Part shown: positions 1 to 64,000 of the stretch, in pieces | Position numbering within the stretch: the stretch's first letter is position 1 | How the letters are laid out: every line of letters starts with the position of its first letter | IMG/VR virus record: IMGVR_UViG_3300047323_000678 | Strand: one strand, 5' to 3' | Source: a virus | Lineage: Duplodnaviria > Heunggongvirae > Uroviricota > Caudoviricetes | Length of the DNA stretch: 64,000 nt | Program-made: the position numbers and the translations under genes | The notes under the pieces: model-generated | Databases searched by the model: none | What the model was told of the DNA's origin: nothing | Seen by the model: only the letters and a program-made list of their open reading frames with translations

Positions 1-567
1 AACGAATGTGATTTAAACAACATTGATATTTCTAATATTTCTGAGATAAATAGTCTATTTTTTGATTCTGACTTTAATGGAGATATCAGTAAATGGGATA
101 CATCTAAAGTTATTAATATGAGTAATTTATTTAATAATAGTGCATTTAATGGAGATATAAGCAAATGGGATGTATCAAATGTTGAAAAAATGAGCAGTAT
201 GTTTAGAGAATCAAAATTTAACGGCGATATATCAAATTGGGATGTTTCAAAAGTAAGAAGGATGTATTCAATGTTTAGGGAATCCAAATTTAATGGCGAC
301 ATATCTAAATGGGATGTTTCTAAAGTAAATGATATGCAAGGGATGTTTGCTATGGCTAAATTTAATAGAGATTTAAGTGATTGGAAGCCATATAATTTAA
401 GTTTATTATATGAAATATTTTATAAATGCCCAGCTCCTGTTCCTTATTGGGCAACAATAAAAGATAAAGAGCAAAGAAATAAAGTAATGAATAACTTTCA
501 TTTACATCAAAAATTACAAGAAGAATTAATTGATAATCAACTTAATACAAAAAAGCTTAAAATATAA
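1..567 (+). CDS. DUF285/BspA-like repeat protein, 5' end outside the window
   Basis: Frame open from base 1 (NECDLNNIDISN); five 24-aa FNGDISxWxxSxVxxMxxMF repeats, PYW motif, ends KKLKI. Confidence 0.85.
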   Translation, partial: NECDLNNIDISNISEINSLFFDSDFNGDISKWDTSKVINMSNLFNNSAFNGDISKWDVSNVEKMSSMFRESKFNGDISNWDVSKVRRMYSMFRESKFNGDISKWDVSKVNDMQGMFAMAKFNRDLSDWKPYNLSLLYEIFYKCPAPVPYWATIKDKEQRNKVMNNFHLHQKLQEELIDNQLNTKKLKI

Positions 568-627
568 AGTTAATTTTGATAATTAATTTTATTTCATTAA
601 AATTATTATAGATAATAAGGAATAAAA

Positions 628-1855
628 ATGACTAACCACAATGATGCAGTTAACAAAGTATTAGAAAAATTATTTAAGATACCAGAATTCGCTTTTAAAA
701 AAGAGGATAATCTATTATTCTTACTAAAAGAACTTGAAAAATGTAATGTAAAGGTTACGATTAAGCCTGATGTTTTTAATGAAAAAAGAGAGGCAGTAAT
801 TCAAGTTTTAACTAAACAAAATGAAAAATTATTTTCAATTCATCAAATGCCAGATGGATTTAGTCCAAATTATAGAGTAAAGGTTAATGATAATACAGTA
901 TCTTATCAAGTGGCCAATCAAATGTTTAATGAGGCTAATATGGAAGCATTAATGGCGGCTGTAGAAAACCAAATGGATACGAATGTTCAAAATAAATTAG
1001 AATTAAATAAAAGAGAAGAGGATAAAAGACTACAATCAGTATTAGAGCATTTTAAGGTACAAATGTATAATAATCCTCCAGGTGGTATATTAAATAATAA
1101 TCAAACAGGAAGCCAAAATATTAGTGAATTATTTAAATATCTAATGAAAAATGCACCTGAGAGTTTGTTTTCTAAGGATGAAAAACCCCATCTTTATTAT
1201 GTGGCGAAACTAGATGATGGAGAAGCTAAGATCCAAATGCATTCAGATTCGTTATATGGAACTAAGACTCCTAGCATTACATTTAGCAATAAAGAAGGTA
1301 AAGAAATATTTGCTTTACAAAAAGAATATGATCAATTTAATGAATTCTTTTCATTTGATATGTATATTGATAAAAAAAGAGTTGATGGATATGAAAGCAG
1401 TTTAATATTAGCCTCAATACCAACTATAAAACTATATAATCAAATTGTTAATTCAATAACAAACACTCTAAATGAAATAAAACAAAGAGACATAGAAACA
1501 ACAAATAATTATATTACAATCTGTAACAGATACTTTTAATAAACCAGTAAAAACTACAGAAGAACTCACTTTAGACGATTTTAAGATAGGAGATGTTCTT
1601 CCTCCACATTTACAAAAACTTCAAGAAGAAAAATTAATTAAAAAACCTGAAGAGATTCAAGAGGTTGTAAAAGAATCAGTGAAAGTTAGCGAAGAAACTC
1701 AAGAAATTATTGTACAGAATGTAATAGAAAATTCTGTTGTAGAAGATGCCGTAATAAAACCTAAAACAACAGCAGAGAATATAATCAATAAAATTGGAGC
1801 TATTCGTAATAGAATTTTTAATAATTCATCTACAAATAAAAATAAAATGAATTGA
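628..1855 (+). pseudogene. Hypothetical protein split by a +1 frameshift near 1496-1539 (or sequence error)
   Basis: ORF 628..1539 stops at TAA; the +1 frame is open 1496..1855 with no usable ATG and reads ILQSVTDTFNKPVKTTEE...IINKIGAIRNRIFNNSSTNKNKMN. Confidence 0.65.
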
Positions 1856-1893
1856 TTTTAAATGTTTTAAAATATCAAATTTAAAATTAAAAT

Positions 1894-1915
1894 AAGCCCC
1901 AATTAGGGGCTTTTT
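1894..1915 (+). terminator. Intrinsic terminator
   Basis: AAGCCCC-AATTA-GGGGCTT followed by a T run. Confidence 0.8.
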
Positions 1916-1967
1916 ATTGCCTATTTTTTTTGATTTGATAAAATTAAATAAATTTCAATATAAAAAT

Positions 1968-2702
1968 ATGAAAAAGAAAATAGCACCTAAAACAAAACAA
2001 TCTTTAATTAATCTAATTCAAAAAGAAATAGATAAACATGGTTATGAATGTGATTTGAATCATATTGATGTCTCTAATATTAAGGATATGGAGCATTTAT
2101 TTAGAGAAGCTCATTATAATGGAACCATTTCACAATTTAATGGAAATATATCAGAGTGGGATGTTTCAAATGTGACTAATATGGCTTGTATGTTTTGGGG
2201 ATCTGAATTCAAAGGTGATATCTCAAAATGGAATATATCTAAAGTAAAAAAAATGGGAGCCATGTTTAGGGATTCAAAATTTGATAACGATATTTCCGAT
2301 TGGGATGTATCAAATGTCTCAGAAATGATAGGTATGTTTTATGAATCACAATTTAATGGAGATATATCTCAATGGGATGTATCTAATGTTAAAAATATGA
2401 GTCATATGTTTTATATATCTCAATTTAATCAAGACATATCAAATTGGAATGTTTCAAATGTTGAGGACATGACAAAAATGTTTTGCAGATCGCAATTCAT
2501 TTTTAATTTATCTAATTGGAAGCCATTTAATTTAAACGAATATGAATATCTTTTTAGTAATTGCAAAGCTAAAATTCCTTATTGGACTAAATTTGATGAT
2601 AAAGAAAAGCGCAATATGGCTATTAATAAATATTGGATAGCCAAAGATTTACAAGACGAATTATCAAATACTCAATCATTATCAAAAAAAATGAAAATAT
2701 AA
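1968..2702 (+). CDS. DUF285/BspA-like repeat protein
   Basis: Six 24-aa repeats, [10 protein letters not shown] cap, PYW motif, KKMKI tail; ATG 1968 preferred because it aligns with paralog starts. Confidence 0.85.
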   Translation: MKKKIAPKTKQSLINLIQKEIDKHGYECDLNHIDVSNIKDMEHLFREAHYNGTISQFNGNISEWDVSNVTNMACMFWGSEFKGDISKWNISKVKKMGAMFRDSKFDNDISDWDVSNVSEMIGMFYESQFNGDISQWDVSNVKNMSHMFYISQFNQDISNWNVSNVEDMTKMFCRSQFIFNLSNWKPFNLNEYEYLFSNCKAKIPYWTKFDDKEKRNMAINKYWIAKDLQDELSNTQSLSKKMKI

Positions 2703-2717
2703 ATAAAGGATTAAAAT

Positions 2718-3359
2718 ATGAAACCTACAATTATAGCTCAAGATAGAGAACATTTAATTAAATTAATAAAAAAAGAGATTGAGTTAAATGGAAACCAATG
2801 TGATTTGAACCATATTGATGTCTCTAATATTACTGATATGAGTTATTTATTTGCAAATTTATCATTTAATGGAGATATTTCAAAATGGAATGTATCTAAT
2901 GTGATAAGTATGCACGGTACATTTTATAATGCCGAATTCAATGGGGATATAAGTAAATGGAACACCTCAAAAGTAAAAGATATGAAAAGAATGTTTCATG
3001 AATCTGATTTTACTGGTGATATTAGTGATTGGAATGTATCAAATACTATGAATATGGAACAAATGTTCACAGACTCAAAATTTAATGGCGATATTAGCAA
3101 ATGGAATGTATCAAAAGTTGAATATATGGATTATATGTTTGCAAGCTCTAAATTTACTGGTGATATTTCCATTTGGAAGCCACATAAATTAGAAAATATT
3201 GATAGTATTTTTAATGAATGTTTAGCACCTGTTCCTTATTGGGCAAAAATAGTAGGTTATAGTGCAAGAAACAAGGCAATTGATGCGTATCATTTAATGA
3301 ATGAATTAAATAATGAGTTAAGCAATAATAGTAAATTAGATAAAAAAATGAAAATATGA
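2718..3359 (+). CDS. DUF285/BspA-like repeat protein
   Basis: Five repeats, same cap and tail; AAGGA RBS. Confidence 0.88.
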
Positions 3360-4141
3360 CATCAAAAATAATAGCTAAAGATAGAAATCATTTAAAAGAA
3401 CTGATTAAAAACGAAATAGATAAGCATGGTTATGAATGTGATTTGAATCATATTGATGTTTCTAATATTACTGAGATGGCATTGTTATTTGATAACTCCA
3501 AATTTAATGGCGATATTAGCCTATGGAATACTTCTAATGTGAAAGATATGAGTTTTATGTTTTATAAATCTAGATTTAATGGAAATATTAGCCTATGGAA
3601 TATCTCTAATGTTACACATATGGTAGCAATGTTTGAAGGTTCTGTATTTAATGGAGATATATCTAAATGGGATACTTCTAAAGTAGAAAATATGATGCGA
3701 ACTTTTAAAAAATCAAAATTTAGAGGTAATATATCACAATGGAATACTACTAAAGTTACCAATATGAGCGAAATGTTCTCAGATTCTAAATTTAATGGTG
3801 ATATTAGTAAATGGAATGTTTCAAATGTTGCTCTTATGAGCAGCATGTTTCATAAATCTATTTTTAATGGTGACATTTCTAAATGGGATGTAAACAATGT
3901 TTATAGTATGACTGGAATGTTTTCTAAATCAAAATTTAACAAGGAGTTAACAAATTGGAAACCAGTTAATTTAGGATTTTGGGAGAATATGCTTGATGGC
4001 TGTAATGCACCAATTCCTTATTGGGCTATGATTGAAGATAAAGATGTTAGAAATAAAGCAATTAATAGTTATGCCTTAACCCAGGAATTACAAAAAGATT
4101 TATCTAAAAATCATGTACAAACAAAAAAACAAAAAATCTAA
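3356..4141 (+). CDS. DUF285/BspA-like repeat protein
   Basis: Seven repeats; ATGA overlap with the upstream paralog. Confidence 0.88.
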
Positions 4142-4146
4142 TTAAT

Positions 4147-4737
4147 ATGAAACCTACAATCATAGCTAAAGATAAAGAGCACCTTAAAGAATTAATTCAA
4201 CACGAAATTGATTTAAGTGGAACTCAATGCGATTTAAGCCACATTGATGTATCAAATATTACTGATATGAGTGATTTATTTTCACATTCTAAATTTAATG
4301 GTGACATATCAAATTGGGATGTGAGTAATGTAAAGAATATGGAATTTATGTTTGAACGATGTAGTTTTAATGGAAATATATCTAAATGGGATGTTTCTAA
4401 TTTAATAAACATGAGATGTATGTTCACATATGCAAATTTTAACCAGGATATATCAAATTGGGATGTTTCTAAAGTAGAAACTATGCAACTTTTATTCTAT
4501 AAATCTTTATTTAACCAAGATTTATCAGATTGGAAGCCATATAATTTGAATAAACTAAAAAGCATACAGGAAACTTTTGATGACTATAGTTCAGTAATTC
4601 CATATTGGTATGAATACAATAATACAAAAGAGAGAAATGAAGCTATTGAAAATTATTGGATGAAAAAGAATTTACAGAAAGAATTAGAGAATGACTTATT
4701 ATCAGATAAATCATCCAAAAAGCAGTCTAAAATATGA
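4147..4737 (+). CDS. DUF285/BspA-like repeat protein
   Basis: Four repeats, same cap and tail. Confidence 0.88.
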   Translation: MKPTIIAKDKEHLKELIQHEIDLSGTQCDLSHIDVSNITDMSDLFSHSKFNGDISNWDVSNVKNMEFMFERCSFNGNISKWDVSNLINMRCMFTYANFNQDISNWDVSKVETMQLLFYKSLFNQDLSDWKPYNLNKLKSIQETFDDYSSVIPYWYEYNNTKERNEAIENYWMKKNLQKELENDLLSDKSSKKQSKI

Positions 4738-4822
4738 AATCTTTACATTTTATTTTATTGATATAAATTGAAAATTATTACATATTAAAAAAATGAAAAT
4801 ACTTTAAAAAATAATAAATGAA

Positions 4823-4984
4823 TTGAAGTTATATAAAGAACATAATCCGTCTTGCAAATGCAATAAGATAGATCCATGCAAATGCTTATGTCACAAGAAT
4901 CCAGGAGTTATGCACATAATTAATTGTTGTATATTAAAAAAATGTAATGTTTGTCAAAAGAGTTATAGAGTAACTAAAGGTTAA
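4823..4984 (+). CDS. Possible Cys-rich miniprotein (53 aa)
   Basis: TTG-start ORF below the track cutoff: LKLYKEHNPSCKCNKIDPCKCLCHKNPGVMHIINCCILKKCNVCQKSYRVTKG; no clear RBS. Confidence 0.3.
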   Translation: MKLYKEHNPSCKCNKIDPCKCLCHKNPGVMHIINCCILKKCNVCQKSYRVTKG

Positions 4985-5119
4985 CCCAAAATAAAATCTA
5001 TCAAAAGTACCACTCAATACGGAATATTGGGCGATCTGTTGAAACATCATAAGACTGCCTATTCGCATAACTTGCTTAAATCTTTTAATGTTTTAAAATT
5101 AATAAAGGAGATATAAATT

Positions 5120-5965
5120 ATGAAAAACAAGTTATTTTTGTTGTGTGCAGATATTTTAAAAAATATAAAAGGTAATAAGCCAAAATCCACAGTAATAGCA
5201 AAGAGCAAAGAACATTTAAATCAATTAATTCAATTAGAAATTAAAAAGAATGGTTATGAATGTGACTTGAATCATATTGATGTCTCTAATCTTACAACCC
5301 TTAGAGAAGTATTTTATAACTCTAATTTTAATGGGAATATATCTAAGTGGAATACATCTAAAGTTAAAGATATGAGTAATTTATTTCTCAATGCAAAATT
5401 TAATGGAGATATCAGTGAATGGGATACATCTAGTGTTGAAATTATGCATAGTATGTTTGAAGGATCTAAATTTAATGGGGACATATCAAATTGGAATACA
5501 GCTAATGTTAAAACAATGATGCAGATGTTTTATAGGTCAAAGTTCAATGGAGATATCTCAAAATGGAATACATCTAATGTAATGAACATGAGTTCAATGT
5601 TTTCTATGTCAAATTTTAATAATGATATCAGTAATTGGGATGTTTCAAATGTTAAAGGAATGCCTTTTATGTTCTCTAGGTCAAGATTTAATGCAGATAT
5701 TAGCCAATGGAATGTTTCTAAATTAGAAGTTATAGAAGGAATGTTTCAAGATTCTCAATTTAGTGGTGATATATCAAATTGGACACCATATTCATTAGAA
5801 AATTTTACAGATACTAAAGATCCATTTTTAAATTCTAATTGTAAAAAACCTTATTGGTATAATTATGCAGATAAAAAGACTAGAGAAATAGCAATTAATG
5901 CTTATCAGTTAGAAAAAGAATTAAAACATACTAAAAATGAACAAGGTAAAAAATTAAAAATTTAA
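5120..5965 (+). CDS. DUF285/BspA-like repeat protein
   Basis: Seven repeats; AAGGAG RBS; ends KKLKI. Confidence 0.88.
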   Translation: MKNKLFLLCADILKNIKGNKPKSTVIAKSKEHLNQLIQLEIKKNGYECDLNHIDVSNLTTLREVFYNSNFNGNISKWNTSKVKDMSNLFLNAKFNGDISEWDTSSVEIMHSMFEGSKFNGDISNWNTANVKTMMQMFYRSKFNGDISKWNTSNVMNMSSMFSMSNFNNDISNWDVSNVKGMPFMFSRSRFNADISQWNVSKLEVIEGMFQDSQFSGDISNWTPYSLENFTDTKDPFLNSNCKKPYWYNYADKKTREIAINAYQLEKELKHTKNEQGKKLKI

Positions 5966-6059
5966 TTACTGTACAAGAGCAAAGATAGCCGATATAATAA
6001 TTTATCTTCTAATGCTTAGTATCTCATAGGCAATCAATTTTTACAGACAGGGAATAATC

Positions 6060-6506
6060 ATGGACTATTGTTTATATAATGCAATTAAAACCCCAGACGG
6101 AACCATTCTTTGGTGCGAAAGTGGTCACGACTATAAAACTCATACAGATAGTGTATCTGGTGAAGAATATATGAATGATGGAACAGGGTATGGTATTCGG
6201 CGTTCTGTAAATAATGTCCCAGCAGAAGATCTTTCCATTTGGAATACTGATCCATTTGAAAAAATTAGGACAGCCAAATTTTGGGGATCTTATGGAAAAG
6301 ATGGAAAAAGTCCTAAGCGTATTCTTTCTCTTGAAGAGATGGAGGAAGATCATATCCATGCTATTTTGAAAACCCAAACACAAATTAGCACTATTCTTAA
6401 AGAATTTTTTGTAAAAGAACTTGAATACCGTGTTGAGAAATTTAAAGAAAAACTCGATGAAGAACTTCCTACAAATAATTCAAAAGATAATAAGCCTAAG
6501 ATTTAG
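6060..6506 (+). CDS. Hypothetical phage-type protein with basic C-terminal tail
   Basis: NAIKTPDGTIL...WGSYGKDG motifs resemble a family I recall from large phages (unverified); ends KLDEELPTNNSKDNKPKI. Confidence 0.7.
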   Translation: MDYCLYNAIKTPDGTILWCESGHDYKTHTDSVSGEEYMNDGTGYGIRRSVNNVPAEDLSIWNTDPFEKIRTAKFWGSYGKDGKSPKRILSLEEMEEDHIHAILKTQTQISTILKEFFVKELEYRVEKFKEKLDEELPTNNSKDNKPKI

Positions 6507-6552
6507 TAATTTATATTAATTGACATACCTATATAAAAATGATTTAATAACA

Positions 6553-6760
6553 ATGTTTGAACGACCTATCATGTGCCTATGGGTCGATAAAGTAAAAAGC
6601 AGAGAAGATTATTCGGCTCTGTAGGTCCGAGCGGCACCTTAAACGAGGTCAAACTGTAAGAGTTAAAATCGTTTGTTTTAAACTAGGCATCGGCTAGTCC
6701 TGAAAGGGAATTAATTCAAATAAATTTTTAAGGGAATTGCTAGTGATAGTGATTCCCTTA
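6553..6760 (+). ncRNA. Candidate structured small RNA
   Basis: TTGACA(6520)-17-TTTAAT promoter, several hairpins in a GC-enriched stretch, closed by a 13-bp hairpin 6730-6759. Confidence 0.4.
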
Positions 6761-6836
6761 TTCATTTTATTAATCCAAATTCTATAAAATATAAAAAAAC
6801 CACCAGTTAAGGTGGTTTAGTATTAATGCATAAAAA

Positions 6837-7223
6837 TCATGATTCACTATAAATACTTAATAGTGTTCCTTGATATTTTAAATTCTGTTTCTGAAGAAAC
6901 TCTACTAGATATTCTCGTGCTTCATGAGTAATGTTTTTCATTTCAAGTTGCCAGCGTTTATATAAAAAACATTCATGTTCAGTTCCAACTAAATTGGGAT
7001 GAATTTTTGCTGAATCATAATAATTTAAATAAAGGTTTAAAGACCATTCTGGCTTTGCCAGTTGTTCAATACTTTTTTTGACTAATTCAAGAACATTCTT
7101 GCAATCTTCATCTTCCACATCTGATTCTATATATGCATATGTTTCCTGAATTTCACCTTCTGGGACATATCCATCATCATGGTAGTCATCCCATATATTA
7201 ACATTTATTGATTTATCTTTCAT
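6837..7223 (-). CDS. Hypothetical protein
   Basis: 128-aa ORF with AAGGA RBS; no family recognised. Confidence 0.7.
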   Translation of the reverse strand: MKDKSINVNIWDDYHDDGYVPEGEIQETYAYIESDVEDEDCKNVLELVKKSIEQLAKPEWSLNLYLNYYDSAKIHPNLVGTEHECFLYKRWQLEMKNITHEAREYLVEFLQKQNLKYQGTLLSIYSES

Positions 7224-7397
7224 TTGTAATTCCTTTTAATTTAGTTTTAATATGTACACTTAAGGATTGTAACATAGTTTACCTAAGAAATAAGGAATTT
7301 TTAGTGATTAACTTATAAACATTTTTCTATATGAAAAAATTTGAATTTGTAGTTTAAATTACTATAATATTATTATTATTATAAAAAAAGGTAAACG

Positions 7398-9278
7398 ATG
7401 GAATCAAACTATATTATAAAACAAGGTAATATTATTTATCCTTTTGAATTAGAAGATCCAAATAAAAAGTATTTACTTAATCCTAATATCATAGAAAATG
7501 AAATTAATCGTATTTATTTTCGTCAAGATATCCAGCTTTTTTTGGGCAGTAATGTAGAAATTGAAAAAAGAACTGGCTCTACCTATAATATGGAATTATT
7601 TGGTGAGATGTTATCATATATGAATTTATTTCTTTATGATGATAAAGAATATATTAATCTGTATCCTAATGGATTTCATACAGAAAATAAAGTATTTATT
7701 CCAGTTGAATTGTTTAACAAGATGCTTGAACAAGAAAAAATAGATAAGGAATCAATAATAAACAAATCACCAGTTATGTTTATAAAATCATTAGTTTCTG
7801 TATTAGAAAATCTATATCATTTAAATTTTTCAAGTGAAGAAAAACAAAAAATTCTTCATACACAACTTAAAAAACTAAATTTAAACAATGAATCTCTAAT
7901 TAAAATTTTAGATTATGCCGATAACGATGAAGATTTTGGTAAACTTAAATTTATTCCAACAAAAGAATTAAAAATAAGTTTATTAAAGAATGATTTTTCT
8001 CCTGGAACAGTTGAATATCTTTCAGTATCAGATGATTCAAGCTTTATTGATATAGTGTTATCAAAATCTAAAGAGTTGAAAGATGATACTCATCCTTTCC
8101 ATAAACTTAAATCTAAAATTGTAGAAAATATTGACATAGAATCAAATAGTTTTAGTAGTGAATCAATTCAAGAATTAGTAAATAATATTTCGCAGCTTAA
8201 TCCTAAAGATTTAATGAGACTTAATTCATCCCTGTCGTCTATGGCACAAAATATTATAAAAAATCATACTGATAATGATCCAAATATAATACATATTGTA
8301 AAAGATTTATCTAGAGAATGGCTACCTTCAATAATGAAATTAAAAGATGGTCCATTTGCTAAAAATTTTCTTGATTTACTTAAGAAATTAAATGATTTTG
8401 ATTCCAAGTTATTAGAGAAAGGTAGACAAAATTTAGCAATAGAGATGATATCTTATGAATCTTGTACGGAAGAAAGAAAAGAATTAATTATCGGACTTTC
8501 AACCATGATGCGTTATAGAAGAAATAAAATCATTTATGTTCATAAAGAAAAAGAAAATAATGAAAATATGTTTTATGATGCTTGTGGCAAAGGTGATTTG
8601 GAAACAATTAAAAGATTATTAAATCTTGATAATGAAGAAATTAGTGTTGATATTTCATCTAAAAATAATACTGGCTTTATTGAAGCATCTAAAAAAAATC
8701 ATACAAATGTTCTTTTATATTTAATAGCAGGAGAAAACTCAAAACAACATATTGATATCAAAGATGTTTGGAAATACATAAAATACAGAAAAAATATAGA
8801 AGTGTTTGATGAACTATTATCAAAAAATTTAATTGATGATAAAAAAATAATTTTAGATTTAGCATTTAATTTTGAAAAAATTGATTTAGTGAATGATTTA
8901 CTAAATAAGAAATTAGATAGAGAAGATATAAATAAAATGTTTGATATCTTAAATGAAACTAATCGTTCAGATAATGCTAGTTTTCAAATGAGTAAAATAT
9001 TTATAGATAAAATTATGGAATATCCTAATGTAAAAGAAGAATTAGGAAATAAAATTGATGAATTGTTCTTTGCTGCTGCTAAAGGGAATAATTTAGAAAT
9101 ATTAAGAACTTTAGTTTTTGATTATAATATTGTACTATCAGATTCTTATAAAAAAAATTTAGAAAAACATTATCCACAGATTAATAATTTCTTTAATTTA
9201 AGAGAAATAAACAAAGAACTTAATTTGGAAATGAATAGTAATTTAGATAATAAGAAAGTCAAAAAAAATAAGATTTAA
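7398..9278 (+). CDS. Large protein with C-terminal ankyrin-like repeats
   Basis: FYDACGKGDLETIKRLL, FIEASKKNHTNVLLYL and FFAAAKGNNLEILRTL repeats; tail KKVKKNKI. Confidence 0.75.
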   Translation: MESNYIIKQGNIIYPFELEDPNKKYLLNPNIIENEINRIYFRQDIQLFLGSNVEIEKRTGSTYNMELFGEMLSYMNLFLYDDKEYINLYPNGFHTENKVFIPVELFNKMLEQEKIDKESIINKSPVMFIKSLVSVLENLYHLNFSSEEKQKILHTQLKKLNLNNESLIKILDYADNDEDFGKLKFIPTKELKISLLKNDFSPGTVEYLSVSDDSSFIDIVLSKSKELKDDTHPFHKLKSKIVENIDIESNSFSSESIQELVNNISQLNPKDLMRLNSSLSSMAQNIIKNHTDNDPNIIHIVKDLSREWLPSIMKLKDGPFAKNFLDLLKKLNDFDSKLLEKGRQNLAIEMISYESCTEERKELIIGLSTMMRYRRNKIIYVHKEKENNENMFYDACGKGDLETIKRLLNLDNEEISVDISSKNNTGFIEASKKNHTNVLLYLIAGENSKQHIDIKDVWKYIKYRKNIEVFDELLSKNLIDDKKIILDLAFNFEKIDLVNDLLNKKLDREDINKMFDILNETNRSDNASFQMSKIFIDKIMEYPNVKEELGNKIDELFFAAAKGNNLEILRTLVFDYNIVLSDSYKKNLEKHYPQINNFFNLREINKELNLEMNSNLDNKKVKKNKI

Positions 9279-9318
9279 TTTATTTTGCAGAAAATAAAAA
9301 CATTAAAAAAAGGTTATT

Positions 9319-9903
9319 ATGAAAAAGAAAAAAGAGCAGGAATCATTAGGATTCATTTTTGGATATAAAGAAGGTTCTTCATACAAAAATGAAAACAACC
9401 AAGATGTAATTAGTATTTCTTTCAAAAGTGGTATTTCAAAGAAATTTCCATCTAAATTTGAAAAGTTTAAAGATTTTTGGGCACAGGAAATATTTTTAGG
9501 ACAGGTATCAGAGCTTTATGTAAATTTAGAGTTCTTCAAAGATGCTTTTAATAAAGAACTAAAAGAAATTACAAATGATTTAACTTCTGAGTATAGCTAC
9601 TATTCTGAAGTATTTAGTCATAGAAAATATCATTTTGATTATGATATTAGCCAAGAGCAATTGGCAGCTTTAACCGCTTTTTCAATGGCTCATCTCTATA
9701 CTACTTACCAGAAGTGGGAGAATCAAACAGCTTTAGAACAAGCATTACAGGAATGCATCGGTGATTTCTTTAAAAACGATAAGCGTTCTTTATTAGAGGT
9801 TTATGAGAATTATAAACAAGTTAGTGAATTTATTTATAATAAAGATCTTGAAGAAACACTAGGTGAATTAAGTAGTGACAAGACGAAACCTAAAATGAAA
9901 TAA
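9319..9903 (+). CDS. Hypothetical protein with basic tail
   Basis: 194-aa ORF ending NKDLEETLGELSSDKTKPKMK. Confidence 0.7.
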   Translation: MKKKKEQESLGFIFGYKEGSSYKNENNQDVISISFKSGISKKFPSKFEKFKDFWAQEIFLGQVSELYVNLEFFKDAFNKELKEITNDLTSEYSYYSEVFSHRKYHFDYDISQEQLAALTAFSMAHLYTTYQKWENQTALEQALQECIGDFFKNDKRSLLEVYENYKQVSEFIYNKDLEETLGELSSDKTKPKMK

Positions 9904-9905
9904 AT

Positions 9906-9928
9906 AAAGCCCCTTTAATGGGGCTTTT
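9906..9928. terminator. Bidirectional terminator between convergent genes
   Basis: AAAGCCCC-TTTAAT-GGGGCTTTT. Confidence 0.8.
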
Positions 9929-9939
9929 AAATATACTCA

Positions 9940-10536
9940 TTAAATTTTAACTTTATGACCTATTGGGGAATTAACATTCAAATTTTCATTTAAATCCTTA
10001 TTAAGAAATCCTAGCTGAAATTCTCTTAGTAAGTTTTTACATTCTTCCATCTTACTTTTCTTAAGACATTCATATATAACATCAGTATTGATATAAAATT
10101 GAAATGTAGATGTTGAATCTTCTATATTAGCAAAATAGTCTTTAATCTCAAAATATTCTCCGTTAGTATCGTTTGCAGGAATATTTGATTGCATATCAAT
10201 ACAACCTATATAAAACTCTTTTTTTCTTCCTTCAGGATTATAAAAATACAAATAGAAAGAATGATTATTTTTAAAATTTTCGTACCAGTTTTCCCAAATA
10301 GTTCCATCCTCCCAATTTCTTTTAGGAGGAAAATAGTCTGAAAATTTGGAATCAATATCTATAAATTCAAAAACTTGAACAGCAATAATCTCTTTTTCTA
10401 AAGCATTTTTAAAGAATTCATCAAAAGCATACAACTCATTAGAGATTCCATCCATTAGTAGTAATTCATTGTCAGGGTCAACACTTGTTTCATGTTTAAT
10501 AAAAGATTTTCCATTACCAAAATTTTGAATTATCAT
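9940..10536 (-). CDS. Hypothetical protein with basic tail
   Basis: 198-aa ORF ending NKDLNENLNVNSPIGHKVKI. Confidence 0.7.
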   Translation of the reverse strand: MIIQNFGNGKSFIKHETSVDPDNELLLMDGISNELYAFDEFFKNALEKEIIAVQVFEFIDIDSKFSDYFPPKRNWEDGTIWENWYENFKNNHSFYLYFYNPEGRKKEFYIGCIDMQSNIPANDTNGEYFEIKDYFANIEDSTSTFQFYINTDVIYECLKKSKMEECKNLLREFQLGFLNKDLNENLNVNSPIGHKVKI

Positions 10537-10642
10537 AGTATTCTCAATATATTTGACACTAATTTTATCATTAATTAAGTTTATAGTAAATTTATAGAAT
10601 ATGCTATAATGAATATTAAATCACTCATTGCAGGAGATATCT

Positions 10643-11002
10643 ATGTATAAGACTCAAATCACAGTCAAAGATAAAAATGTTACCTCTGCACAACTAGCTA
10701 ATTTTTTAAAAAAGCATATTGATTCACATCTGAGTATTCCACTTAGTTATTATTTAGATATAGCAAGGAAATTGATTAATGGTGAAACATACACCCATGA
10801 TTATCCCTTAGAAATTCCAAAAAATGATTTTGTTAATGTGTCTACGATTATTGATGAAAATGATCCAGTTGCAAAAATGTTAGCAGAGCGAGATTACTAT
10901 TACGAATTAATGCTAAAAGGAGCAAATGGAGATTCTGAGGCTGCGATTGAATTCTGTAAAGCCGTAAAAGAAGGAAAATACAATAATTCACCTTTTGCAT
11001 AG
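10643..11002 (+). CDS. Hypothetical protein
   Basis: AGGAG RBS before ATG 10643; extended -10 TGCTATAAT upstream. Confidence 0.7.
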   Translation: MYKTQITVKDKNVTSAQLANFLKKHIDSHLSIPLSYYLDIARKLINGETYTHDYPLEIPKNDFVNVSTIIDENDPVAKMLAERDYYYELMLKGANGDSEAAIEFCKAVKEGKYNNSPFA

Positions 11003-11042
11003 GGAAAAAATTTCTTTATAATAATTAAAACAGGAGAGATTT

Positions 11043-11765
11043 ATGAATTTTATTAATATTGAACCATCTTTATACCAGAGTTTTTTTAAAATCTTTGATT
11101 TACCAGATGAAAATGGTGATGTTTATTTTCATGTAGAGCAAGATAATAAAGAAGAACCAATTACTTTGAAAGAAGTATGTGATACCTATGAGATTTCAAG
11201 ATGGGGGTTATTTTCTTTTGCTCATGCAAATATTAAGCTTCAGGAAAAAATTAAATTTGAAGTCATAGAAGAAGATGGTAAAAAATTCACTGTCATGAGA
11301 TTAGCTCCGTTTTTAGGATTGCCAGGCAATAAAGACTTCAAATCAGAATTAAATGATTTAAAAGATTTATTGGCTTGGTTCAAAGAGAAAGCTTTAGAAA
11401 CACCAAGCAATAATTTAAAGATTATATTGGATGCATTTGGTGAAACAGCTAAATTATCATTATATGGAAGAAACAAAGAATTAACGGCTCAATTAGAAAA
11501 AGAAATGTTTGAGAAAATTGAGAAATCACCTAATTTAACTCAGTGGGTCGAGAACCAAAAAGAAGGTATTCTTAGTGCCAAAGGTAGGTTACATGATTTA
11601 ACGGCTCGCTTTACAGCAGATGAATTAATGAATTTAGAAGAGAAAATGGAATACAGTAAATTGCAAGGTCCTACTCCAAAAACAGATTACCGTGACAATC
11701 ATCAAAGTAATTTAAGAAAAAATAAATTACCCAAAACAAGTAAAAAGAAACATAGTTTTTGGTAA
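11043..11765 (+). CDS. Hypothetical protein
   Basis: 240-aa ORF, GGAG RBS, followed by terminator 11769-11791. Confidence 0.7.
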   Translation: MNFINIEPSLYQSFFKIFDLPDENGDVYFHVEQDNKEEPITLKEVCDTYEISRWGLFSFAHANIKLQEKIKFEVIEEDGKKFTVMRLAPFLGLPGNKDFKSELNDLKDLLAWFKEKALETPSNNLKIILDAFGETAKLSLYGRNKELTAQLEKEMFEKIEKSPNLTQWVENQKEGILSAKGRLHDLTARFTADELMNLEEKMEYSKLQGPTPKTDYRDNHQSNLRKNKLPKTSKKKHSFW

Positions 11766-11839
11766 AAGAAAGCACCTTGTGGTGCTTTTTTATTAACATT
11801 CATTTGTAATCTTAAGATTAACTGATAAGATATCTAAAA

Positions 11840-12085
11840 ATGGATTTTTTTATGACTATTCTTTTCTTATCATTTATCTCATTAATCTTAAGTGTAGTTG
11901 TCTATTTCCTTTTAGGAGTAAATATTCCAGGATGTGCTCGCTTTAATAGCATTCCTTTTGGTGGTTGTGGCTATAGTGACGAAACTACCATCTTTAGCCT
12001 TATCTTTTGGTTTATTATATTTTTTAGTATAATTTTATTAATAAGATTAATAATAAAAAAGAAAAATGCTAACCAAGATAGATAA
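11840..12085 (+). CDS. Small two-TM membrane protein
   Basis: Two hydrophobic segments around a CARF...GGCG loop. Confidence 0.6.
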   Translation: MDFFMTILFLSFISLILSVVVYFLLGVNIPGCARFNSIPFGGCGYSDETTIFSLIFWFIIFFSIILLIRLIIKKKNANQDR

Positions 12086-12671
12086 ATATAGATATTCTAA
12101 CCTACCGCAAGTAAAGATTAACGAAGCATTTTGCAATGCTTGTAGAACAGGAGATTTAGAATTAGTTAAATATTTACTATTGGATAAAAATATTATAAAT
12201 GCTCAAATTGAGCATGGAAATTATATCGGAGCTAGAATCGCTTGTAGTGGAAAGCATAATGATATTCTTAAATTTTTATTAGAAGCAGAAGAGTTAAAAA
12301 AGAAAACACCAATCAATACAGGTAAAGGTATATTCTTAAGGGTATGTGTAGAACAGAACAATACAGAAATGATGGATTATTTTCTGAAAAATAATCCAAA
12401 AATGAACCTCAATCAAAATGATGATGAAATATTTAAATCATTAATGTCAAATTTTAATAAAAATAAAGACATGATCAAATATTTAATTGTTAATTATAAT
12501 TTACCAAAAACTCAAAATATAGAAGATTTTCTTGAAGAAAAAAATAGAGGCATTGAAGAAAAAAAATTAGTTAATGAATGGTTTCAAAAAAGAACTTTGA
12601 TGGAACAATTAGATAAAGAATTTAATCAAACAAAGTTAACACCAACCAAATCTAAAAAAATTAAAGTTTGA
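12066..12671 (+). CDS. Ankyrin-repeat protein
   Basis: FCNACRTGDLELVKYLL and ARIACSGKHNDILKFLL repeats; ends KSKKIKV with the stop codon supplied by the IS end. Confidence 0.8.
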   Translation: MLTKIDKYRYSNLPQVKINEAFCNACRTGDLELVKYLLLDKNIINAQIEHGNYIGARIACSGKHNDILKFLLEAEELKKKTPINTGKGIFLRVCVEQNNTEMMDYFLKNNPKMNLNQNDDEIFKSLMSNFNKNKDMIKYLIVNYNLPKTQNIEDFLEEKNRGIEEKKLVNEWFQKRTLMEQLDKEFNQTKLTPTKSKKIKV

Positions 12672-14135
12672 ACTACCCCGCCTTAAAAGACGGGGATTCC
12701 TGTTTCGTTGGAAACAGCCTTAGTCTTCTTAGAAATAATTTTCCTTGAAGATTTAGGTCTGACATTTCCTCCACAAGCATTAACCGTAGTTCCTACGGTA
12801 GTTTTTTTATATTTATGTAAGTTTAGACAAGCATTTTCATCTCTATCATGGACAGCATTACAGGCTACACAAGTCCAAGTTCTATCTGATAATTTAAGAC
12901 CATGATTGATATACTTACAACAATTACATTCTTTGGAGCTTGGATAGAATCTATCTACCTCAATAATTTCCCTATTATGCCACTGAGCTTTATAAGTTAT
13001 CATATTATTGAATTTAGACCAAGCCACAGTATGAATCGCTCTACTTAACTTACGGTTTTTCATCATATTTTTAACAGCTAAATTTTCCCTAACAATCACT
13101 TGGTTTTCGTTAATTATTTTTGTGGATAATTTATGGTAGCTATCTGTTAAGATATTTAATTTCTTTTCATGTAGCTTTGCTACTTTAATTCTTTGTTTAT
13201 TTCTATTTTTACTTCCTTTTTGTCTTCTACTCATTATTCTTTGAGCTTTTCTCAATTTTTTATCCACCGCCTTGATTAATTCAGGTAAATTAAAACCATA
13301 GAAATTATTACCATCATAAACTTTAGCTGTTGTTTTCAATCCTAAATCATAGCTAGTTTTTTGTTGAGTATTATTGCTTTGATTCTTTACTTCTTTAGCT
13401 TGAATAGATTCTTCAACTAAAAATGAAATATAATATTTACCTGAAGGTTCCTGAGAAATAGTAACTGAAGATACAGCTAAATGATTAAATTTTCTACTAA
13501 ACTTAATGTTTAAAGGTTTATTATATTTAGGTAGAAAAAACTGTTTATTTTTCAGAAAATGTTCATCAAAATGAAGAGAATTTTTACCAGTAATGGTAAA
13601 TGAATTCTTATTTAATTTCTTTTTAAATTGAGGATAACCACCAATACCTTTGAAAAATCTGTCATATGCAGTATTGAGATGCATAATAGACTGTTGCAGA
13701 GCAATAGAACTAACTTCTTTCAACCATGAATATTCAGGGTTAGATTTAAGAGTTTTAATATAATTAATTCTATCAGTAGAACTTAATAGCTTATATTCAG
13801 GATTAACAACCAATTTATCATTAGCTAAGAATTTAGATTTATAATGTTCTTCAGAATATTTAAGAGTCTGATTATAGACGAAACGAGAGCAACCAAAGGT
13901 TTTAGCCAAAAGAATAATTAAATCCTTCTGAGGATAAAACCTAAATTTATATGCTCGCTTTATAATCTTACTCATAGTTAATCAGATTATTAAAATCAAC
14001 TACATTTGTCAATCTATTAGACTGTTTGATTTTAATTTTCAACTGAATTAATCTAAAATAATTAAATATCAACCCCCATTGGGTTGGCGAGCTTGTATCA
14101 CCGCCCTGAAGGACGGTGTTTTACTCTCGTTTAGG
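12668..14135 (-). mobile_element. IS200/IS605-family element, tnpB only (IS1341-like, non-autonomous)
   Basis: On the minus strand: left end TTAT|CCTAAACGAGAGTAAAACACCGTCCTTCAGGGCGGTG hairpin, right end GGAATCCCCGTCTTTTAAGGCGGGGTAGTTCAA; no room for tnpA. Confidence 0.85.
12683..13975 (-). CDS. tnpB: RNA-guided endonuclease TnpB
   Basis: KRAYKFRFYP N-terminus, RuvC motifs YDLGLK / RENL / DRDENA, Zn finger CNCC...CVAC. Confidence 0.95.
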   Translation of the reverse strand: MSKIIKRAYKFRFYPQKDLIILLAKTFGCSRFVYNQTLKYSEEHYKSKFLANDKLVVNPEYKLLSSTDRINYIKTLKSNPEYSWLKEVSSIALQQSIMHLNTAYDRFFKGIGGYPQFKKKLNKNSFTITGKNSLHFDEHFLKNKQFFLPKYNKPLNIKFSRKFNHLAVSSVTISQEPSGKYYISFLVEESIQAKEVKNQSNNTQQKTSYDLGLKTTAKVYDGNNFYGFNLPELIKAVDKKLRKAQRIMSRRQKGSKNRNKQRIKVAKLHEKKLNILTDSYHKLSTKIINENQVIVRENLAVKNMMKNRKLSRAIHTVAWSKFNNMITYKAQWHNREIIEVDRFYPSSKECNCCKYINHGLKLSDRTWTCVACNAVHDRDENACLNLHKYKKTTVGTTVNACGGNVRPKSSRKIISKKTKAVSNETGIPVF

Positions 14136-14212
14136 ATAAAAAATAATTTTATTATCCAATTCTTAATTTTGTGATAGAATATCATCAAATATTAAAAGGA
14201 TTAAAACAAATT

Positions 14213-15088
14213 ATGGATAAAATAGAATTCACAATTGGCGAGATTACAGAAATAAAGAACAGTAATATTCGTGAGTATGATGTCCAAGTTATTCTTAATG
14301 GAACTGTATTAACTCATCAAATTTTTAATGCTGGTGATGTTGTTCCAACAAGCCGTTTTGATTTCGCACAATTTGATTTATTTACTTGTGGTTGTGGTGT
14401 AGCAGGATGTGCTGGTTTTTTCACAAGGGTCATCCATCAAAAAACTAATAATTCAGTAAAATGGACTTTCCCCGATGACAATTCTTATATTGTTGAAAAA
14501 CTAGAATATGAATTTGATCGTTCTGAGTTTGAAAATGCTTTAGAAAATCTTCGTAATAAAATGTTAGATTTGGAAAAAGATAATTGCTATCCATGCTCAT
14601 TTATTGATTACGATAGCTCTTATGGTGAAGCTAATCCCAATTACAAACCTAAAAGCTCTGTTCTAGAAGCTTTTGAATGGTGCGAAAATTACTATAAGGC
14701 AGAACAGAATTTTGACAAACTACTAAAAGAAAAATTTTCCGATTTTTATAATAAATCATTTGTGTTTCAATATAATGACAAAAGGTCTGAGGAAAAACTA
14801 GATTTTAAATATTTAGTTTGCCGTGTTATGAATGAATGGCCTTCACCAAAAAAAACAAAAGCATATTTGAAAAAAGCTGAAGCAACAGGTAATGCTGTTG
14901 TAGAATTTATATCAAATAAAAACTCTAAACCTTTTGTTAAAATGGCATATAGTTCATATAGTCAGTTTAGCCAAAGTGACGCAAATGATTATGAATCAGT
15001 TATGATTGATACTTTCGGAAATGATTTGGAAAGTATTATTGATGCAGAAAATTTTTCTTTAAAAGATTTACAACTAGTCACTGTTTAA
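14213..15088 (+). CDS. Hypothetical protein (CGCGVAGC motif)
   Basis: AAGGA RBS before ATG 14213; Cys cluster suggests metal binding. Confidence 0.7.
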   Translation: MDKIEFTIGEITEIKNSNIREYDVQVILNGTVLTHQIFNAGDVVPTSRFDFAQFDLFTCGCGVAGCAGFFTRVIHQKTNNSVKWTFPDDNSYIVEKLEYEFDRSEFENALENLRNKMLDLEKDNCYPCSFIDYDSSYGEANPNYKPKSSVLEAFEWCENYYKAEQNFDKLLKEKFSDFYNKSFVFQYNDKRSEEKLDFKYLVCRVMNEWPSPKKTKAYLKKAEATGNAVVEFISNKNSKPFVKMAYSSYSQFSQSDANDYESVMIDTFGNDLESIIDAENFSLKDLQLVTV

Positions 15089-15100
15089 TAGGAGAAAATC

Positions 15101-15226
15101 ATGTTGAAAAAATATTGGGTAAAATTTGTTAAATGGCATAACGAACGCGAGCTTCAAGATTATTATGATCCATTTTCAGGAACAGTTATGTTAGCAAAGA
15201 AAAAAGATAAAAATAAATCAAATTAA
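15101..15226 (+). CDS. Small hypothetical protein (41 aa)
   Basis: AGGAG RBS; MLKKYWVKFVKWHNERELQDYYDPFSG...; followed by terminator 15231-15258. Confidence 0.5.
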   Translation: MLKKYWVKFVKWHNERELQDYYDPFSGTVMLAKKKDKNKSN

Positions 15227-15307
15227 ATTAAAAGCTCTGATTGTTCAGGGCTTTTTTGTTTTCTATTATTTTTTTGTATAATATTCTAAACAAAAGAATA
15301 TTTAATT

Positions 15308-15856
15308 ATGGAAAACGAATTAGATGAAGAATTGCAATATGAGATTGATTGGCAATTGCGACAAGAGTGCTATAATCTAGGAAATATCAAAGACATATTG
15401 GATTTAATCAGAAAAGGTGCAAATATACATCATTTTGATGAAGAATCAATGAGTTCACCATTAAGTGTTGCTGCTTCAATGAACAATGTAGAACTTGTAG
15501 AGTTCTTTTTAAAAAGAGGTGTTTCTCCCAAAGAACACAATAATTTAGCTCTAGAAGAAGCTTCAAGATATTACTGTCTTGATACAATTCCATTATTAAT
15601 TAAAAATGGAGCAATAGTGAAACCTGATATGTTTTTGAATGCATATAATGCAGGAAATTGGGAAGTTGCCCAATACTTTATTGAAAATTTCAACATTATT
15701 TTATCTGAACAAGTTCTAGAAAGAATCAAAAATGATGATCAAAGCTTTTTTAATGAAGTAAATCGCATAGTTAAAACAAGAATTCTTCATTCTGATTTAA
15801 GTAAAGAACTATCTTGTTCAGAAGAAGTAGAGAATAATAAAAAACTAAAAATCTAA
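15308..15856 (+). CDS. Ankyrin-repeat protein
   Basis: SPLSVAASMNNVELVEFFLKRG, ALEEASRYYCLDTIPLLIKNGA; tail NNKKLKI. Confidence 0.85.
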   Translation: MENELDEELQYEIDWQLRQECYNLGNIKDILDLIRKGANIHHFDEESMSSPLSVAASMNNVELVEFFLKRGVSPKEHNNLALEEASRYYCLDTIPLLIKNGAIVKPDMFLNAYNAGNWEVAQYFIENFNIILSEQVLERIKNDDQSFFNEVNRIVKTRILHSDLSKELSCSEEVENNKKLKI

Positions 15857-15919
15857 GTAAATAAAGTCATTTTTATGCTATAATAACTTCATCTTAAAAT
15901 ACAATTCATAGGTGAAAAA

Positions 15920-16183
15920 ATGGGTAAAACTGTTAAAGATAAGGCTAATTACTACTCACATCACTTGGCTCATGATAATCCTTTCTATATCAATAAGCCT
16001 GGAAAACATAAAATTCCTGCCAATGAAATTCCTAACTGCCTAAAGCCAATGATTGATAAACTCAGTTATGGCTGTTCTGGTCTTCGTCATGGTAACAATC
16101 GAAATATGTATTCTGAAGCTAAAGTCATTGAGCGTCGTGCAAAACGAGCAAAGGAAAAGAACGAAACACGAAAAGAAATTTAA
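15920..16183 (+). CDS. Hypothetical basic protein
   Basis: 87-aa ORF, AGGTG RBS, own -10. Confidence 0.65.
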   Translation: MGKTVKDKANYYSHHLAHDNPFYINKPGKHKIPANEIPNCLKPMIDKLSYGCSGLRHGNNRNMYSEAKVIERRAKRAKEKNETRKEI

Positions 16184-16264
16184 TTATTTTGAATTTTTAT
16201 TTCTTTAAAAAGCAATTCATTACCCAATCTTTTGAAGTCATGAAAAATGAAATCAAATTACACA

Positions 16265-16645
16265 CTATTCATCAAGTGTTTTACTATCACCTAAAATTTT
16301 CATTAAATCTTCAGCTTCTTCTTTTATTTTATTGATCATTTCTTGAGTCCAAGTAGCTTGACTAAAACGAATTAATGAAAATGGTTTATCATCAGTTTCT
16401 TCAAATCCAAGATACCAGTAAAAAATATTGCCAGGTTCAAGTTTAGGATAAAGAGGATCTACAGGAAATGAAATAAGATCCATTTCGGCACTTAAATCCT
16501 CAATTCCATAAGTTTCATCATGTAACTCCACAAATACTCTAGAACCATCTAGTTCAGCAATATGCCCAGAAAATACTTGCTCTAGTGTTACTTTGGGAAA
16601 CTCTTTTTGAACTTGATCAACAAGTTCTTGCATATATTTTTCCAT
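16265..16645 (-). CDS. Hypothetical protein
   Basis: 126-aa ORF, AGGAG RBS; TAG stop. Confidence 0.7.
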   Translation of the reverse strand: MEKYMQELVDQVQKEFPKVTLEQVFSGHIAELDGSRVFVELHDETYGIEDLSAEMDLISFPVDPLYPKLEPGNIFYWYLGFEETDDKPFSLIRFSQATWTQEMINKIKEEAEDLMKILGDSKTLDE

Positions 16646-16782
16646 GACATCACTCCTAAAATACTAGAGTAATTAAATTAAATCATAATCGCAAGAGAAA
16701 TATTATACGAAATTTTAACTCTAAAAATAAAAAACAATGTATAATAGGGTCTTTAAAAGAAAACCATACAAAGGAGCATTGA

Positions 16783-17499
16783 ATGAAAACTTGGCATACT
16801 TTTCTTGCTTGGATGTATCGCTTTAATTTTCAATATGATCACATGCCCAAAAATGAGCGTTTTCGCATGTTCTCTGTATTTGCTGTAATTTTTATGATGC
16901 AAGCTGCACTTCTTCCAATGGTTTTGTCTTTTTTGGTAAAGAAAAATCTTTCAGATATTAGCTTAGCTCTCTTTTTAATTTTTGCAGCCGCTATTGCAGC
17001 ATTCCGTATTCCTTACCTGAAAGGTAAATTGGATAAATACATGCCTGTTTCCAACTATCTTAAAAAAGAAGTGGAACGGCAATTTATTTTGTATTTAAAT
17101 CAGTTTAGTGGCAATGAAAAAGATAAAAAAGCAGTACTTTTACAAAAAGCAAATACAGTGTTTGGCGTACTTTATCGTTTTAATATTCCATCAATTATGG
17201 TCTTAACAGAAAATAATAAAAAATTGATAGAGCAGCAAATTCATGCATACATGGAATATTTAAAGGAACAGTCAAAACATTTTGATAATCAAAAAGACCA
17301 TATTGATGAATCTGTAAATAATACATTACGAAATTCATATTTAAGTATTTTAGGCTTACATAATTCTGCCACTTTAGATGACATTAAAAAAGCTTATCGC
17401 AAATTGGCAATGAAATGGCATCCAGATAGAAACCCTGGAAGTCAAATAGCAGAAGAAAAATTTAAAGAAATTAAAGCTGCTTACGAACATCTTTGTTAA
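16783..17499 (+). CDS. Membrane protein with C-terminal J-domain (DnaJ-like)
   Basis: Two TM helices then YLSILGL...[17 protein letters not shown]...[14 protein letters not shown] with intact HPD. Confidence 0.9.
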
Positions 17500-17507
17500 T
17501 CCACTAA

Positions 17508-17533
17508 GCAGATTAGAAATAGTCTGCTTTTTT
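17508..17533 (+). terminator. GCAGA-family terminator hairpin (outlier copy)
   Basis: GCAGATTAGAAATAGTCTGC followed by T run. Confidence 0.85.
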
Positions 17534-17608
17534 ACTTAAAAATTGTCCCTAAAATCTAAAAATCTAGTATAATAAACCTATTCCAAAATTCTCCATTAAG
17601 GTAAATTC

Positions 17609-18022
17609 ATGAGCATCTTTGATAGTTTTTTGTCTTGTATTTATGAACTTAACTATTCTCATGATCAAATGAGTAAGCCTAGTCGTGATCATACTATTAT
17701 TCAACTTGGTTGTTTGGTCATGGTTATTTCCATGATTTTTCCAATGGCTATTTGCATTGATACAAATCTAGACTATCCACGAACTGCATGGTTGATGTTT
17801 AGTATTTGCATGGCTATTGCCTGTGCATTTCGTATCCCATATAAAATGGGTAAACTCAATAAATATGCAATTAAAAAGGTAGAAAATAACAACAATTTTA
17901 ATCGCTCAAAGAATGATTCTTTTGATGAATTAGTACGAAAGATTAATTATTTAAAAGAAGAATTAGATATAGAACTACCAGTAAATAAGCCGCAAAAAAT
18001 ACCTAAAAGAATCAAAATTTAA
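17609..18022 (+). CDS. Paralog of the 16783 TM domain ending in the basic tail instead of a J-domain
   Basis: FLSCIYELNYSHDQMSK...AFRIPYKMGKLNKY matches [17 protein letters not shown]...[14 protein letters not shown]; ends EELDIELPVNKPQKIPKRIKI. Confidence 0.75.
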   Translation: MSIFDSFLSCIYELNYSHDQMSKPSRDHTIIQLGCLVMVISMIFPMAICIDTNLDYPRTAWLMFSICMAIACAFRIPYKMGKLNKYAIKKVENNNNFNRSKNDSFDELVRKINYLKEELDIELPVNKPQKIPKRIKI

Positions 18023-18162
18023 CAAAAGTCTAATAATTCGAGTTTGCTTTATTTAAAGGTTCTTGGTTTGGATGCAATAAAGATCCTAAAGCAGAACAAA
18101 CATTTAAAACAATTAATTCAGCATATGAAAATCTTTGCCAATGCATAAATCATTATGAATAA
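18023..18162 (+). pseudogene. Orphaned, internally deleted J-domain remnant
   Basis: YLKVLGLDA then, in another frame, NKDPKAEQTFKTINSAYENLC; the helix II/HPD segment is missing. Confidence 0.65.
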
Positions 18163-18790
18163 ATTTTTTTCTTATATTTATGAAATTAATTGGCGGTTCT
18201 TACGCTTGCAAAATCAGTCTGATTTTCCATTTTTGCCATTAATGACTATTCTTTTATGGATTCCTGTGGGGATTATCGGGTGGTTTTTGATTTGTCGTAT
18301 GGAATTGCCACCTTGGTTAATTATATTGACAAGTATTCCATGCCTTGCTTTTTCTTTATTTTTTAGTGATGATTTTATTCAAGAAAAATTTAAGAAATTT
18401 GAATCGGAAAAAGTTAAATTTGGTAAAGAAGTAGATGAGAAATATATTGAATTGCAAAAAATTTGCTATTCTCATGCTAGAGATACAAAAAAAATTAAAG
18501 AACTTGCAAATTTTGTCTTCCCAAATTTGTTGCAGCTACATAGAAAAAAAGAAGTAGAAGAAAAAATTTATCATTGCTTTAGATCAGTAGTTTCCAAAGA
18601 TAATTTGGATACAATGTATTATTTTATTATTGATTTAAATGTTAAAGTATCAGAAGAATACAGTGAAAATTTAAAAAAACAATATCCTGAATTAGAAAAG
18701 TTATTTAATTTTAATAATTTAAATCATGAGTTAAGTAATGATTTAAAAATTAATAAGCCTAAACAAAGTTCAAAAAAAATTAAAATTTAA
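18155..18790 (+). CDS. TM protein fused to ankyrin-type C-terminal module and tail
   Basis: N-terminus FFSYIYEINW resembles the two preceding genes; C-terminus closely resembles that of 7398..9278. Confidence 0.7.
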   Translation: MNKFFSYIYEINWRFLRLQNQSDFPFLPLMTILLWIPVGIIGWFLICRMELPPWLIILTSIPCLAFSLFFSDDFIQEKFKKFESEKVKFGKEVDEKYIELQKICYSHARDTKKIKELANFVFPNLLQLHRKKEVEEKIYHCFRSVVSKDNLDTMYYFIIDLNVKVSEEYSENLKKQYPELEKLFNFNNLNHELSNDLKINKPKQSSKKIKI

Positions 18791-18861
18791 CCATAAGCCA
18801 TCTCAATGATGGCTTTTTTATTTTAAATTGTTAAAATTAAAGAAATGAACAAGAGAATCAA

Positions 18862-19620
18862 ATGAATATAATAGAAGCAAAAAAAATATATAGAGATGCT
18901 TGTTATAATGGCATTTTAAAAGACATAAAAGTAATGATAAAAACATATGGCATTAGTGAATTAGACCACTTTCCAGATGATAGTGAATCGTTATCTTGGG
19001 CTTTTCGAAGAAAACATTTTGATATTGTAGATTATCTTTTATTCAGCAATGATACAAAACAATATTTTAAAGTTCCATATAGCCTTATGTATGATTTATC
19101 TAGATTTAATCATGAAGTTATTGAGTACCTTTGTAATAATGAAAAAATCCAATCTATATTAAATATATTTGATTCTAGTTATTATTTAAGAATTTTAAAA
19201 AGTGCATGTGAGCACGGACTTGTAGATACAATTGAAAAATTAGTATTATCAGAAAAAAGTAAAGAATTTTGGAGAGAAAAAATAATAGCATTAAATGAAA
19301 TTGCTTCTAGTAAAAATCCTAATGTTAAAAATTTTGATACTATTTATTCACAAGTTTTAAATGATGAAAAAAGTGATAAAAAGTTATTTGAAAACAATTT
19401 ATTAGCAAGTCTCTTCTCAGCCTTAGGTGAGGATAATTTAGATATAGCTAGTTATTTAATACTAGATAAAAATTTACAAATTCAGAAGCAGGATAGAGAA
19501 ATAATAAAGAAAAGTTTTCCTAATGGTGAAAAGTTATTTTTAACAAGAGAGTTGAATCAGACTTTAACTAAAGATATATCATCAGAAACAAACAAAATTA
19601 GAAAATCCAACAAACTATAA
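18862..19620 (+). CDS. Ankyrin-like repeat protein
   Basis: YRDACYNGILKDIKVMI, LSWAFRRKHFDIVDYLL, LKSACEHGLVDTIEKLV; tail KIRKSNKL. Confidence 0.75.
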   Translation: MNIIEAKKIYRDACYNGILKDIKVMIKTYGISELDHFPDDSESLSWAFRRKHFDIVDYLLFSNDTKQYFKVPYSLMYDLSRFNHEVIEYLCNNEKIQSILNIFDSSYYLRILKSACEHGLVDTIEKLVLSEKSKEFWREKIIALNEIASSKNPNVKNFDTIYSQVLNDEKSDKKLFENNLLASLFSALGEDNLDIASYLILDKNLQIQKQDREIIKKSFPNGEKLFLTRELNQTLTKDISSETNKIRKSNKL

Positions 19621-19684
19621 AAAATAAATGACACTAATTTTTTAATAGGATATAATCATAATAATATTTAGTGAAAGAATTATT

Positions 19685-20170
19685 ATGACTTTTAAAGTAG
19701 CCAAAATTTCAGGACCAATGGGAGAATGTGATTGCTGTGGTTGCTACTCAGCATCAGGATATAATATTTATTTCAATGATGAACTCATTTGGCGCCAGTA
19801 TTCAGATGGTCATTTAGGAGGGGATTGTTCAGAGGAATCCATCCTGAATGCAGTCGTTAATGCTTGGAATGAATTCAATATTCAAAAAATTGAAGCTCAA
19901 TTTACTGAAGAGAAACGCCATGAATGGAATAAAGATCATCCAGGTAATGGAGTTGCTAGAACTGTAGAAAATTGGAAAGAATATAAAGAACAAATGCTAG
20001 AGTTTCAAAAAGATGCATTTGATTCTGTGAAAGAATCTTGCTCCAATCTCCCTTATGATGAAACACTACAAGTTAAAATGATTTGTCTTTGGATCGAATC
20101 ACATTCAGGAGAAAAAATTCAAGTGTTGGAAGATACTGAGTATGAAGGTGATTATGACGAAGAATTTTAA
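19685..20170 (+). CDS. Hypothetical protein (CDCCGC motif)
   Basis: 161-aa ORF; no family recognised. Confidence 0.7.
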   Translation: MTFKVAKISGPMGECDCCGCYSASGYNIYFNDELIWRQYSDGHLGGDCSEESILNAVVNAWNEFNIQKIEAQFTEEKRHEWNKDHPGNGVARTVENWKEYKEQMLEFQKDAFDSVKESCSNLPYDETLQVKMICLWIESHSGEKIQVLEDTEYEGDYDEEF

Positions 20171-20522
20171 TGGGTGACTTGATTTATTGAGTTTTTTTAA
20201 TATACTGCTTTCATTAACTTTGAAGGCATAAAATGAATACTCAATTAAAAGAAGAAATAATAGATATCGTTAGTATAATTTTAGGTGTTATAGCAGTATG
20301 CTGTTTTTCATATTTTGTAGTGGAAAAAGCTGGTGATGAAATTAATCATTATATGAATAGTGTATATCAAAAAAGACCTTATTGAACTTGTTTAGTTTCA
20401 ACTAAATAACTAAATAAGCTAATTTAACCATAAAAAACATACAGACTTCTGCCTGTATGTTTTTGTTTTATTTAATAGTATATTTATAATTAAAAATATA
20501 ATAGAAAATAAAAGGAATAATC

Positions 20523-21050
20523 ATGGATTTAACTAAAGAATTTAAGACTATGCAAAATGATGGTAATTCCAAAAATATTGTTGCACAGTTAAGAGAAAAA
20601 CAAATAGAGATAGAGAAAAAAATATTTATTGTTCAAATAGTAGATATGGCTAATTATGCACAGAAACTATATGAAGAAAAAGTATTTCAAGAAAACAAAA
20701 TTCATTTGTTTGAAGTTAGCTGGAATTTTGAAGATGGTGTTGGTAATGCATTTGATTATAGATTCAAAGATGAAGCAAATGAAAACATCATCTATTTAAC
20801 TGTTAAAAATGCTAATAAATTATCACCTATGCTTAATTGTTTAACTTCATTAATGGGTTTTAATGATGATTTTCTTAGTGAAGGTTTTAATCATTATCAA
20901 AAAAATCTTTTAGAAATAAATAAAAATATTAAAGAAAAAATTTTGAATCTATTTTTATCTGAAGAATTGAAAAAAATTGTAGAGTATAATGAATTAGAAT
21001 TAAATATTGATAAAAAAGAACAATTAACAAAACAAAGAAGTAAAATTTAA
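20523..21050 (+). CDS. Hypothetical protein with basic tail
   Basis: AAGGA RBS; ends YNELELNIDKKEQLTKQRSKI. Confidence 0.7.
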   Translation: MDLTKEFKTMQNDGNSKNIVAQLREKQIEIEKKIFIVQIVDMANYAQKLYEEKVFQENKIHLFEVSWNFEDGVGNAFDYRFKDEANENIIYLTVKNANKLSPMLNCLTSLMGFNDDFLSEGFNHYQKNLLEINKNIKEKILNLFLSEELKKIVEYNELELNIDKKEQLTKQRSKI

Positions 21051-21089
21051 ACCAAGACACCAAGATTTGATGTCAGTAAATAAAAGAGA

Positions 21090-21983
21090 ATGAAAATGGA
21101 TATTATATTTGATATGGAAACAGGGGACCCAGATGACTTAATTACCCTAATTATGTTGTTGCTAAACCCTGATGCTAATCTAAAAGCTGTAACTTGTTAC
21201 CAAGGTTCACCCTTACAAATTGGCTTAATTAAGCATGTTTTGAACTTAGCGGGTAGAGATATTCCTATAGGTGGTTGGAATCCTGAAGAACCTTCAGAAA
21301 TTTCTCCCTTTTATCAAAAGGTTGTGGGAAAATGGAAAAGCCAAAAAGCTGAATTTACACCTGTAGAAGTATTTAAGAATGTTTATACGGAAGATACTCA
21401 TGTACTAACAGGTGCCCCACTATCCAATTTTGAATTTATTTTACATAAACTTCGTGATTTGAAAATTTATAACATGGTGACTCAAGGTGGTTATTTAGGT
21501 TTTTTGGCTAAAGAAACTCTACCTAAATTTAAAGATATTACAGAAATTAGAACTTATAACTTAAGCACAGACATCAATGCATTTGGTGTAGTAAATAGTT
21601 CTCGTCGTATTAAGAAACTTACTTATGTAACAAAAGATTTGTGTCACGGGTTTATGTATACTCCAGAGATTCATTCGAGAATCAAATTTGGAAATACTCC
21701 GTTAGAAAAACTTCTACAAAAATGTTTTGAACATTATGCTCTGTCAGGAAAAAGTAAAGCTATGCATGATCCACTTGCCATGCTATATATGCTTTATCCT
21801 GAAATTGGTGAAGTAAAGCAAATAGAAATGAATTACACTGTAAATCATAAAGGGCATGCATTATTTTCTGCTCAAGAAGGATTTGGTACAACATTTGGGT
21901 TAATTGGTTACAATAAAGAGTTAGCCTGGGATAAATTTGTTCAAATTTGTAGTGTTGGATTAAAAAATAAACTTAAATTTTAA
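21090..21983 (+). CDS. Nucleoside hydrolase family protein (IU-NH-like)
   Basis: N-terminal IIFDMETGDPDD Asp cluster and MHDPLA motif. Confidence 0.8.
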   Translation: MKMDIIFDMETGDPDDLITLIMLLLNPDANLKAVTCYQGSPLQIGLIKHVLNLAGRDIPIGGWNPEEPSEISPFYQKVVGKWKSQKAEFTPVEVFKNVYTEDTHVLTGAPLSNFEFILHKLRDLKIYNMVTQGGYLGFLAKETLPKFKDITEIRTYNLSTDINAFGVVNSSRRIKKLTYVTKDLCHGFMYTPEIHSRIKFGNTPLEKLLQKCFEHYALSGKSKAMHDPLAMLYMLYPEIGEVKQIEMNYTVNHKGHALFSAQEGFGTTFGLIGYNKELAWDKFVQICSVGLKNKLKF

Positions 21984-22224
21984 AGGAGAAGCAAATGAAA
22001 TCATTTATTATTAATTCTGTATTAGCATTTATTTTAATAGCAACAATTCTTATGATAGAAACTCAATTGCCACAAATGACAAGAAACATTTTGGCGGGAT
22101 TAGCTGTAATATTTTCTATTTCATATATATTTTATAATAGGAATAAACCTATCAAAGTAAAAAATGATTAATTTTGACTTCGTATTAAAAATGACTAACA
22201 TCTTTTTAATACGAAGGATAATTA

Positions 22225-22611
22225 ATGCAGAAATTAAGTAAATTTATACTATTTTTAGTTTCTATCTCAATTCTTTTAGGATGTGAAGAAGATCCTAATA
22301 AGAAATTAAGAAGATTAAGGGCAGAAGAGTTCCCTAAAGAATATTTAAAAAAATATCGTGAAGAAGCAACGATTATTGTCCCTTATGAAAATTGTATAAA
22401 AGGAAAAGATGAAGCAGTAGAAAAATGTTTGTTTTTAACAGCTAAGGATGATATGCAGCGTCTTGTTGTAAATAAATATATAGCTGCAAGAGAAGAATAT
22501 TTAAGGACTGGAAAGTTGGAAGAATCTCCCGAAAATACTGATGAATCATCTTCAAAAGATACAATCAAGAAACAAGAAAATCATATCATTTTAATGAAAA
22601 AATTTTCTTAA
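22225..22611 (+). CDS. Putative lipoprotein
   Basis: Signal peptide with LLGC lipobox. Confidence 0.6.
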   Translation: MQKLSKFILFLVSISILLGCEEDPNKKLRRLRAEEFPKEYLKKYREEATIIVPYENCIKGKDEAVEKCLFLTAKDDMQRLVVNKYIAAREEYLRTGKLEESPENTDESSSKDTIKKQENHIILMKKFS

Positions 22612-22688
22612 AATCCTGTACACAACACTAGTTTTAGCTTATAATAGCTTCATCAGTTAGCGAATGAAGTAAAAAGCTAAATGACAAA

Positions 22689-22773
22689 GCCTGAGTGGTG
22701 AAATTGGTAGACACAAGAGACTTAAAATCTCTCGCTTAACGGCGTGCCGGTTCGATTCCGGCCTCAGGTACCA
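22689..22773 (+). tRNA. tRNA-Leu(UAA) copy 1
   Basis: Cloverleaf with long variable arm, AGAGA-CTTAAAA-TCTCT anticodon arm, encoded CCA. Confidence 0.95.
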
Positions 22774-22795
22774 AATTCAAATAATAGGATATAAC

Positions 22796-22990
22796 ATGCT
22801 TTGTGAATATTGTGAGATTTTTTCTAGACATCCATGCCAAAATCGCCCCGAAGCATCTCAATGCCCTAATAATAAAAATCGTGGTGAATGTATGGATTTC
22901 AAAGCAAGTGATGTAGCCCTGTGGATTCGTGCTAATACTTCAGATAAAGAATTGCTAAAAGCTGCTGCTTTGATTGAAGAAAAAATGTAA
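22796..22990 (+). CDS. Small Cys-containing hypothetical protein
   Basis: AGGA RBS; CEYC...C...C...C pattern; lies between tRNA-Leu copies. Confidence 0.55.
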   Translation: MLCEYCEIFSRHPCQNRPEASQCPNNKNRGECMDFKASDVALWIRANTSDKELLKAAALIEEKM

Positions 22991-22997
22991 AGTCTAA

Positions 22998-23082
22998 GCC
23001 TGAGTGGTGGAATAGGTAGACACAACAGACTTAAAATCTGTCGCTTAACGGCATGCCGGTTCGATTCCGGCCTCAGGTACCA
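22998..23082 (+). tRNA. tRNA-Leu(UAA) copy 2
   Basis: ACAGA-CTTAAAA-TCTGT anticodon arm, CCA end. Confidence 0.95.
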
Positions 23083-23108
23083 ATTTAAATTCAATTATTA
23101 AAAATTTT

Positions 23109-23339
23109 ATGATAGAAATGCTTTTAGAATTTTTGTTATTTGTGACAAACCGTGATAAAACCAAATGGTATACATTTAGTATATTTGATATTTGTTTATT
23201 CATGATTTCAGGTGCAAGTTATTTTGTATTGGATTTGAAAAGTAGTCCAGCAATAGGATGGATTTGTATTATTATCATGAATACTGTAGAAACATATTAC
23301 CATAATAAAAATAATAGTAAGGATGAGCAAAAGAGCTAA
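23109..23339 (+). CDS. Small membrane protein
   Basis: 76 aa, two hydrophobic segments. Confidence 0.55.
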   Translation: MIEMLLEFLLFVTNRDKTKWYTFSIFDICLFMISGASYFVLDLKSSPAIGWICIIIMNTVETYYHNKNNSKDEQKS

Positions 23340-23380
23340 TCTTAGCTTATTAGACTTGTCCTGATTTAAAAAAAGAAAAT

Positions 23381-23457
23381 GCTACTGTAGCTCAGTTGGT
23401 CAGAGCAAAGGACTCATAATCCTTCGGTCGCTGGTTCAAGTCCAGCCAGTAGCACCA
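23381..23457 (+). tRNA. tRNA with CAU anticodon (elongator Met or Ile2)
   Basis: Perfect cloverleaf, AAGGA-CTCATAA-TCCTT; G1-C72 pair and no triple G-C, so not initiator. Confidence 0.9.
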
Positions 23458-23598
23458 CCTTTTTAAACTATATTAAAATAAAATAAATTTTAAGAAATAA
23501 AAAAACTTAAAATACTCTGTACAAAACAAGCAGTAAGCAGTATAATAGCTTCATCAGTTAGCAAATGAAGCAAAGAAATAAAGTAGTTAAATTTACTT

Positions 23599-23683
23599 GC
23601 CTGAGTGGTGAAATTGGTAGACGCAACGGACTTAAAATCCGTCGCCGCAAGGCGTGCCGGTTCGATTCCGGCCTCAGGCACCA
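23599..23683 (+). tRNA. tRNA-Leu(UAA) copy 3
   Basis: ACGGA-CTTAAAA-TCCGT anticodon arm, CCA end. Confidence 0.95.
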
Positions 23684-23831
23684 AATTAAAATATATTGGA
23701 TAGCACAAGTATCCGCAGACTTGTGTGAAAACTTAAAGCGGAATAATTAAAATTATTGTAAACCAATTTATTTCAGTATATTTTAATTTGGAATTAATTA
23801 AATTCTGCACAACGATAAAATAGGTGATATA

Positions 23832-24002
23832 ATGCGAGTTATTGTAACAGCCGAAGAAATTATAGATCGTGGTGTATGGGATGAATTTTGTGAAAAACGC
23901 GGAATTAATGTTTGGGCTGTTAATGAAGGGTTGATGAATTCAGATGAAGAGTTCACCCTTTCTGAAGAAGAAGCCCAAAGTTACGGTTTTTTGAAAAAGT
24001 AA
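23832..24002 (+). CDS. Small acidic hypothetical protein (56 aa)
   Basis: AGGTG RBS; MRVIVTAEEIIDRGVWDEFCEK... Confidence 0.55.
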   Translation: MRVIVTAEEIIDRGVWDEFCEKRGINVWAVNEGLMNSDEEFTLSEEEAQSYGFLKK

Positions 24003-24009
24003 AGATTAT

Positions 24010-24087
24010 CTGTCAGTAGCTCAGCAGGATTAGAGCAACAGCCTTCTAAGCTGTGGGTCGGGGGTTCGAATCCCTCCTGACAGGCCA
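24010..24087 (+). tRNA. tRNA-Arg(UCU)
   Basis: CTGTCAG/CTGACAG acceptor, ACAGC-CTTCTAA-GCTGT anticodon arm, CCA end. Confidence 0.95.
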
Positions 24088-24110
24088 AATTAAGTAGTAA
24101 AAGTCACAAA

Positions 24111-24195
24111 GCCTGAGTGGTGGAATAGGTAGACACAACAGACTTAAAATCTGTCGCTTAACGGCGTGCCGGTTCGATTCCGGCCTCAGGTACCA
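24111..24195 (+). tRNA. tRNA-Leu(UAA) copy 4
   Basis: Nearly identical to copy 2. Confidence 0.95.
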
Positions 24196-24229
24196 AATAA
24201 AGCAATCACTTAATGAAAGTGAATTGAAA

Positions 24230-24523
24230 ATGAAAATTCAAGTTAAAAATTTCGAAAATCATCTTTGGGATTTAGTTCTAGCTTTGCCTTTCTTGGCAGC
24301 AGCAATTACGATTGGAATGGTTTTTAAAGCTCAACATGAATATTACCAAAAGGTTGAAGAAATTATTATAAGTGCAGATCCTAATACAGAAGAAGGTCGT
24401 CAAAAACTTCAAGTGGTTAGTGAAAGCTTGGATCGGATGAGTAGTTCAAAATCCCAATCACCACCAAATTATGACAAAAAACAAGATGACTATGTCGCAT
24501 TAAAAGCACTTAAAATTCTATAA
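24230..24523 (+). CDS. Single-TM hypothetical protein
   Basis: One hydrophobic helix near the N-terminus. Confidence 0.6.
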   Translation: MKIQVKNFENHLWDLVLALPFLAAAITIGMVFKAQHEYYQKVEEIIISADPNTEEGRQKLQVVSESLDRMSSSKSQSPPNYDKKQDDYVALKALKIL

Positions 24524-24546
24524 TTAATAAACTAAGTGAGCAAAAA

Positions 24547-25179
24547 ATGAATATTAAATTTTGCATGACTGTTGAAGAGTATAAAGCTTATTGCTTAAGC
24601 TTCTTTGAGCAATTCAATAAAGAAGAAATCAATAAACAGATTGCTGAAATGTCTGTTGAAGATTTCAAGCAATGGTTTCAGAAAATCGGTGAGCAATATT
24701 GGGAGTATTATGCTCCTGCTCAAGAATTGATTAAACTGATTCGTGGTGATTATGATCCAACAAAAGATTATAATAGTAATAAAAAAGACCCGCTGAAAAC
24801 AGATGAAGCTCAAGCTTTCTTTGTTCCATATCGTGAAACTCATAATGATGTTTATCAAGAATATTTCAATTCATTGAGTGCTTATGCTCAGAAAATGAAA
24901 GACCTTGATAAATTCCATCATGATCAAGAGCAAGAACGACTGCTCAATATTGAAGTAGACGGTAAACATTTTAAAGCACTAAAAGCCATTTCTGTCTATT
25001 GGAGTGGTTGGGAGTGTGATGGAACTGCTTGGGTTGTTAAAGATGGAGAAGAACTCCGACTTGTCGCAAGCAATCATGGCAGTCTATACTTTACTGATAA
25101 ATCATTTTTGCAAGGCAAGTTAGAAGAATATAAGCAAGCTATTGCTGACACAGAAGATTTACTCTCAATGCTGAAATAA
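24547..25179 (+). CDS. Hypothetical protein
   Basis: 210-aa ORF followed by terminator 25181-25205. Confidence 0.7.
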   Translation: MNIKFCMTVEEYKAYCLSFFEQFNKEEINKQIAEMSVEDFKQWFQKIGEQYWEYYAPAQELIKLIRGDYDPTKDYNSNKKDPLKTDEAQAFFVPYRETHNDVYQEYFNSLSAYAQKMKDLDKFHHDQEQERLLNIEVDGKHFKALKAISVYWSGWECDGTAWVVKDGEELRLVASNHGSLYFTDKSFLQGKLEEYKQAIADTEDLLSMLK

Positions 25180-25266
25180 GAAAAAGCCCTTAATTGGGCT
25201 TTTTTAATATCTATACAAAAACCAAAAAATAAGATATATTCCAAAAATAATTAATTTGGGGAATAT

Positions 25267-25449
25267 ATGTCTTATTTATATCGTGTTGTCGAAATTAGAG
25301 CAAAAACTAGTTCAAATCCTAAAGAGAGTCTTGAAAAAGTAGATATTGGTAGTCAATGGACAACAATTTCAATTGCTCGCACTGAAATGAAAGAACTACA
25401 AACAAAAAGTCCTGAAATAAGCTACGGCTTAGAAACTAAAAAAACATAA
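25267..25449 (+). CDS. Small hypothetical protein
   Basis: 60 aa, GGGGA RBS. Confidence 0.55.
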   Translation: MSYLYRVVEIRAKTSSNPKESLEKVDIGSQWTTISIARTEMKELQTKSPEISYGLETKKT

Positions 25450-25632
25450 GGGGAATGGAAATGCAAAACACAACTTGGAAACAAATGCCATCATTTATTA
25501 TTTTAGGAATGTTTGTTGCAAATGTTATTTTTGATTTTGGTTGGTTTGAAACACCATATGAACGACAGCAAAAAATTGTAAATATTCAACAAGAAAAATA
25601 AAATATTTAATTATATTTTTAGTTGAAATAAG

Positions 25633-25661
25633 TTGTACATAAATCTATTTTAAGGTATTAT
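25633..25661 (+). promoter_or_regulatory. TTGTAC-type sigma70-like promoter
   Basis: TTGTAC-17-TATTAT; same motif at 27435, 30602, 31123, 31599, 32227, 35848. Confidence 0.7.
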
Positions 25662-25698
25662 AACTCTATTGTTCAATTAATCCTTAAGAGAGAAAATC

Positions 25699-25959
25699 AT
25701 GGGTTATACTAAGCGTCCAGGAACCGAAATTACCGACTTTACTCCAGACGATACTGATACCACAATGTATATTCAAGGAGACAGCTATGTTGATTTACTT
25801 ACTCTCCTGAATAAAGCAAAAGAGAAATGGCCAGAAGCTGATTTGGCGGATATTAATATTGATGCAGAACATATTCACACCCATGCTCTTTATTATGATC
25901 GCTATGATGGTAGTGATTACACGAATTACATTGTTTTGACATACAATAAACCAAAATAA
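25699..25959 (+). CDS. Hypothetical protein
   Basis: 86 aa downstream of a promoter, followed by hairpin GAGATGGAGTCT/AGACTCCATTT. Confidence 0.7.
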   Translation: MGYTKRPGTEITDFTPDDTDTTMYIQGDSYVDLLTLLNKAKEKWPEADLADINIDAEHIHTHALYYDRYDGSDYTNYIVLTYNKPK

Positions 25960-26012
25960 GTCTGAGATGGAGTCTACCTAAGACTCCATTTTTAATTTTA
26001 ATAAGGATAAAT

Positions 26013-26168
26013 ATGTATAAAGTGCTTATTACTTCAATTTATAATGGATTTGTTACTACAGCTATTGCTGATTGCGATTCATCAACTGAGGCAGATAAAG
26101 TAGTTAACCATATTCATCGGAATAAAAACCAATCTGGTGTTACTCGCCTTGCAGAACGCTTAAACTAA
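26013..26168 (+). CDS. Small hypothetical protein (51 aa)
   Basis: AAGGA RBS; MYKVLITSIYNGFVTTAIADC... Confidence 0.5.
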   Translation: MYKVLITSIYNGFVTTAIADCDSSTEADKVVNHIHRNKNQSGVTRLAERLN

Positions 26169-26184
26169 TATAAAAGGGTTTGAT

Positions 26185-26628
26185 ATGAACTCACAAAATC
26201 TTAATATGAAACAAATTTTATCTGTTGTTTTAGGTGTTCTGACAGTTGTTTTCATTTGTAATGAAATGAAAATAAATAATGAAGTTGCACTGTTTTTATT
26301 TGCTGTATTTAACTTATTTATCATGCTTATGGCAAATATTTATGCATTAGTGACAAAAGTTTATAGCAAAGAAATTCGTAAACGCATTTACAATGCTAAT
26401 GTTAATACAAATAATTCAGTATTTTTACATCATGCATTAGGTGTTGGAATTAAAAATATGATTACCAACTTAACTACAAAAGATATTCTTGTTGCTATTT
26501 TCTTCTGTGTTTGTCCAATTATCTCATTGTGGATGTTCACAACTACTTTTAGTGCAGCATATTATGATATTTTAAACATTATTGAACAAAATACTATTCA
26601 AAAGCTAAAATTAAAACATCATGGCTAA
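26185..26628 (+). CDS. Membrane protein
   Basis: Three to four hydrophobic segments. Confidence 0.65.
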   Translation: MNSQNLNMKQILSVVLGVLTVVFICNEMKINNEVALFLFAVFNLFIMLMANIYALVTKVYSKEIRKRIYNANVNTNNSVFLHHALGVGIKNMITNLTTKDILVAIFFCVCPIISLWMFTTTFSAAYYDILNIIEQNTIQKLKLKHHG

Positions 26629-26815
26629 ATTAAGAAAATTTGAAATTTTGGATATTATTGGAGAGCCTGGAGGGTCAGGACCAGATCGTTTTTTCAAAAT
26701 TAAATATAAAGCTATTGTTAATAAGGAATGGGTCGAAAAAACTCTAGGTGTTATAGCTAGAAATAAAGATGAAGCAAGACAGGAAGCAATGAAAAGATTT
26801 GGTGGAAAAAATTAA
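26621..26815 (+). CDS. Small basic hypothetical protein
   Basis: 64 aa overlapping the upstream stop. Confidence 0.6.
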   Translation: MAKLRKFEILDIIGEPGGSGPDRFFKIKYKAIVNKEWVEKTLGVIARNKDEARQEAMKRFGGKN

Positions 26816-26839
26816 GATTTATTATAATAAAGGAGTTTT

Positions 26840-27094
26840 ATGAAAATTACATTAGCAATTATTGGATTACTTTTGTCAGCTTATGCTTTTGCAGGTTCTA
26901 AACAAGAGAAAGACCCTGTTAATGAAGTAATCGATATTATCAAAAAACAAGCACCTATTTTAAAAATTGGTGAGTATATTCAAGATGAAAAAGGATGTCT
27001 TTACGAAGTTAAAAAAACACAAGATGGAACTGGTATTATGTTGTTTCCAACAATTACTACTCTTGACGGAAAAATTGTATGTAAAATTAAATAA
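26840..27094 (+). CDS. Small secreted protein
   Basis: AAGGAG RBS; signal peptide ending AYAFA. Confidence 0.65.
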   Translation: MKITLAIIGLLLSAYAFAGSKQEKDPVNEVIDIIKKQAPILKIGEYIQDEKGCLYEVKKTQDGTGIMLFPTITTLDGKIVCKIK

Positions 27095-27422
27095 TAAAGG
27101 AAAAACTTTATTTACAGGTGAATACTGGTATGAGGTTGAAGAATTTGCTAATGACAATGACATTAATATTCAATTTGAACCTAAAGATTTAGTATTTGAT
27201 GTAGATCCTACTTGTCCAGACGGTGCCTATATTTTCTTTGATATTAAATATGATGATGGTGGTCATGATAATTTAGGTAGTCACAATGTAATTAACCTAC
27301 CAGCCTATATTGATAAGTCAGAACTAATGGAATGCCATTTTGGTTATGATACATCAATGTCTAAAGAAAAAGTTATTGAGGGTTTGGAAGCTGTTGGTGC
27401 AACTTATCAAAAATTTCTTTAA
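27075..27422 (+). CDS. Hypothetical protein, paralog of 28727..29098 (start uncertain)
   Basis: QFEPKDLVFD...FDIKY...HNVINLP...MECHFGY...KEKVIEGL shared with 28727; TTG 27075 chosen by alignment. Confidence 0.65.
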   Translation: MYVKLNNKGKTLFTGEYWYEVEEFANDNDINIQFEPKDLVFDVDPTCPDGAYIFFDIKYDDGGHDNLGSHNVINLPAYIDKSELMECHFGYDTSMSKEKVIEGLEAVGATYQKFL

Positions 27423-27511
27423 TTTTTAAAATAATTGTACATTTATAGGGGGAGATGTTATAATGCCCCTATAGATAGACAACACATTATATTCAATTAA
27501 TAGGAGTCAAA

Positions 27512-27730
27512 GTGAAAAAGACTAACGAAGTTGTTGCTCAAGAGTTCAATGTTCAAACTGACTCAGGTGGAAAATGGATCAGCAATTTTGAAGTAGAAAA
27601 ACTTTTGACAGCAGTGATTGCTAAATGTGCTGAAGTTGCAGCAAAAAATCCAGCAAATGCTAGTGAAGCAATCAAAGCAGAAAATTTTAAAATTAATTTT
27701 TATAACAACTTCCCAAAAGTGGGTAAGTAA
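27512..27730 (+). CDS. Small hypothetical protein
   Basis: AGGAG RBS, GTG start, downstream of promoter 27435. Confidence 0.6.
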   Translation: MKKTNEVVAQEFNVQTDSGGKWISNFEVEKLLTAVIAKCAEVAAKNPANASEAIKAENFKINFYNNFPKVGK

Positions 27731-27741
27731 TCAAGTTTTAT

Positions 27742-27839
27742 GGATATGGTGCGTCTCTGGTGCCAAGGGGCTGAAAGGCTGAGGAACAACTCTATAAACC
27801 TTGGCGCAGGCGTTGGTTGAACTCCAACAATATCCACCA
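27742..27839 (+). ncRNA. tRNA-shaped RNA without D stem or normal anticodon arm
   Basis: GGATAT/ATATCC-A-CCA acceptor-like end, GTTGG-TTGAACT-CCAAC T-arm, 9-bp central helix GTGCCAAGG/CCTTGGCGC around a 30-nt loop. Confidence 0.6.
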
Positions 27840-27847
27840 GTTTTAAA

Positions 27848-27907
27848 TTGGACTTAAGCATGTTTTATTCAGCAAGTTGGATGCTTAGGTGAACTATACA
27901 ACTGCTG
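27848..27907 (+). ncRNA. 60-nt repeated structured RNA motif, copy A
   Basis: TTGGACTTAAGCAT...CAGCAAGTTGG.TGCTTAGGT...CAACTGCTG; homologs at 31671 and 36089. Confidence 0.7.
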
Positions 27908-27956
27908 TTTTAAATTAGTATAAATTTGCTTTTAATCTATTTTTTAAGGAAAAATT

Positions 27957-28232
27957 ATGCAAAACCAAAATGTTGAGTCTGCAAATAATGTCCGCAAACT
28001 TTTCACCTCAGATCTTGATTCTGTAGAACGCAAGGCTGTTCAAGAAATTGAAAATAAACTAGGTAAAAAAATTGGTGAAGTGTCAGAGCAACAGGTTTTG
28101 GATAGTTTGAATTCGCTATTTCCTTATAATGAACTAGGTGGAAGTGAAGGAAGATACAAAGAATTCGTCGCAGATTTAAAACGAGCCTACTCTGAAGTCA
28201 AATCTGGAAAAATCCGCACTAGCAATTTTTAA
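27957..28232 (+). CDS. Hypothetical protein
   Basis: 91 aa, AAGGA RBS. Confidence 0.65.
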   Translation: MQNQNVESANNVRKLFTSDLDSVERKAVQEIENKLGKKIGEVSEQQVLDSLNSLFPYNELGGSEGRYKEFVADLKRAYSEVKSGKIRTSNF

Positions 28233-28252
28233 GTTATCAAGTTAAGAAAAAT

Positions 28253-28711
28253 ATGAAACTTAATCAATTCCAACAAGCAGAAGTAAATCATCACAATGAT
28301 GCAGAATTGCTTTGGCTTATTCAGTCAAAAATTGAAGCTTTTCAAAATGATGAGAAAAACTTCAAAGATGGGAAGTTTAATACTTTTTTATTCTGTAAAG
28401 AAGTTGGGATTGTAGTTGCAAAAGCTATTGCTGAGCGAGAAGGTTTCCATGATAAATATCATCAGTTAACTGAAAAAGAGACTGCTGATTGTTTATGGAA
28501 GAGTTACACCGAAAAATTCCCAAAATCTAATGAAGCAAGTTTCAAATCTTGGGAAGAGCTTATTTGCCCACTTTTGGATAATCTAATTTATCAATCTCTA
28601 CTGAGAACTAGGGTACCTTTACAAGAAACTAGTCTGATTGATAATTATTGGCCATTTAACCAAGAAGGTGGTTTTTGTAACCCCAACAAACTTAATATGA
28701 TAGAAGATTAA
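28253..28711 (+). CDS. Hypothetical protein
   Basis: 152-aa ORF. Confidence 0.65.
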   Translation: MKLNQFQQAEVNHHNDAELLWLIQSKIEAFQNDEKNFKDGKFNTFLFCKEVGIVVAKAIAEREGFHDKYHQLTEKETADCLWKSYTEKFPKSNEASFKSWEELICPLLDNLIYQSLLRTRVPLQETSLIDNYWPFNQEGGFCNPNKLNMIED

Positions 28712-28726
28712 TTAAAGGAAGATATA

Positions 28727-29098
28727 GTGATTAATGTAAAAATTCAGCTTAGCAATGATGTTTTTAATCTTGTAGATGATAATGGAAATATTGTATTTTC
28801 TAATGCAAATTGGGGTTTGGTTAAAGATTTTGCTTATGGCAAATTTAATATTCAATATGAGCCAAAAGATTTGATCTTTGATATAGGTGAAGATGAGGAT
28901 GAGGGCCCATATGTATATTTTGATATCAAATACGGTAGTAGTGATGGTAATCTAGATGATCACAATGTAATTAATTTACCAAGCTTTATGTATGGGGCAT
29001 TGATGGAATGCACTTTTGGTTATAAGGAATCAATGTCCAAAAAAAAGGTTATTGAAGGTTTGGTTGCAGCAGGTGCTAGTTATAAGCAAATTATTTGA
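28727..29098 (+). CDS. Hypothetical protein, paralog of 27075..27422
   Basis: AAGGA RBS, GTG start; clear alignment with the upstream paralog. Confidence 0.7.
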   Translation: MINVKIQLSNDVFNLVDDNGNIVFSNANWGLVKDFAYGKFNIQYEPKDLIFDIGEDEDEGPYVYFDIKYGSSDGNLDDHNVINLPSFMYGALMECTFGYKESMSKKKVIEGLVAAGASYKQII

Positions 29099-29175
29099 TT
29101 AAGAAAATATTGCTTGACAAATTTTTGACAACAACTTAATCTATCTACATCAATTAAATTTACTACTTATTAAAC

Positions 29176-29253
29176 ATGCGTAATTTTTCAACTACTACTA
29201 CCACAACAACAACAACTAGCTTAAAAAGCTGGGTGGTGGCATTTTATTGTTGA
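29176..29253 (+). CDS. Thr-rich leader peptide (thrL-like)
   Basis: MRNFSTTTTTTTTTSLKSWVVAFYC with nine consecutive Thr codons, directly upstream of a terminator and thrS. Confidence 0.85.
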   Translation: MRNFSTTTTTTTTTSLKSWVVAFYC

Positions 29254-29319
29254 AAAATAAATAATTAGTAAATAACAATAGAATTTTATCAAAGCCTGGC
29301 TGAAAAGTCAGGCTTTTTT
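29216..29319 (+). promoter_or_regulatory. Transcription attenuator (1:2, 2:3, 3:4 hairpins)
   Basis: 1:2 CTAGCTT/AAGCTGG; 2:3 AGCTGGGT(29227)/GCCTGGCT(29294); 3:4 GCCTGGCT-GAAA-AGTCAGGC plus T6. Confidence 0.8.
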
Positions 29320-29364
29320 GTTTTTATATTTCAATTAATCAAATTAACTTTAAAGGAAAAGAAA

Positions 29365-30570
29365 ATGGAACATAAATTAAATGAACAAGATGTATCAAAA
29401 GATATGAATGAACAAAGATATATGGATATAGCTAGAAGAATGAATCTTTTAGCTTTAGGCCCTGCTCCTGGTGCAGTGTTTTGGAAACCGAAAGGTTCTG
29501 CTCTTTATGAGAATTTAAGACAATTTATATTAGATAAACATAAGCAATATAATTACTCACAAGTAAAGTCTCCACAATTAGTAAATATGGAACTTTTCCA
29601 TAACTCAGGACATGCTGAAAAATATAGTGATTATATGTTTCAATTTAAAGAAGAAGAAATTGCGTTACGCCCTATGAGTTGTCCTAACCATATTGTTCTT
29701 TACCAATCATTTTTAAATTCATATCGAGACTTACCTGTAAAGTATTTTGAATTTGGTGAAGTCTTTAGAAATGAACCTTCAGGATCATTGCAAGTTCTTT
29801 TTAGACAAAGACAATTCTGCCAAGATGATGCTCATGTTTTTGCAAAATCTAGTGATATTCAATCTTTATTGCAAGATTATTTATCTATGAGTGAAAAAGT
29901 ATATAAAGAATTAGGATTTGAAAAAATAGAATATATGATTTCATTACGACCTGAAAAAAGGTTTGGTAGTGATGAATTATGGGATAAAGCAGAGGGTGAA
30001 TTAATTCGTGCTTGCCAAGAAAAAGGATTATCTTTTGGATTAGAGTCTGGTGGTGGTGCTTTTTATGGGCCTAAAATTGAATTAAAGGTAAGAGATAAAT
30101 TAAATCGTTTATGGCAATTAGGTGTCATTCAATTAGATTATGTTCTTCCTGAAAGATTTAATCTTCATTATATTGATGAAAATAATCAAAAGGTTCGTCC
30201 TGTTATTTTGCATCATGCTGTATTAGGCTCAATGGAAAGAATGATTGGAATTATGCTAGAAGTATTTGATGCCGATATTCCATTATTTCTTCATCCAGTT
30301 AAAGCTGCAATTGTAAGCGTATCTGATAAATCAAAAGACTATGCTATTGAAGTGCAGAAAAAATTATGTGAGCAAAATGGTTGGTCAAAATCAGAATGTA
30401 TTGTAGATGAACAAAATTCTCCATTGCCACAAAAAATTGCTAAATTATCACAAGATATGATTCCTCAAATTTATGTAGTAGGTCCTAAAGAGGCACAAAA
30501 TTATCAAGAGCAAGGAATCATGAAAGCAATGCTAAGGGAAGGTAGCAATAATAAACCCGTAGAGTTATAA
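29365..30570 (+). CDS. thrS: Threonine--tRNA ligase lacking the N-terminal TGS/editing domains
   Basis: PGAVFWKPKG, RPMSCPNH, FRNEPSGSL, QDDAH, GAFYGPKI, WQLGVIQLD, HHAVLGSMER; Zn ligands C/H/H present; 401 aa. Confidence 0.92.
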   Translation: MEHKLNEQDVSKDMNEQRYMDIARRMNLLALGPAPGAVFWKPKGSALYENLRQFILDKHKQYNYSQVKSPQLVNMELFHNSGHAEKYSDYMFQFKEEEIALRPMSCPNHIVLYQSFLNSYRDLPVKYFEFGEVFRNEPSGSLQVLFRQRQFCQDDAHVFAKSSDIQSLLQDYLSMSEKVYKELGFEKIEYMISLRPEKRFGSDELWDKAEGELIRACQEKGLSFGLESGGGAFYGPKIELKVRDKLNRLWQLGVIQLDYVLPERFNLHYIDENNQKVRPVILHHAVLGSMERMIGIMLEVFDADIPLFLHPVKAAIVSVSDKSKDYAIEVQKKLCEQNGWSKSECIVDEQNSPLPQKIAKLSQDMIPQIYVVGPKEAQNYQEQGIMKAMLREGSNNKPVEL

Positions 30571-30663
30571 TAAATAAGCTGACTGTTAGAGTGGAAAAAG
30601 CTTGTACATTTTAATAGTTAGCTTATAATATAGTTTGTTAATTAACTTCTAAAGGACAGGAAA

Positions 30664-30909
30664 ATGAACATTAAAAATACATTGAATTATCTTTTCAACT
30701 GGAAAAAGAATCCTGCATCAGTTTTTGTCTTAGCAGTTCCTTTAGTTATCATTGGATTTGGCTTAATGTTTATTATGGCAATTTTGCAAATGAAACTTCA
30801 TAGTGATCCTTGGTATCTAGTAATTTTTGCTTGTGGAATCGGATTGCTTATGCTTGGTCTGTGGCCGATTCGTAAGCCACTAATGGCAGCATTTAATAAT
30901 AAAAATTAA
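30664..30909 (+). CDS. Small two-TM membrane protein
   Basis: 81 aa, downstream of promoter 30602. Confidence 0.65.
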   Translation: MNIKNTLNYLFNWKKNPASVFVLAVPLVIIGFGLMFIMAILQMKLHSDPWYLVIFACGIGLLMLGLWPIRKPLMAAFNNKN

Positions 30910-30919
30910 GGGGTAAAAT

Positions 30920-31108
30920 ATGAAATTTAAAAATTATGCTTTGGTTGCCTTTTTCTACTTCATTTGCACTTTTATCCTTGGTCTAATGGTTTCACATTTT
31001 ATTCCAGCAGCACAGTCTATTCGATATTTTTGGATTGCTATTGGAGTAGGTGTAGGAAGGTTTTTTATTGAATGGTTTAAAGATAAATTTAGTCTTAAAA
31101 TAAAATAA
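30920..31108 (+). CDS. Small two-TM membrane protein
   Basis: 62 aa hydrophobic. Confidence 0.6.
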   Translation: MKFKNYALVAFFYFICTFILGLMVSHFIPAAQSIRYFWIAIGVGVGRFFIEWFKDKFSLKIK

Positions 31109-31183
31109 AAATGTTTTAATTATTGTACATTTAAAGAATCAAGTGTATACTAAGGTCTTTCTTACAAAACTTTAAAATCCATC

Positions 31184-31378
31184 ATGAACTTTAAAGATTG
31201 CATGATTGTTGTTGGTCTTGAAGTAATTGCTACTTTTATTATGGCATTAATTGGTTATTTTATTACTCCAACTTTGATGCCTTTATCTCTTTGCTTTCAA
31301 TTAGCTGTTGGAGTAGCTATTTTAGTATTTTTGGTTTATGGAATTAAGAAATTGCTCTTTTCTTCTAGTTGCAGTTAA
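31184..31378 (+). CDS. Small two-TM membrane protein
   Basis: 64 aa hydrophobic, downstream of promoter 31123. Confidence 0.6.
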   Translation: MNFKDCMIVVGLEVIATFIMALIGYFITPTLMPLSLCFQLAVGVAILVFLVYGIKKLLFSSSCS

Positions 31379-31414
31379 GTTAAGAAAATAAAAATTTAAT
31401 AATAAGGATAGAAA

Positions 31415-31591
31415 ATGAAACCAGTCGGAAAAGTTATTCAAGAAAAACCAATTATGGTTCATGTGACAAAAAATGCTCGCCCTGTTCATGAGTCAGTTGC
31501 CAAACAATATGTTGAAAAAACATATCCAGAAGTGCTTTCTTGGAAATTCACAAAAACAGATCATTCTGTATTAGCTGAAGAAAATATTTAA
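31415..31591 (+). CDS. Small hypothetical protein (58 aa)
   Basis: AAGGA RBS; MKPVGKVIQEKPIMVHVTKNARP... Confidence 0.55.
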   Translation: MKPVGKVIQEKPIMVHVTKNARPVHESVAKQYVEKTYPEVLSWKFTKTDHSVLAEENI

Positions 31592-31670
31592 AAAATACTT
31601 GTACTTTTAAATATTTTTAGATATAATTGATTTTCATTTAGCAGTAAAAGAAATAAATTCGTTATTTTAA

Positions 31671-31730
31671 TTGGACTTAAGCATATTTTATCCAGCAAGT
31701 TGGGTGCTTAAGTGAAATAAACAACTGCTG
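31671..31730 (+). ncRNA. 60-nt repeated structured RNA motif, copy B
   Basis: Same length and core as copies A and C; sits just downstream of promoter 31599. Confidence 0.7.
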
Positions 31731-31750
31731 CTTTCTAATTCTACTTTTCA

Positions 31751-31967
31751 CAAAACGGCCTATTAGCGTTTTCCAGGTTGCCGCGACGACTGGAAATTGT
31801 GAAAATGCAAGACATGGCTTGGTGATTGTTCATGTCTAAGATAGCTCAAATCACAACTGACAAAACAGGCTACAAGCGTTCTCCAAGTTCCTGCGACGAT
31901 TGGAGATTGTCGGTACAAGACATGGCTTGGTTGTTGAACATGTCTCAGATAGCTCAAACAACCTGCA
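31751..31967 (+). ncRNA. Tandem pair of about 110-nt pseudoknotted RNAs
   Basis: Units start at 31751 and 31861; compensatory changes in a 7-bp stem and in a loop-tail pseudoknot. Confidence 0.75.
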
Positions 31968-31991
31968 TTATTTTTTAATTTGAAGGAAAAT

Positions 31992-32198
31992 ATGCAAATT
32001 ATTGTTCATCTCACCGAAGAAGAATTAAATAATATTTCACTCGATCATTCGGCTTTAACAAAAATTATTCTAAAAAAAGTTGGTTCTATTACGAAAAATC
32101 AAAAAAGAATTTTTGATCAACTAGAAATTGAACTAGAATTAAAAGTCGACAATATATCCCAAGCCTATATTCAAAAAAAGAATTCTTCAAAAGAATAA
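31992..32198 (+). CDS. Small hypothetical protein
   Basis: AAGGA RBS before ATG 31992. Confidence 0.55.
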   Translation: MQIIVHLTEEELNNISLDHSALTKIILKKVGSITKNQKRIFDQLEIELELKVDNISQAYIQKKNSSKE

Positions 32199-32307
32199 TC
32201 ATAATTATTATTTATCATTAAAATCATTGTACATTTTAAGAATAAGAATTATAATATATCATCATTGAGCTTATCCGATTAATCAGTAGTCTTTTTAGGA
32301 ATTCAAT

Positions 32308-32535
32308 ATGAAAATGCTAGAAAAGATTGTGACCGTATTTGGAGCGATTGGTTTTATTATGCTAGCTATTGCAGCAGCTTTGCAAAACTATGATATTAAC
32401 CGTGCTGATTTGTTTGGATATTTGGGGGTAGCATTGTTGGTAAGCAATACAATTATTATTGTAGCTGTAGCAGCTATTGCAACTTGGAATAAGCAATTTA
32501 AGAATTATCTCTTTTCATCTGTTACTGCTAAATAA
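32308..32535 (+). CDS. Small two-TM membrane protein
   Basis: AGGA RBS, downstream of promoter 32227. Confidence 0.65.
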   Translation: MKMLEKIVTVFGAIGFIMLAIAAALQNYDINRADLFGYLGVALLVSNTIIIVAVAAIATWNKQFKNYLFSSVTAK

Positions 32536-32552
32536 TTAAATACGAATAAAAA

Positions 32553-32786
32553 ATGCAATACTACGAAATAACTTTTGCAAATGGTCAAACTGTTGCTGCA
32601 TCAAATGCTACAGATTCTCATATCATGAATTGTCTAGAAAATACTGATGCTGTGTTTAATCCAACAACAGAAGAAAATGCAAATAAAAACAATTGTTATT
32701 ATCGTCTGAATGATGGTATTGGTTGGGCACTAATGCGTATGCATGCTTTGGAAGCTAAAATTAAAAAACTAGAACAAAAGGCTTAA
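32553..32786 (+). CDS. Small hypothetical protein
   Basis: 77 aa in the same operon. Confidence 0.6.
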   Translation: MQYYEITFANGQTVAASNATDSHIMNCLENTDAVFNPTTEENANKNNCYYRLNDGIGWALMRMHALEAKIKKLEQKA

Positions 32787-32788
32787 TT

Positions 32789-32980
32789 ATGAACACAAAA
32801 AATAAGAAATTGCCTATTGCTGAAAAAGATAAACTAATTATTTCTTTTTTGATTGCTAGTTTTATCTTCTTTTTTATTTACTCCTTATTAAGCAATAATT
32901 TTCTAGCCAAGACCTTTGTTTTAGGCTTAGAAGGATGCCGAATGATAACAATGGCTCTTTTTGATGCTATTTTTAAATAA
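32789..32980 (+). CDS. Small membrane protein
   Basis: 63 aa with one long hydrophobic segment. Confidence 0.55.
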   Translation: MNTKNKKLPIAEKDKLIISFLIASFIFFFIYSLLSNNFLAKTFVLGLEGCRMITMALFDAIFK

Positions 32981-32999
32981 ATATAATTAAAGGAAAATT

Positions 33000-33275
33000 A
33001 TGGCAAATAATACTATTATCAATGCAAAAAAAATTAAAAGGATTTTTGTAGAAACACATGACACTACCACTTATGTTAAGTTCACATTAGTAGACGATAA
33101 AAATATATATAAATTTCACACTAGAGAAAATACTATTCGTGAAAATCTAGAATTTACTCAGCCTGGAGATGAAGTTTCTTTTGAATATGGAACAACAGGA
33201 TGGCTTCTGAAAGACATTGCTTTACTAAAGTTTGAGAACATTACATTAAATAAAGAAATTGGTAAAACTAATTAA
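33000..33275 (+). CDS. Hypothetical protein (possible OB-like beta barrel)
   Basis: AAGGA RBS; LEFTQPGDEVSFEY pattern. Confidence 0.6.
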   Translation: MANNTIINAKKIKRIFVETHDTTTYVKFTLVDDKNIYKFHTRENTIRENLEFTQPGDEVSFEYGTTGWLLKDIALLKFENITLNKEIGKTN

Positions 33276-33286
33276 AAGAGAAAAAA

Positions 33287-33679
33287 ATGGACACACGCAA
33301 AGTAGTTAAAATTAAAGGATATCGCAATCCTAAAATTACTATTACTGATACTCTAAAAGTAGAGTATGTCCAAGTTGCTTATGATAATAGATATGTGGTT
33401 ATTAAGCAAAATACCTCTGGAACTCATGGGGAACAAATTACTTATGATAATAGATATGTGGTTATCAAGCAAAATACACATGGAACTCATTGGGAACAAA
33501 TTGCTAAAGTAGCTGATTCATCTATTAGGGAAATTTTTATTAATGCACTAGTAAATGAAATTAAAGATAATAAAAAACAAAAGAGTATTAAAACGAAATT
33601 AGTAAAGTTTTGGAATGATGTAAAAGAGTATGATGAAAAACTAAATGCAGAAGCAGAACAAGATGGATTTAAAAAATAG
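33287..33679 (+). CDS. Hypothetical protein with internal 21-aa duplication
   Basis: YDNRYVVIKQNTxGTHxEQIx present twice. Confidence 0.65.
   Translation: MDTRKVVKIKGYRNPKITITDTLKVEYVQVAYDNRYVVIKQNTSGTHGEQITYDNRYVVIKQNTHGTHWEQIAKVADSSIREIFINALVNEIKDNKKQKSIKTKLVKFWNDVKEYDEKLNAEAEQDGFKK
33378..33503 (+). repeat. 63-bp tandem duplication
   Basis: 33378-33440 and 33441-33503 nearly identical. Confidence 0.9.
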
Positions 33680-33685
33680 TTGTAG

Positions 33686-33859
33686 AAAAATAGGTTTGAG
33701 AATATTTGTGATTTATTTAAGGTTAATGTCATTATTGTTGAACAAAAACTAGAACAATCTTTTGAACAAACTTTATCTTCTGATGTTATTGAATTAATGA
33801 CTGTTTTTTGTGCCAAACTTTATAGTAAAAGATCTCATAAAAATAAATTAAAAGTTTAA
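33686..33859 (+). pseudogene. tnpA: C-terminal remnant of IS607-type serine recombinase TnpA
   Basis: FENICDLFKVNVIIVEQ...SFEQTLSSDVIELMTVFCAKLYSKRSHKNK; no start codon, catalytic N-terminus absent. Confidence 0.75.
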
Positions 33860-33922
33860 TTGAACTATTGCTTTATTTTAACTTTTAACTTATATTATCT
33901 GCATAATTTATATATTCAAATA

Positions 33923-35605
33923 ATGCCGAATAAGTCTAGCAATAATAATTTAGTTGATGAGAAGAAAAAGTTAAAAACTTTTTCTATTCATGAAACTGAT
34001 TTATCTATGGTTAAATTTATCAAAAATTATTTATTTAAATATAAACATTTAGAGAATATTCTTAATTTATTGCTCAGAGAACAGTTTGAACTTAATCAAT
34101 CTTTATCTGATTATGCTTTGACCGAAGGTAAGAAAGCCTTTAGTTTATTATTTAATGAAAAAGCTATGAAAGCCGTTTTGGTAGGCAATGCTGGTGGCAT
34201 TGCTACCAAAGAGAATATTTCTTTTATCAATAACTATTTCCAAAACAATCATTTATTTATTCAGGCTAAAATAGTATCTAAACCATTAAATGATAAAAAT
34301 ATTTCTATGGTTGTTCGTAGAATCAAAAAAGATTGGTCTAATTATTTTTCTGCTTTAACTCAATATAAATCTAATCCCTCTACTTTTAAAGGTAAGCCTA
34401 GTTATCCTAAATCTAAAAAACTATCTAAAGTTTTTAATTATTCTTTACCTTTAGAAAAAGATAAATGGTCTTTAAAAAGAAAGAAACAAAATCTTTTAGG
34501 CATCAATCTAGGCAAAAAAATGTTTGATGTTTATATTGGTAAAACTGAATATTTCAAAGATAAATTAGTAAATAATGTTACCGTGAGCTACTCTCATGGT
34601 CATATTTATTATAATTTTACTTATTCTAGTGAAAATCAAGGTTTACCTAATAAAGATAAAGAGTTTATTTTACCCAAAGATAAAGTAAGAAAAGAAGCTG
34701 GTGGTGATGTAGGTTTGAATAATTTACTATCTTTATTCATTAATGATGAAACTACACAATCATTAATTTTTTCAGGCAAAGAAGTCATTAGTTATAACTG
34801 CAATTTTAATAAAAGATTAGCCGAAATTAACACATTGATTTCTTATGAAGTTAAGACTTATAAAACTATTTCTGATAAAAATGGAGTTATTAGACAAGTT
34901 CCTGAATCTTACACAAATAAAGGTAAGAGATTAATTAAAACAAAAAGTCAATTATTTGAGAGAAGAAGGCTATTCTTTTATGATTACATGAATAAATTAA
35001 GCAAAAAGGTTGTTGAATACTTATCAAATAATAATGTAATAGATTTAGTTTTATCTAAGAATTTAAGCTTTACCAAGAATGATGGTAGTATAGAAATGCA
35101 GAAGAAAACAAAGCAGAAATTTTACCAAATACCATTTGGTAATATGTTGAATTTAATTTCAAGTAGAGCAGAAGAAAAATCAATCAATGTGGTATGGATA
35201 GATGAAGCATATACAAGTAAAACAAGCAGTATTAGTGCAGAAGTAGTAGAAGTGCAGAAATTAGCATCAATAGATAGAAATAAAATAGTTCCTACAGATT
35301 TAAATGGTAATCGTGGAGCGAAGAAAAAAGGTATTTTAAATAATAAATTAGGAAGAGGTTTATTCAAAGATAGTGTGATAAACAAGGTAATAAATGCTGA
35401 TATAAATGCAGCATGCAATCATATTAAAGTAGCATTTAAATATGTTGATAAAAATTACCTATCAAAGTATAGCTTGCATAAATGGTGTAATCCAATAAAG
35501 ATAAAAAGTAATCACGAGTTTGATATTTTACTGAAGAATTTTAGTAAAAAACAAATAGTAGATATACATTTAGGTAAGGAAATTTACCTGAAATCCGTAG
35601 TATAA
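33923..35605 (+). CDS. tnpB: IS607-associated TnpB-like RuvC protein
   Basis: GGDVGLNN, LVLSKN, QIPF, DEAYTSKTS, NADINAACN; follows the IS607 tnpA remnant; no Cys Zn finger. Confidence 0.85.
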   Translation: MPNKSSNNNLVDEKKKLKTFSIHETDLSMVKFIKNYLFKYKHLENILNLLLREQFELNQSLSDYALTEGKKAFSLLFNEKAMKAVLVGNAGGIATKENISFINNYFQNNHLFIQAKIVSKPLNDKNISMVVRRIKKDWSNYFSALTQYKSNPSTFKGKPSYPKSKKLSKVFNYSLPLEKDKWSLKRKKQNLLGINLGKKMFDVYIGKTEYFKDKLVNNVTVSYSHGHIYYNFTYSSENQGLPNKDKEFILPKDKVRKEAGGDVGLNNLLSLFINDETTQSLIFSGKEVISYNCNFNKRLAEINTLISYEVKTYKTISDKNGVIRQVPESYTNKGKRLIKTKSQLFERRRLFFYDYMNKLSKKVVEYLSNNNVIDLVLSKNLSFTKNDGSIEMQKKTKQKFYQIPFGNMLNLISSRAEEKSINVVWIDEAYTSKTSSISAEVVEVQKLASIDRNKIVPTDLNGNRGAKKKGILNNKLGRGLFKDSVINKVINADINAACNHIKVAFKYVDKNYLSKYSLHKWCNPIKIKSNHEFDILLKNFSKKQIVDIHLGKEIYLKSVV

Positions 35606-35810
35606 TTGAATCATTATTATTCTTAGTTTTCTAGCTTTGAATAGATTTTACTTGGCTTTATTTAACGGAGGTTTATCATATTATTAGTGAAAACAATGGA
35701 TATGTTAAATATGTTCTGAGCTATGAATTTGAAGGTCAGAAAAGGGAGCGAGAGGATAGTAGTAAGGCTAAATTTCTGAGTTGCGGCTACCACAGTTTTA
35801 AGCAGATAAA
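35606..35810 (+). ncRNA. Possible omega-RNA / right end of the IS607 element
   Basis: Non-coding, locally GC-enriched stretch right after tnpB with GTAGT/GCTAC stem; boundary not resolved. Confidence 0.3.
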
Positions 35811-35847
35811 ATAAGTATGAAAAAAATTTAAAAATGTTTTAAAAAAG

Positions 35848-35876
35848 TTGTACATTTTTGGATTTTTAGGTATAAT
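35848..35876 (+). promoter_or_regulatory. Promoter of the second tRNA operon
   Basis: TTGTAC-17-TATAAT. Confidence 0.8.
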
Positions 35877-35911
35877 AGATTCATTAGTTAAGCAGTAAAT
35901 GATTTAAAAAT

Positions 35912-35990
35912 GCTTCGTAGTTTAGTCGGAAAACGCCCGTGTACCGAAAGAGAGGGGCACCCAATGTTAAAGCCCATTGGCGAAGCACCA
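35912..35990 (+). ncRNA. tRNA-shaped RNA with aberrant anticodon arm and T-loop
   Basis: GCTTCGT/GCGAAGC-A-CCA acceptor, GTTT/AAAC D stem, GCCC/GGGC stem with 16-nt loop, CAATG/CATTG stem with TTAAAGCC loop. Confidence 0.65.
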
Positions 35991-36003
35991 AGTAGTAAAT
36001 AAT

Positions 36004-36080
<77 letters not shown>

Positions 36081-36088
36081 TAGAATAA

Positions 36089-36148
36089 TTGGACTTAAGT
36101 GATTTTTAGCCAGCAAGTTGGGCGCTTAGGTAAAATAAACAACTGCTG
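36089..36148 (+). ncRNA. 60-nt repeated structured RNA motif, copy C
   Basis: Between tRNA-Pro and the CUA tRNA; compensatory A-T to G-C change in the main stem. Confidence 0.7.
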
Positions 36149-36152
36149 TTAT

Positions 36153-36226
36153 GCTCTGTTGTCCGATTGGTTAGGAAGCGGCTTCTAAACCCGCCTAGAA
36201 CGGTTCGATTCCGTTACAGAGTACCA
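36153..36226 (+). tRNA. Probable amber suppressor tRNA (CUA anticodon)
   Basis: GCGGC-TTCTAAA-CCCGC anticodon arm centred on CTA (36185-36187), C31.C39 mismatch; normal T-arm and CCA. Confidence 0.7.
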
Positions 36227-36382
36227 AGAATTTTAAAAAGCAGATCAGAAATGGTCTGCTTTTTTATTTTCTATTAACATTGTTACAGATATGCAGTATC
36301 AATTTGGAATAAGTTGTATATTGGAAATCCTTGTAGAATAAGAACTTAAATGATAGTATTATGTTTTCGATGAAATAATCTA

Positions 36383-36784
36383 ATGGAAAAAATTACAAAA
36401 ATTGCTGTTCCTGCAAAACCTAGAAAATGGGTATATCATCTAACTCCTTCTGAAAACTTTTCATCAATTCAAGAAAATGGTCTTATTCCATATATAAAAT
36501 CTGGAAAATTTGGATATTTAAGCATAGAAGCTTACGATGGACGAAAAAAGATTTTTCTTTTACCAAATCTTCATGGGAAAGGGATGAAAAGCTTTTTAAA
36601 AGAATGGTGGCATGGAGACATTCAGGATATCATCATCCTTAGAGTACCATTTGAAAGCATAGAGAATCCATTATCTAGTCCTGATCCATATTACGCAAAC
36701 CAAGAGATTTGGACTCATTACAAAATTGATAGAAGAACCATTCAATTTACTTTTTTTAATGAACGAAAATGGAAAAATTTATGA
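36383..36784 (+). CDS. Possible ADP-ribosyltransferase-fold protein (Tpt1/DUF952/DarT-like N-terminal motif)
   Basis: WVYHLTPSENFSSIQENGLIP matches the YHxT...I...GL pattern; IIILRVP and C-terminal QEI. Confidence 0.45.
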   Translation: MEKITKIAVPAKPRKWVYHLTPSENFSSIQENGLIPYIKSGKFGYLSIEAYDGRKKIFLLPNLHGKGMKSFLKEWWHGDIQDIIILRVPFESIENPLSSPDPYYANQEIWTHYKIDRRTIQFTFFNERKWKNL

Positions 36785-36836
36785 ATAGCCTAGCACCAAG
36801 AATTAAAAAAAGCAGATCAGAAATGGTCTGCTTTTT

Positions 36837-37679
36837 TTAATTCTTATGAATAAAAACAATTTTTTGTTCTTTTGTTTTTTCACTTAATTCCTTTGATAAA
36901 TCAGCATCATAAAGATAATTAGATTTATTCCAATCTGAAAAATTAGTAAGTTCTTCTATATTTTGAATTTTTTCAGTAATTGTGAAGCGTGCAAATTCAC
37001 CTCTTAGCTTTTTTGCATAGATAGCAATAACTTTTAATTCACCTTTATTATCACGGTTCATAAATACGGGAGATATTAGAGGAATATTGTGATTTTGAAG
37101 TAGACTAGCATTAATAGCTTTGAAGTATTCCATACTTGCACAGTTCACCACAAATTTTGAATCATTAGTTTCATTTAAATCACTAATTAATAAATTTGTT
37201 ATCTTATTCCCCCAAAACTTATATAAATTGTTATTACTACCAATTTTAAGTGTAGTCCCCATTTCTAAACGATATGGCTGAATAACATCTAAAGGTCTTA
37301 ATAATCCATAAAGACCAGAAATAATGCGAAGATTATTTTGTGAGTCGTGAAGTTTTTCAATAGACAGGGATTTTGCATCTAAGCCATCATATACATCTCC
37401 ATCAAAAGCTAATATTGCCTGTTTTGTTTTTGTGAAATCAGCCATTAGAGGATTAAATTTTTCAATCTCATCTTTATGCCAAGTAGCAAAACGGTTTAAA
37501 TTCAAATCAGCTATTTTTTCGCTAACATCCATTAATTTGGATATGTCTACTGACGATAATTTTGTTAAATTCTCAATCAATATTGAAGCTTCTTTTAAAA
37601 ATCTAGGTATTGTATAATTAGTAGTATTAGGTTGAGTAGAATAATCTAATGATTTAGCTGGTGAAAGTAATGTAATCAT
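36837..37679 (-). CDS. yaaA: Peroxide stress protein YaaA (DUF328)
   Basis: LLSPAKSLD, AILAFDGDVYDGL, ISGLYGLLRPLDVIQPYRLEMGT, NCASMEYFK, YAKKLRG. Confidence 0.92.
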   Translation of the reverse strand: MITLLSPAKSLDYSTQPNTTNYTIPRFLKEASILIENLTKLSSVDISKLMDVSEKIADLNLNRFATWHKDEIEKFNPLMADFTKTKQAILAFDGDVYDGLDAKSLSIEKLHDSQNNLRIISGLYGLLRPLDVIQPYRLEMGTTLKIGSNNNLYKFWGNKITNLLISDLNETNDSKFVVNCASMEYFKAINASLLQNHNIPLISPVFMNRDNKGELKVIAIYAKKLRGEFARFTITEKIQNIEELTNFSDWNKSNYLYDADLSKELSEKTKEQKIVFIHKN

Positions 37680-37872
37680 ATTAATAATAAAAAATTGTTC
37701 TATTAAAATAACAAATCATTAGGTTAAATCAAGCTGGAGAATATTCTGATTTTTTATTTATAAACCAAAAATTATTATCAATAACCTTAAAATACAAAAA
37801 AACAGAAAGAAATTAAAATATTAACCTGTATTCTGTGTTAAAATAGCTTCATCTAAAAAAGTTGGAGCCAAC

Positions 37873-38385
37873 ATGAATCCTTCCGAATTTCGCATCAATT
37901 TTGTCCTCTCTCCTGAATTGGTTCTTAAAAAAGAAAGCCTGAGTTCGGATTTTTTTGAGCCAGGTATTCATCAAATTAATTGGTTTCAACAAAAAACCCT
38001 TAATAAAACAGAGCCTTTGAGTGAGCTTGATAAAGTTTATATTAATAGTCACGAATACAGTAAAGATGTATTAGGGTATGCTCAAAAAAGCGCACAGACT
38101 GAGGAAATAGCAGAAGGGATCAAGTTTTCTTTTTCAATCCAGAATAATCGTAAAGATTTTGCTGAGATTGATGAGGAAGGAAAGCGTGGTTGGCTTCGTC
38201 AATATTTGGACGATCACATTCTTCATTACACAATTCCAGCTATTTTGGAGAAAAGTTTCAATTGGGACAAAGATACAGATCCCGCTGATTGCGAAAAATT
38301 TAAAAAGCTACATGAAGCGTTTAAATTGGCATTAGAAAAAGCTTATGAGTTGAAAAGCACTAGTTTTTGGATTGATGGAGAATGA
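37873..38385 (+). CDS. Hypothetical protein
   Basis: 170 aa, GGAG RBS. Confidence 0.7.
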   Translation: MNPSEFRINFVLSPELVLKKESLSSDFFEPGIHQINWFQQKTLNKTEPLSELDKVYINSHEYSKDVLGYAQKSAQTEEIAEGIKFSFSIQNNRKDFAEIDEEGKRGWLRQYLDDHILHYTIPAILEKSFNWDKDTDPADCEKFKKLHEAFKLALEKAYELKSTSFWIDGE

Positions 38386-38429
38386 ATTTGGTCAAGATTG
38401 TAAAATAACTCTATAATTAGGAGCAAAAG

Positions 38430-39159
38430 ATGCGAGATTATGACGAAGAAGATGCAAAAAAGCTAAATGCAGAACAATGGCAAATTGATTTGCTTAAACT
38501 GAATCCTAATTATGTTCATTGGGGACCGCATGAAGATTATATGTGGGAAAAAAGGTGAAGGTTGGGATATCCCTATTATTAATGAAACCTGGTCAGAATT
38601 TGGTCCTTGGGAATTGGACTCATATAACGAAGTCGTTAATTTTTACTTTTCCGTTAATCGGGCAAGTAAGGATTGTGAGGTTTGTGGTGGTGATGGATAT
38701 CATCCCAAAGCACATCCTGTAGTGAATTCCTTTTATGCTCATATGAATTCTCGTGGTGAACATTGGAATGACAAGATTACTCAAGATGAACTTGATGCCT
38801 TGATTGAAAAAGGGCGAATTAATTCTGAGGCAACATTAATTGAAGTAAATGAGGCAAATAAATCGGGCGGAAAAGGTTTTGGGCATGATGCAATCAATCG
38901 TTGGATTCTTATTAGTACTCGTTTGAAACGCTTGGGGATTCCAGAAAAGTGTGAGTGTTGTGGTGGAGATGGTTCTGTTTATACAGATCCTTCTGCTCAT
39001 GTTTCACTGACTCTTTGGGTTCTCCATCCACGAAAAGGATGTTCACGAGGTGTTGAAATTAAACGAATTGAACAAACTGATTTGCCAGCTATCTATAAGT
39101 TTTTAAAAGAAGCTGCTGAGCGAAATGCAAATCGTTTTAGTAAATTACCAATGGGTTAA
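38430..39159 (+). pseudogene. CxxCxGxG Zn-finger-like protein with a +1 frameshift at a G3A6 tract
   Basis: AGGAG RBS and ATG 38430 read to TGA 38556-38558; the +1 frame continues KKGEGWDIP...CEVCGGDG...CECCGGDG to 39159. Confidence 0.65.
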
Positions 39160-39292
39160 TATGAATTAAATGCCAAAAAAGCAGATCTAAATGGTCTGCT
39201 TTTTTATTTTAATAATAGGATTATTAGATTGTGCCAAACAAAAAATTAATATAAAATACTATATATTAAAAAAATTTCCTTATAGCTTTCAT

Positions 39293-39841
39293 ATGAATAA
39301 ACTTGAATTAGAAAGAATTTTATCTAAAACAACACCAGCATTTTTTGGTCTTGGATTTATTCAGTGTAAAATTAATCAATATGAGAGAGTTCATTTTTAT
39401 CACCCTAAATTAACTCCAACAGTAAATATTGAAGAAGAAGTTCATAATCATCGATATGATTTTGAATCCACTATTTTAAGTGGTCAAATTGTTAATAAAA
39501 AATATAAGTTTATTGAAAACAAAAATAATCCAACTCATTTTCTACAAAATGAAAGTTGTAATGAATCGGTAGAGGCTAAAAATACAGTTCCTATTTATGG
39601 ACAAATAGTTTTGGATTCGAATGATTGTATTATTCAAGGTCATGCCTACTTAATGAAATTTGATGAATTTCATACCTTTAGCACCACAAAATGTATCACT
39701 TATTTAAAGCGAAGTGATTATAAACAAGAATTTGCTCAAGTTGTAAGACCATTAAATTCAGAAATAATTTGCCCATTTAGTATTAAATTATCTCAACAAG
39801 ATTGTTGGGATATTATTAAAGATTGTTTATTGGAGTTTTAA
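39293..39841 (+). CDS. Cupin-like (HxH) protein
   Basis: FGLGFIQ, VHFYH, VHNHRYDFESTILSG, EFHTF; ATG 39293 preferred since the longer start overlaps the terminator. Confidence 0.55.
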   Translation: MNKLELERILSKTTPAFFGLGFIQCKINQYERVHFYHPKLTPTVNIEEEVHNHRYDFESTILSGQIVNKKYKFIENKNNPTHFLQNESCNESVEAKNTVPIYGQIVLDSNDCIIQGHAYLMKFDEFHTFSTTKCITYLKRSDYKQEFAQVVRPLNSEIICPFSIKLSQQDCWDIIKDCLLEF

Positions 39842-40264
39842 ATGGCAGGCTATCATATTAGAGAAATCAAAAAAGGTATTGTCGGGGAGTTTTCTAAAAT
39901 CTCAGAAGAGTTTTTAGAATTTGAAGATGCTGTTGAACAAGCATCGGTGGTAATGGCTTTAGTAGAACTTTCTGATCTTATCGGTGCTATTGAAGCATTC
40001 TTTGCTAAAAAACAAAAACAGAATTTTTTTAATGAACTTATTGATAAAGTTAAAAATAATACCAATAATCATGTAACAGATTATTTTAGTTTGAAAGAAA
40101 GTTTTTCAATACTTAGTCAATCCGTTCAAGTAGATGACTATTCAAATTTTGAAAAATTTTTCAACGATTTGGATTCATATATTAAACACTATAATTTAAC
40201 TATTAATGATTTATATACTATGTCCCAAATCACTAAAAGAGTGTTTTTAAACGGATATAGATAA
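39842..40264 (+). CDS. MazG-like all-alpha NTP pyrophosphohydrolase
   Basis: EEFLEFEDA and VELSDLIGA (ExxE/ExxD) motifs; starts the base after the upstream stop. Confidence 0.7.
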   Translation: MAGYHIREIKKGIVGEFSKISEEFLEFEDAVEQASVVMALVELSDLIGAIEAFFAKKQKQNFFNELIDKVKNNTNNHVTDYFSLKESFSILSQSVQVDDYSNFEKFFNDLDSYIKHYNLTINDLYTMSQITKRVFLNGYR

Positions 40265-40291
40265 GAAAAACTTAACTAAAAGGAGTTAAAG

Positions 40292-40888
40292 TTGAAATCC
40301 ATTTTAAATAACAATATAGCGCATTATCCCAACATAGATTGGCGACTTATTGCTTTCGCACAGAATTATTATGAATCATTGGGATATCAATATGTAGAAA
40401 CTCCTTGGTTAATTCCTACTTATTATACGGAAAAGACTAAACCCTTCCAAGATAAATCTTTTGTATTAGACTCTGATTTATTTAAGAATCAAAATAATGA
40501 ATTGGTGGGTTCAGCAGAACAAGGTTTTTTATATTTAATTGATAATAATCAGCTTCAACCTGGAAAATATTTTTCAATTTCTCCATGTTTCAGAACAGAG
40601 AATTATGATTCATTACATCAAGCTTGGTTCATGAAATTAGAAATAATTGACTTTCAAAATGCTAATACAAATTCTTTGAATGATATGATAGAACATGCAT
40701 TTAATTTTTTCAGAAATCATACTAAAGGTCAGTTGGAAATAGTTAATTTACCAGATAAAAGCTATGACATTAATTTGAATGGTATAGAAGTCGGTTCATA
40801 TGGAATAAGAAAAATCAATGATATTGATTATATTTATGGAACAGGTCTAGCTCTGCCAAGATTTTCTACGGCTAATAATATGAAATAA
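40292..40888 (+). CDS. Stand-alone class II aaRS-like catalytic domain
   Basis: Motif 1 YVETPWL, motif 2 PCFRTE...HQAWFMKLE, motif 3 GTGLALPR; 198 aa, no anticodon-binding domain; AGGAG RBS. Confidence 0.75.
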   Translation: MKSILNNNIAHYPNIDWRLIAFAQNYYESLGYQYVETPWLIPTYYTEKTKPFQDKSFVLDSDLFKNQNNELVGSAEQGFLYLIDNNQLQPGKYFSISPCFRTENYDSLHQAWFMKLEIIDFQNANTNSLNDMIEHAFNFFRNHTKGQLEIVNLPDKSYDINLNGIEVGSYGIRKINDIDYIYGTGLALPRFSTANNMK

Positions 40889-41030
40889 TAAAATTTGTTA
40901 CTATGCTCAAAATATTGAAAAGCAGATTAATGTTAATCTGCTTTTTTATTTTATCTATAATTTAGCATTATCTAATTGACAACAATAATACTCACTATAG
41001 TATTAATACAATTTATAATTGGAAAAACTG

Positions 41031-41477
41031 ATGAATAAGAAAAAGAAATTAATAATTGTATTTACTGGTGTTGTGTTGGCAGTAGCTATTGGTGGTGCAG
41101 CTTGGTGGTTTACGGAACAAAATGCAGTAGGAGAAAAAAAAGAAGGAGTCATAAAAAAGCCTGCCAAGTATATAACTTTAGATAAAGTGGTTTTAATGCT
41201 AAGCAGGAACCAGGAAGAAACTAAGACTCATTATTTGTTAACTGACTTAGTTTTAACAAGTACCGAAGAGAAAGCACATGATGCTAAAGAGCATCTTCCA
41301 CTACTGCGTAGCATAACTGTACGCACACTATCAGGCTACACATTTCAAGAGGCATCAAACATGACAGTTGAGCAATTTACTAATAAATTAAATAAGACAT
41401 TCAATGAAGTTTATGCTAAAGAACGAATGGAAAAGCCATTCTCAGAAGTCATGATTGGCAAGCTAGTCATAGAATGA
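41031..41477 (+). CDS. fliL: Flagellar basal-body associated protein FliL (lateral-flagella type)
   Basis: KKKLII...GGAAWWF TM anchor, YITLDKVVLML, HYLLTDLVL, LPLLRS, PFSEVMIGKLVIE. Confidence 0.75.
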   Translation: MNKKKKLIIVFTGVVLAVAIGGAAWWFTEQNAVGEKKEGVIKKPAKYITLDKVVLMLSRNQEETKTHYLLTDLVLTSTEEKAHDAKEHLPLLRSITVRTLSGYTFQEASNMTVEQFTNKLNKTFNEVYAKERMEKPFSEVMIGKLVIE

Positions 41478-41558
41478 TAATTACCAAATTTTTATTTAAA
41501 ACAACATTTTAATCATTTTTAGTGTATAATAAAGAGTTAAATTAAATATGGGGAAATA

Positions 41559-41942
41559 ATGATTAAAATTCAAACTAAGCAAGTTATTGATGTTGGAGAT
41601 TGGGATGATTTGGTGATAAAAACTTATGGTAAACCTTATAGTTTTCAGCAACAAGATGGATGTAAGGAGCGACAAAATGTAGATATCACAATACCATCAA
41701 AAGCTTATGATTTTGAGAATGATACTGTTCCGGAAGAAATCAATGGTGAAGAAATGGGAGTTAGTTTTGCAGCATGGTTAGCAAGAAAAACTACAGAATG
41801 GAATGGACCTTCTGAAGATAGAATGTTCTTGGATATGTTTTGGGAAAGAAATTTCTACCCAGATGTCCAAATGATTGCTAACGATTTACATGCTAAAGGA
41901 TTAATTCCAGCAGGAGAGTATGTTATTGATATTGATTGGTAA
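41559..41942 (+). CDS. Hypothetical protein
   Basis: 127 aa, GGGGA RBS, own -10, GCAGA terminator after. Confidence 0.75.
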   Translation: MIKIQTKQVIDVGDWDDLVIKTYGKPYSFQQQDGCKERQNVDITIPSKAYDFENDTVPEEINGEEMGVSFAAWLARKTTEWNGPSEDRMFLDMFWERNFYPDVQMIANDLHAKGLIPAGEYVIDIDW

Positions 41943-42027
41943 TCGATATTGAAAAAGCAGATTAGTAATAGTCTGCTTTTATGTTTTATGATATTATCTT
42001 AATAAATAAATCTTTAAAGGCAAATAA

Positions 42028-42249
42028 ATGATAATTTCTAAAATTCTTTTACATATTGGAGTTATACTGGTTTGGTCGTCAATTTTCTTTTCTATTAAAG
42101 CGAGCCATATTTGGATGTTTTCTATGATTGATGAAAATGGGAATTATAAATTAGATGATGAAAAGAAATTCAATAGATTGGGTTGGATTACTTTTATTTT
42201 AGGTGGTATTTTTGGAATGTTGTCCTTTTATATTTCTAATCAACTGTGA
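42028..42249 (+). CDS. Small two-TM membrane protein
   Basis: 73 aa hydrophobic. Confidence 0.6.
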   Translation: MIISKILLHIGVILVWSSIFFSIKASHIWMFSMIDENGNYKLDDEKKFNRLGWITFILGGIFGMLSFYISNQL

Positions 42250-42321
42250 AAGTTAATATTCCTTCTAGATTGTATTGATAATTTGATTTGATATAATTAT
42301 ATAAAATTAATTAAAAAGAAT

Positions 42322-42954
42322 ATGAACTTAATTGTTAATCAATACGATAATTCTGACAAAGTACTAAAAAGATTTAAAAACTCTAAAGATGATGGCATAG
42401 AAGATGTTGTATTTGCTATTGAGTTGGGATTTAAAAGTCAAGTAAATAACAGAACATTCTTCCATAGTCACATGTTTTGCTTTCATTATTGTTTGGATTC
42501 ATATGAAGGCGAAAAAAATGTTAGTTTTGAGATATTAAGTCCTAATGAACAAACTGGTTATTATTTTTTTTGGAACTATACTAGTAATTTTTATAAACCA
42601 AATGAAAAATCTAAAAGAATTCAAATAGAAAATGCTCAACTAACTATTCCTAAGGCAAGTGAACTATTTGAAATAGTAGGAAATGAATCATTTGAATCTG
42701 TTATTGAAAAAATTAAATTAGTTTTATGGAATAAGCACGAGAATATCTTAAAAGAGTTTAAAGATATTGGTATTAATATTAATGATCCTCTTTACATGGA
42801 TGAATTTTCACATCAGCTTAAAAAGTCTATTGAAGATGCTTATAAGGACATAGAGTCAAGTGAGCTTAATCCATTTATTAAAGAATATAATGCACAGGTA
42901 TTAAATAAAATTTTACCAATTAATAATAATAAGACACCAAAAATTAAAATATAA
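42322..42954 (+). CDS. Hypothetical protein with basic tail
   Basis: Ends VLNKILPINNNKTPKIKI. Confidence 0.7.
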   Translation: MNLIVNQYDNSDKVLKRFKNSKDDGIEDVVFAIELGFKSQVNNRTFFHSHMFCFHYCLDSYEGEKNVSFEILSPNEQTGYYFFWNYTSNFYKPNEKSKRIQIENAQLTIPKASELFEIVGNESFESVIEKIKLVLWNKHENILKEFKDIGININDPLYMDEFSHQLKKSIEDAYKDIESSELNPFIKEYNAQVLNKILPINNNKTPKIKI

Positions 42955-43061
42955 AATTAAAACAACATTTAAAAAGCAGATTAGAAATAGTCTGCTTTTT
43001 TATTTGTAACAATTCTTTACTTTCTTAAGTTTTAAAATATAATGTTTTTTCTTTGAAAAAT

Positions 43062-43463
43062 ATGAACAACATGATAAATAAAAATCAACTAAACGAATTA
43101 ATTTCGGAAGATGCTGCAACATTATTAATGGAGACATATCCAATAACAGCACATAATTATAGTGAAGCTTTTATAGTTATGAATTATCGTTCTTGGAAAC
43201 AAGTCGATCAAATAAGATTGGCTCGTTTTTATTTACAAAAAATGCCATTTGCATCATCTAAACCTTATGAAGTATTTGCTTCATTCATGGCATTACCAGT
43301 ATTTATTGAAATAATTAGAGAATTATTGCCTAATAAAATTGATGATCAAAAGTTAATCGCATACCACTTAATTCCTGTAATTAGGAAGTTTTATAATGCA
43401 GAAAAAAATGTAGATATTGTTAATAATTTCATAATTGAATTGAAGTTAAAATATATGAAATAA
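43062..43463 (+). CDS. Hypothetical protein
   Basis: About 133 aa; bidirectional hairpin 43473-43502 follows. Confidence 0.6.
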   Translation: MNNMINKNQLNELISEDAATLLMETYPITAHNYSEAFIVMNYRSWKQVDQIRLARFYLQKMPFASSKPYEVFASFMALPVFIEIIRELLPNKIDDQKLIAYHLIPVIRKFYNAEKNVDIVNNFIIELKLKYMK

Positions 43464-43511
43464 AGCAATTAAAGGGGAATTTTTATAAATAGATTCCCCC
43501 TTTACCTGTGG

Positions 43512-43859
43512 TTAAGTATATAAGATGGCATGAACCAATTGTGGTTTTTCTTTAAACATTTTTTTCCAAGAATCTGAGGCATCAGAAATTTTTTTAATCA
43601 TTTTTTCAGGATTTTTATCATAAACATCGTAACCGATGTAGTATCCTCGATTTTCATCACCAGTAAAGATACTATATAATCCACACTTGGGATATCCTTT
43701 ACTTTTTGGTTGTTCATTCATCCAATGATGTAGATGAGAACCCATATCATCAAGATCGTCTTGTGTCAGTTTAATTTTAGACTGAAAATATTCCCTAGCT
43801 TGTTGCTCATTAGTAAATTCTTTGCCAACAAAAATAAATGGTTTAGAAAAAACTCCCAT
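43512..43859 (-). CDS. Hypothetical protein
   Basis: 115 aa, AGGAG RBS on minus strand. Confidence 0.7.
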   Translation of the reverse strand: MGVFSKPFIFVGKEFTNEQQAREYFQSKIKLTQDDLDDMGSHLHHWMNEQPKSKGYPKCGLYSIFTGDENRGYYIGYDVYDKNPEKMIKKISDASDSWKKMFKEKPQLVHAILYT

Positions 43860-44096
43860 AGAATCTCCTAAAAAACTAGTATTTTAAAGAATAATTATAA
43901 CACTATTCGGAAGTAATTATATATGTTTTAAACAATAAATTAATTGTTAAAATAAAATCTACAACATTAGAATTTACGCTATTATAGCGATATTCATTCT
44001 AAGCATTAGGAGTCACCATGAAAAATCTTGTCATTTAAGATTCATACTTTTACAAATGAAAAAATTGATCTCCAAAAATAACATAAAAGGTAAAAA

Positions 44097-44384
44097 ATGA
44101 CAGTTAAAAATATCTCTAAATATCATCAACTAAGTGTTGAGGAGCTTAATAAGCTTGGAACACGAGAGCTAGTAAATGCATTAGAATCTGCTCGTGGTCG
44201 TGCAATTTGCTCATGTGGTAAAAGTCATCATTGCGGAGATGATGTACTAGACCAGGAAGAAAGAGATTGGAATAAAAAACAATCTGAACTTTTCCTAAAA
44301 TTAAAGGATATTCTAAAAGATCGTGAAGATGTAACACGAAAAGATGTTCCTAAAAAGGCTCAGAAGAAAAAAATGAAGTATTAA
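44097..44384 (+). CDS. Hypothetical protein (CSCGKSHHC motif)
   Basis: 95 aa, AAGG RBS, basic C-terminus. Confidence 0.65.
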   Translation: MTVKNISKYHQLSVEELNKLGTRELVNALESARGRAICSCGKSHHCGDDVLDQEERDWNKKQSELFLKLKDILKDREDVTRKDVPKKAQKKKMKY

Positions 44385-44433
44385 TAAAAAAAGCAGATCA
44401 AAGATGGTCTGCTTTTTTTAAATAACTTATAAA

Positions 44434-46038
44434 TTAAGGCTTAACTGCACTTTTTTTATTTTGTTTTTCATCTACCACAACAAAAATCTCTTCACATAAA
44501 GATTTAATTTCTTTTAATTCATTTACCAATGGCTCTAATAATTTTTGTTTAGTTAAAATTTCTTGATTTTTTTTAGGATCATCCAAAGCAGGATTTTTTA
44601 TTATTTCACCATTTGCACTTAGAATTAGTTTATTTTCCAATAAATCACTACAATACTTATTAATATTCTTTAATACATTATCACGATTAGGGAAAATACC
44701 CTCTAATTGAGCAATAGCAGCAATTTGATTGATAATATCAAAGTTATTAACTTTATCTTTTTTGAAGCTTTTCTCTACTTTTTGAAATATTTCGTTAACC
44801 AATGGATTATGTATATGCATATATAAATTTTCCATGCTAATGGTTTCACGATGTATTTTCTCACTCATTTCTTTATAAGATAAATTATTTAAATTACCTT
44901 CACGAAGAGATTCTGTATTACTAATTAATTGGTCTAGTTTTTTAAATAAATAATTTTCAATAGATATTTGTTTATGATCCTTTTTTAAATTTTGGAGATA
45001 ATGTTTGAAATGATTAATTTCATCATTATTTTTAATAGCCAAAACTCTTTCTTGTATTGTATTTTGATTTAAATCAAAATGACCAATATCTATTAAATCA
45101 TCTAAGCTCTTATTTGTTTGGTTAAAAATTAAATTAGCATTATATTCTTCTAATGTTTTAGTTCCAGAATAACCTAGGTCAATTTTAACATTATCATCTA
45201 AATGGAGTTTTTTACATAAGTTTTCAAGGTTGAATTCTGATTTAAATTTATTATTAAAAATCTCTAAAGATCTGTTATTTATAGTGCTTAAGTCACAAAT
45301 TAATTCTTTTTCTATTTTAGATTTAAATACATCAATTTCTGAAGAATCCATTTTATTAATATAGTTCAAACCCTCATTCATAACTTTTATATAAAATTGA
45401 TTTGGATTTAAATCAGGATATAACTCATTACTGTAATTTAAAGATTGTTGACTTATCAAACTAAAATCTTTTTTGATTTCATCATTAAGTTCTTTATGTT
45501 GAAATAAATTTGAAACTGTATATGCAGCTTTTAATTCATTTGTGAATTTATGTAAATGTTCATATTTAGAGAGTTTCTCATCTAATACCAATATAAAATC
45601 TGATGGGCTATGAAAATGGCTTGGTGTTATAGCTTTAAATGTTGTTGTTAACATTTTTAAACCAGGTTTTGCATCTATATTTTCTTTTGAAAAATCAATT
45701 TTATCTAATAATTGCTTTAATAAGATTGAACTACTTCTAGTCCTTGTAATTAAAGCTATAGGATTATCTTCTGTAATGTCGTTTTCTATTATAGAAATAA
45801 AATCTTTTCCATGTTTCTTTAAAAATTGAGAAATTAATTTTTCCGAGTGGCCCATATTGTTATAGTCCAATGTTTTTAAAATCAATACATCAATAAAACG
45901 ATAACCCTCTTTGCATTGATAATTTAAATCTCCTTTTGATTCAACCCACAATGTATCTATTGCTTTATTGATAGCTGCGTTAGAAGACTGATTATGTAAT
46001 ACGATATCTATTGCAGGTTTAATTTTTTTAGCTGACAT
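44434..46038 (-). CDS. Large hypothetical protein
   Basis: 534 aa, AAGGA RBS; no family recognised. Confidence 0.75.
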   Translation of the reverse strand: MSAKKIKPAIDIVLHNQSSNAAINKAIDTLWVESKGDLNYQCKEGYRFIDVLILKTLDYNNMGHSEKLISQFLKKHGKDFISIIENDITEDNPIALITRTRSSSILLKQLLDKIDFSKENIDAKPGLKMLTTTFKAITPSHFHSPSDFILVLDEKLSKYEHLHKFTNELKAAYTVSNLFQHKELNDEIKKDFSLISQQSLNYSNELYPDLNPNQFYIKVMNEGLNYINKMDSSEIDVFKSKIEKELICDLSTINNRSLEIFNNKFKSEFNLENLCKKLHLDDNVKIDLGYSGTKTLEEYNANLIFNQTNKSLDDLIDIGHFDLNQNTIQERVLAIKNNDEINHFKHYLQNLKKDHKQISIENYLFKKLDQLISNTESLREGNLNNLSYKEMSEKIHRETISMENLYMHIHNPLVNEIFQKVEKSFKKDKVNNFDIINQIAAIAQLEGIFPNRDNVLKNINKYCSDLLENKLILSANGEIIKNPALDDPKKNQEILTKQKLLEPLVNELKEIKSLCEEIFVVVDEKQNKKSAVKP

Positions 46039-46219
46039 AAGTATCCTTTTATATTGTATAATTTATCACTAAATTATATTCTAATGAGAACTAAAGTCAA
46101 TTTATTAAATTAGTGTTCATAATGAGTTATTTATTAGATTTTTGATGATAATTAACTCGTTGGCTTCCATTTCAAAATAATAAAGATATAATATTTATAT
46201 AAGAGTAAATGAGGAAAAA

Positions 46220-47803
46220 ATGAAAAAGTCTAAAAAAACAAAGACTCAACAAATAGGTTTTACTGTAGAAGGTAAATTTATTGCTGAAACGGCAAGAACT
46301 CGTATGCAAGAGGGCAATTATCAATCAGGATTAAGACTTTTAGAATGTTTAGAAGGATTACCTTTAGAAAATCAGATTAATATCATGAGAGGTAAGGAAA
46401 CATTAACTGGAGAAAATTCAAAGGTTTTTTTAGTTGAAGAAGAACCAGAAGTTGCTAAAGCAATGGAAGAATGGCACCAAAGTGAGTTTGGTCCAATTTT
46501 TGAATTTAAAGACAGACTTTTTAAACCTTATGCGTATGTACAAAGTTGGTCTTCAGATGATTTGCCTAAATCAAATAGTTATTTTTCTCCTTTATCTAAT
46601 AGTTTTATTAGAGAATTTGAAAATGAACTACTTGAGCAAATGGATTCATCTGGTTGGGGTGAGTTATTATTGGATAATCCTCATAGTCGTTCTCTATTTT
46701 ATGCAGAAAATCCCACTCAAGATTTAGCATTAACCATAGATGGAAATAAAATCAAAAATCTACCTTTCAAGGGAAAGGCAGTTGTTCTATTTAAACAAGT
46801 AACAGAGCAACTCCCATTTTGGGCGCATGAATACTATTCAAAAACACCATTTGAAGCAGTGTCCAAAATTGCTGAAGTAAATTACGGGTTAAGAAAAGAA
46901 GGTGCAGAATACTATTCTGATAGCAAGATCTTAAAAGATTTTATGCCTAATCCCCAAGTTGAGGATTTAAGTGAGCAATATTCTAGAGATTTAATTAGAA
47001 CTCCAGAATATGAAGAAGTTAGAAGAAGATTTATACAAGAATATCAAATAAGAAAAGAAGAAGAGCGTTGGGCAGAATATGAAAAAGATATAGAAGAAGT
47101 TCGCCAAAAAGTTATTGATTATGCCAATAATGATAAAGAATATGGTTGGAAACATTTAGAAGATGAAGATGGAAATGTTTTAAAAGTGCCAGGTCGTGCT
47201 TTTTTACATTTTTCTATCGGTAGACTAAGTTATATGAGTAGAAAGGGTGACACAAATACAACTCTACCAGAATATACGCCTGTTTCTCCTAGAGGATTAA
47301 AAATAATGAATGATGATCCATTGCATTCAGATTGTTGGTTGGGTGCTGGATTGCCATTAGAAAGTGCTTATGACCATGAAAGTTGGCAACATAAAATCTT
47401 TTTCAAAAAGATGTTTGAAATTCAATCCACATATTTTGACCATGATTTTAATATTTTGAATCGTGCAGATAAAAAAGAAGTGAAAGGAACAATTGTTAAT
47501 CCTTATAATTATGAGTCTATTCCGAAAGGTGAAAGAATATTAGTTATTCCACATTTGGGAGTAGAATTTGAAGTGGCTGCATTACAGTGTGATGCTATTA
47601 TCTGCGAAACTGGTGGAAAACTGGCTCACTTAGCTACTGTTGGAAGAGAAATGGGATTACCAATCATAAGAATGGAAAATGCAGTTATTGCTTTTGCCTT
47701 ACCTCGTAAAATTGAACTTGATTTAATGGAAGGCAAAATAAAGTTTCCTAAAGATGAGAAATTGGAAATTAAAAAGGGTGGCCCTAAGAAAAAGAAAATG
47801 TAA
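46220..47803 (+). CDS. Large protein with C-terminal PEP-utilising enzyme mobile (His-swivel) domain
   Basis: DAIICETGGKLAHLATVGREMGLPII and ELDLMEGKI. Confidence 0.75.
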   Translation: MKKSKKTKTQQIGFTVEGKFIAETARTRMQEGNYQSGLRLLECLEGLPLENQINIMRGKETLTGENSKVFLVEEEPEVAKAMEEWHQSEFGPIFEFKDRLFKPYAYVQSWSSDDLPKSNSYFSPLSNSFIREFENELLEQMDSSGWGELLLDNPHSRSLFYAENPTQDLALTIDGNKIKNLPFKGKAVVLFKQVTEQLPFWAHEYYSKTPFEAVSKIAEVNYGLRKEGAEYYSDSKILKDFMPNPQVEDLSEQYSRDLIRTPEYEEVRRRFIQEYQIRKEEERWAEYEKDIEEVRQKVIDYANNDKEYGWKHLEDEDGNVLKVPGRAFLHFSIGRLSYMSRKGDTNTTLPEYTPVSPRGLKIMNDDPLHSDCWLGAGLPLESAYDHESWQHKIFFKKMFEIQSTYFDHDFNILNRADKKEVKGTIVNPYNYESIPKGERILVIPHLGVEFEVAALQCDAIICETGGKLAHLATVGREMGLPIIRMENAVIAFALPRKIELDLMEGKIKFPKDEKLEIKKGGPKKKKM

Positions 47804-47856
47804 ATAAAAAGCAGATCATTTAGATCTGCTTTTTTATTGAAAAATTATAAAAAATA

Positions 47857-49410
47857 TTAATTACTATTTAATTTTGGTGTTTTAGTAGCATAGTTAATAA
47901 ATTTATTTCTTAATTTTTGGATAGAATTAGTAGCAAAATTCTTATTTGAATCATTATGAAATTCTTTACATTTTTCATCATAAAGATTTTGTAAAGTTAT
48001 TTTTACATCTTCAATTTTAACTGTTACATTTTCAGCCTTAAATTGATTAACCATATTATTGTGAAAGGCAATATCATTTTTATAAGATATAGGATTAGCA
48101 CCAGCATACCAAATTGTTTTTAATTCATGAAGAGTCATCATAGAACTAGCTTTCTTAGCTCTACTTATAAAGCTTTGATACCAATCTTCTCCGGCAGTAT
48201 TTTTAATGTTATTCCAAAGTAAATCGGCTTTTTCAGAATTTATATTTTGTGGTAAGAAGAATGTTTTTTCATCTTCATTAAATTCTATATTAAAAAGTAA
48301 CTTAAACTCCTCAAAATACTTACTTTTAATAACTCTGGACACTAAGAGTATACGGGAAAGGCCTACTTTACTAGCTTTATCACTAATTGAATTAATTCTC
48401 TCTGGACTAAGGTTTTCATTTGGTAAGGTGTCTATAATTTCTTTTAAATATTCCAATCCGCAAACTGTATTATGATTAAAATTGGTTAAATTATTTACAA
48501 AATCATTAAAGTAATTAAATTTATGATTTTCTTCACAACGAGCTTCAATCAGCGCATCTATATATTCGTGCATATTTTGCTGAGTATAGGCTCCTTTATT
48601 AATATTTTCATTTCTTAACAAAAGTAAACTACTAACATCTGCATAAATTTCTTTATCGAGAGTTATACATTCATCAATAAAATTTAGAATAGAAAGATTT
48701 TTATCAGAACCAGTAATTGTTTTTTCCTCAAACTGTTCACCCAATTTTTTATGGGGATACCACGGTGATGTTTTTATTAATTCCCTTCCCTTAGTTAAAA
48801 AATCAGAGATTCCATATTCCCAAGATATTTGTTTATTTTCTATATTAGTATATTGAAGAGAATGTGATAATTCATGATAAATAGAAAGTCTAATAGTTTC
48901 TTCCAAAGACATTTTCTCTAAAAGTTTACTAATAAATGGATAACTTTTTAGATTATCATTATCATTCCCATAAAATTCTAGGCTAATATTTATTCTTTTT
49001 ACTTTAGGATCATAAGTAGCGCCTGTTTCTAATAAACCTGACCTTACTTTTCTTATAGCTGGAATTATAAATTTTAAAATGCCTTTTCGGTGCTTTAACC
49101 ATTTATTAAAATTTGAATCAACATTTAAAGAAATTTCTATATCTTTATCTTTAATATTATTTTTATCCAAAGTTTTATTAATTTCATTAGTTATATTATC
49201 AATATGTTGAACAACTACTTTTTGCGATTCAGGTAAATTTTGATTTTTAAAAAATATTTTCTCAATAGTTGAAAATATTTTTAATGCCCAAGAATCTTCG
49301 TTAAGCTTGTCATTATTTGCATAATAATAAGAATAATGACAATTATTATTGCCTAGATTAGTAATATAATTTGTTGCTTCAATTGAGTTTGCTGATAATT
49401 TAATACGCAT
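47857..49410 (-). CDS. Large hypothetical protein with a zincin-like HExxH motif
   Basis: SIYHELSHSLQ and later EIYAD; ends NSIQKLRNKFINYATKTPKLNSN. Confidence 0.65.
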   Translation of the reverse strand: MRIKLSANSIEATNYITNLGNNNCHYSYYYANNDKLNEDSWALKIFSTIEKIFFKNQNLPESQKVVVQHIDNITNEINKTLDKNNIKDKDIEISLNVDSNFNKWLKHRKGILKFIIPAIRKVRSGLLETGATYDPKVKRINISLEFYGNDNDNLKSYPFISKLLEKMSLEETIRLSIYHELSHSLQYTNIENKQISWEYGISDFLTKGRELIKTSPWYPHKKLGEQFEEKTITGSDKNLSILNFIDECITLDKEIYADVSSLLLLRNENINKGAYTQQNMHEYIDALIEARCEENHKFNYFNDFVNNLTNFNHNTVCGLEYLKEIIDTLPNENLSPERINSISDKASKVGLSRILLVSRVIKSKYFEEFKLLFNIEFNEDEKTFFLPQNINSEKADLLWNNIKNTAGEDWYQSFISRAKKASSMMTLHELKTIWYAGANPISYKNDIAFHNNMVNQFKAENVTVKIEDVKITLQNLYDEKCKEFHNDSNKNFATNSIQKLRNKFINYATKTPKLNSN

Positions 49411-49419
49411 ATATTTAGG

Positions 49420-49926
49420 TTATATTTTTAAATTAGGCTTAGAACTACAACTATCATATTTGCTGCGTATATCATTAATACGATCTTGAGGTGAAATTTT
49501 TTTTTCGTTTTCTTTAGATAAATTACTAAATAGATAAGCTAATCCTCCAAATCCACCAAGAATCATTGCAATACTTCCATACATTAAATAATTTAAGTCG
49601 TTTATTTCCGAAGAAGGCGGCATTACAATTTGTGAGGATTGTTCATCACTTGGAGAATAACCATTAGCTTTAGATACATTATTTGCCATCTGAGCAGCAA
49701 GGAAGGCAATATCAGTAGAAGTTTTATTTTCAGCTAAATGGGATGTAACAGGTGAAGATGATTCATGTGTTACATGATGTGATGAATGGATCGCAGAATG
49801 AGCAGCAGAATGTGCAGCTACATGAGATGCTGAATGACTAGAAGCATGTCCAGCAACACCAATAGCTTGAGATAAACTAGAAACACTAGCCAACAAACCA
49901 ACTGTTATAAATTTTTTTATTTTCAT
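49420..49926 (-). CDS. Signal-peptide protein with His/Ser/Ala-rich segment, TM helix and basic tail
   Basis: GHASSHSASHVAAHSAAHSAIHSSHHVTHE; YGSIAMILGGFGGLAYLF; ends KPNLKI. Confidence 0.7.
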   Translation of the reverse strand: MKIKKFITVGLLASVSSLSQAIGVAGHASSHSASHVAAHSAAHSAIHSSHHVTHESSSPVTSHLAENKTSTDIAFLAAQMANNVSKANGYSPSDEQSSQIVMPPSSEINDLNYLMYGSIAMILGGFGGLAYLFSNLSKENEKKISPQDRINDIRSKYDSCSSKPNLKI

Positions 49927-50080
49927 AATTTAATTTTTTATTTTAATTTTAATAAAAAAAAATATAAAAACAATTATTTAATTAATTCTATAAAATAATT
50001 AGTTAAACAAAGCAAGAAAGTTTGATTTTTAAATTTAATTTTATTAATGGATAATTTATAAAATAACTCAAAATATAATT

Positions 50081-50482
50081 ATGAATAAAAGAAGTCTTCA
50101 AATTGCTACCGCAATTCTTGCATGTGTGCCTACAATTACAGGATTATTGGCAATGACTGGACTGAAAGATCCACTTTATAATCAAATTTTCCTGCCTAAC
50201 GATGCTACACTTGATAGTAATTTAAGGTTTTATGGTGGAGTATGGTTAGGATTGGGATTATCTGCTTTTTGGATTATTCCAAGAATTGAACATGAAACAA
50301 CATTGTTCCGTTCTTTATGGTTAATGATATTTATTGGAGGAATAGGTCGTTTATTATCTTTAATTTTAAATGGAGTTCCATTTCTTCCTTTTCTTGGATT
50401 TACAGCTTTAGAAATCATTGGTGCGCCATTTTTTATTTGGTGGCAAAATTGTATTGCTAAAAAACATAATAAAAATAACTAA
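50081..50482 (+). CDS. DUF4345-like membrane protein
   Basis: LDSNLRFYGGVWLGLGL and FIGGIGRLLSL motifs. Confidence 0.7.
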   Translation: MNKRSLQIATAILACVPTITGLLAMTGLKDPLYNQIFLPNDATLDSNLRFYGGVWLGLGLSAFWIIPRIEHETTLFRSLWLMIFIGGIGRLLSLILNGVPFLPFLGFTALEIIGAPFFIWWQNCIAKKHNKNN

Positions 50483-50490
50483 ATCAAGTT

Positions 50491-50787
50491 TTATAAAGAA
50501 AAAATATGTGCTACGGCATATTTTCTTTCATAATCAATAGGATCTCGGTTGTACACGATTGTGATTTTCCCATTTACACTTCTTTTGATGGCAGCATGCA
50601 ACTCTCCTGTCTCTGCATCAAAAACTTCAGCAGCATGTGCTCCGTATTGATTGATTTGCATATGTAAAACACATGTTCCTACAGCACGATTAGCATCTTT
50701 ACTCCGATTAATTTTCGGATCATCATTATGTCTGTAGTAAATAGTTTTTATGCTTCTTTTTTGGTGTTCTAAGTGATTATTTTCCAT
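50491..50787 (-). CDS. Hypothetical protein
   Basis: 98 aa. Confidence 0.65.
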   Translation of the reverse strand: MENNHLEHQKRSIKTIYYRHNDDPKINRSKDANRAVGTCVLHMQINQYGAHAAEVFDAETGELHAAIKRSVNGKITIVYNRDPIDYERKYAVAHIFSL

Positions 50788-51059
50788 TGGTTAACCCATT
50801 TTAAGTAAAACAAAGTTTATTGCTGATAACGATGAGCTTCCAATACAATTCTACACCATTACAACGACAAGAATTCAATCGTATTTTTACTATTCTAGTA
50901 CTTGATTTAAGACAAGAAATGCCTTCACTGTTTAACTTTCCAAATGACAATTTTTTTGAATAATTCTTCATATGAGTCATGCATTATCTATTAATTCAAT
51001 TTATGCTGCTTTTTTATTTTTCTATGTTATAATCGAAAAAAATTAACCTTTAAAATAAT

Positions 51060-51524
51060 ATGAAAAAAACTATTTTTACCTTACTTACTATGCTAAGCAT
51101 GAATGCTTATGCCATATCATTACCAGTTACTGAATCAATGGTTAACTCCCAGGTAATAAAATCATTTCCTAAAACCATTAAAAAAATAGAACTATCTAAT
51201 CCGAAAATCACTCTTTTAAATGGAAAATCCATTATTTGTATGGATGGAGTCCCTCGTATCATGTTTTTACAAAAACCATTCAAAATGTGTGCGTCATTTA
51301 AGCCAAGTTGGAATGAGAAAGAATCTAGATTGGAAGCAACTCATATGAATTTAATGGAAATGAATATTGATGGTGTTGGAAATGTACCCGCATCTTTAAA
51401 AGGGATTTTAAGTGAGACTGTGGTTATGCTTGAACCTCTAGTTTTATATAAATCAGACTCCTGGCTCACTAAACAAATAAGCTCAATTGAGGTAGAACAA
51501 GGTATGATGTATTTGAAGTTTTAA
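51060..51524 (+). CDS. Secreted protein, possibly DUF1439/YceB-like
   Basis: Signal peptide; VTESMVNSQV...PKT...LSNPKITL pattern. Confidence 0.45.
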   Translation: MKKTIFTLLTMLSMNAYAISLPVTESMVNSQVIKSFPKTIKKIELSNPKITLLNGKSIICMDGVPRIMFLQKPFKMCASFKPSWNEKESRLEATHMNLMEMNIDGVGNVPASLKGILSETVVMLEPLVLYKSDSWLTKQISSIEVEQGMMYLKF

Positions 51525-51554
51525 AACAGAAAAACATATATAATTATTAAATTC

Positions 51555-51767
51555 ATGGAGAAAATTATGAATGAAGCAGAAATCATTATTGATGGAAAAA
51601 AACTGACTGTTGGTGAATCAATGACTGTTAGAGTTGCATTAACTAGTCTTATTTCGGAAATGCAACGAGAAGGACTTGGGGATGACGAAACAGGAAAAGC
51701 CATTGCTGAAGGATATATTAGGAATGGTAATTCTGCATTAAAAAAGATGGATATGTTTAATAATTAA
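51555..51767 (+). CDS. Small hypothetical protein
   Basis: GGAG before ATG 51567, so the true start may be internal. Confidence 0.6.
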   Translation: MEKIMNEAEIIIDGKKLTVGESMTVRVALTSLISEMQREGLGDDETGKAIAEGYIRNGNSALKKMDMFNN

Positions 51768-51873
51768 AAAAAGATAAAAAATTTTATCAAATCGTGTTCA
51801 CAATTTAAAATTTGTTGTGCTATAATCCAAATTACATAAACTACAGATATTAATTATCTTATTTAACTAAATT

Positions 51874-52293
51874 ATGAATACTCAAGAAAACAAACTGACT
51901 ATTGAAATCATGGCAAACTTCGGTAAAGCATGCGAAACCAATAACCTTCAGTTGGTAAAAGAAATCTTGGAAAGTGAAGGTCACATTCTGCTGAATGGGG
52001 ATAAATACGATAACGGATTTATTTCAGCATGTGCAGATGGTGCAGTAGATGTTGCTCACTATCTGTATAATTATGCTCCTCCAAAAGAATATTCGCTTAA
52101 AGAAGCATTTAAATCGGCATGTGACATGTCAAAAATTGAGAGCATTAAGTTTTTGGTTCTTGAAACCACCTTGGTGCGTAAAGATGTACAGGAACATATT
52201 CTTGAAGTTAAAGAGTATGATATGGACTTTTATCAGGAAATTCAGCAGGTTTTCCGCGATAAAATGAGCATGATTGAAGCAGAAGCTTATTAA
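51874..52293 (+). CDS. Ankyrin-like protein
   Basis: FGKACETNNLQLVKEIL, FISACADGAVDVAHYL, FKSACDMSKIESIKFL. Confidence 0.75.
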   Translation: MNTQENKLTIEIMANFGKACETNNLQLVKEILESEGHILLNGDKYDNGFISACADGAVDVAHYLYNYAPPKEYSLKEAFKSACDMSKIESIKFLVLETTLVRKDVQEHILEVKEYDMDFYQEIQQVFRDKMSMIEAEAY

Positions 52294-52682
52294 TGCCAGA
52301 TAATCCATTTATTAAAAATTTTGACTCTCTGTTGTTAAATATCCAAGAGGATATTAATAATGGGGAGTCAAGTCTTTATATAAATGATGAATCTATTGAT
52401 TCAATGTTTTCAAGATTGTTGGTTCAATCTTTAAAAAGAGAGATAAATGGGCAAGAGGTTAAATTCCTTGCAATTCGTGATGTTACTCTGAAAGAGAATT
52501 TCAGAGGTAAAAAGCTTTTTACAAATTTTTTTACAGAATTAAATAAATTAAATATTGATTTGATGTTTCATGACATCATCAATGACAGATTCTATAAATT
52601 TTTAATTAAACAACAATATCAAGTTTTTAAAGAAATTAAAAATGGAGAAGAATTAACTTCATGCTATAAACTAAAAAAATAA
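52293..52682 (+). CDS. Possible GNAT-fold protein
   Basis: LAIRDVTLKENFRGKKLF resembles the acetyl-CoA binding loop. Confidence 0.4.
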   Translation: MPDNPFIKNFDSLLLNIQEDINNGESSLYINDESIDSMFSRLLVQSLKREINGQEVKFLAIRDVTLKENFRGKKLFTNFFTELNKLNIDLMFHDIINDRFYKFLIKQQYQVFKEIKNGEELTSCYKLKK

Positions 52683-52696
52683 CTAGGAGAGAGATT

Positions 52697-53155
52697 ATGG
52701 GTTTAAATTGTTCACATGGTGCTTGGGATGGTGCCTATAGTGCATTTGGTCGTTGGCGTGAAAAAATTGCAGAAGTTGCAGGCTTACCACCACTTCATTT
52801 AATGGAGGGATTTTATTCTCCACTTGAAAAAAGACAAGCTTATGATTTACCAACTTTATATTGTGGTCCTCATGAGCCAACAGACAATCTTCGAAGACTA
52901 GACGCTTTACTCCCTATTAAATGGGAGTCTCTCAAAGAGGATAAACTTCATATTCTTTTAAATCATAGTGATTGTGATGGAGAAATTGCTTGGCAAGATT
53001 GTGATGCAATTGCTGATAGCTTAGAAAAGTTAATTCCATTATTGCCTGAAGAATTGGCGGGTGGCCATATTGGTTATTGGCGAGAAAAAACACAAACTTT
53101 TGTAGATGGTCTTCGTTTGGCAGCCCAATCTAAAGAAGAACTAAGATTCCGTTAA
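52697..53155 (+). CDS. Hypothetical phage-type protein
   Basis: AGGAG RBS; LLNHSDCDGEI motif. Confidence 0.7.
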   Translation: MGLNCSHGAWDGAYSAFGRWREKIAEVAGLPPLHLMEGFYSPLEKRQAYDLPTLYCGPHEPTDNLRRLDALLPIKWESLKEDKLHILLNHSDCDGEIAWQDCDAIADSLEKLIPLLPEELAGGHIGYWREKTQTFVDGLRLAAQSKEELRFR

Positions 53156-53257
53156 ATGAAAAAATATGTTATATAAAGGCAGATCAGAGATGGTCTGCTT
53201 TTTTATTTTTAGAAATAATTGCTATAATTAAAATATATATTAATTAACAGGAAAAGA

Positions 53258-53752
53258 ATGAATTTAGAAGATACTAAAAATGAACTTTTCAATATTAGGA
53301 AAGATATTGAGAATTTAAAATTATTAGAAGAAATTTATCTTTTAGCTAAATTCTGCCATGATGCCAAAAATATTCTTCGTAGAGAATCAACTGAAGAAAT
53401 AAAAATATATTGGATAGATAATGGAAGAAATATTCTTCAAAAATTTAAAACAGAATATATTTATAATTCTATAGTCGGAAATAAACATCCTCAACAAGAT
53501 GATTTACATCGTCAATTGCGTGTTAGTAATGGCGAATTTAGAACAGATGAATATCTTGAAGAGTATAAACTAGTTGCGGGTATTATGGAAAAGAAAATCG
53601 GAGATAAAAAACTAGTTATAAACAAAGAAACCACTCCTGAAGAGTTTTTAAAGCAAATTGATCCTACTTATCCAATACTATATACACATCATTTTGTAAG
53701 TAGAGATTTAACTATAAATCAATTAGAAAAAAAACCTAAAACTAAGCTTTGA
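53258..53752 (+). CDS. Hypothetical protein with basic tail, paralog of 55357..55905
   Basis: EEIYLLAKF...QLRVSNGEFR...EEYKLVAG...TTPEEFLKQ shared; ends KKPKTKL. Confidence 0.75.
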   Translation: MNLEDTKNELFNIRKDIENLKLLEEIYLLAKFCHDAKNILRRESTEEIKIYWIDNGRNILQKFKTEYIYNSIVGNKHPQQDDLHRQLRVSNGEFRTDEYLEEYKLVAGIMEKKIGDKKLVINKETTPEEFLKQIDPTYPILYTHHFVSRDLTINQLEKKPKTKL

Positions 53753-53820
53753 TATGCAATTAAACTAGAATTAGAATTTATTAAATGTTATAATTTAAAA
53801 TAATATTATAAGGGGAATTT

Positions 53821-55314
53821 ATGTACTCAATTACTAAATTTGCAGATCGCCAAATGTTTGCATGCAGTGTTCCACCACCAGCAAATAAAAATCTAGATGA
53901 AGGATTTCAAGAGCTTTCGCGTATTCATTTTTATCTTGGTCATGCATCAATTGACTTTATGATTGAAGCTGTAGAAAAAGCTTCTTTAACAGATATTGAA
54001 AAAGGCAAAATTCAACTTTATTTCGCTGTCAAAGAAATTCAAGACTATCTTCAAAGTGCGTTAGGTGATATTCACACTAATGGAGAAGATAGGTTCAATC
54101 CAGGCCTTTATTTTGATAAAACCTTCAATAATATTTTGAATCATACAATTGAAGTGCTAAATGATGCCCATAAAAAACCAAGCAAAAAAGATAATGCAGT
54201 AAAAATTGAAACAATGTTAGGATTGGTTCAAGAAGTAAAAATTTTCAATAAAACTTTACAAGATTCTGGTGTGAATACTGCTAATACAGATTCATTAGTA
54301 AATCAAATTGTTGAAAAATATCAAAAAATTTTAGATTTACAACCTCATTATCCTGGGCTTAAAGAGCTAAAATCATTTGATTCATATGAGGAACAGGCTA
54401 AGCAGTCAGTATTAGCACAACTAAGTGAACCTTATGAATTCAATTATGCAAAACTTACAAGTATCTATTTAAAAGATGATAATTGGGTTTATACCTTGCA
54501 TCATATTCTAGAGGCACAAAAAGATATTGATACTGATCCAAATTATAAATTTAATCCATCTGAAGCACAAAGGCTAAAAGATGCATTTCTTACACAAGTG
54601 AAATCTTTTAATAGATTATTTAAGAATGGTGTAGTTAATTACACATTGTCTTTTGCAGCAGCACTTAGTAAGGAATGCTTTATTAATGTTGAAACTTCAA
54701 AAATTCCCGCAGAAGCTTTTTTTGATAGAAGTATGAATTATCACAAAAAAGGTTTGGAAAGTGTTTACGGTGATTATGGTGGATATCATAAGGGAAAAAT
54801 TGAAGAGCTTGAAGAAAATAAAGAGGATTTTATTCAGAAAAAAAATGATGATAAAGTCTACCATGAGCAATATGTAACAATCCTTACTAAACAAGAACAA
54901 AATATTTTTCAATCATTAGAAAAAGTAAGAAATAAACTATTTAATACTGCACTTAAAAGTACATTAACCTTAACTGGAGATATTAAGAAAGGTTTTGTGA
55001 TTGGAGAATTTAATAATGGTGATGATATTTTACTAGCTCATAAAGATACAACAGTAAATGCTCAAGAAGCAATTTTTGCTATGACTATAAATAAAAAACA
55101 ATATGATGAGCTTGTAGAGAATAATAAACTTATTTTTGATATTGATTTTAAACACGGTGACAGAAAAAATGGCGCTAATTTCTTTAATTATGGTCAGTTT
55201 TTACAAGAAATTTCTGACTCAAGAATTCAACAACAAATGTTTGGTTATGAGTTCAATTTAGTAGACAATACAACTTTAGAAGAAATTCAACGAAAAAGAA
55301 TGACTTATATGTAA
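53821..55314 (+). CDS. Large hypothetical protein
   Basis: 497 aa, AGGGG RBS, own -10. Confidence 0.75.
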   Translation: MYSITKFADRQMFACSVPPPANKNLDEGFQELSRIHFYLGHASIDFMIEAVEKASLTDIEKGKIQLYFAVKEIQDYLQSALGDIHTNGEDRFNPGLYFDKTFNNILNHTIEVLNDAHKKPSKKDNAVKIETMLGLVQEVKIFNKTLQDSGVNTANTDSLVNQIVEKYQKILDLQPHYPGLKELKSFDSYEEQAKQSVLAQLSEPYEFNYAKLTSIYLKDDNWVYTLHHILEAQKDIDTDPNYKFNPSEAQRLKDAFLTQVKSFNRLFKNGVVNYTLSFAAALSKECFINVETSKIPAEAFFDRSMNYHKKGLESVYGDYGGYHKGKIEELEENKEDFIQKKNDDKVYHEQYVTILTKQEQNIFQSLEKVRNKLFNTALKSTLTLTGDIKKGFVIGEFNNGDDILLAHKDTTVNAQEAIFAMTINKKQYDELVENNKLIFDIDFKHGDRKNGANFFNYGQFLQEISDSRIQQQMFGYEFNLVDNTTLEEIQRKRMTYM

Positions 55315-55356
55315 ATCAATAAGAAGCAGATTAGAAATAGTCTGCTTTTTTTATTT

Positions 55357-55905
55357 TTGAATATTTTTGATATACTAAAATTATTCAAAAATGGAAACAA
55401 TATGTTCAGAGAAAACACACAACAGGAACTTAATAATATTCGTCATGCAATTCTTGAACTCAAAGAAATGGAAGAAATCTATTTGTTAGCCAGATTTTCG
55501 CAAGATGCAAAATATATGTTGCAAAGTATGTTAAAGAAAAAAAGTGAAATAGAAATACATATTGTTTCCAAAGAAACCGATATTCTTAAAAAGTTTAAAA
55601 CAAAATATCTTTATCATTCTAATGATGGAAATAGTTATCCAGAAGAACAATCGTTATACACCCAACTGCGTTGCAGTAATGGAGAATTTAGAGAAAAAAA
55701 TTATATTGAAGAATACAAGATAGTAGCAGGGTTACTTAGTGAAAAAATGCAAAAAGGACAAATTATCATTATAAATGAAGATACAACTCCCGAAGATTTC
55801 TTAAAACAGTTATGTCCTGATTATGCAATTAAATATAGCCATTATGAATTAAATAAAGATTTGTCTATAAATAATTTGCAACAAAAGCCAAAGGTAAAAC
55901 TTTAA
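55357..55905 (+). CDS. Hypothetical protein with basic tail, paralog of 53258..53752
   Basis: Clear alignment; ends QKPKVKL; true start may be internal. Confidence 0.75.
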   Translation: MNIFDILKLFKNGNNMFRENTQQELNNIRHAILELKEMEEIYLLARFSQDAKYMLQSMLKKKSEIEIHIVSKETDILKKFKTKYLYHSNDGNSYPEEQSLYTQLRCSNGEFREKNYIEEYKIVAGLLSEKMQKGQIIIINEDTTPEDFLKQLCPDYAIKYSHYELNKDLSINNLQQKPKVKL

Positions 55906-56062
55906 TTTTAAAAACTTATTGACCGTTAAATCTATAATAGGATATAATACTTTCATTCTGTAGTGATTAAGCATTGTTGTGGAACAGAAATAATTTCCCG
56001 TAAAAGTTAGAACATCACCTATCCTTGATGTACTTTTAACTAACTTTTTAAGGAGATGAAAA

Positions 56063-56536
56063 ATGGAAAACAAACAAATGTATGTAATCACTATGGACCA
56101 GGGACAATATGAAGATGCTTTCACTACTGTTCTATTTGTTACAGATGATTTTCAAAAAGGTGAAGCTTATGTGAATAAGCAGAATTCGGTTTATCAATCA
56201 TGCAAAGAAAAGGCAGAATCATTTCACAAGAATGATTTAAAGGAATGGTTCTTGGCGAACCCAAGACCCAATATTCAACCGCCTAATCTTTTGCCAGTTC
56301 CTAAGTGGAAGGGTAACGAAAAGATTACTTCTGAAATGCGTGCTAACCGCAAGCATATTCAGACTAAAAATGAAGAGATTATCGCTCAAGCTAATGCATC
56401 AATGGTGCAATGGGTGAAGGAGCAACAGAAATTTACTAGTGAATGGTTGAAAAATCATTTAACTGAAGAAGAGTATGAAATGTACTCCAAATTGAATGAT
56501 AATTGTTGGAATATTGAACCCGTAGCTTGGTTATAA
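56063..56536 (+). CDS. Hypothetical protein
   Basis: AAGGAG RBS; 157 aa. Confidence 0.75.
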   Translation: MENKQMYVITMDQGQYEDAFTTVLFVTDDFQKGEAYVNKQNSVYQSCKEKAESFHKNDLKEWFLANPRPNIQPPNLLPVPKWKGNEKITSEMRANRKHIQTKNEEIIAQANASMVQWVKEQQKFTSEWLKNHLTEEEYEMYSKLNDNCWNIEPVAWL

Positions 56537-56633
56537 AAATAAGGCAGATCAGAAATGGTCTGCTTTTTTTATTTTTAAATCTTGTTTAGTAACTTCTTTC
56601 AATTACAATTAAAATAAACAAGAAATATAAATT

Positions 56634-57416
56634 ATGGAAACAATAGAAGAGTTATACAAAAGATCGGATTATGAATTTGATCAAAAATTATTCCAAGCTA
56701 CTAAGAATGGGGAGGTAGCATTTCTTGAAGAATTTGTTAATTCTAATATTAAAAAAGACCATATGTTCACTTCAACAGTTTGGCATATGCTGGAACATGC
56801 TTGTGTAAATAAACAGTCAGAAATTGTTAAATATATTATTGAAACAGAATGCTTAATAAAATTAATAAATAGATCAAAGGCTTTTGAAAGATGTTTTCAA
56901 GATAGTTGCAAATCAGGCAGTCTAGATATCATAAAATACTTATTAGATTCAAAAGATGAAGAATTAGATATCATAACTATCGCTTTTGGATGTAGGGAAT
57001 TAATTGAACATCATCATCAAGATGTTCTTAAATATATCTTAAATCATGAGAAATCCAAAGAGTTCTTAAATTATGAATTAAGATTCCCAGATCTTTTGCA
57101 GGTTTCTGCTCAATTTAATAATGTAGAAGCATTAAAATATCTTATAACCTTTCCAAGATTAATTGAAAATGGGAAATCATATATTTATGAACATGCAGAT
57201 AAAACACTTTGCTTTGCTATTGCTTATGAAAATGTAGAAGTCTCAAGATTTCTTATTTGTGAAATTGATTTAAAAAAAACAAAAGATGTGAGAGATGCTT
57301 TAAAAAATAAACCTAATAAAGAAATAACAAAAATATTTAAATTAAAAGAATTAAATGAATCTCTTCAGAAAGAACTAATATCTAAAGGAAATTCTGCAAA
57401 AAAAATTAAATTATAA
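56634..57416 (+). CDS. Ankyrin-repeat protein
   Basis: LFQATKNGEVAFLE, LEHACVNKQSEIVKYII, FQDSCKSGSLDIIKYLL, LQVSAQFNNVEALKYLI; tail SAKKIKL. Confidence 0.85.
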   Translation: METIEELYKRSDYEFDQKLFQATKNGEVAFLEEFVNSNIKKDHMFTSTVWHMLEHACVNKQSEIVKYIIETECLIKLINRSKAFERCFQDSCKSGSLDIIKYLLDSKDEELDIITIAFGCRELIEHHHQDVLKYILNHEKSKEFLNYELRFPDLLQVSAQFNNVEALKYLITFPRLIENGKSYIYEHADKTLCFAIAYENVEVSRFLICEIDLKKTKDVRDALKNKPNKEITKIFKLKELNESLQKELISKGNSAKKIKL

Positions 57417-57490
57417 GCATTTTAGCTGTACAAAATTTTAAGAAGATCTTATAATATACCTATATTATTTAATTCTCACAGGAGAAAATC

Positions 57491-57835
57491 ATGAGTTGTG
57501 CAAGCCAATGCTATGTTCCAGGTGGTCCTTGGATTGAATTTGATCCAAATTGCCCTATTCATGGCTATGAAGCACAGCGAGCAGATGAGATTCGTGAACA
57601 AGAGCGCCAGGAACAAGAAGAACGCGAAGCTGAACAAGAAGCTCGTTTAGAAGCTTTGGAAGAAACTATTGAACAACTAAAAGCATTCCTACCAAAGTGG
57701 ATGAAAGTAAGTGAATTTCCACCAACTCCTGGAATGATTGTGAAAAAATTCAAAGATGGTTCAGTTTGGGCAGGATATTATTCTGGTTCAGAAAAAGAAA
57801 GTTCTTTTGTAGAGTATATTCGCCTACCAGAATAG
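57491..57835 (+). CDS. Hypothetical protein with short coiled coil
   Basis: AGGAG RBS; CPIHG motif; TAG stop. Confidence 0.7.
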   Translation: MSCASQCYVPGGPWIEFDPNCPIHGYEAQRADEIREQERQEQEEREAEQEARLEALEETIEQLKAFLPKWMKVSEFPPTPGMIVKKFKDGSVWAGYYSGSEKESSFVEYIRLPE

Positions 57836-57953
57836 ATGTTAAATTAAAATAAAGATAAGCAGATCAGTAATGGTCTGCTTTTTTTATTTTTGGTATTGAT
57901 TTATGCTTGTCTAACCGTTATAAATACTACTTTCAATAAAATGAGAGTAAATA

Positions 57954-58322
57954 ATGAACAAAGAAGTAATGTTAGAAAAATTAAATAGTGGTGAATTATT
58001 AAGTAATGTAGAAGAGGTTGAACAATTTTTAAAAGATGAGGGATTTATTCTTTTTACTTCAGTAAATACTTTTTTCCCACAATATATATTCAGTGATACC
58101 TACGATTACACTTGCTTATATCAAAACCATACTACTTCAGAATTAAAAGCAATGTCCAAAGTAACAGTTAAAGGATATATTAAAACAATTCAAGAAGTTT
58201 CACTAGATTATGTGAGAAATCTTCATGAAAGAAATCCTGTAAGAACAGCTTTGGAAATCATTGAATCAAAAGCAAAAATAGAAGAAAGTATAAAGATTAA
58301 AGCTGTTCGTTCAGAATGGTGA
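57954..58322 (+). CDS. Hypothetical protein
   Basis: 122 aa. Confidence 0.65.
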   Translation: MNKEVMLEKLNSGELLSNVEEVEQFLKDEGFILFTSVNTFFPQYIFSDTYDYTCLYQNHTTSELKAMSKVTVKGYIKTIQEVSLDYVRNLHERNPVRTALEIIESKAKIEESIKIKAVRSEW

Positions 58323-58411
58323 AATGCAAAAATTAATATTATATTTTTATGCTAATTTACCTAATTTGAAGTATAATAGAACCTATTAAAATAAAATATT
58401 CGGAGCTTAAA

Positions 58412-58666
58412 ATGGTACGCCGATTTGAACCATGCCATAAATATTTTGATCAATGGGATGAAACAGGTTCGTCTAGCTGTTGTGAAGCTAAAGATGGTGA
58501 ATATGTCCTGTATGAAACATACAAAACTGAACATGCTCGTTTAACTGCACAAATTGAACGGCTTAAAAAGCAAGTTTCTTCATTAACAGAACAATTAAAA
58601 GAATGTAAATCTGAGAATGCTGAGTTAGTTATTTTGGCAGCAATTGAAAAAAACAGTGTAAAATAA
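58412..58666 (+). CDS. Hypothetical coiled-coil protein
   Basis: GGAG RBS; 84 aa. Confidence 0.65.
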   Translation: MVRRFEPCHKYFDQWDETGSSSCCEAKDGEYVLYETYKTEHARLTAQIERLKKQVSSLTEQLKECKSENAELVILAAIEKNSVK

Positions 58667-58881
58667 TGCGATATTTTTTCTTATTCTTGTGCTTATTGCT
58701 AATTGTCATCATTGAACTGATGATGAACAATTTTTGGGATGGTATAAAAGAAATGTTGTCTAACACTAATCCTATTGTTGGATTTGTTCTTTTTATTATT
58801 TATTTAGAAATTTTTGTAATAGCAAAAAAAGAATTAAAGCAATTAAAAGATTCATTTAAAAAATTTTGGGGTAATAAATAA
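58666..58881 (+). CDS. Small two-TM membrane protein
   Basis: TAATG overlap with the upstream gene. Confidence 0.6.
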   Translation: MRYFFLFLCLLLIVIIELMMNNFWDGIKEMLSNTNPIVGFVLFIIYLEIFVIAKKELKQLKDSFKKFWGNK

Positions 58882-58945
58882 TTACCTGTACATTAAATAT
58901 TATTTAAGTTAATATGTACTAACTAAAAATTTAAGCGAGAAAATA

Positions 58946-59329
58946 ATGGATATTAAGTCATACACCAAACCACTAAAAGAACTAATTGCAGAATTGCAAG
59001 CTTTGGAAAATGCTAACCCAGGTATTCTGTGTATGGTTAATGATCATGAACATGGGGGAGATGTTCCTCAAGTTGAAATATCTAAATTTTATATCAACGA
59101 ACATGATCATGTTATTATCGTGGATGAGAAGAAAATTGAGAATAACAAGTTGACTGTGGAGTTCTACAATCAAGATCCTCAAGAAATGTGGAATAGCTTC
59201 ACTGATGAAGAACGGGGTGAGGAACCCTTTGAAGAATGGAAGGCAAATTTTGAAAAAACCAAAGCATTTTTTGAAAAAGATAAGCAAGAGTTTGAAACTT
59301 CTGTGCCCGTAGTAGTGATTTATACCTAA
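58946..59329 (+). CDS. Hypothetical protein
   Basis: 127 aa. Confidence 0.7.
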   Translation: MDIKSYTKPLKELIAELQALENANPGILCMVNDHEHGGDVPQVEISKFYINEHDHVIIVDEKKIENNKLTVEFYNQDPQEMWNSFTDEERGEEPFEEWKANFEKTKAFFEKDKQEFETSVPVVVIYT

Positions 59330-59556
59330 ATTTATTGGGAGTTTATGAGCTTATTTTTGGTTTAACTATTCACCAAACCAAGGCTCATGGAAAAGTTTTG
59401 AAAAATTTGAGAAATCTCAAAAGATGCTAAAAGAACATGCGGAAAAAGATTTGAAGGATTTTGCTAAGGCTATTCCAATGGTAGTTATGGAAACTTAAAC
59501 TGCAAATAAAAAAAGCAGATTATGATAGTCTGCTTTTTTTTATTTAAAATTTATTT

Positions 59557-59913
59557 TTAGGAATGAGCATAATAACGGCGTGCTACATCTGACCAATTTA
59601 AATTATGAAATATGGAAAATTGACTATCACTATTTAATGCTTCAATAAAATGATGTGCTTTACCCTCAAAACTTTCATCAGTAGGAACTCCCATATCTCC
59701 TTCAAAAATACAACCCTCATAAAAAGGTTCTGAAGTAAGTCTAACATTTGAAATAACAAAAAATGAATCACCATCTTCATCACTACATCTAGTTATATGC
59801 ACGCCATGATCTTTAGCAAGTGTCAACATATCTTTTTCTAAACTATCAAACTCTTCCCAATCTTCACCAATATTAGCGTGCTTAGTAATTCCTTTGCAAA
59901 TCCATACACTCAT
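59557..59913 (-). CDS. Hypothetical protein
   Basis: 118 aa, AAGGA RBS on minus strand. Confidence 0.7.
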   Translation of the reverse strand: MSVWICKGITKHANIGEDWEEFDSLEKDMLTLAKDHGVHITRCSDEDGDSFFVISNVRLTSEPFYEGCIFEGDMGVPTDESFEGKAHHFIEALNSDSQFSIFHNLNWSDVARRYYAHS

Positions 59914-60003
59914 AATAAATCCTTGTAAAAAACAAAGAATTATTTCAGAATTATTTTTTTGTCAAGTTAATTAAAAAAGCAGACCATGAAGATCTGCTTT
60001 AAA

Positions 60004-60255
60004 TTATTTAATTGTTTCGATAATAAAACTATCAGTTAGTGCCAATAAGTCATTAATGTCATCTGCAATACTAATCCAAAAAGTATGCTTTTCTTCAAAT
60101 GATTGGAACCTCTCAATATCTTGACATAAAGCAATCATTGTAGTGATACATGCACCTACTTCTTCAGCCGCAGGGTTTTTACTTTCAATAACGATATCTG
60201 TAAGTTTCTCAAATTTTTCTTCTAATTGAAATTCAGCTTTCTGCCAAGGGGTCAT
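60004..60255 (-). CDS. Hypothetical protein
   Basis: 83 aa, AAGGA RBS; followed by the reversed GCAGA terminator. Confidence 0.65.
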   Translation of the reverse strand: MTPWQKAEFQLEEKFEKLTDIVIESKNPAAEEVGACITTMIALCQDIERFQSFEEKHTFWISIADDINDLLALTDSFIIETIK

Positions 60256-60370
60256 AATTGTCCTTTATATTTTGCCTAATTATCAATTAAAAAATAAATA
60301 AGTCAACTATTCTTGAAAAAGAATTTTATTAATATAGAATTAACATAATAATAATAAAAATAGGATAATT

Positions 60371-61171
60371 ATGTCACTAAGCACTTTAGATAAAATTAAA
60401 TTAAAAACCCAACAAATTTTAGTAAAAACTGATGATTATTTAACCACTACTAAAAATGGAATGGATGCGAGCCATCATGGAATAATGTTTGGAGCAGCAT
60501 CTATAATTGCTGGAATTACAGGAGTAATGGCTATTGTTGCTGCTCCAACATTACCAGCTATAGCAGGAGTGGCAGCATTAGCTAGTATTCCAACATTTGC
60601 AGTTGGTGGTGCAGCAGTGAATTTAGCAGGAGCTACTCTTTTAGGCGGTGGGGCAGCAAGTATAGCATTTACTATTTTTGCAAAAATGTATAAATCTGCA
60701 AAAGGTGAAACAAATTACCATGTTAACGGTGAATTAGAATGCTTGCCTAAAGGTAGTAATGGTGATTTATCTAAAATAGTTAAAGTAAACAGAAAAGAAG
60801 TTTTAAAATCTATTGAGAATGAAACATTTTCTCAAAAATATGAAGCCGTTAAAATAAGAGATTTTCATGATCCTAATGGTCATTTTATGCTAGAAATTCC
60901 TAATGCTCATACTTTAGTTGTAAAAGGTAATGAAAAATATTATTCAAGTACAGCAGGTATTTTAGACAGAGTTGCATCTGAAGCATATATTGAAGGACCA
61001 TACTTAGCAAAACCTGCTCAAGAATCATGGGCAGAAGATTGTAAAACAATTAGAAGAGAATGTTTTAAAGAAGCTAAAAATGCTGATTTAAAAGCATCAA
61101 TAATGAATAGAATTAATAACTTTAGAGAAAAAATTGAGGGTGCAGCACCTAAGAAAAAATACACAGTTTAA
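60371..61171 (+). CDS. Protein with long Ala/Gly-rich hydrophobic hairpin and basic tail
   Basis: About 70-aa hydrophobic stretch GIMFGAAS...IAFTIF; ends RINNFREKIEGAAPKKKYTV. Confidence 0.7.
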   Translation: MSLSTLDKIKLKTQQILVKTDDYLTTTKNGMDASHHGIMFGAASIIAGITGVMAIVAAPTLPAIAGVAALASIPTFAVGGAAVNLAGATLLGGGAASIAFTIFAKMYKSAKGETNYHVNGELECLPKGSNGDLSKIVKVNRKEVLKSIENETFSQKYEAVKIRDFHDPNGHFMLEIPNAHTLVVKGNEKYYSSTAGILDRVASEAYIEGPYLAKPAQESWAEDCKTIRRECFKEAKNADLKASIMNRINNFREKIEGAAPKKKYTV

Positions 61172-61333
61172 TTGTTGTTTTATGTATGAAAACAGATCAA
61201 AGAATGGTCTGTTTTTTACATTTATTTAACATAAGTTATTGATTTAATGATATAATTAACAATTAAGTGATATAAAAATTAATGTGCTTTTAATATCCAC
61301 TTAAGCACAAAATTATTTAATTAAGGAGAGCTT

Positions 61334-61681
61334 ATGCCAAATTGGAATACCGAAAAAATTATGAAAGATTTATCAGACTTAATGCCAAATGCTAAAGATA
61401 TTCAGAATTTAGGTCAAGGTGGTGATTATGATACTGATAATATCTTTATCAAATTTCATGGAACAAAAGATGGCTTATATTTATGCGGTTTCAATCCAGA
61501 GACTCTTTGCACTACCCCAGAAAATGCAGAAGTTGATTATGTTGAAGTTACAGATGGAAAAGATAGCCAAGGTGGTTTAAATAGTGACAATAATGATGTT
61601 GCTCAAGCTTTCTTAGAAGTTAAAAAGTATCTTAGAAGTAAAAAATTTATTGTGGTAAATACGATTCAAGATTTTGTATAA
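61334..61681 (+). CDS. Hypothetical protein, paralog of 62302..62649
   Basis: MPxWNTEKI...GQGGDYDTDN...CTTPENAEV...DGxDSxGGLNS shared. Confidence 0.8.
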   Translation: MPNWNTEKIMKDLSDLMPNAKDIQNLGQGGDYDTDNIFIKFHGTKDGLYLCGFNPETLCTTPENAEVDYVEVTDGKDSQGGLNSDNNDVAQAFLEVKKYLRSKKFIVVNTIQDFV

Positions 61682-61701
61682 TATAATTTTAGGAGTTTTA
61701 A

Positions 61702-62292
61702 ATGAATAATATTGAATATTTTTCACATCCTGATGGTAATTATGCTTTAATTCATGACACTAATCAAAGAAAAAGTCTATGTTTTCAAAAAACTATGATA
61801 GATGAACAATTTATTATTATTAAATTAGAGAGCCAAACTCCACTAACTCAAAAAGAATATAATTATTATGTTGGTGGTGAAGATAATAGCTATTGTGATA
61901 ATGGTGTATTTTTTGTTCCAAATAATCAAGTTGAAGCAGTAAAAATTCAAATTAATAAAATTATTGAGGATTGGAAAAATAATAATTCTAAATATATCGA
62001 TAGTATTGAAGAAGGAATGTGCTACATTGCATTAAGATATACTCCTTCAGGCATGTGGGTTTTAACTTATGATATCACAAATAATTTGGCATTTTTTGAA
62101 AATTCATTAAAAATGTTTGATAGCTTTAATCCAGTTATAACACATATAGAAGCAGGCTTAGTATGTAATCCTAATACATTTTATGCCACTCAATCAGCAG
62201 AAGAATGTGGTGGTGAAGATTTTATTGGGGGATTAAAGCGAGAAAAAGACCCAATTGTTAAACTGATGAAGTCTGAAGGACTAATTAAATAA
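61702..62292 (+). CDS. Hypothetical protein
   Basis: AGGAG RBS; 196 aa between two paralogs. Confidence 0.75.
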   Translation: MNNIEYFSHPDGNYALIHDTNQRKSLCFQKTMIDEQFIIIKLESQTPLTQKEYNYYVGGEDNSYCDNGVFFVPNNQVEAVKIQINKIIEDWKNNNSKYIDSIEEGMCYIALRYTPSGMWVLTYDITNNLAFFENSLKMFDSFNPVITHIEAGLVCNPNTFYATQSAEECGGEDFIGGLKREKDPIVKLMKSEGLIK

Positions 62293-62301
62293 GGAGCTAT
62301 T

Positions 62302-62649
62302 ATGCCAACTTGGAATACTGAAAAAATTATTAGTGACCTTAATAAAAAAATTACCAATATTGAAAAAATTATTAATAGTGGTCAAGGTGGTGATTATGAC
62401 ACTGATAATCTAATTATTAAAGTTAAAGGCTCAAAAGATGTATTATATATTTGTGGCTTCACACCACAAGTTTACTGCACTACACCAGAAAATGCAGAAG
62501 TGGAAATTATTCAAATTACTGATGGATTAGATAGTCGTGGTGGATTAAATAGTAATAATGAAAATTTAGCTGTTGCATTTGTTCAGATTCGTAAATATTT
62601 CGAGAAAAAAGGCTTTTCTACAGCCAATACTATTAAAGAATATTTTTAA
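62302..62649 (+). CDS. Hypothetical protein, paralog of 61334..61681
   Basis: Identical TAAGGAGCT RBS context and strong alignment. Confidence 0.8.
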   Translation: MPTWNTEKIISDLNKKITNIEKIINSGQGGDYDTDNLIIKVKGSKDVLYICGFTPQVYCTTPENAEVEIIQITDGLDSRGGLNSNNENLAVAFVQIRKYFEKKGFSTANTIKEYF

Positions 62650-62712
62650 ATAAAATCTAATTAAAAAAAGCAGATCACAATGGTCTGCTTTTTATTTTTA
62701 TGCTTTAATAAA

Positions 62713-63270
62713 TTAATAAGATTCTACAGCACTAAAATCTAGTCCTTTTAAATTATTGTTTTCAACAATTTCTTTAAACTCTTCACTAACATAAACTTTC
62801 AAAGGGTCATCTGACAACACAAATAAAGGATCATTTTTTAAAGCATCGGAATTAAAAATGGTTTTATACATGATTTTTTCCTTTTCTACTTTTTTCCATT
62901 TAGATTTATTTAAATTAATAACGGAAGAATTATAGATATTTTTATTAGGATAAAAGCCATAAAACTTTTTTCTTATACTCTCTGTTTCAATAGGAATAAT
63001 TTGTCCTGTTTTATCAAGAATATCTTTTAAAACTTCTACTGCTCTTTCGCTTAAAATAATTAATGAACTCTCAATGCCGATATCCATTTGAAAGTTTTTC
63101 TTACCTTCATCAGATTTATATAATTTAAATTTAACAGGTTGATAATCGTCTAAATCAATTGTTTGCCAACCCCAATATTTTTTAATAAATACATTGTCTA
63201 AATTGTCATAAATTTCATAAAAGACAGAATAGTTTTTAGAATCTTCTTTTAACTCATATATATTACTCAT
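62713..63270 (-). CDS. Imm11/DUF1629-like immunity protein
   Basis: IILSERAVEVLKDIL...GQIIPIE and VYVSEEFKEIVENNNLKGLDF motifs; ATGA overlap with the upstream gene. Confidence 0.55.
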   Translation of the reverse strand: MSNIYELKEDSKNYSVFYEIYDNLDNVFIKKYWGWQTIDLDDYQPVKFKLYKSDEGKKNFQMDIGIESSLIILSERAVEVLKDILDKTGQIIPIETESIRKKFYGFYPNKNIYNSSVINLNKSKWKKVEKEKIMYKTIFNSDALKNDPLFVLSDDPLKVYVSEEFKEIVENNNLKGLDFSAVESY

Positions 63271-64000
63271 AAAATATTACTCCATGTTGCACCAGTTGGT
63301 GGATTTTTTAAAATATTTTTTATTCTGTTTAATTCATTAATAATTTCAGGAAGACCGCCTTTAGCATCCGCTTGTATCACGATGTCATTAATTTTTCTAA
63401 CATATGAAGTAGGGAGTTTTCCACTATAAATTAAACCTTGTGGATTAGGGTTATTTGGTGTAGGTAAATCAATAATATTGAATTCATCATCAAACGCATT
63501 TTTTCCTGCAAGTTTTTTATGTCTTTCTACTATATCTCTTGCTTTTTGAGCTAAAGGATGATTAGCAGGAATAATTGATTGAGAGATCCAATTGTCATCA
63601 ATACTTACTTCTTCTTCTGAAACTGAAATTAATTGACTCTTTTTCTCTTTCTCATTTTTAATCTGTAAGAAGTTACCTACCATTAATAAAACAATAGCTA
63701 ATGGGTCAATAACAAAAACCATCATTAAAGCAATAATTCTTGAGGCTTGTTCGGTAGTTGTTCCCCAAGCTTTTGCCAAAGAACCTAAAGTTCCAGCTTG
63801 AAGATTGTCGGACATTTTATTGAGTGTAATGGTTGGAATTTCACGATCTAACTCAATAGTTCTTTCATTAATATACGCTAACTCTTTTTCAAACATTGCG
63901 TTAAGTCGCTTCTTTTGAGTTACAAGAGCAGGGTCTACTGCTGAAATTTGAGAGTCAATCTCTCTTTTACGAGCATTAAGTTTTTGACTTTCTGCTTCTA
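63267..64000 (-). CDS. Coiled-coil/TM phage-type protein fused to a degenerate AHH-nuclease-like domain; 5' end outside window
   Basis: Frame stays open past 63896 to the window edge; FVIDPLAIVLL TM motif; C-terminus IIPANHPLAQKARDIV...FDDEFNIIDLP...YVRKIN. Confidence 0.55.
   Translation of the reverse strand, partial: EAESQKLNARKREIDSQISAVDPALVTQKKRLNAMFEKELAYINERTIELDREIPTITLNKMSDNLQAGTLGSLAKAWGTTTEQASRIIALMMVFVIDPLAIVLLMVGNFLQIKNEKEKKSQLISVSEEEVSIDDNWISQSIIPANHPLAQKARDIVERHKKLAGKNAFDDEFNIIDLPTPNNPNPQGLIYSGKLPTSYVRKINDIVIQADAKGGLPEIINELNRIKNILKNPPTGATWSNIL

Follow-up and report, generated by a model that had tools for sequence, protein, structure and literature searches.

The question raised by this locus is why proteins with unlike bodies, encoded across a 64,000-nucleotide stretch of DNA (hereafter, the window), should end in one common tail. 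A reading made from the sequence alone had listed at least 20 such open reading frames (ORFs), including six DUF285 proteins, five ankyrin-type proteins and two 'TM proteins', and had proposed that the tail sends them all to a single machine. The ORFs are present where that reading placed them, and end as it described (Table 1). Pfam recovered the six DUF285 and five ankyrin bodies, TM-like segments were found in both 'TM proteins', and most entries on the list stood. An exception is 9319-9903, which ends KTKPKMK and, lacking a terminal aliphatic residue, is a degenerate copy. ORF 46220-47803 was rejected as a tail ORF: it ends KKKKM but misfits the module (HMM score, -0.6 bits).

Table 1. Tail-bearing genes of the window (strict tails end K-x-K-[ILV])
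Feature	Coordinates	Strand	C-terminal tail and remarks
DUF285 protein	1..567 (strict-tail ORF 118-567)	+	5' end beyond window; ...LQEELIDNQLNTKKLKI; HMM 22.6 bits
DUF285 protein	1917..2702	+	strict, ...DLQDELSNTQSLSKKMKI; HMM 27.8 bits
DUF285 protein	2718..3359	+	strict; TGA stop
DUF285 protein	3356..4141	+	strict; AF2 helix 229-252
DUF285 protein	4147..4737	+	looser, ...ELENDLLSDKSSKKQSKI (KKQSKI)
DUF285 protein	5120..5965	+	strict, ...LEKELKHTKNEQGKKLKI
Orphan protein	6060..6506	+	strict, ...KLDEELPTNNSKDNKPKI; TAG stop
Ankyrin protein, 626 aa	7398..9278	+	strict, ...ELNLEMNSNLDNKKVKKNKI
Orphan protein	9319..9903	+	helix and linker, degenerate end, ...DLEETLGELSSDKTKPKMK
Orphan protein	9940..10536	-	strict, ...DLNENLNVNSPIGHKVKI
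Ankyrin protein	12066..12671	+	strict, ...QLDKEFNQTKLTPTKSKKIKV
Ankyrin protein	15308..15856	+	strict, ...DLSKELSCSEEVENNKKLKI
Small protein, one TM-like segment	17609..18022	+	looser, ...ELDIELPVNKPQKIPKRIKI (KRIKI)
Protein, two TM-like segments	18155..18790	+	strict, ...ELSNDLKINKPKQSSKKIKI
Ankyrin protein	18862..19620	+	looser, ...TLTKDISSETNKIRKSNKL (KSNKL)
Orphan protein	20523..21050	+	looser, ...NELELNIDKKEQLTKQRSKI (QRSKI)
Orphan protein	42322..42954	+	strict, ...VLNKILPINNNKTPKIKI
Orphan-family protein	53258..53752	+	strict, ...VSRDLTINQLEKKPKTKL
Paralogue of 53258	55357..55905	+	strict, ...ELNKDLSINNLQQKPKVKL
Ankyrin protein	56634..57416	+	strict, ...SLQKELISKGNSAKKIKL
Frame-shifted gene, variant class	628..1850	+	628-1539 continued in +1 frame to ...IGAIRNRIFNNSSTNKNKMN
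Variant-class protein	47857..49410	-	...IQKLRNKFINYATKTPKLNSN
Variant-class protein	49420..49926	-	...INDIRSKYDSCSSKPNLKI; looser end PNLKI
Variant-class protein	60371..61171	+	...INNFREKIEGAAPKKKYTV

A helix-linker-lysine module fixed to the C-terminus

The tail is a 22-residue helix-linker-lysine unit anchored to the C-terminus, in which L-x3-L-x2-(E/D)-L is followed by a polar, N/S/T/P-rich linker of ~8 residues and by K-K-phi-K-phi-COOH; with its disordered end the module spans 22-30 residues. At the basic end, position -1 is I, L or V, -2 is K, -3 is aliphatic in 69% of cases, -4 is K or R, and -5 is K or R in 80%. Upstream, the pattern reads N at -10, L at -13, E at -14, L at -17 and E or D at -18, and the helix closes with (E/D)L-x-x-(E/D)L. 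Helix core and C-terminal end are mostly 12 residues apart; of 173 tails collected with a selection regular expression, 137 have an L..[ED]L core at a distance of 11-17 residues from the end. Lysine far outnumbers arginine in the last 10 residues (591 versus 39), and net charge is +3.1 over the last 10 residues and +2.0 over the last 25. An AF2 model of the 3356..4141 product (pLDDT 94.9) has a helix in the tail, followed by 9 disordered residues at the very end.

Twenty window ORFs end K-[ILV], and the tail is found on about a fifth of window genes. The strict K-x-K-[ILV] end occurs on 15 of 99 non-overlapping window ORFs, where the internal frequency of this 4-mer predicts 0.20, and on none of the window's 29 shadow ORFs. 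An HMM trained solely on tails from relatives' loci, applied at a threshold of 8 bits, recovered 12 window ORFs, all with C-terminally anchored matches. When the last 40 residues were shuffled 100 times it recovered 0.01 on average, and internal pieces of 40 residues likewise gave 0.01. The tail is thus not mere composition, as the sequence-only reading had maintained, and the finding that would have told against that reading, a tail frequency at shuffle level, is rejected. Inspection of ORF ends bore out its statement that ThrRS, YaaA and TnpB (both copies) lack the tail, which in the window is also absent from a nucleoside hydrolase, a DnaJ-domain protein and Imm11. The smaller class that it had set apart by a variant helix (the last four rows of Table 1) is real, though small: I..[IL]R.K[FYI] with a basic end occurs in five C-terminal cases across all loci of the lineage, versus 0.5 expected.

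Tail codons differ between genes (AAA or AAG; ATA, ATT, ATC, CTT, CTA, TTA or GTT), the stop codons that follow vary (TAA, TGA or TAG), and so does the DNA downstream. Conservation therefore acts on the protein and not on a DNA motif.

Distribution among genes, protein families and relatives

In a second region of the same genome, a 181-kb IMG/VR 'provirus' (G402), the tail is carried by 122-140 of 237 ORFs (over half), and by none in a 30-kb block of ordinary genes at 130-160 kb. It avoids proteins with Sec-like N-termini, which accounted for 0/51 tail proteins versus 18/125 others in a first comparison, and for 1/140 versus 23/97 in G402 (p=3e-9). The bodies fall into at least 23 families without BLAST relation to one another, dominated by eukaryote-like repeat families (DUF285, 65; ankyrin, 34; DUF4116, 9) and also including Api92-like, WGR, AEP-like and orphan proteins; most copies stand in tandem arrays of a few families.

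The tail is restricted to one lineage. A further 64 IMG/VR loci that encode DUF285 yield at most one tail, and tails number 9/210 in loci of other AT-rich relatives versus 51/176. Orthologues retain the motif while linker and body diverge: the 20523..21050 protein and its L003 orthologue are 26% identical in the body, and the tail is kept.

The replicon is a bacterial chromosome

One 2,230,803-bp contig encodes both P0001, a protein of the window, and RpoD (P0176), the primary sigma factor, and RpoD neighbourhoods in relatives consist of housekeeping genes. The replicon is a 2.23-Mb bacterial chromosome, not a phage, and its carrier is best explained as an uncultured, AT-rich, Gram-negative bacterium. 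A tail that sends cargo into the virion or phage nucleus of a huge phage would suit the look of the window (tRNA arrays, a truncated ThrRS, TnpB, many small one-strand ORFs), its PHROG matches, whose function is unassigned, and the provirus label that IMG/VR gives to part of the genome. We consider it extremely improbable, given the primary sigma factor on the 2.23-Mb contig, the position of tail genes in several distant regions and next to housekeeping genes, and the finding of no capsid, portal or terminase among the large ORFs of the 64 kb scanned against Pfam and PHROGs. Two of the four machines named in the sequence-only reading, virion packaging or ejection and phage-nucleus import, therefore do not fit and were rejected; of the others, a type IV secretion system (T4SS) is the best candidate and a protease a minority rival.

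A candidate export signal and its alternatives

The proposal that a single tail brings many different cargo proteins to one recognition machine has survived every test run: the tail occurs far above chance, in C-terminal register, off Sec-signal and housekeeping proteins and in a single lineage, and is retained in orthologues. From the module, its enrichment, its exclusions and its spread, all of them observed directly, we infer an export meaning and a reading machine: with a probability of about 0.5, the tail is an uncleaved, Sec-independent C-terminal export or translocation signal, for which a T4SS coupling protein or adaptor is the candidate reader. Cargo, synthesised in the cytoplasm and lacking a Sec leader, would display an acidic helix, a flexible linker and the K-K-phi-K-phi end, the latter as an alternating basic/aliphatic strand with a free carboxylate. 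A single cytoplasmic receptor, most likely the coupling protein or adaptor of a T4SS, could recognise both the exposed terminus and the acidic helix at its fixed distance and feed the cargo into the channel, through which it would reach a host or prey cell.

A genome with a T4SS should encode a coupling ATPase (VirD4/DotL) and a VirB4-type ATPase. A search for PF02534 in the 181-kb G402 gave no match, and the secretion-type genes seen, for type IV pili and a single type I system, all belonged to relatives. The reader might be something other than a canonical coupling protein, which we think rather unlikely. A dedicated adaptor might use beta-augmentation to clamp the K-phi-K-phi strand along with the free carboxylate, and measure the distance to the acidic helix; or an undescribed secretion route might operate in a bacterial lineage that is deep-branching, evolves fast and sends out at least 8% of its own proteome. 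In either case, no export tag known for a large effector set would have a sharper consensus.

The tail could instead be read by the ABC transporter, HlyD and TolC components of a type I secretion system (T1SS), as for ankyrin proteins of Orientia and Ehrlichia. T1SS signals such as that of HlyA, like the tail, are C-terminal and uncleaved, have helix propensity and occur on ankyrin substrates; HlyBD exported 19 of 20 Orientia Anks (PMC4315096). Relative L063 encodes two PrtD-type ABC proteins, an HlyD adaptor and an outer-membrane factor, and the residues LDAVTSIF make up 45% of the last 60 in tail proteins, inside the published range. Over that length, however, T1SS signals are rich in LDAVTSIF, poor in KHPMWC and usually acidic (PMC4315096), whereas the tails are basic and Lys-rich (KHPMWC 25%, pI 8.3, +3.1 over the last 10 residues), and the RTX protein adjoining the L063 genes ends ...TANDFIL, a classical acidic-hydrophobic T1SS end unlike KKxKI. 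This route seems improbable to us, and we hold much the same view of a degron, whereby the basic-then-aliphatic end would mark a short-lived accessory proteome for an AAA+ unfoldase/protease or a C-terminal-processing PDZ protease. In the MuA class of ClpX degrons (C-motif-2), the chain ends in a small or aliphatic residue preceded by basic ones (RRKKAI), and the tail resembles this class in that order and in its disorder; the free carboxylate and K-phi-K-phi end would also suit beta-strand capture, and ClpX recognises several classes of unstructured C-terminal degrons (PMC12723719). A degron leaves unexplained why an acidic helix is conserved at fixed spacing, why the tail keeps to eukaryote-like repeat families in islands and why Sec-signal proteins are avoided. 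The tail, moreover, marks whole accessory families, whereas C-motif-2 marks scattered regulatory substrates, and it is hard to see purifying selection acting on at least 160 genes merely for their degradation.

The tail may also work after delivery, as a nuclear localisation signal (NLS; K-K/R-x-K/R), whose classical form a basic stretch with an aliphatic C-terminus resembles, or as a polybasic anchor to host membranes. The ankyrin, LRR-like and DUF4116 bodies are typical of proteins acting inside eukaryotic cells, and K[KR].[KR] occurs in the last 6 residues of 142/173 tails, a count partly built in by the selection regular expression. An NLS need not be terminal. In these tails, by contrast, the K at -2 and the aliphatic -1 residue hold set positions with respect to the carboxylate, and the helix is in register with the end. 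Other eukaryotic signals are KKXX/KXKXX (K at -3 with K at -4 or -5), PTS1 ([SAC][KRH][LM]) and CaaX (Cys at -4); the tails matched KKXX in 2/173, PTS1 in 5/173 and CaaX in 1/173. A host-side address is doubtful as the explanation of the tail, though it can coexist with an export signal. Less probable still is a C-terminal cassette with no signal function, spread by recombination among tandem paralogues and retained by descent. Most copies do lie in tandem arrays, above all of DUF285 and ankyrin genes, but the tail closes bodies of at least 23 kinds with no BLAST relation, its spacing is constrained and its pattern persists while sequence turns over (as in the 26% identical orthologues above), and the avoidance of Sec-signal proteins indicates that function is under selection.

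Comparison with known C-terminal signals

Sortase and exosortase signals (LPXTG, PEP-CTERM) place a TM helix between the motif and a basic tail, and 0/173 tails have a hydrophobic 15-mer in the last 40 residues. The T9SS C-terminal domain is a folded beta-sandwich of 70-100 residues on Sec-leader proteins; the tail, by AF2, is a helix with a disordered 9-mer, and Sec-like N-termini are excluded. Both candidates were rejected.

The tail shares with Dot/Icm (type IVB) signals of Legionella and Coxiella acidic residues at ~-14 to -18, a stretch of small polar residues and a hydrophobic residue near the end, and with that system the scale of hundreds of ankyrin/LRR-type substrates, about 8-10% of the proteome. 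The Dot/Icm E-block lies at about -10 to -17, and DotM binds only net-acidic, Glu-rich peptides of low pI (PMC5802825). In contrast, the last 25 residues of the tails carry a net charge of +2.0, and just 38/173 have an E-rich block, which does not fit this signal; nor do Dot/Icm signals offer any counterpart to the strict K-K-phi-K-phi-COOH end. The XVIPCD of Xanthomonas effectors (X-Tfe) is likewise a single C-terminal element on unrelated proteins, read by the coupling protein (PMC8740702), but is a folded domain of ~120 residues and not a 22-30-residue module with a disordered end.

The best reading is that the positively charged C-terminal T4SS signals are the closest known counterparts of the tail. 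Signals of the VirB/VirD4 type (type IVA) are net positive over the last ~20 residues, as the tails are; they too are uncleaved, lie at the extreme C-terminus, combine a positive cluster with hydrophobic residues and are borne by leaderless modular effectors. The Agrobacterium consensus is R-x7-R-x-R-x-R, whereas the tails use Lys in place of Arg and match it in 0/173. In most T4SS substrates a few residues, positive or hydrophobic, form an uncleaved C-terminal signal; that of Bartonella is bipartite, a domain plus a positive tail (PMC6509941). The Bartonella Beps, with a structured BID element upstream of a short basic tail (PMC6509941), thus share the bipartite layout, although one helix of ~24 residues here takes the place of a 100-residue BID bundle, and the consensus of the tail is far sharper than that of any T4SS signal described.

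The tail is a property of the encoded peptide

Among the 99 ORFs of the window (a greedy, non-overlapping set of at least 60 aa, with 81 on the + strand of a sequence of 26-32% GC), 15 end in K-x-K-[I/L/V]-stop, compared to 0.20 expected from the internal frequency (0.2%) of the same 4-mer. Five further ORFs have a K-[ILV] end with a looser basic stretch, and the K-x-K-[I/L/V]-stop ending occurs in none of the 29 shadow ORFs of the window. An HMM trained solely on tails from three loci of relatives (L003, L070 and L073) scored 12 window ORFs at ≥8 bits, each match running to the C-terminus, whereas the mean was 0.01 both after shuffling the last 40 residues 100 times with composition preserved and in random internal pieces. 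The expectation of the sequence-only reading that tails would exceed their frequency in shuffled C-termini was therefore borne out, as was its count of six DUF285 and five ankyrin bodies, which Pfam confirmed while returning no family for the remaining tail bodies of the window. The tail is real, strong and lineage-specific.

Lysines in the last eleven codons of tail ORFs are encoded by both AAA and AAG, the terminal residue by seven different codons, and TAA, TGA and TAG are all used as stops; the 50 bases downstream are mutually unrelated. What is constrained is therefore the peptide rather than a promoter, terminator or recoding signal, which rules out a DNA motif of the promoter or terminator kind overlapping the gene ends. 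An alternative genetic code is also ruled out: TGA and TAG directly after the motif end tail ORFs, so code 11 holds. Despite the presence of a tRNA with a CTA anticodon, TAG ends tail ORF 6060-6506 directly after ...NKPKI and so is a stop in that gene.

Anatomy of the C-terminal module

Alignment of 51 tails, drawn from the window and from three close-relative loci, by position from the C-terminus revealed I/L/V/M at -1, K at -2, an aliphatic residue (69%) or Pro (10%) at -3, K/R at -4, and K/R in 80% at -5. Positions -6 to -12 are rich in N/S/T/Q, with N at -10 in 22/51 tails; upstream lie L at -13, E at -14, L at -17, E/D at -18 and L at -21. The L..[ED]L core is most often 12 residues from the end in the 51-tail alignment, and in 137 of 173 pooled tails this spacing falls between 11 and 17 residues. 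In an AlphaFold2 model of the DUF285 protein 3356-4138 (32 tail-bearing homologues in the alignment; mean pLDDT 94.9), a repeat solenoid is followed by a single long helix (residues 229-252) ending in ELQKDLSK, and the last nine residues are unstructured (pLDDT 44-58). The module is an acidic-faced helix joined by a flexible spacer to an end in which basic and aliphatic residues alternate and whose carboxylate is free. Peptides like this end are usually captured through β-strand addition.

The window belongs to a bacterial chromosome

Shine-Dalgarno motifs precede 43% of starts in the window, compared to a 10% background, and gene expression is therefore prokaryotic; together with an RpoD on the contig, this rules out a eukaryotic giant virus. 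The window protein 46220-47803 is recorded on a 2,230,803-bp contig and its 78%-identical orthologue on a 2,224,172-bp contig. A search with an RpoD from an AT-rich relative, itself reached via the window's TnpB, recovered P0176, a primary sigma factor of full length (689 aa), on a 2,230,803-bp contig, together with a 95%-identical protein on the 2,224,172-bp contig. We can safely infer that the 2,230,803-bp records of the window protein and of P0176 are one contig. In relatives at 74-78% identity the RpoD neighbourhoods encode PilB/PilT/PilC, ThyA, RadA and GAPDH, and a Tar-like chemoreceptor and Sec-leader proteins also occur in close relatives. Given the sigma factor on a 2.23-Mb contig and the bacterial genes of its relatives, the window derives from the chromosome of an uncultured Gram-negative bacterium, sampled in a rhizosphere metagenome, and not from a phage; the phage roles earlier considered for the tail (virion packaging/ejection, phage-nucleus import) do not fit such a chromosome.

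The lineage is undescribed. No RpoD from 400 evenly sampled Pseudomonadota genomes exceeds 49% identity to that of the lineage, and a GTDB search found no species genome that contains the lineage, its one distant match being an Agitococcus MAG contig without tails. The sole megablast match in INPHARED was a tRNA, PHROGs matches were only to families of unknown function, and single-protein scans of IMG/VR gave no match.

Distribution of the tail across the genome and lineage

The relative with the 78%-identical orthologue has the tail on 9-12 of 18-27 ORFs in its syntenic loci. When IMG/VR was scanned with a DUF285 alignment, one record was tail-rich: IMGVR_UViG_3300047323_000673 (hereafter G402; 180,807 bp, classed as 'provirus'), with 5-23 tails per locus. 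None of the other 64 DUF285 loci in IMG/VR, which belong to giant viruses and other contigs, had more than one tail. Three proteins of G402 are letter-for-letter identical to ones on the 2,230,803-bp contig, and G402 and the window have no overlap, so G402 comes from a different region of this genome, or of the genome of an identical strain. The ending [KR]-x-K-[ILVM] is found on 122 of its 237 ORFs and K-[ILVM] on 140. Tails are absent from its 130-160 kb interval, which encodes NAPRTase, a solute-binding/VWA protein, TPM phosphatase and an adhesin-like protein, and likewise from a GGDEF protein (156 kb) and a photolyase (173 kb) placed just beyond it. At least 160 tail proteins (~20 in the window and 140 in G402) were thus verified in ~245 kb of one 2.23-Mb genome. 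In pooled accessory loci of the genus-level group, 51/176 proteins carry tails, compared to 9/210 in loci of other AT-rich relatives, which take in housekeeping regions (p=1e-11). Among the relatives defined by RpoD, the JACCDU/JACCDQ contigs are poor in tails.

G402 (loci L157-L166) combines a chromosomal candidate effector island with ~50 kb of ordinary bacterial genes, all from the genome to which the window belongs. It is probably misclassified as a provirus, because no virion gene was seen among its proteins scanned. Caution is warranted: virus databases list such islands as proviruses, and these islands carry tRNA arrays, truncated aaRS genes and numerous small orphan ORFs.

A 37-position tail profile, too short for library-wide significance, gave three matches at E≤1e-3 among 1.84 billion proteins: two true DUF285 tails and a repetitive BEACH-like eukaryotic fragment. 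It had no match among PDB sequences. The best library match, protein P0283, has BEACH-domain-like repeats (...YPVFPWVL..Y....LDLSLPSNYRDLSK) that resemble the YP....F...ELxxEL part of ankyrin-type tails, a likeness that is probably due to chance and inflated by five repeats.

Tail-bearing proteins have unrelated bodies and rarely Sec-like N-termini

After removal of the last 30 residues, BLAST clustering separated the tail bodies into unrelated groups, 15 for the first set and 23 for G402. DUF285 (65), ankyrin (34) and DUF4116 (9) bodies were accompanied by Api92-like, WGR-domain and AEP-like proteins and many singletons. Sec-like N-termini were found on 0/51 tail proteins versus 18/125 others in the first set (p=0.002), and on 1/140 versus 23/97 in G402 (p=3e-9); a few tail proteins have internal TM-like segments. 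Between orthologues the residues differ and the pattern is kept, as in ELNESLQKELISKGNSAKKIKL with ELNKTLNAELKSENASTKKLKL, and a pair at 26% body identity ends in ...KQRSKI and ...NKKLKL.

A second basic end, K-x-K-P or KPKP-like (NSKKNKVKP, PKIKKIKP, LLKKPKP), recurs in relatives, sometimes on orthologues of the window genes previously described as having a variant helix. This end may be an alternative form of the tag.

Other genes and elements

The tRNA arrays listed in the table lie within predicted effector islands, and 13 more tRNAs are present in a relative's locus. A search of 5.8 billion proteins found just 39 relatives of the swivelling-domain protein. All 39 are metagenomic (loci include L008, L010, L011 and L013), and several lie on phage-like contigs that also encode aaRS, RNA ligase and dCMP deaminase. 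The swivelling-domain protein itself has a KKKKM end yet does not fit the tail module. Copies of the first TnpB gene, 55-67% identical and some fragmentary, occur in several AT-rich relatives, and the gene occupies a different position in the syntenic locus L003, which marks it as recently mobile.

Features of the window and of loci in relatives
Feature	Locus	Coordinates	Strand	Remarks
TnpB (IS605 OrfB)	window	12683-13975	-	first of two different TnpB genes
TnpB (IS605 OrfB)	window	33923-35605		second of two different TnpB genes
tRNA array	window	22689-24195, 36004-36226		four tRNA-Leu(TAA), Met, Arg, Pro, one with CTA anticodon
tRNA array	L070	5412-9677		
PEP-utilizer swivelling domain protein	window	46220-47803		527 aa; phrog_11532, E=8e-49
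Conserved tail-less neighbours	window	51060-53155, 56063-56536		small orphan genes, 63-86% identical to relative
Conserved tail-less neighbour	window	53821-55314		
K-x-K-P-type end	L015			
K-x-K-P-type end	L073	13817-15986		
K-x-K-P-type end	L025	8942-9604		
UvrD helicase with intein	L019	16105-19071	-	270-kb AT-rich contig reached via TnpB scan
T1SS cluster, complete-looking	L063	1233-9016		JACCDU010716148.1, 785 kb; two PrtD-type ABC proteins, HlyD adaptor, outer-membrane factor; beside it a 647-aa RTX protein ending ...TANDFIL

The tail as a candidate secretion signal

Judged from sequence, the most likely function of the tail is export by a one-step secretion system: recognised in the cytoplasm and left uncleaved, the tail would target proteins independently of Sec. 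The earlier proposal of one signal serving one machine was right in kind, if not in its phage options. The conserved tail-less neighbours in the table, considered for a candidate receptor, gave no family or fold lead; the orphans among them are better conserved than the surrounding tail proteins (26-73%).

Several established signals were compared with the module. Motif counts on the 173 tails exclude KKXX, PTS1, CaaX and sortase-type signals, and a T9SS signal is excluded by the make-up of the tail, a helix with a disordered end. Nor do the tails, Lys-rich and of pI 8.3, have the features of a type I secretion signal; the RTX protein adjoining the T1SS genes of the relative L063 ends in NDFIL, unlike the tail. 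A classical NLS, possibly as a second role after delivery, would accord with the K-K/R-x-K/R motif in 142/173 tails, a count that arises partly by construction of the selection regex, but an NLS would not require a fixed terminal position. A minority rival would have the tail act as a ClpX-type degron.

Export remains the preferred reading, and the tag offers a defined peptide for finding its receptor by pull-down, co-folding or crystallography, and for testing the need for a free carboxylate and a fixed helix-to-end distance. Type IV secretion signals are the closest class. Within it, the acidic, Glu-rich Dot/Icm type is ruled out, the tails having a net charge of +2.0 and DotM binding net-acidic peptides only (PMC5802825), and 0/173 tails match the Agrobacterium Arg consensus. 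Type IV signals tend to consist of a small number of positive or hydrophobic residues at the C-terminus; those of Bartonella combine a structured element with a positive tail (PMC6509941). The tail is a new, unusually sharp form of a known kind of signal. The C-terminal signals of the large effector sets of Legionella, Coxiella and Rickettsiales are notoriously degenerate, and effectors there must be sought with machine learning and reporter screens; in contrast, the tail is a crisp consensus in register with the C-terminus, which allows the whole candidate effector set of an uncultured lineage to be read off by eye.

Follow-up and report, generated by a model that had tools for sequence, protein, structure and literature searches.

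In Escherichia coli, an attenuator stands ahead of genes for an aminoacyl-tRNA synthetase (aaRS), as pheM-pheST, and in Bacillus subtilis the threonyl-tRNA synthetase (ThrRS) encoded by thrZ is a full-length enzyme under the control of a T-box, to which uncharged tRNA binds directly. Leader-peptide attenuators have likewise been described before the Streptomyces aaRS genes trpS and leuS (PMC1262725), and those before aaRS genes of S. lividans comprise thrL-thrS, alaL-alaS, and leuL-leuS (PMC8079986). B. subtilis thrZ has been summarized as a silent second ThrRS gene that is induced by Thr starvation or by low levels of ThrS (PMC3315439). Among the enzymes themselves, MST1 is a natural "minimalist" ThrRS that has no editing domain (PMC4267643), and a low cognate-amino-acid bias has been published for amino-acid biosynthetic enzymes (PMC4209129).

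Here we describe a locus that brings these themes together. It lies in a stretch of DNA of 64,000 nucleotides, which we call the window. We consider it likely that this locus is a ribosome-mediated transcription attenuator that senses Thr-tRNA and controls an auxiliary, "emergency" ThrRS. Its features are as follows.

29114 to 29142, plus strand: putative sigma-70-type promoter, with TTGACA at 29114-29119, a 17-nt spacer, and TAATCT at 29137-29142
29176 to 29253, plus strand: leader peptide ORF of 25 codons with stop codon TGA, encoding MRNFS-T9-SLKSWVVAFYC
29191 to 29217, plus strand: nine consecutive Thr codons, the sensing codons (ACT four times, ACC once, ACA four times)
29183 to 29258, plus strand: helix 1:2, the anti-antiterminator, in which 29183-29204 pairs with 29233-29258, with a tip hairpin at 29216-29232
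29227 to 29301, plus strand: helix 2:3, the antiterminator, in which 29227-29252 pairs with 29273-29301 (-22 kcal/mol)
29291 to 29326, plus strand: helix 3:4, the intrinsic terminator, AAAGCCUGGCU-GAAA-AGUCAGGCUUU followed by a U-run
29353 to 29357, plus strand: Shine-Dalgarno sequence AAGGA of thrS, 7 nt upstream of its ATG
29365 to 30570, plus strand: thrS, an N-terminally truncated, Thr-free ThrRS of 401 amino acids with class II catalytic and anticodon-binding domains

The leader ORF translates as MRNFSTTTTTTTTTSLKSWVVAFYC. An initial annotation of this DNA had claimed a leader peptide with nine Thr codons, and this was borne out: the ORF spans 29176-29253, and its Thr codons occupy 29191-29217. 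No other run of at least seven ACN triplets occurs anywhere in the 64-kb window, and 100 shuffles of the sequence yielded none. The surrounding region, from 29140 to 29364, folds with an energy of -46.1 kcal/mol, compared with -28.7 kcal/mol for shuffles (z = -4.6). The sequence upstream of the leader suggests a promoter, from which the transcript would start near 29149, approximately 25 nt upstream of the leader ATG. The TTGACA box at -35 and the spacing are kept in three close relatives (L001, L004, and L006); a promoter scan did not call the TTGACA/TAATCT pair, because the weak -10 box matches at just three of six positions. We saw no clear Shine-Dalgarno sequence before the leader ORF. At the position where the thrS gene of the window has AAGGA, relatives retain GGAG or AGGA.

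The leader region can adopt three structures that exclude one another and are arranged as in a classical attenuator. The terminator hairpin (29291-29316) has an 11-bp stem and a GAAA loop and is followed by the T-run TTTTTTGTTTTT, with a folding energy of -16.3 kcal/mol; a scan from 28600 to 31200 gave no other terminator-like site. Helix 1:2 joins leader codons, the first Thr codons included, to the G/U-rich stretch at 29233-29258, and most of segment 1 consists of the nine Thr codons themselves. Helix 2:3 buries nucleotides 29294-29301 of the 5' arm of the terminator. The region holds a Thr-codon ORF, a terminator between the leader and the gene, and a helix 2:3 that excludes 3:4 and is excluded by 1:2.

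We evaluated how these helices depend on the position of a ribosome. When no ribosome was present, the minimum-energy fold contained helix 1:2, and the terminator was formed too. At equilibrium, the full leader formed the terminator under every ribosome mask, behavior to be expected of a local hairpin that is stable, which implies that the decision of the switch must be kinetic and cotranscriptional. The informative folds were those of a transcript that ended just before segment 4, with ribosome masks placed on the leader. With segment 4 still untranscribed, helix 2:3 formed when the ribosome covered any of Thr codons 1 to 7, and it was absent when there was no ribosome or when the ribosome sat at the stop codon. 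These ribosome-constrained folds confirmed the earlier claim that helices 1:2, 2:3, and 3:4 exclude one another and that a stalled ribosome frees segment 2.

The leader belongs to none of the regulatory RNA families with which we compared it. An Rfam scan of the leader returned only sub-threshold matches at the level of chance. The Thr_leader model (RF00506) gave 17.1 bits, where its gathering threshold is 55, so that the leader is not a member of that family, and the T-box covariance model had no match between 28900 and 29500 at E values up to 10.

We then looked across relatives, using a set of approximately 45 loci with a truncated thrS on contigs of 21 to 67% GC, the enzymes of which are 45 to 91% identical. 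A leader with 4 to 10 Thr codons lies directly upstream of the truncated thrS at every locus examined except L125, and all four synonymous Thr codons are used among these leaders. A strong intrinsic terminator is present at 36 of 41 loci, mostly 12 to 40 nt past the leader stop codon. In an alignment of 15 leaders, 96.7% of the cells of the terminator are paired and 7 of its 10 pairs show compensatory changes, a result that none of 500 shuffles reached. Furthermore, RNAalifold applied to six close relatives found five compensatory pairs in the terminator and one in the inner stem of the antiterminator.

The position and pairing of segment 2 are shared as well. Segment 2 begins 1 to 14 nt after the Thr run at 35 of 36 loci (29 nt after it at L126), and it is complementary to the 5' arm of the terminator of its own locus, as in the pairs GCUGGG/CCCAGC, GGCGGG/CCCGCC, and CUAGG/CCUAG. 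The mean energy of this pairing is -15.3 kcal/mol, compared with -9.7 kcal/mol for shuffles (mean z = -2.6; P ≤ 0.05 at 25 of 36 loci). The duplex of helix 1:2 is similarly stronger than in shuffles across the family (mean z = -2.6; P ≤ 0.05 at 26 of 35 loci). At 29 of 35 loci, helix 1:2 and helix 2:3 draw on shared nucleotides and so compete. The preference of segment 2 for its cognate arm over noncognate arms is clear among high-GC loci, where 17 of 18 show it, but not among low-GC loci, where 9 of 17 do, because many arms have CCCAGC in common. When covariation was scored column by column, the outer stem of the antiterminator was not significant (85.6% paired versus 83.2% in shuffles, with 54 of 500 shuffles reaching the observed value), and controls in which the register was slid paired far less than the true register. 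The support for the antiterminator is thus energetic and positional rather than covariational. A crude automated folding of three states at 36 loci gave a pairing of the 5' arm of 0.73 under a Thr stall, compared with 0.51 for shuffles; this three-state folding was clean at part of the loci, and the states without a ribosome and with the ribosome at the stop codon were ambiguous at many. The anatomy of the leader, its alternative folds, and their conservation are demonstrated computationally by these analyses, and we infer that read-through responds to the charging of tRNA-Thr.

The same comparisons bear on whether the leader is translated at all. The ACN run could act purely as an RNA element, being a binding site for ThrRS or another protein or just part of a hairpin, with the small ORF left untranslated or the downstream protein serving a nontranslational role. 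The Thr codons do pair within helix 1:2, and the leader has no obvious Shine-Dalgarno sequence, as this explanation would have it. However, an ATG at most 12 codons upstream lies in the Thr frame at 38 of 40 loci, compared with 1 and 0 loci for the other two frames, an in-frame stop codon follows soon after segment 2, and the choice among synonymous Thr codons tracks the GC content of the genome. Moreover, the element matches neither the T-box nor any other Rfam family, and the enzyme that it precedes has an intact anticodon-binding domain and all of its catalytic residues. We regard a role as RNA only as exceedingly improbable, and a translated, Thr-sensing leader is the reading that we follow below.

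The product of thrS aligns with positions 172 to 536 of the 565 positions of TIGR00418 and with residues 242 to 642 of E. coli ThrRS, and its ORF begins just a few codons ahead of the catalytic domain. Its TIGR00418 score of 376.3 bits falls slightly below the cutoff of 383.65 because the first 171 positions of the model are absent. Pfam models identified the class II core and an HGTP_anticodon domain at residues 313 to 379. The Zn ligands C106, H157, and H283 (C334, H385, and H511 in E. coli) are kept, as are the active-site and motif residues D155, Y234, and K237 (D383, Y462, and K465 in E. coli) and the motif 3 arginine R292 (R520 in E. coli numbering). The ThrRS residues of motifs 2 and 3 are therefore retained.

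To account for the missing N terminus, a profile of the TGS and editing (tRNA_SAD) regions of canonical N termini was searched against all six frames of the 64-kb window and of the relatives' flanks; it had no match, and held-out positive controls scored 1e-127 or better. The truncation is therefore real, and no neighboring gene carries the missing part of a split enzyme. The alignment and the profile search together uphold the earlier description of a truncated ThrRS that keeps its catalytic and Zn residues and lacks the editing domains.

An AlphaFold2 model of the enzyme (pLDDT, 85.6) superposes on residues 242 to 642 of E. coli ThrRS with a TM score of 0.86 over approximately 390 columns; its TM score with yeast mitochondrial MST1 is likewise 0.86. 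The C-terminal anticodon-binding domain in the model is a complete alpha/beta domain with a pLDDT above 90, and the closest solved structures are bacterial ThrRS, including an engineered E. coli fragment of residues 242 to 642, which also has 401 residues. Proteins of the family are 380 to 420 amino acids long, and full-length ThrRS (approximately 640 amino acids) are at most about 44% identical to the enzyme of the window. In a maximum-likelihood tree, the short ThrRS formed one clan with 100/100 support, set on a long branch apart from canonical ThrRS. These results indicate that the truncated ThrRS form a distinct and widespread family, and the domain content and the active-site residues, both established computationally, suggest an enzyme that would be active on tRNA-Thr.

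The composition of the enzyme is unusual in one respect that relates directly to the leader. None of its 401 residues is Thr, compared with an average of 4.0% in the other long ORFs of the window. Among the best 120 members of the family, 66 have no Thr and 42 have one, so that 108 of 120 have none or one. In the same region, 129 canonical ThrRS contain 3.8% Thr and never fewer than eight such residues. Thr has been purged even from positions at which it is conserved throughout canonical ThrRS, and Ser is raised in the truncated family (7.6% versus 4.3% in canonical ThrRS). Two additional carriers also encode enzymes with no Thr, behind leaders with nine and six Thr codons, respectively. This depletion was likewise established by computation, and a literature search on cognate bias found no report of such a depletion for a ThrRS.

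With no Thr in its sequence, the enzyme can be translated without any Thr-tRNA(Thr). A Thr-free product behind a switch that responds to stalling at Thr codons fits synthesis under conditions in which Thr-tRNA(Thr) is essentially absent. The core of the initial annotation, namely, a ribosome-mediated Thr attenuator that precedes an editing-less ThrRS and is induced at low charging, is well supported by the folding and by approximately 40 relatives, and the complete lack of Thr in the enzyme strengthens it.

We also weighed whether the attenuator induces a ThrRS that is insensitive to an inhibitor of the borrelidin or obafluorin type, for self-resistance or protection once the sensitive housekeeping enzyme is blocked, comparable to the indolmycin-resistant TrpRS of Streptomyces. 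An attenuator of this kind would answer any block in charging, including one caused by an inhibitor, and duplicate resistant aaRS genes are known, for example, ObaO (PMC11252418, PMC9437257). The residues at which changes were shown to give resistance to obafluorin and borrelidin are G463 and L489 in E. coli, where ObaO has Ser and Met (PMC11252418). In the enzyme of the window, however, the corresponding residues G235 and L261 are unchanged, and across the family G235 is invariant and L261 nearly so. In addition, no biosynthetic cluster adjoins the gene, either in the window or at the loci of the relatives that were sampled, and resistance alone leaves the absence of Thr unexplained. We consider resistance to an inhibitor a very unlikely function; an emergency enzyme that answers low charging as such remains the reading we prefer.

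Next, we considered the genomic setting of the module. The genes of the window are mostly ORFans; ankyrin, DUF285, DnaJ, FliL, YaaA, and nucleoside hydrolase genes are also present, together with two transposase-like genes and eight tRNA genes. The initial annotation had placed the attenuator on a mobile replicon, a claim that our analysis did not substantiate: we found no plasmid or phage hallmarks in the 64-kb window, the FliL, YaaA, and DnaJ genes are of bacterial type, and the contigs that carry the closest relatives of the window measure 0.6 to 2.2 Mb. An accessory region of a chromosome is no less likely than a mobile replicon.

Megablast of positions 28000 to 32000 against phages and plasmids found no match, and a tblastn search of plasmids and phages with the enzyme as query returned only ThrRS of the canonical type, at 43% identity or less. 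The ThrRS found in a scan of GTDB genomes with the single protein were likewise all canonical, and none exceeded 44% identity. No member of the family was found among the genomes that were searched from samples of 400 Gammaproteobacteria and 401 Alphaproteobacteria.

What distant carriers share with the window is the leader and thrS alone, which indicates that the pair travels as one module. One distant member of the family lies on a 437-kb record that IMG/VR classes as a virus and that CheckV rates as 98% complete. This record was searched in its entirety, and the truncated gene is its sole ThrRS gene, so that the enzyme there must work beside the ThrRS of the host. The Pfam models for Terminase_6N and the HK97 capsid matched nothing on the 437-kb record, and its viral nature therefore stands on the IMG/VR and CheckV assignments only.

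This distribution has to be set against the simplest alternative, in which the truncated enzyme is the sole, housekeeping ThrRS of its cell and the attenuator provides homeostatic feedback in the manner of the pheM leader of E. coli pheST. Neither the 64-kb window nor the flanks of its relatives contained a full-length thrS or an editing domain, the contigs of close relatives, which reach 2.2 Mb, could be whole small chromosomes, and editing-less ThrRS do serve as sole enzymes elsewhere, an example being yeast mitochondrial MST1 (PMC4267643). But the near-total purge of Thr is hard to explain in an enzyme that is made constitutively. The module also turns up in unrelated settings, surrounded by ORFans, and in at least one case on a record assigned to the viruses; canonical thrS was the sole type found in the approximately 800 proteobacterial genomes sampled. 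On balance, a housekeeping role appears unlikely. We favor an auxiliary enzyme, and we infer that the routine work is done by a second, editing-competent ThrRS, that of the cell itself or that of a host.

The mechanism that we propose for this auxiliary enzyme would run as follows. Transcripts would begin approximately 25 nt upstream of the leader ORF. With abundant Thr-tRNA(Thr), the ribosome would cross segment 2 and reach the stop codon; if the leader goes untranslated, segment 1, with its ACN codons, would pair with the G/U-rich segment 2. Either way, segment 3 would be left free, the terminator would form, and transcription would end ahead of thrS. If Thr-tRNA(Thr) runs short, the ribosome would stall early in the run of nine Thr codons and leave segment 2 free to pair with segment 3, which would block the terminator and allow thrS to be transcribed. 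The product, with its catalytic and anticodon-binding domains, would charge tRNA-Thr without posttransfer editing of Ser-tRNA(Thr). Being free of Thr, the enzyme could be made without Thr-tRNA(Thr) and would restart charging.

A broader reading goes further than the window itself. The leader and the Thr-free ThrRS might constitute a portable "translation rescue" cassette of huge phages or giant mobile elements of uncultured bacteria, which would fire only when the charging of host Thr-tRNA collapses during infection or stress (through host shutoff, starvation, or a defense that blocks ThrRS) and whose enzyme could be made without charged tRNA-Thr. We put this forward tentatively and think it somewhat doubtful.

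The literature on ThrRS attenuation, truncated ThrRS, cognate bias, and phage ThrRS yielded no description of this leader-enzyme module. The mechanism of attenuation is classical and of the textbook kind; its coupling to a family of editing-less, nearly Thr-free ThrRS is apparently undescribed. If our reading is true, the enzyme would be both induced by a lack of charged tRNA-Thr and able to be made during that lack, and the leader would represent an uncatalogued class of cis-regulatory RNA that is easy to annotate. The module also raises a question of fidelity, in that Ser-tRNA(Thr) would go unedited exactly when the ratio of Ser to Thr is at its worst, and it may reveal a means by which translation is sustained by giant phages or by elements of uncultured bacteria.

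Compared with the systems described to date, the locus shares its overall design with E. coli thrL (RF00506), trpL, hisL, and pheL, having an ORF with a run of regulatory codons (Thr in this case), three exclusive helices, a terminator, and control by the position of the ribosome. Unlike E. coli thrL, the leader in the window controls a tRNA synthetase rather than threonine biosynthesis, and it has no Ile codons. It also differs from trpL and thrL in that its stop codon comes after segment 2, so that a ribosome that does not stall crosses segment 2. In sensing the amino acid of its own synthetase, the leader resembles the aaRS attenuators of pheST and of Streptomyces. The thrL leader reported for S. 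lividans contains just two Thr codons and lacks a clear terminator (PMC8079986), whereas the leader in the window has nine such codons and a textbook terminator, and, unlike that of S. lividans thrL-thrS, its target comes from a truncated, Thr-free family of paralogues.

With thrZ, the locus shares the logic of a spare ThrRS that is turned on as the charging of tRNA-Thr drops. In contrast to thrZ, the sensor in the window is the translating ribosome, and the enzyme has neither editing nor Thr. In architecture, the enzyme resembles deltaN-ThrRS, which was engineered from E. coli (residues 242 to 642; PDB 1evk and 4hwo, among others), with two domains, 401 amino acids, and a conserved active site. 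Unlike deltaN-ThrRS and MST1, to which its identity is only approximately 36 to 40%, it belongs to a natural family of bacterial type, has its own attenuator, and contains almost no Thr. Finally, the locus follows the principle behind the low cognate bias described previously (PMC4209129), whereby proteins that are required in starvation for an amino acid make little use of it; in that case, however, the bias is statistical and concerns biosynthetic pathways, whereas the synthetase in the window has been purged of Thr almost completely (0 of 401 residues).

Folding of the leader RNA predicted a long-range helix in which nucleotides 29158-29171, in the 5' UTR before the ATG of the Thr-run leader ORF, pair with the post-stop sequence at 29260-29273, enclosing the anti-antiterminator helix 1:2. 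Translation of the leader might be held back until this outer helix opens. At L006, a related locus carrying the truncated thrS, the counterpart of the long-range helix has one mismatch, which is uncompensated.

Shortly 5' of the leader lie two small paralogous ORFs:

26967-27422, plus strand, small paralogous ORF 1
28727-29098, plus strand, small paralogous ORF 2

They have a long C-terminal block in common (…EPKDL.FD…FDIKY…HNVINLP…MEC.FGY…SMSK.KVIEGL…), and copies of them were also found 5' of thrS in the related loci L001-L005. A Pfam scan, which of the pair covered the second ORF (28727-29095), returned no family match for it.

The tRNA genes found in the window form two clusters, and none of them is a tRNA-Thr gene:

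22689-24195, four tRNA-Leu(UAA), tRNA-Met and tRNA-Arg(UCU)
36004-36226, tRNA-Pro(UGG) beside a tRNA with anticodon CUA

The CUA-anticodon tRNA is amber-reading and was labelled 'Pyl' by ARAGORN. Two transposase-like ORFs flank the region containing the tRNA clusters and thrS:

12683-13975, minus strand, transposase-like ORF (PHROG 506, E = 1e-110)
33860-35605, plus strand, transposase-like ORF (PHROG 506, E = 2e-17)

Elsewhere in the window we found a synthetase-like ORF and a weak match to an immunity protein family:

40292-40888, plus strand, aminoacyl-tRNA synthetase-like ORF of 198 aa (Pfam tRNA-synt_2, E = 1e-10)
62713-63270, minus strand, Imm11-like ORF (weak match to Imm11, E = 2e-5)

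The match of the former is confined to a class II synthetase core of the Asp/Lys/Asn type; the ORF lacks an anticodon-binding domain, and neither a leader ORF nor a terminator lies upstream of it. It may be a minimal synthetase-like ligase or else a remnant. The Imm11-like ORF adjoins an unannotated ORF of 208 aa, with which it may constitute a toxin-immunity pair.

In two distant carriers, L107 and L179, an NAD-dependent DNA ligase gene lies within a few kilobases of the truncated thrS, and the remaining neighbours are mostly ORFans:

L107, 6742-8628, minus strand, NAD-dependent DNA ligase gene
L179, 10014-11102, minus strand, NAD-dependent DNA ligase gene

When a plasmid collection was searched with the ThrRS query (tblastn), 732 plasmid records gave matches, every one below 60% identity; Klebsiella accounted for 569 of these records. 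Among the matches listed, the Klebsiella plasmid genes were annotated as thrS and were approximately 40% identical to the query. These Klebsiella-dominated matches may represent a thrS duplicate that is widespread on plasmids and has no relationship to the family of short, editing-less ThrRS enzymes to which that of the window belongs.

What the first reader, a model, noticed from the sequence alone, without database searches (positions are those of the whole stretch)
31751..31967. Tandem 110-nt RNAs with covarying stem and pseudoknot
Seen: two diverged units. Stem TTTCCAG/CTGGAAA becomes TCTCCAA/TTGGAGA (two compensated pairs) around a conserved GTT.C.GCGACGA loop; a small TTGT/(G/A)CAA hairpin; an invariant AGACATG/CATGTCT stem whose loop pairs downstream, GTGATT/AATCAC becoming GTTGTT/AACAAC (two compensated pairs). 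They lie on a transcript with the 60-nt motif and the promoter at 31599. Four compensations between only two copies is strong evidence of selected structure. I recognise no family.
Basis: partly seen in the sequence, partly recalled or inferred. Interest (0 to 1): 0.82.

Follow-up and report, generated by a model that had tools for sequence, protein, structure and literature searches.

The report
New pseudoknotted RNA in tRNA-gene islands
The two 110-base repeats are real copies of a previously uncatalogued, tightly folded non-coding RNA that recurs, singly or as a pair, in tRNA-rich gene islands of several unrelated uncultured replicons; its fold is well supported but its job is unknown.

Summary
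Two abutting units, 109-111 nt each (31745-31855 and 31855-31963, + strand), are 75-86% identical and match no Rfam 15 family.

A covariance model found ten more copies in seven other metagenomic loci.
- Four low-GC relatives carry conserved tandem pairs.
- Three contigs of 49-55% GC carry single units inside or beside tRNA arrays.

Across 12 sequences, 98% of the proposed pairs form. Nine pairs change on both sides. No shuffle out of 500 reaches the observed score, and slid controls pair at only 30-40%. Ten G·U pairs place the RNA on the + strand.

I corrected the fold in one place. The RNA is then:
- a long hairpin with a conserved 16-nt internal loop and a CGA bulge;
- followed by an H-type pseudoknot with an almost invariant 11-nt loop.

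Downstream genes differ between lineages. In two loci an intrinsic terminator follows the RNA directly. I therefore favour a stand-alone stable RNA that binds a conserved partner (about 0.4) over a riboswitch, a ribozyme or a cis-acting leader.

No expression data could be obtained. The family is new and its function is unknown.

The parts
31599..31627 (+). Promoter-like site TTGTAC-N17-TATAAT, the likely start of the transcript that carries the RNAs
   Evidence: This lineage-specific consensus occurs 6 times in the window, all on the + strand, against 0.34 expected. The same type lies directly upstream of the RNA in L026 and near it in L016. Inferred; no transcript data.
31671..31730 (+). 60-nt pseudoknot motif (a separate finding), 14 nt upstream of unit 1 on the same putative transcript
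   Evidence: Sequence read. Its signature also occurs in L014 before a tRNA(CUA) and in L026 about 365 nt upstream of the RNA. It is not adjacent to the RNA elsewhere.
31745..31855 (+). Unit 1 (111 nt). Closing helix Pa 31745-53 with 31797-805. Conserved 16-nt internal loop 31754-69. Helix Pc 31770-76 with 31790-96; inner pairs 31777-79/31785-87; bulge GA 31788-89. Helix Pd 31810-16 with 31831-37. Pseudoknot 31822-27 with 31849-54. Near-invariant loop L3 31838-48.
   Evidence: Covariance-model hit of 129-133 bits, E about 1e-26 to 1e-28. Pair counts.
31855..31963 (+). Unit 2 (109 nt). Pa 31856-63 with 31907-14. Pc 31880-86 with 31900-06. Pd 31918-24 with 31939-45. Pseudoknot 31930-35 (plus G31929) with 31957-62 (plus C31963).
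   Evidence: Covariance-model hit of 127.6 bits, E 3e-25. Orthologous 'second units' in L014, L016 and L018 carry the same helix variants.
31964..31991 (+). Short spacer with a U-run (31970-76) and a Shine-Dalgarno-like GAAGGA before the next gene. No canonical terminator.
   Evidence: The terminator scan found none in 31400-32300. The U-run is absent in L014 and L018.
31992..32198 (+). Downstream 68-aa orphan ORF. It may share the transcript and is not a conserved partner of the RNA.
   Evidence: No Pfam or PHROG hit. The only database match is itself. A homologue follows the RNA in L018, but unrelated genes follow it in L014, L016, L042, L055 and L057.

Best explanation
Each unit is a gene for a small, stable, highly structured non-coding RNA of about 110 nt, read from the + strand.

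Fold. A 7-9 bp helix formed by the 5' end closes a long irregular hairpin. That hairpin carries a conserved 16-nt internal loop and a CGA bulge. A 4-nt linker leads to a 7-bp hairpin whose loop pairs with the 3' tail, giving an H-type pseudoknot. The 11-nt loop that spans this pseudoknot is nearly invariant.

How it likely works. The helices serve as a scaffold, so their sequences are free to change as long as pairing is kept. The invariant unpaired nucleotides are the working surface. I propose that the RNA is released from a longer transcript, either a tRNA-array transcript or its own promoter transcript. It then acts as a self-contained particle that binds a conserved cellular partner, most plausibly a component that handles tRNA or translation. 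It would not sense a signal for the gene downstream. The tandem pair in the low-GC lineage offers two such sites on one transcript. The different helix sequences of the two units keep them from misfolding into each other.

What is shown: the fold, the strand, the family, and its occurrence as single and paired copies. What is inferred: transcription, release from the transcript, and the binding role.
For: Structure.
- 12 sequences from 8 loci give 98.1% standard pairs over 31 pairs, and 9 pairs change on both sides.
- No shuffle out of 500 reaches the covariation score. Partners slid by 1-3 columns pair at only 30-40%.
- Four different pseudoknot variants all stay complementary: GUGAUU/AAUCAC, GUUGUU/AACAAC, GUGGUU/AACCAU and GUCGUU/AACGAC.
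- Pd has four variants: GACAUG, GAUAUG, GACAGG and GACACG.
- The 5' flank pairs with the region after TTGT specifically in its own sequence. The mean run is 4.2 pairs, against 1.5 for mismatched partners.

Strand. Ten G.U cells would be A.C mismatches on the other strand.

Not coding. The indels are 1-2 nt long and lie in loops.

Selection.
- The RNA has 42-51% GC in a 28% GC genome.
- A close relative shows at most 5 differences in 190 nt of RNA, against at least 34 in the next 430 nt.

Stand-alone character.
- In L042 and L055 a single unit lies 39 nt after tRNA-Gly inside a 21-tRNA array.
- In L042 a 12-bp intrinsic terminator follows the unit directly.
- In L016 the next gene has its own promoter.
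- Downstream genes belong to at least three unrelated families.

Unpaired conservation. 26 of 49 unpaired columns are invariant across replicons of 28%, 49% and 55% GC.
Against: - There is no transcript evidence of any kind.
- In the window, L014, L018 and L057 no terminator separates the RNA from the next ORF, 20-80 nt away. There it is formally a 5' leader.
- In the 49-55% GC lineage the RNA stays upstream of the same gene family (PF26820) across 62% protein identity. This could mean cis regulation.
- No candidate protein partner is shared by all the neighbourhoods.
- tRNA-Pro is 77/77 identical between the window and L042. Part of the cross-replicon similarity may therefore reflect gene transfer rather than constraint.
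- The family is known from only 8 loci. Several are close relatives, so the covariation counts include inherited changes.
Confidence: 0.42

Rival explanations
1. Cis-acting leader that works independently of gene identity. The folded RNA at the 5' end of the transcript would either make RNA polymerase resistant to terminators (as the put RNAs of phage HK022 do) or protect the downstream message from 5'-end-dependent decay.
For: The RNA is promoter-proximal in L026, L016 and the window. It lies 20-110 nt upstream of an ORF on the same strand in 7 of 8 loci. In L042 a strong terminator sits between the RNA and the next gene, which an antiterminator would need to overcome. Long same-strand gene arrays follow.
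Against: In L042 and L055 the RNA follows a tRNA in a tRNA array rather than a promoter. The PF26820 gene has its own conserved upstream motif. L016 has a separate promoter for the next gene. There is no sequence or fold likeness to any Rfam antiterminator or leader.
Confidence: 0.22
2. Self-cleaving ribozyme or processing module. Each unit would cut at its boundary, which separates the abutting units and frees them from tRNA-array transcripts.
For: The units abut with no spacer. The fold is compact and pseudoknotted, with about 26 invariant unpaired nucleotides. The setting is a tRNA array, where HDV-like theta ribozymes are known (PMC10879173, found).
Against: There is no match to any ribozyme model in Rfam. 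The helix order is a closed hairpin followed by a separate H-type pseudoknot, which is not the nested double pseudoknot of HDV-like ribozymes. The RNA is 39 nt away from the tRNA 3' end in L042 and has no upstream tRNA in the low-GC loci. A tRNA-end-trimming role does not fit.
Confidence: 0.12
3. Riboswitch aptamer, tandem in this lineage, that senses a small molecule or ion and controls the gene downstream.
For: The size, the pseudoknot and the highly conserved unpaired nucleotides are typical of aptamers. Tandem aptamers are known (glycine; from my own knowledge). L042 has a terminator right after the RNA. The RNA-PF26820 linkage is kept between L042 and L057.
Against: Downstream genes are unrelated orphans in different loci. 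No sequence in the RNA can compete with the L042 terminator stem (read). The low-GC loci have no conserved terminator or sequestered ribosome-binding site. L016 has an independent promoter for the next gene.
Confidence: 0.1
4. Antitoxin RNA of a type III toxin-antitoxin system. Tandem pseudoknotted repeats would be cut into units by, and inhibit, the small protein encoded just downstream.
For: Tandem direct repeats fold as pseudoknots and are followed by a U-run and a small ORF.
Against: The units are three times longer than ToxI-type repeats (from my own knowledge). The 68-aa ORF has no ToxN/AbiQ or any other domain. The downstream gene is not conserved. Other lineages carry a single unit.
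Confidence: 0.03
5. A DNA-level repeat, such as protein-binding sites or a recombination scar, without an RNA function.
For: None specific. It lies in a repeat-rich, mobile-looking island with TnpB genes.
Against: Compensatory changes preserve pairing in four helices including a pseudoknot. G.U pairs are strand-specific. GC is raised as in tRNAs.
Confidence: 0.02

Closest known systems
Phage T4 stable RNAs rnaC and rnaD (species 1 and 2 RNAs) at the end of the T4 tRNA gene cluster
   Same: They are two small RNAs of 119 and 139 nt. They are encoded in tandem directly after a tRNA gene in a mobile element's tRNA cluster and are annotated as stable RNAs without a known function. The genomic logic matches that of the L042/L055 copies.
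   Different: The covariance model finds no sequence or structure homology, with filters off (best 9.5 bits, E 0.66, and elsewhere in the locus). T4 rnaC carries a tRNA-like T arm, which this RNA lacks.
HDV-like theta ribozymes next to phage tRNA genes (Kienbeck et al. 2024, PMC10879173)
   Same: They are small pseudoknotted RNAs embedded in tRNA gene clusters of mobile elements.
   Different: Theta ribozymes abut the tRNA 3' end and have a nested double pseudoknot. Here there is a 39-nt gap or no tRNA at all, and the helix order differs. No HDV-type Rfam model matches.
Tandem riboswitch aptamers (glycine riboswitch, nadA motif)
   Same: Two similar structured domains lie in tandem in a 5' leader. 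They have conserved cores and variable helices.
   Different: There is no conserved downstream gene class, no expression platform and no Rfam match. Single units are followed by a terminator inside a tRNA array.
ToxI-type antitoxin RNAs of type III toxin-antitoxin systems
   Same: Tandem direct repeats each fold into a pseudoknot upstream of a small ORF.
   Different: The unit is about 110 nt rather than about 36 nt. There is no ToxN/AbiQ-like toxin, and the downstream genes vary.
TnpB omega RNA (reRNA) scaffolds
   Same: They are pseudoknotted RNAs of 100-150 nt. Two TnpB-like genes lie in the window.
   Different: An omega RNA overlaps the 3' end of its tnpB gene and ends in a variable guide. 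This RNA is 1.9 kb upstream of the nearest tnpB. No tnpB was called within the fetched flanks (about 1.5-10 kb, shorter where the contig ends) of the gene-annotated loci: L014, L016, L018, L042/L053, L055 and L057. L026 was not checked.

Membership tests
Any Rfam 15 family | Score at or above the family's gathering threshold, or at least a consistent sub-threshold match across homologues | tested here: not met
   Gathering runs on the window and on L042, L014, L016 and L018 returned only tRNAs. Runs at E<=10 on the window's RNA region, on L042, L057 and L026 gave only scattered, mutually inconsistent weak matches. Most lay on other sequence or on the opposite strand.
tRNA / tRNA-like (tmRNA tRNA-like domain) | Cloverleaf with a T arm and an acceptor stem ending in NCCA | tested here: not met
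   ARAGORN and the Rfam tRNA model do not call the units. There is no T-loop and no CCA after the closing helix or after the pseudoknot.
HDV-like / theta ribozyme | Nested double pseudoknot (P1-P2-P3-P1'-P4-P2') lying directly at a tRNA 3' end | tested here: not met
   The helix order here is a closed hairpin followed by a separate H-type pseudoknot. The gap after tRNA-Gly is 39 nt, and the low-GC loci have no upstream tRNA. No HDV model matches.
HDV-like / theta ribozyme | Site-specific self-cleavage | not testable with these tools
   This needs in vitro transcription and a cleavage assay.
Riboswitch | Conserved association with a functionally coherent set of downstream genes | tested here: not met
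   At least three unrelated downstream gene families were seen: a 68-aa orphan (window, L018), a membrane protein (L014) and PF26820 (L042, L055, L057). In L016 the next gene has its own promoter.
Riboswitch | Expression platform that competes with the aptamer fold | tested here: not met
   The terminator in L042 has no alternative partner inside the RNA. The low-GC loci have no terminator and no sequestered ribosome-binding site.
Riboswitch | Ligand binding | not testable with these tools
   This needs in-line probing or a comparable assay.
Type III toxin-antitoxin (ToxIN-like) | A ToxN/AbiQ-type endoribonuclease gene immediately downstream of the repeats | tested here: not met
   The downstream 68-aa ORF has no Pfam or PHROG hit, and the downstream genes differ among loci.
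T4 rnaC/rnaD stable RNAs | Sequence and structure homology to the T4 RNAs | tested here: not met
   Model R1 with filters off scores nothing on the rnaC/rnaD interval of T4.
TnpB omega RNA | Overlap with the 3' end of a tnpB gene, and a variable guide at the RNA's 3' end | tested here: not met
   The nearest tnpB-like gene starts at 33860, 1.9 kb downstream. No tnpB was called within the fetched flanks of the six gene-annotated other loci. L026 was not checked.

The most novel reading that the evidence does not exclude
The RNA is a new functional RNA class that travels with tRNA arrays between unrelated replicons. It could be a new self-cleaving ribozyme that cuts at the unit junction. It could instead dock on a universal machine (RNA polymerase, ribosome, RNase P or an aminoacyl-tRNA synthetase) and reprogram it for the mobile element. 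The invariant palindromic AGCU in the 11-nt pseudoknot loop would let two units pair with each other, within one molecule in the tandem form and between molecules in the single-unit form.
Probability: 0.15. Interest if true: 0.85.

Novelty: new variant of a known kind. Interest (0 to 1): 0.58.

Why it matters
tRNA gene arrays on phages, plasmids and symbiont islands are usually read as simple codon-supply modules. This finding adds a conserved, intricately folded RNA that is neither a tRNA nor any catalogued family. It is kept almost unchanged in its unpaired nucleotides in replicons of 28%, 49% and 55% GC. It is more conserved than the protein genes beside it. That pattern points to an interaction with something shared by all these hosts. 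At about 110 nt, with a clear secondary structure, it is a tractable target for probing, pull-down and structure work. Together with the other uncatalogued RNAs seen in the same arrays, it suggests that such arrays carry a whole set of unknown RNA functions.

Tried and rejected
Database scans.
- Nucleotide searches of the phage and plasmid collections found only tRNA matches.
- Five exact-pattern scans of viral contigs found nothing homologous (checked with the model).
- The first metagenome pattern was too strict and found nothing.
- The genome-contig scan gave 11 chance hits, all rejected by the model.
- Of the 27 loci from the second metagenome pattern, three were real: the new L026 and L042, and L044, which is the L017 contig already held. 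Weak hits in L032, L034 and L038 are unrelated sequence.

Genome access.
- No whole genome is held for the window.
- The contigs behind L042, L014 and L018 could not be searched.

Expression.
- No RNA holder was listed for this stretch, so expression could not be examined.

Homology and context leads.
- T4 rnaC/rnaD are not homologous.
- The PF26820 gene is not near the T4 tRNA cluster. Its phage homologues are annotated motB.2, so that lead fell.

Structure ideas.
- A helix between the 5' internal loop (GGCCUAU) and the pseudoknot loop (AUAGCUC) is possible in most sequences. It shows no covariation and is broken in L042, so I did not adopt it (read).
- A flavivirus xrRNA-like ring fold was considered while the 5'-flank pairing looked like a second pseudoknot. 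I dropped it once that pairing proved to be a plain closing helix.
- Single-sequence folding energies are not significantly below shuffles (z -0.1 to -1.2). Thermodynamics alone neither supports nor opposes the fold.

Neighbourhood.
- No protein family is shared by all neighbourhoods.

Full report
**What is in the window**

Positions 31745-31963 hold two head-to-tail copies of a unit of 109-111 nt. Tandem Repeats Finder reports period 110, 1.9 copies and 79% matches. Pairwise alignment gives 86-88% column identity over the core and 75% over the full units including the 5' strand. The window has no other copy.

The region has 42-46% GC in a 28% GC background, as the tRNA genes here do.

**Origin of the window**

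- The window is not in the phage, plasmid or viral-contig collections.
- The protein downstream of the RNA is recorded on a contig of 2,230,803 bases.
- The best DNA holder is a rhizosphere metagenome.
- The window also encodes an editing-less ThrRS paralogue, ankyrin proteins, two TnpB-like proteins and eight tRNAs.
- Earlier notes of this scan call the organism an uncultured low-GC, probably eukaryote-associated bacterium. I did not test that.

**Relatives**

A covariance model built from the two units (R1) was run on loci fetched through homologues of the ThrRS paralogue and on hits of a degenerate DNA pattern.
- It found tandem pairs in L014, L016 (the same contig as L017) and L018.
- It found a unit followed by the start of a second one at the end of contig L026.
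- It found a single unit in L042, a 283-kb contig of 55% GC.

Homologues of the gene downstream of the L042 copy led to two more single units. One is in L055 (55% GC). The other is in L057 (49% GC; protein only 62% identical).

Reads and contigs of four other soil and sediment runs also carry diverged copies. One of these looks like a single unit preceded by the sequence that precedes unit 1 here. In the closest of those relatives, the 190 nt of RNA covered show at most 5 differences. The next 430 nt, mostly coding, show at least 34.

**Structure**

On the 12-sequence alignment A6 I tested five helices.
- Of 372 pair cells, 98.1% are standard pairs.
- Nine pairs have changes on both sides, in 36 cells.
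- None of 500 column shuffles reaches the observed covariation score or the paired fraction.
- Sliding the 3' partners by 1-3 columns drops pairing to 30-40%, with 0-1 compensated pairs.

It has three doubly compensated outer pairs, a fourth in its inner extension (U-A/A-U, unpaired in 4 of 12 sequences) and a bulged GA. Helix Pd was invariant within the window. It occurs as GACAUG, GAUAUG, GACAGG and GACACG, each with the matching 3' strand. The pseudoknot occurs in four complementary versions. Ten G.U cells would be A.C on the opposite strand, so the RNA is read from the + strand.

Indels are 1-2 nt long and sit in loops. The overlapping ORFs at 31763-31957 (-) and 31826-31978 (+) are therefore not conserved reading frames.

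RNAalifold and my own check show a different partner for TTGT. The 4-5 nt before ACAAAAC, together with ACAA, pair with TTGT and the 3-5 nt that follow it. This gives a continuous 7-9 bp helix in all 12 sequences.

The pair at its centre occurs as C-G, G-C, U-A and G.U. Two further positions change A-U to G.U and C-G to U.G. Each flank pairs best with its own partner: 4.2 consecutive pairs on average, against 1.5 for mismatched partners.

The small hairpin shows only a one-sided U.G/U-A change, so I regard the long helix as better supported.

The resulting architecture has three parts:
- a long hairpin (closing helix; a 16-nt conserved 5' internal loop that may form a 3-bp mini-hairpin of invariant sequence; Pc);
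- a 4-nt linker;
- an H-type pseudoknot whose third loop, (A/C)AGAUAGCU(C/U)A, is almost invariant.

26 of the 49 unpaired columns are invariant across all three GC classes. In the tandem form, the 3' strand of unit 1's pseudoknot touches the 5' strand of unit 2's closing helix with no spacer.

**Context**

Low-GC lineage:
- The pair is an old duplication. First units of different genomes resemble each other (85-95%) more than they resemble the second unit of the same genome (72-80%).
- The pair follows a lineage-typical promoter, TTGTAY-N16-18-TATAAT. This motif occurs 6 times in the window, all on the + strand, against 0.34 expected. The same type sits directly upstream in L026.
- The pair runs into unrelated small ORFs without a canonical terminator.
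- In L016 the next gene has its own promoter.

L042 and L055:
- A single unit lies 39 nt after tRNA-Gly(UCC), inside an array of 21 tRNA genes.
- In L042 a 12-bp intrinsic terminator follows directly.
- A PF26820 gene comes next.

L057:
- The same RNA-PF26820 order is kept without an obvious terminator.

The 60-nt motif that precedes unit 1 here is not adjacent to the RNA elsewhere. tRNA-Pro(UGG) is 77/77 identical between the window and L042. The two kinds of replicon also occur in runs of the same study and in the same run X2. Gene transfer between them is therefore likely.

**What it is not**

- Rfam 15 gives no match at gathering level and nothing consistent at E<=10.
- It is not called as a tRNA or tmRNA.
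- It is not homologous to the T4 stable RNAs rnaC/rnaD. These are the closest analogue by genomic logic: two stable RNAs in tandem after a tRNA.
- The topology is not that of HDV-like theta ribozymes.
- The downstream ORF is no ToxN-like toxin.
- No tnpB gene was called near the RNA in the other annotated loci.

**Function**

The data show a selected fold whose helices vary freely while the unpaired nucleotides are held fixed in very different genomes. Riboswitch aptamers, ribozyme cores and protein- or machine-binding RNAs all show that pattern.

Three observations argue against a gene-specific switch. The downstream genes vary, a terminator follows the RNA directly inside a tRNA array, and L016 has an independent promoter for the next gene. 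I therefore favour a stand-alone stable RNA that binds a conserved partner (about 0.4). The alternatives are:
- a gene-independent cis-acting leader, acting by antitermination or stabilisation (about 0.2);
- a ribozyme (about 0.1);
- a riboswitch (about 0.1).

None of these can be decided without experiments. No RNA data were available.

**Verdict**

This is a new, narrowly distributed structured RNA family of unknown function. It belongs to the poorly understood set of non-tRNA RNAs that ride in tRNA gene arrays.

Noticed in passing
L042:4779-5250: Directly after tRNA-Thr in the same 55% GC tRNA array lie four tandem copies of another unit of about 112-123 nt. They begin GGGA(A/C)GGCACCC...GCGAC, are 71-87% identical over a 31-nt core, and show apparently compensated stems. 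The 110-nt RNA model does not hit them. They look like a second uncatalogued tandem RNA.
   Followed up: partly
L042:2294-3000: A 314-nt unit made of tRNA-Met plus a structured spacer of about 235 nt is repeated 2.3 times at 80% identity. The spacers match no Rfam family.
   Followed up: no
window 36004-36080 and L042:4448-4524: tRNA-Pro(UGG) is 77/77 identical between the 28% GC genome and the 55% GC contig. L055, the close relative of L042, differs by one compensated pair. This points to recent exchange of tRNA-array genes between replicons that co-occur in the same samples.
   Followed up: partly
window 27435, 30602, 31599, 32227, 35848, 42270 (all + strand): A lineage-specific promoter consensus TTGTAY-N16-18-TATAAT occurs six times against 0.34 expected. 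Two of these sites head RNA-only operons.
   Followed up: partly
L014:7755-7850 and window 35700-35790: The leader upstream of the RNA pair in L014 contains GAAGGU.AG...AAGGGAGCGA inside a hairpin closed by CCAUAU/AUAUGG. It resembles the sequence just downstream of the TnpB-like gene in the window. It may be a leftover omega-RNA or transposon end.
   Followed up: no
L042:3770-3795 and L057:790-815: A conserved motif UCAUGUAAAUU(U/C)C(U/C)CAAC lies 35-45 nt upstream of the PF26820 gene in both lineages, despite 62% protein identity. It may be that gene's own promoter or operator.
   Followed up: no
L042:4525-4693: The spacer between tRNA-Pro and tRNA-Thr is closed by a 16-nt helix (GCUCAAAUUGCUCUGA with UCAGAGCAAUUUGAGU). 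It begins with GAUAGCUCAAAU, the same words as the invariant pseudoknot loop of the 110-nt RNA. This may be chance or a shared recognition sequence.
   Followed up: no
window 35981, 36220, 36795: ACCAAG follows two tRNA-type genes and a third acceptor-like remnant. It is complementary to the invariant CUUGGU of the Pd loop. Too short to be significant on its own.
   Followed up: no
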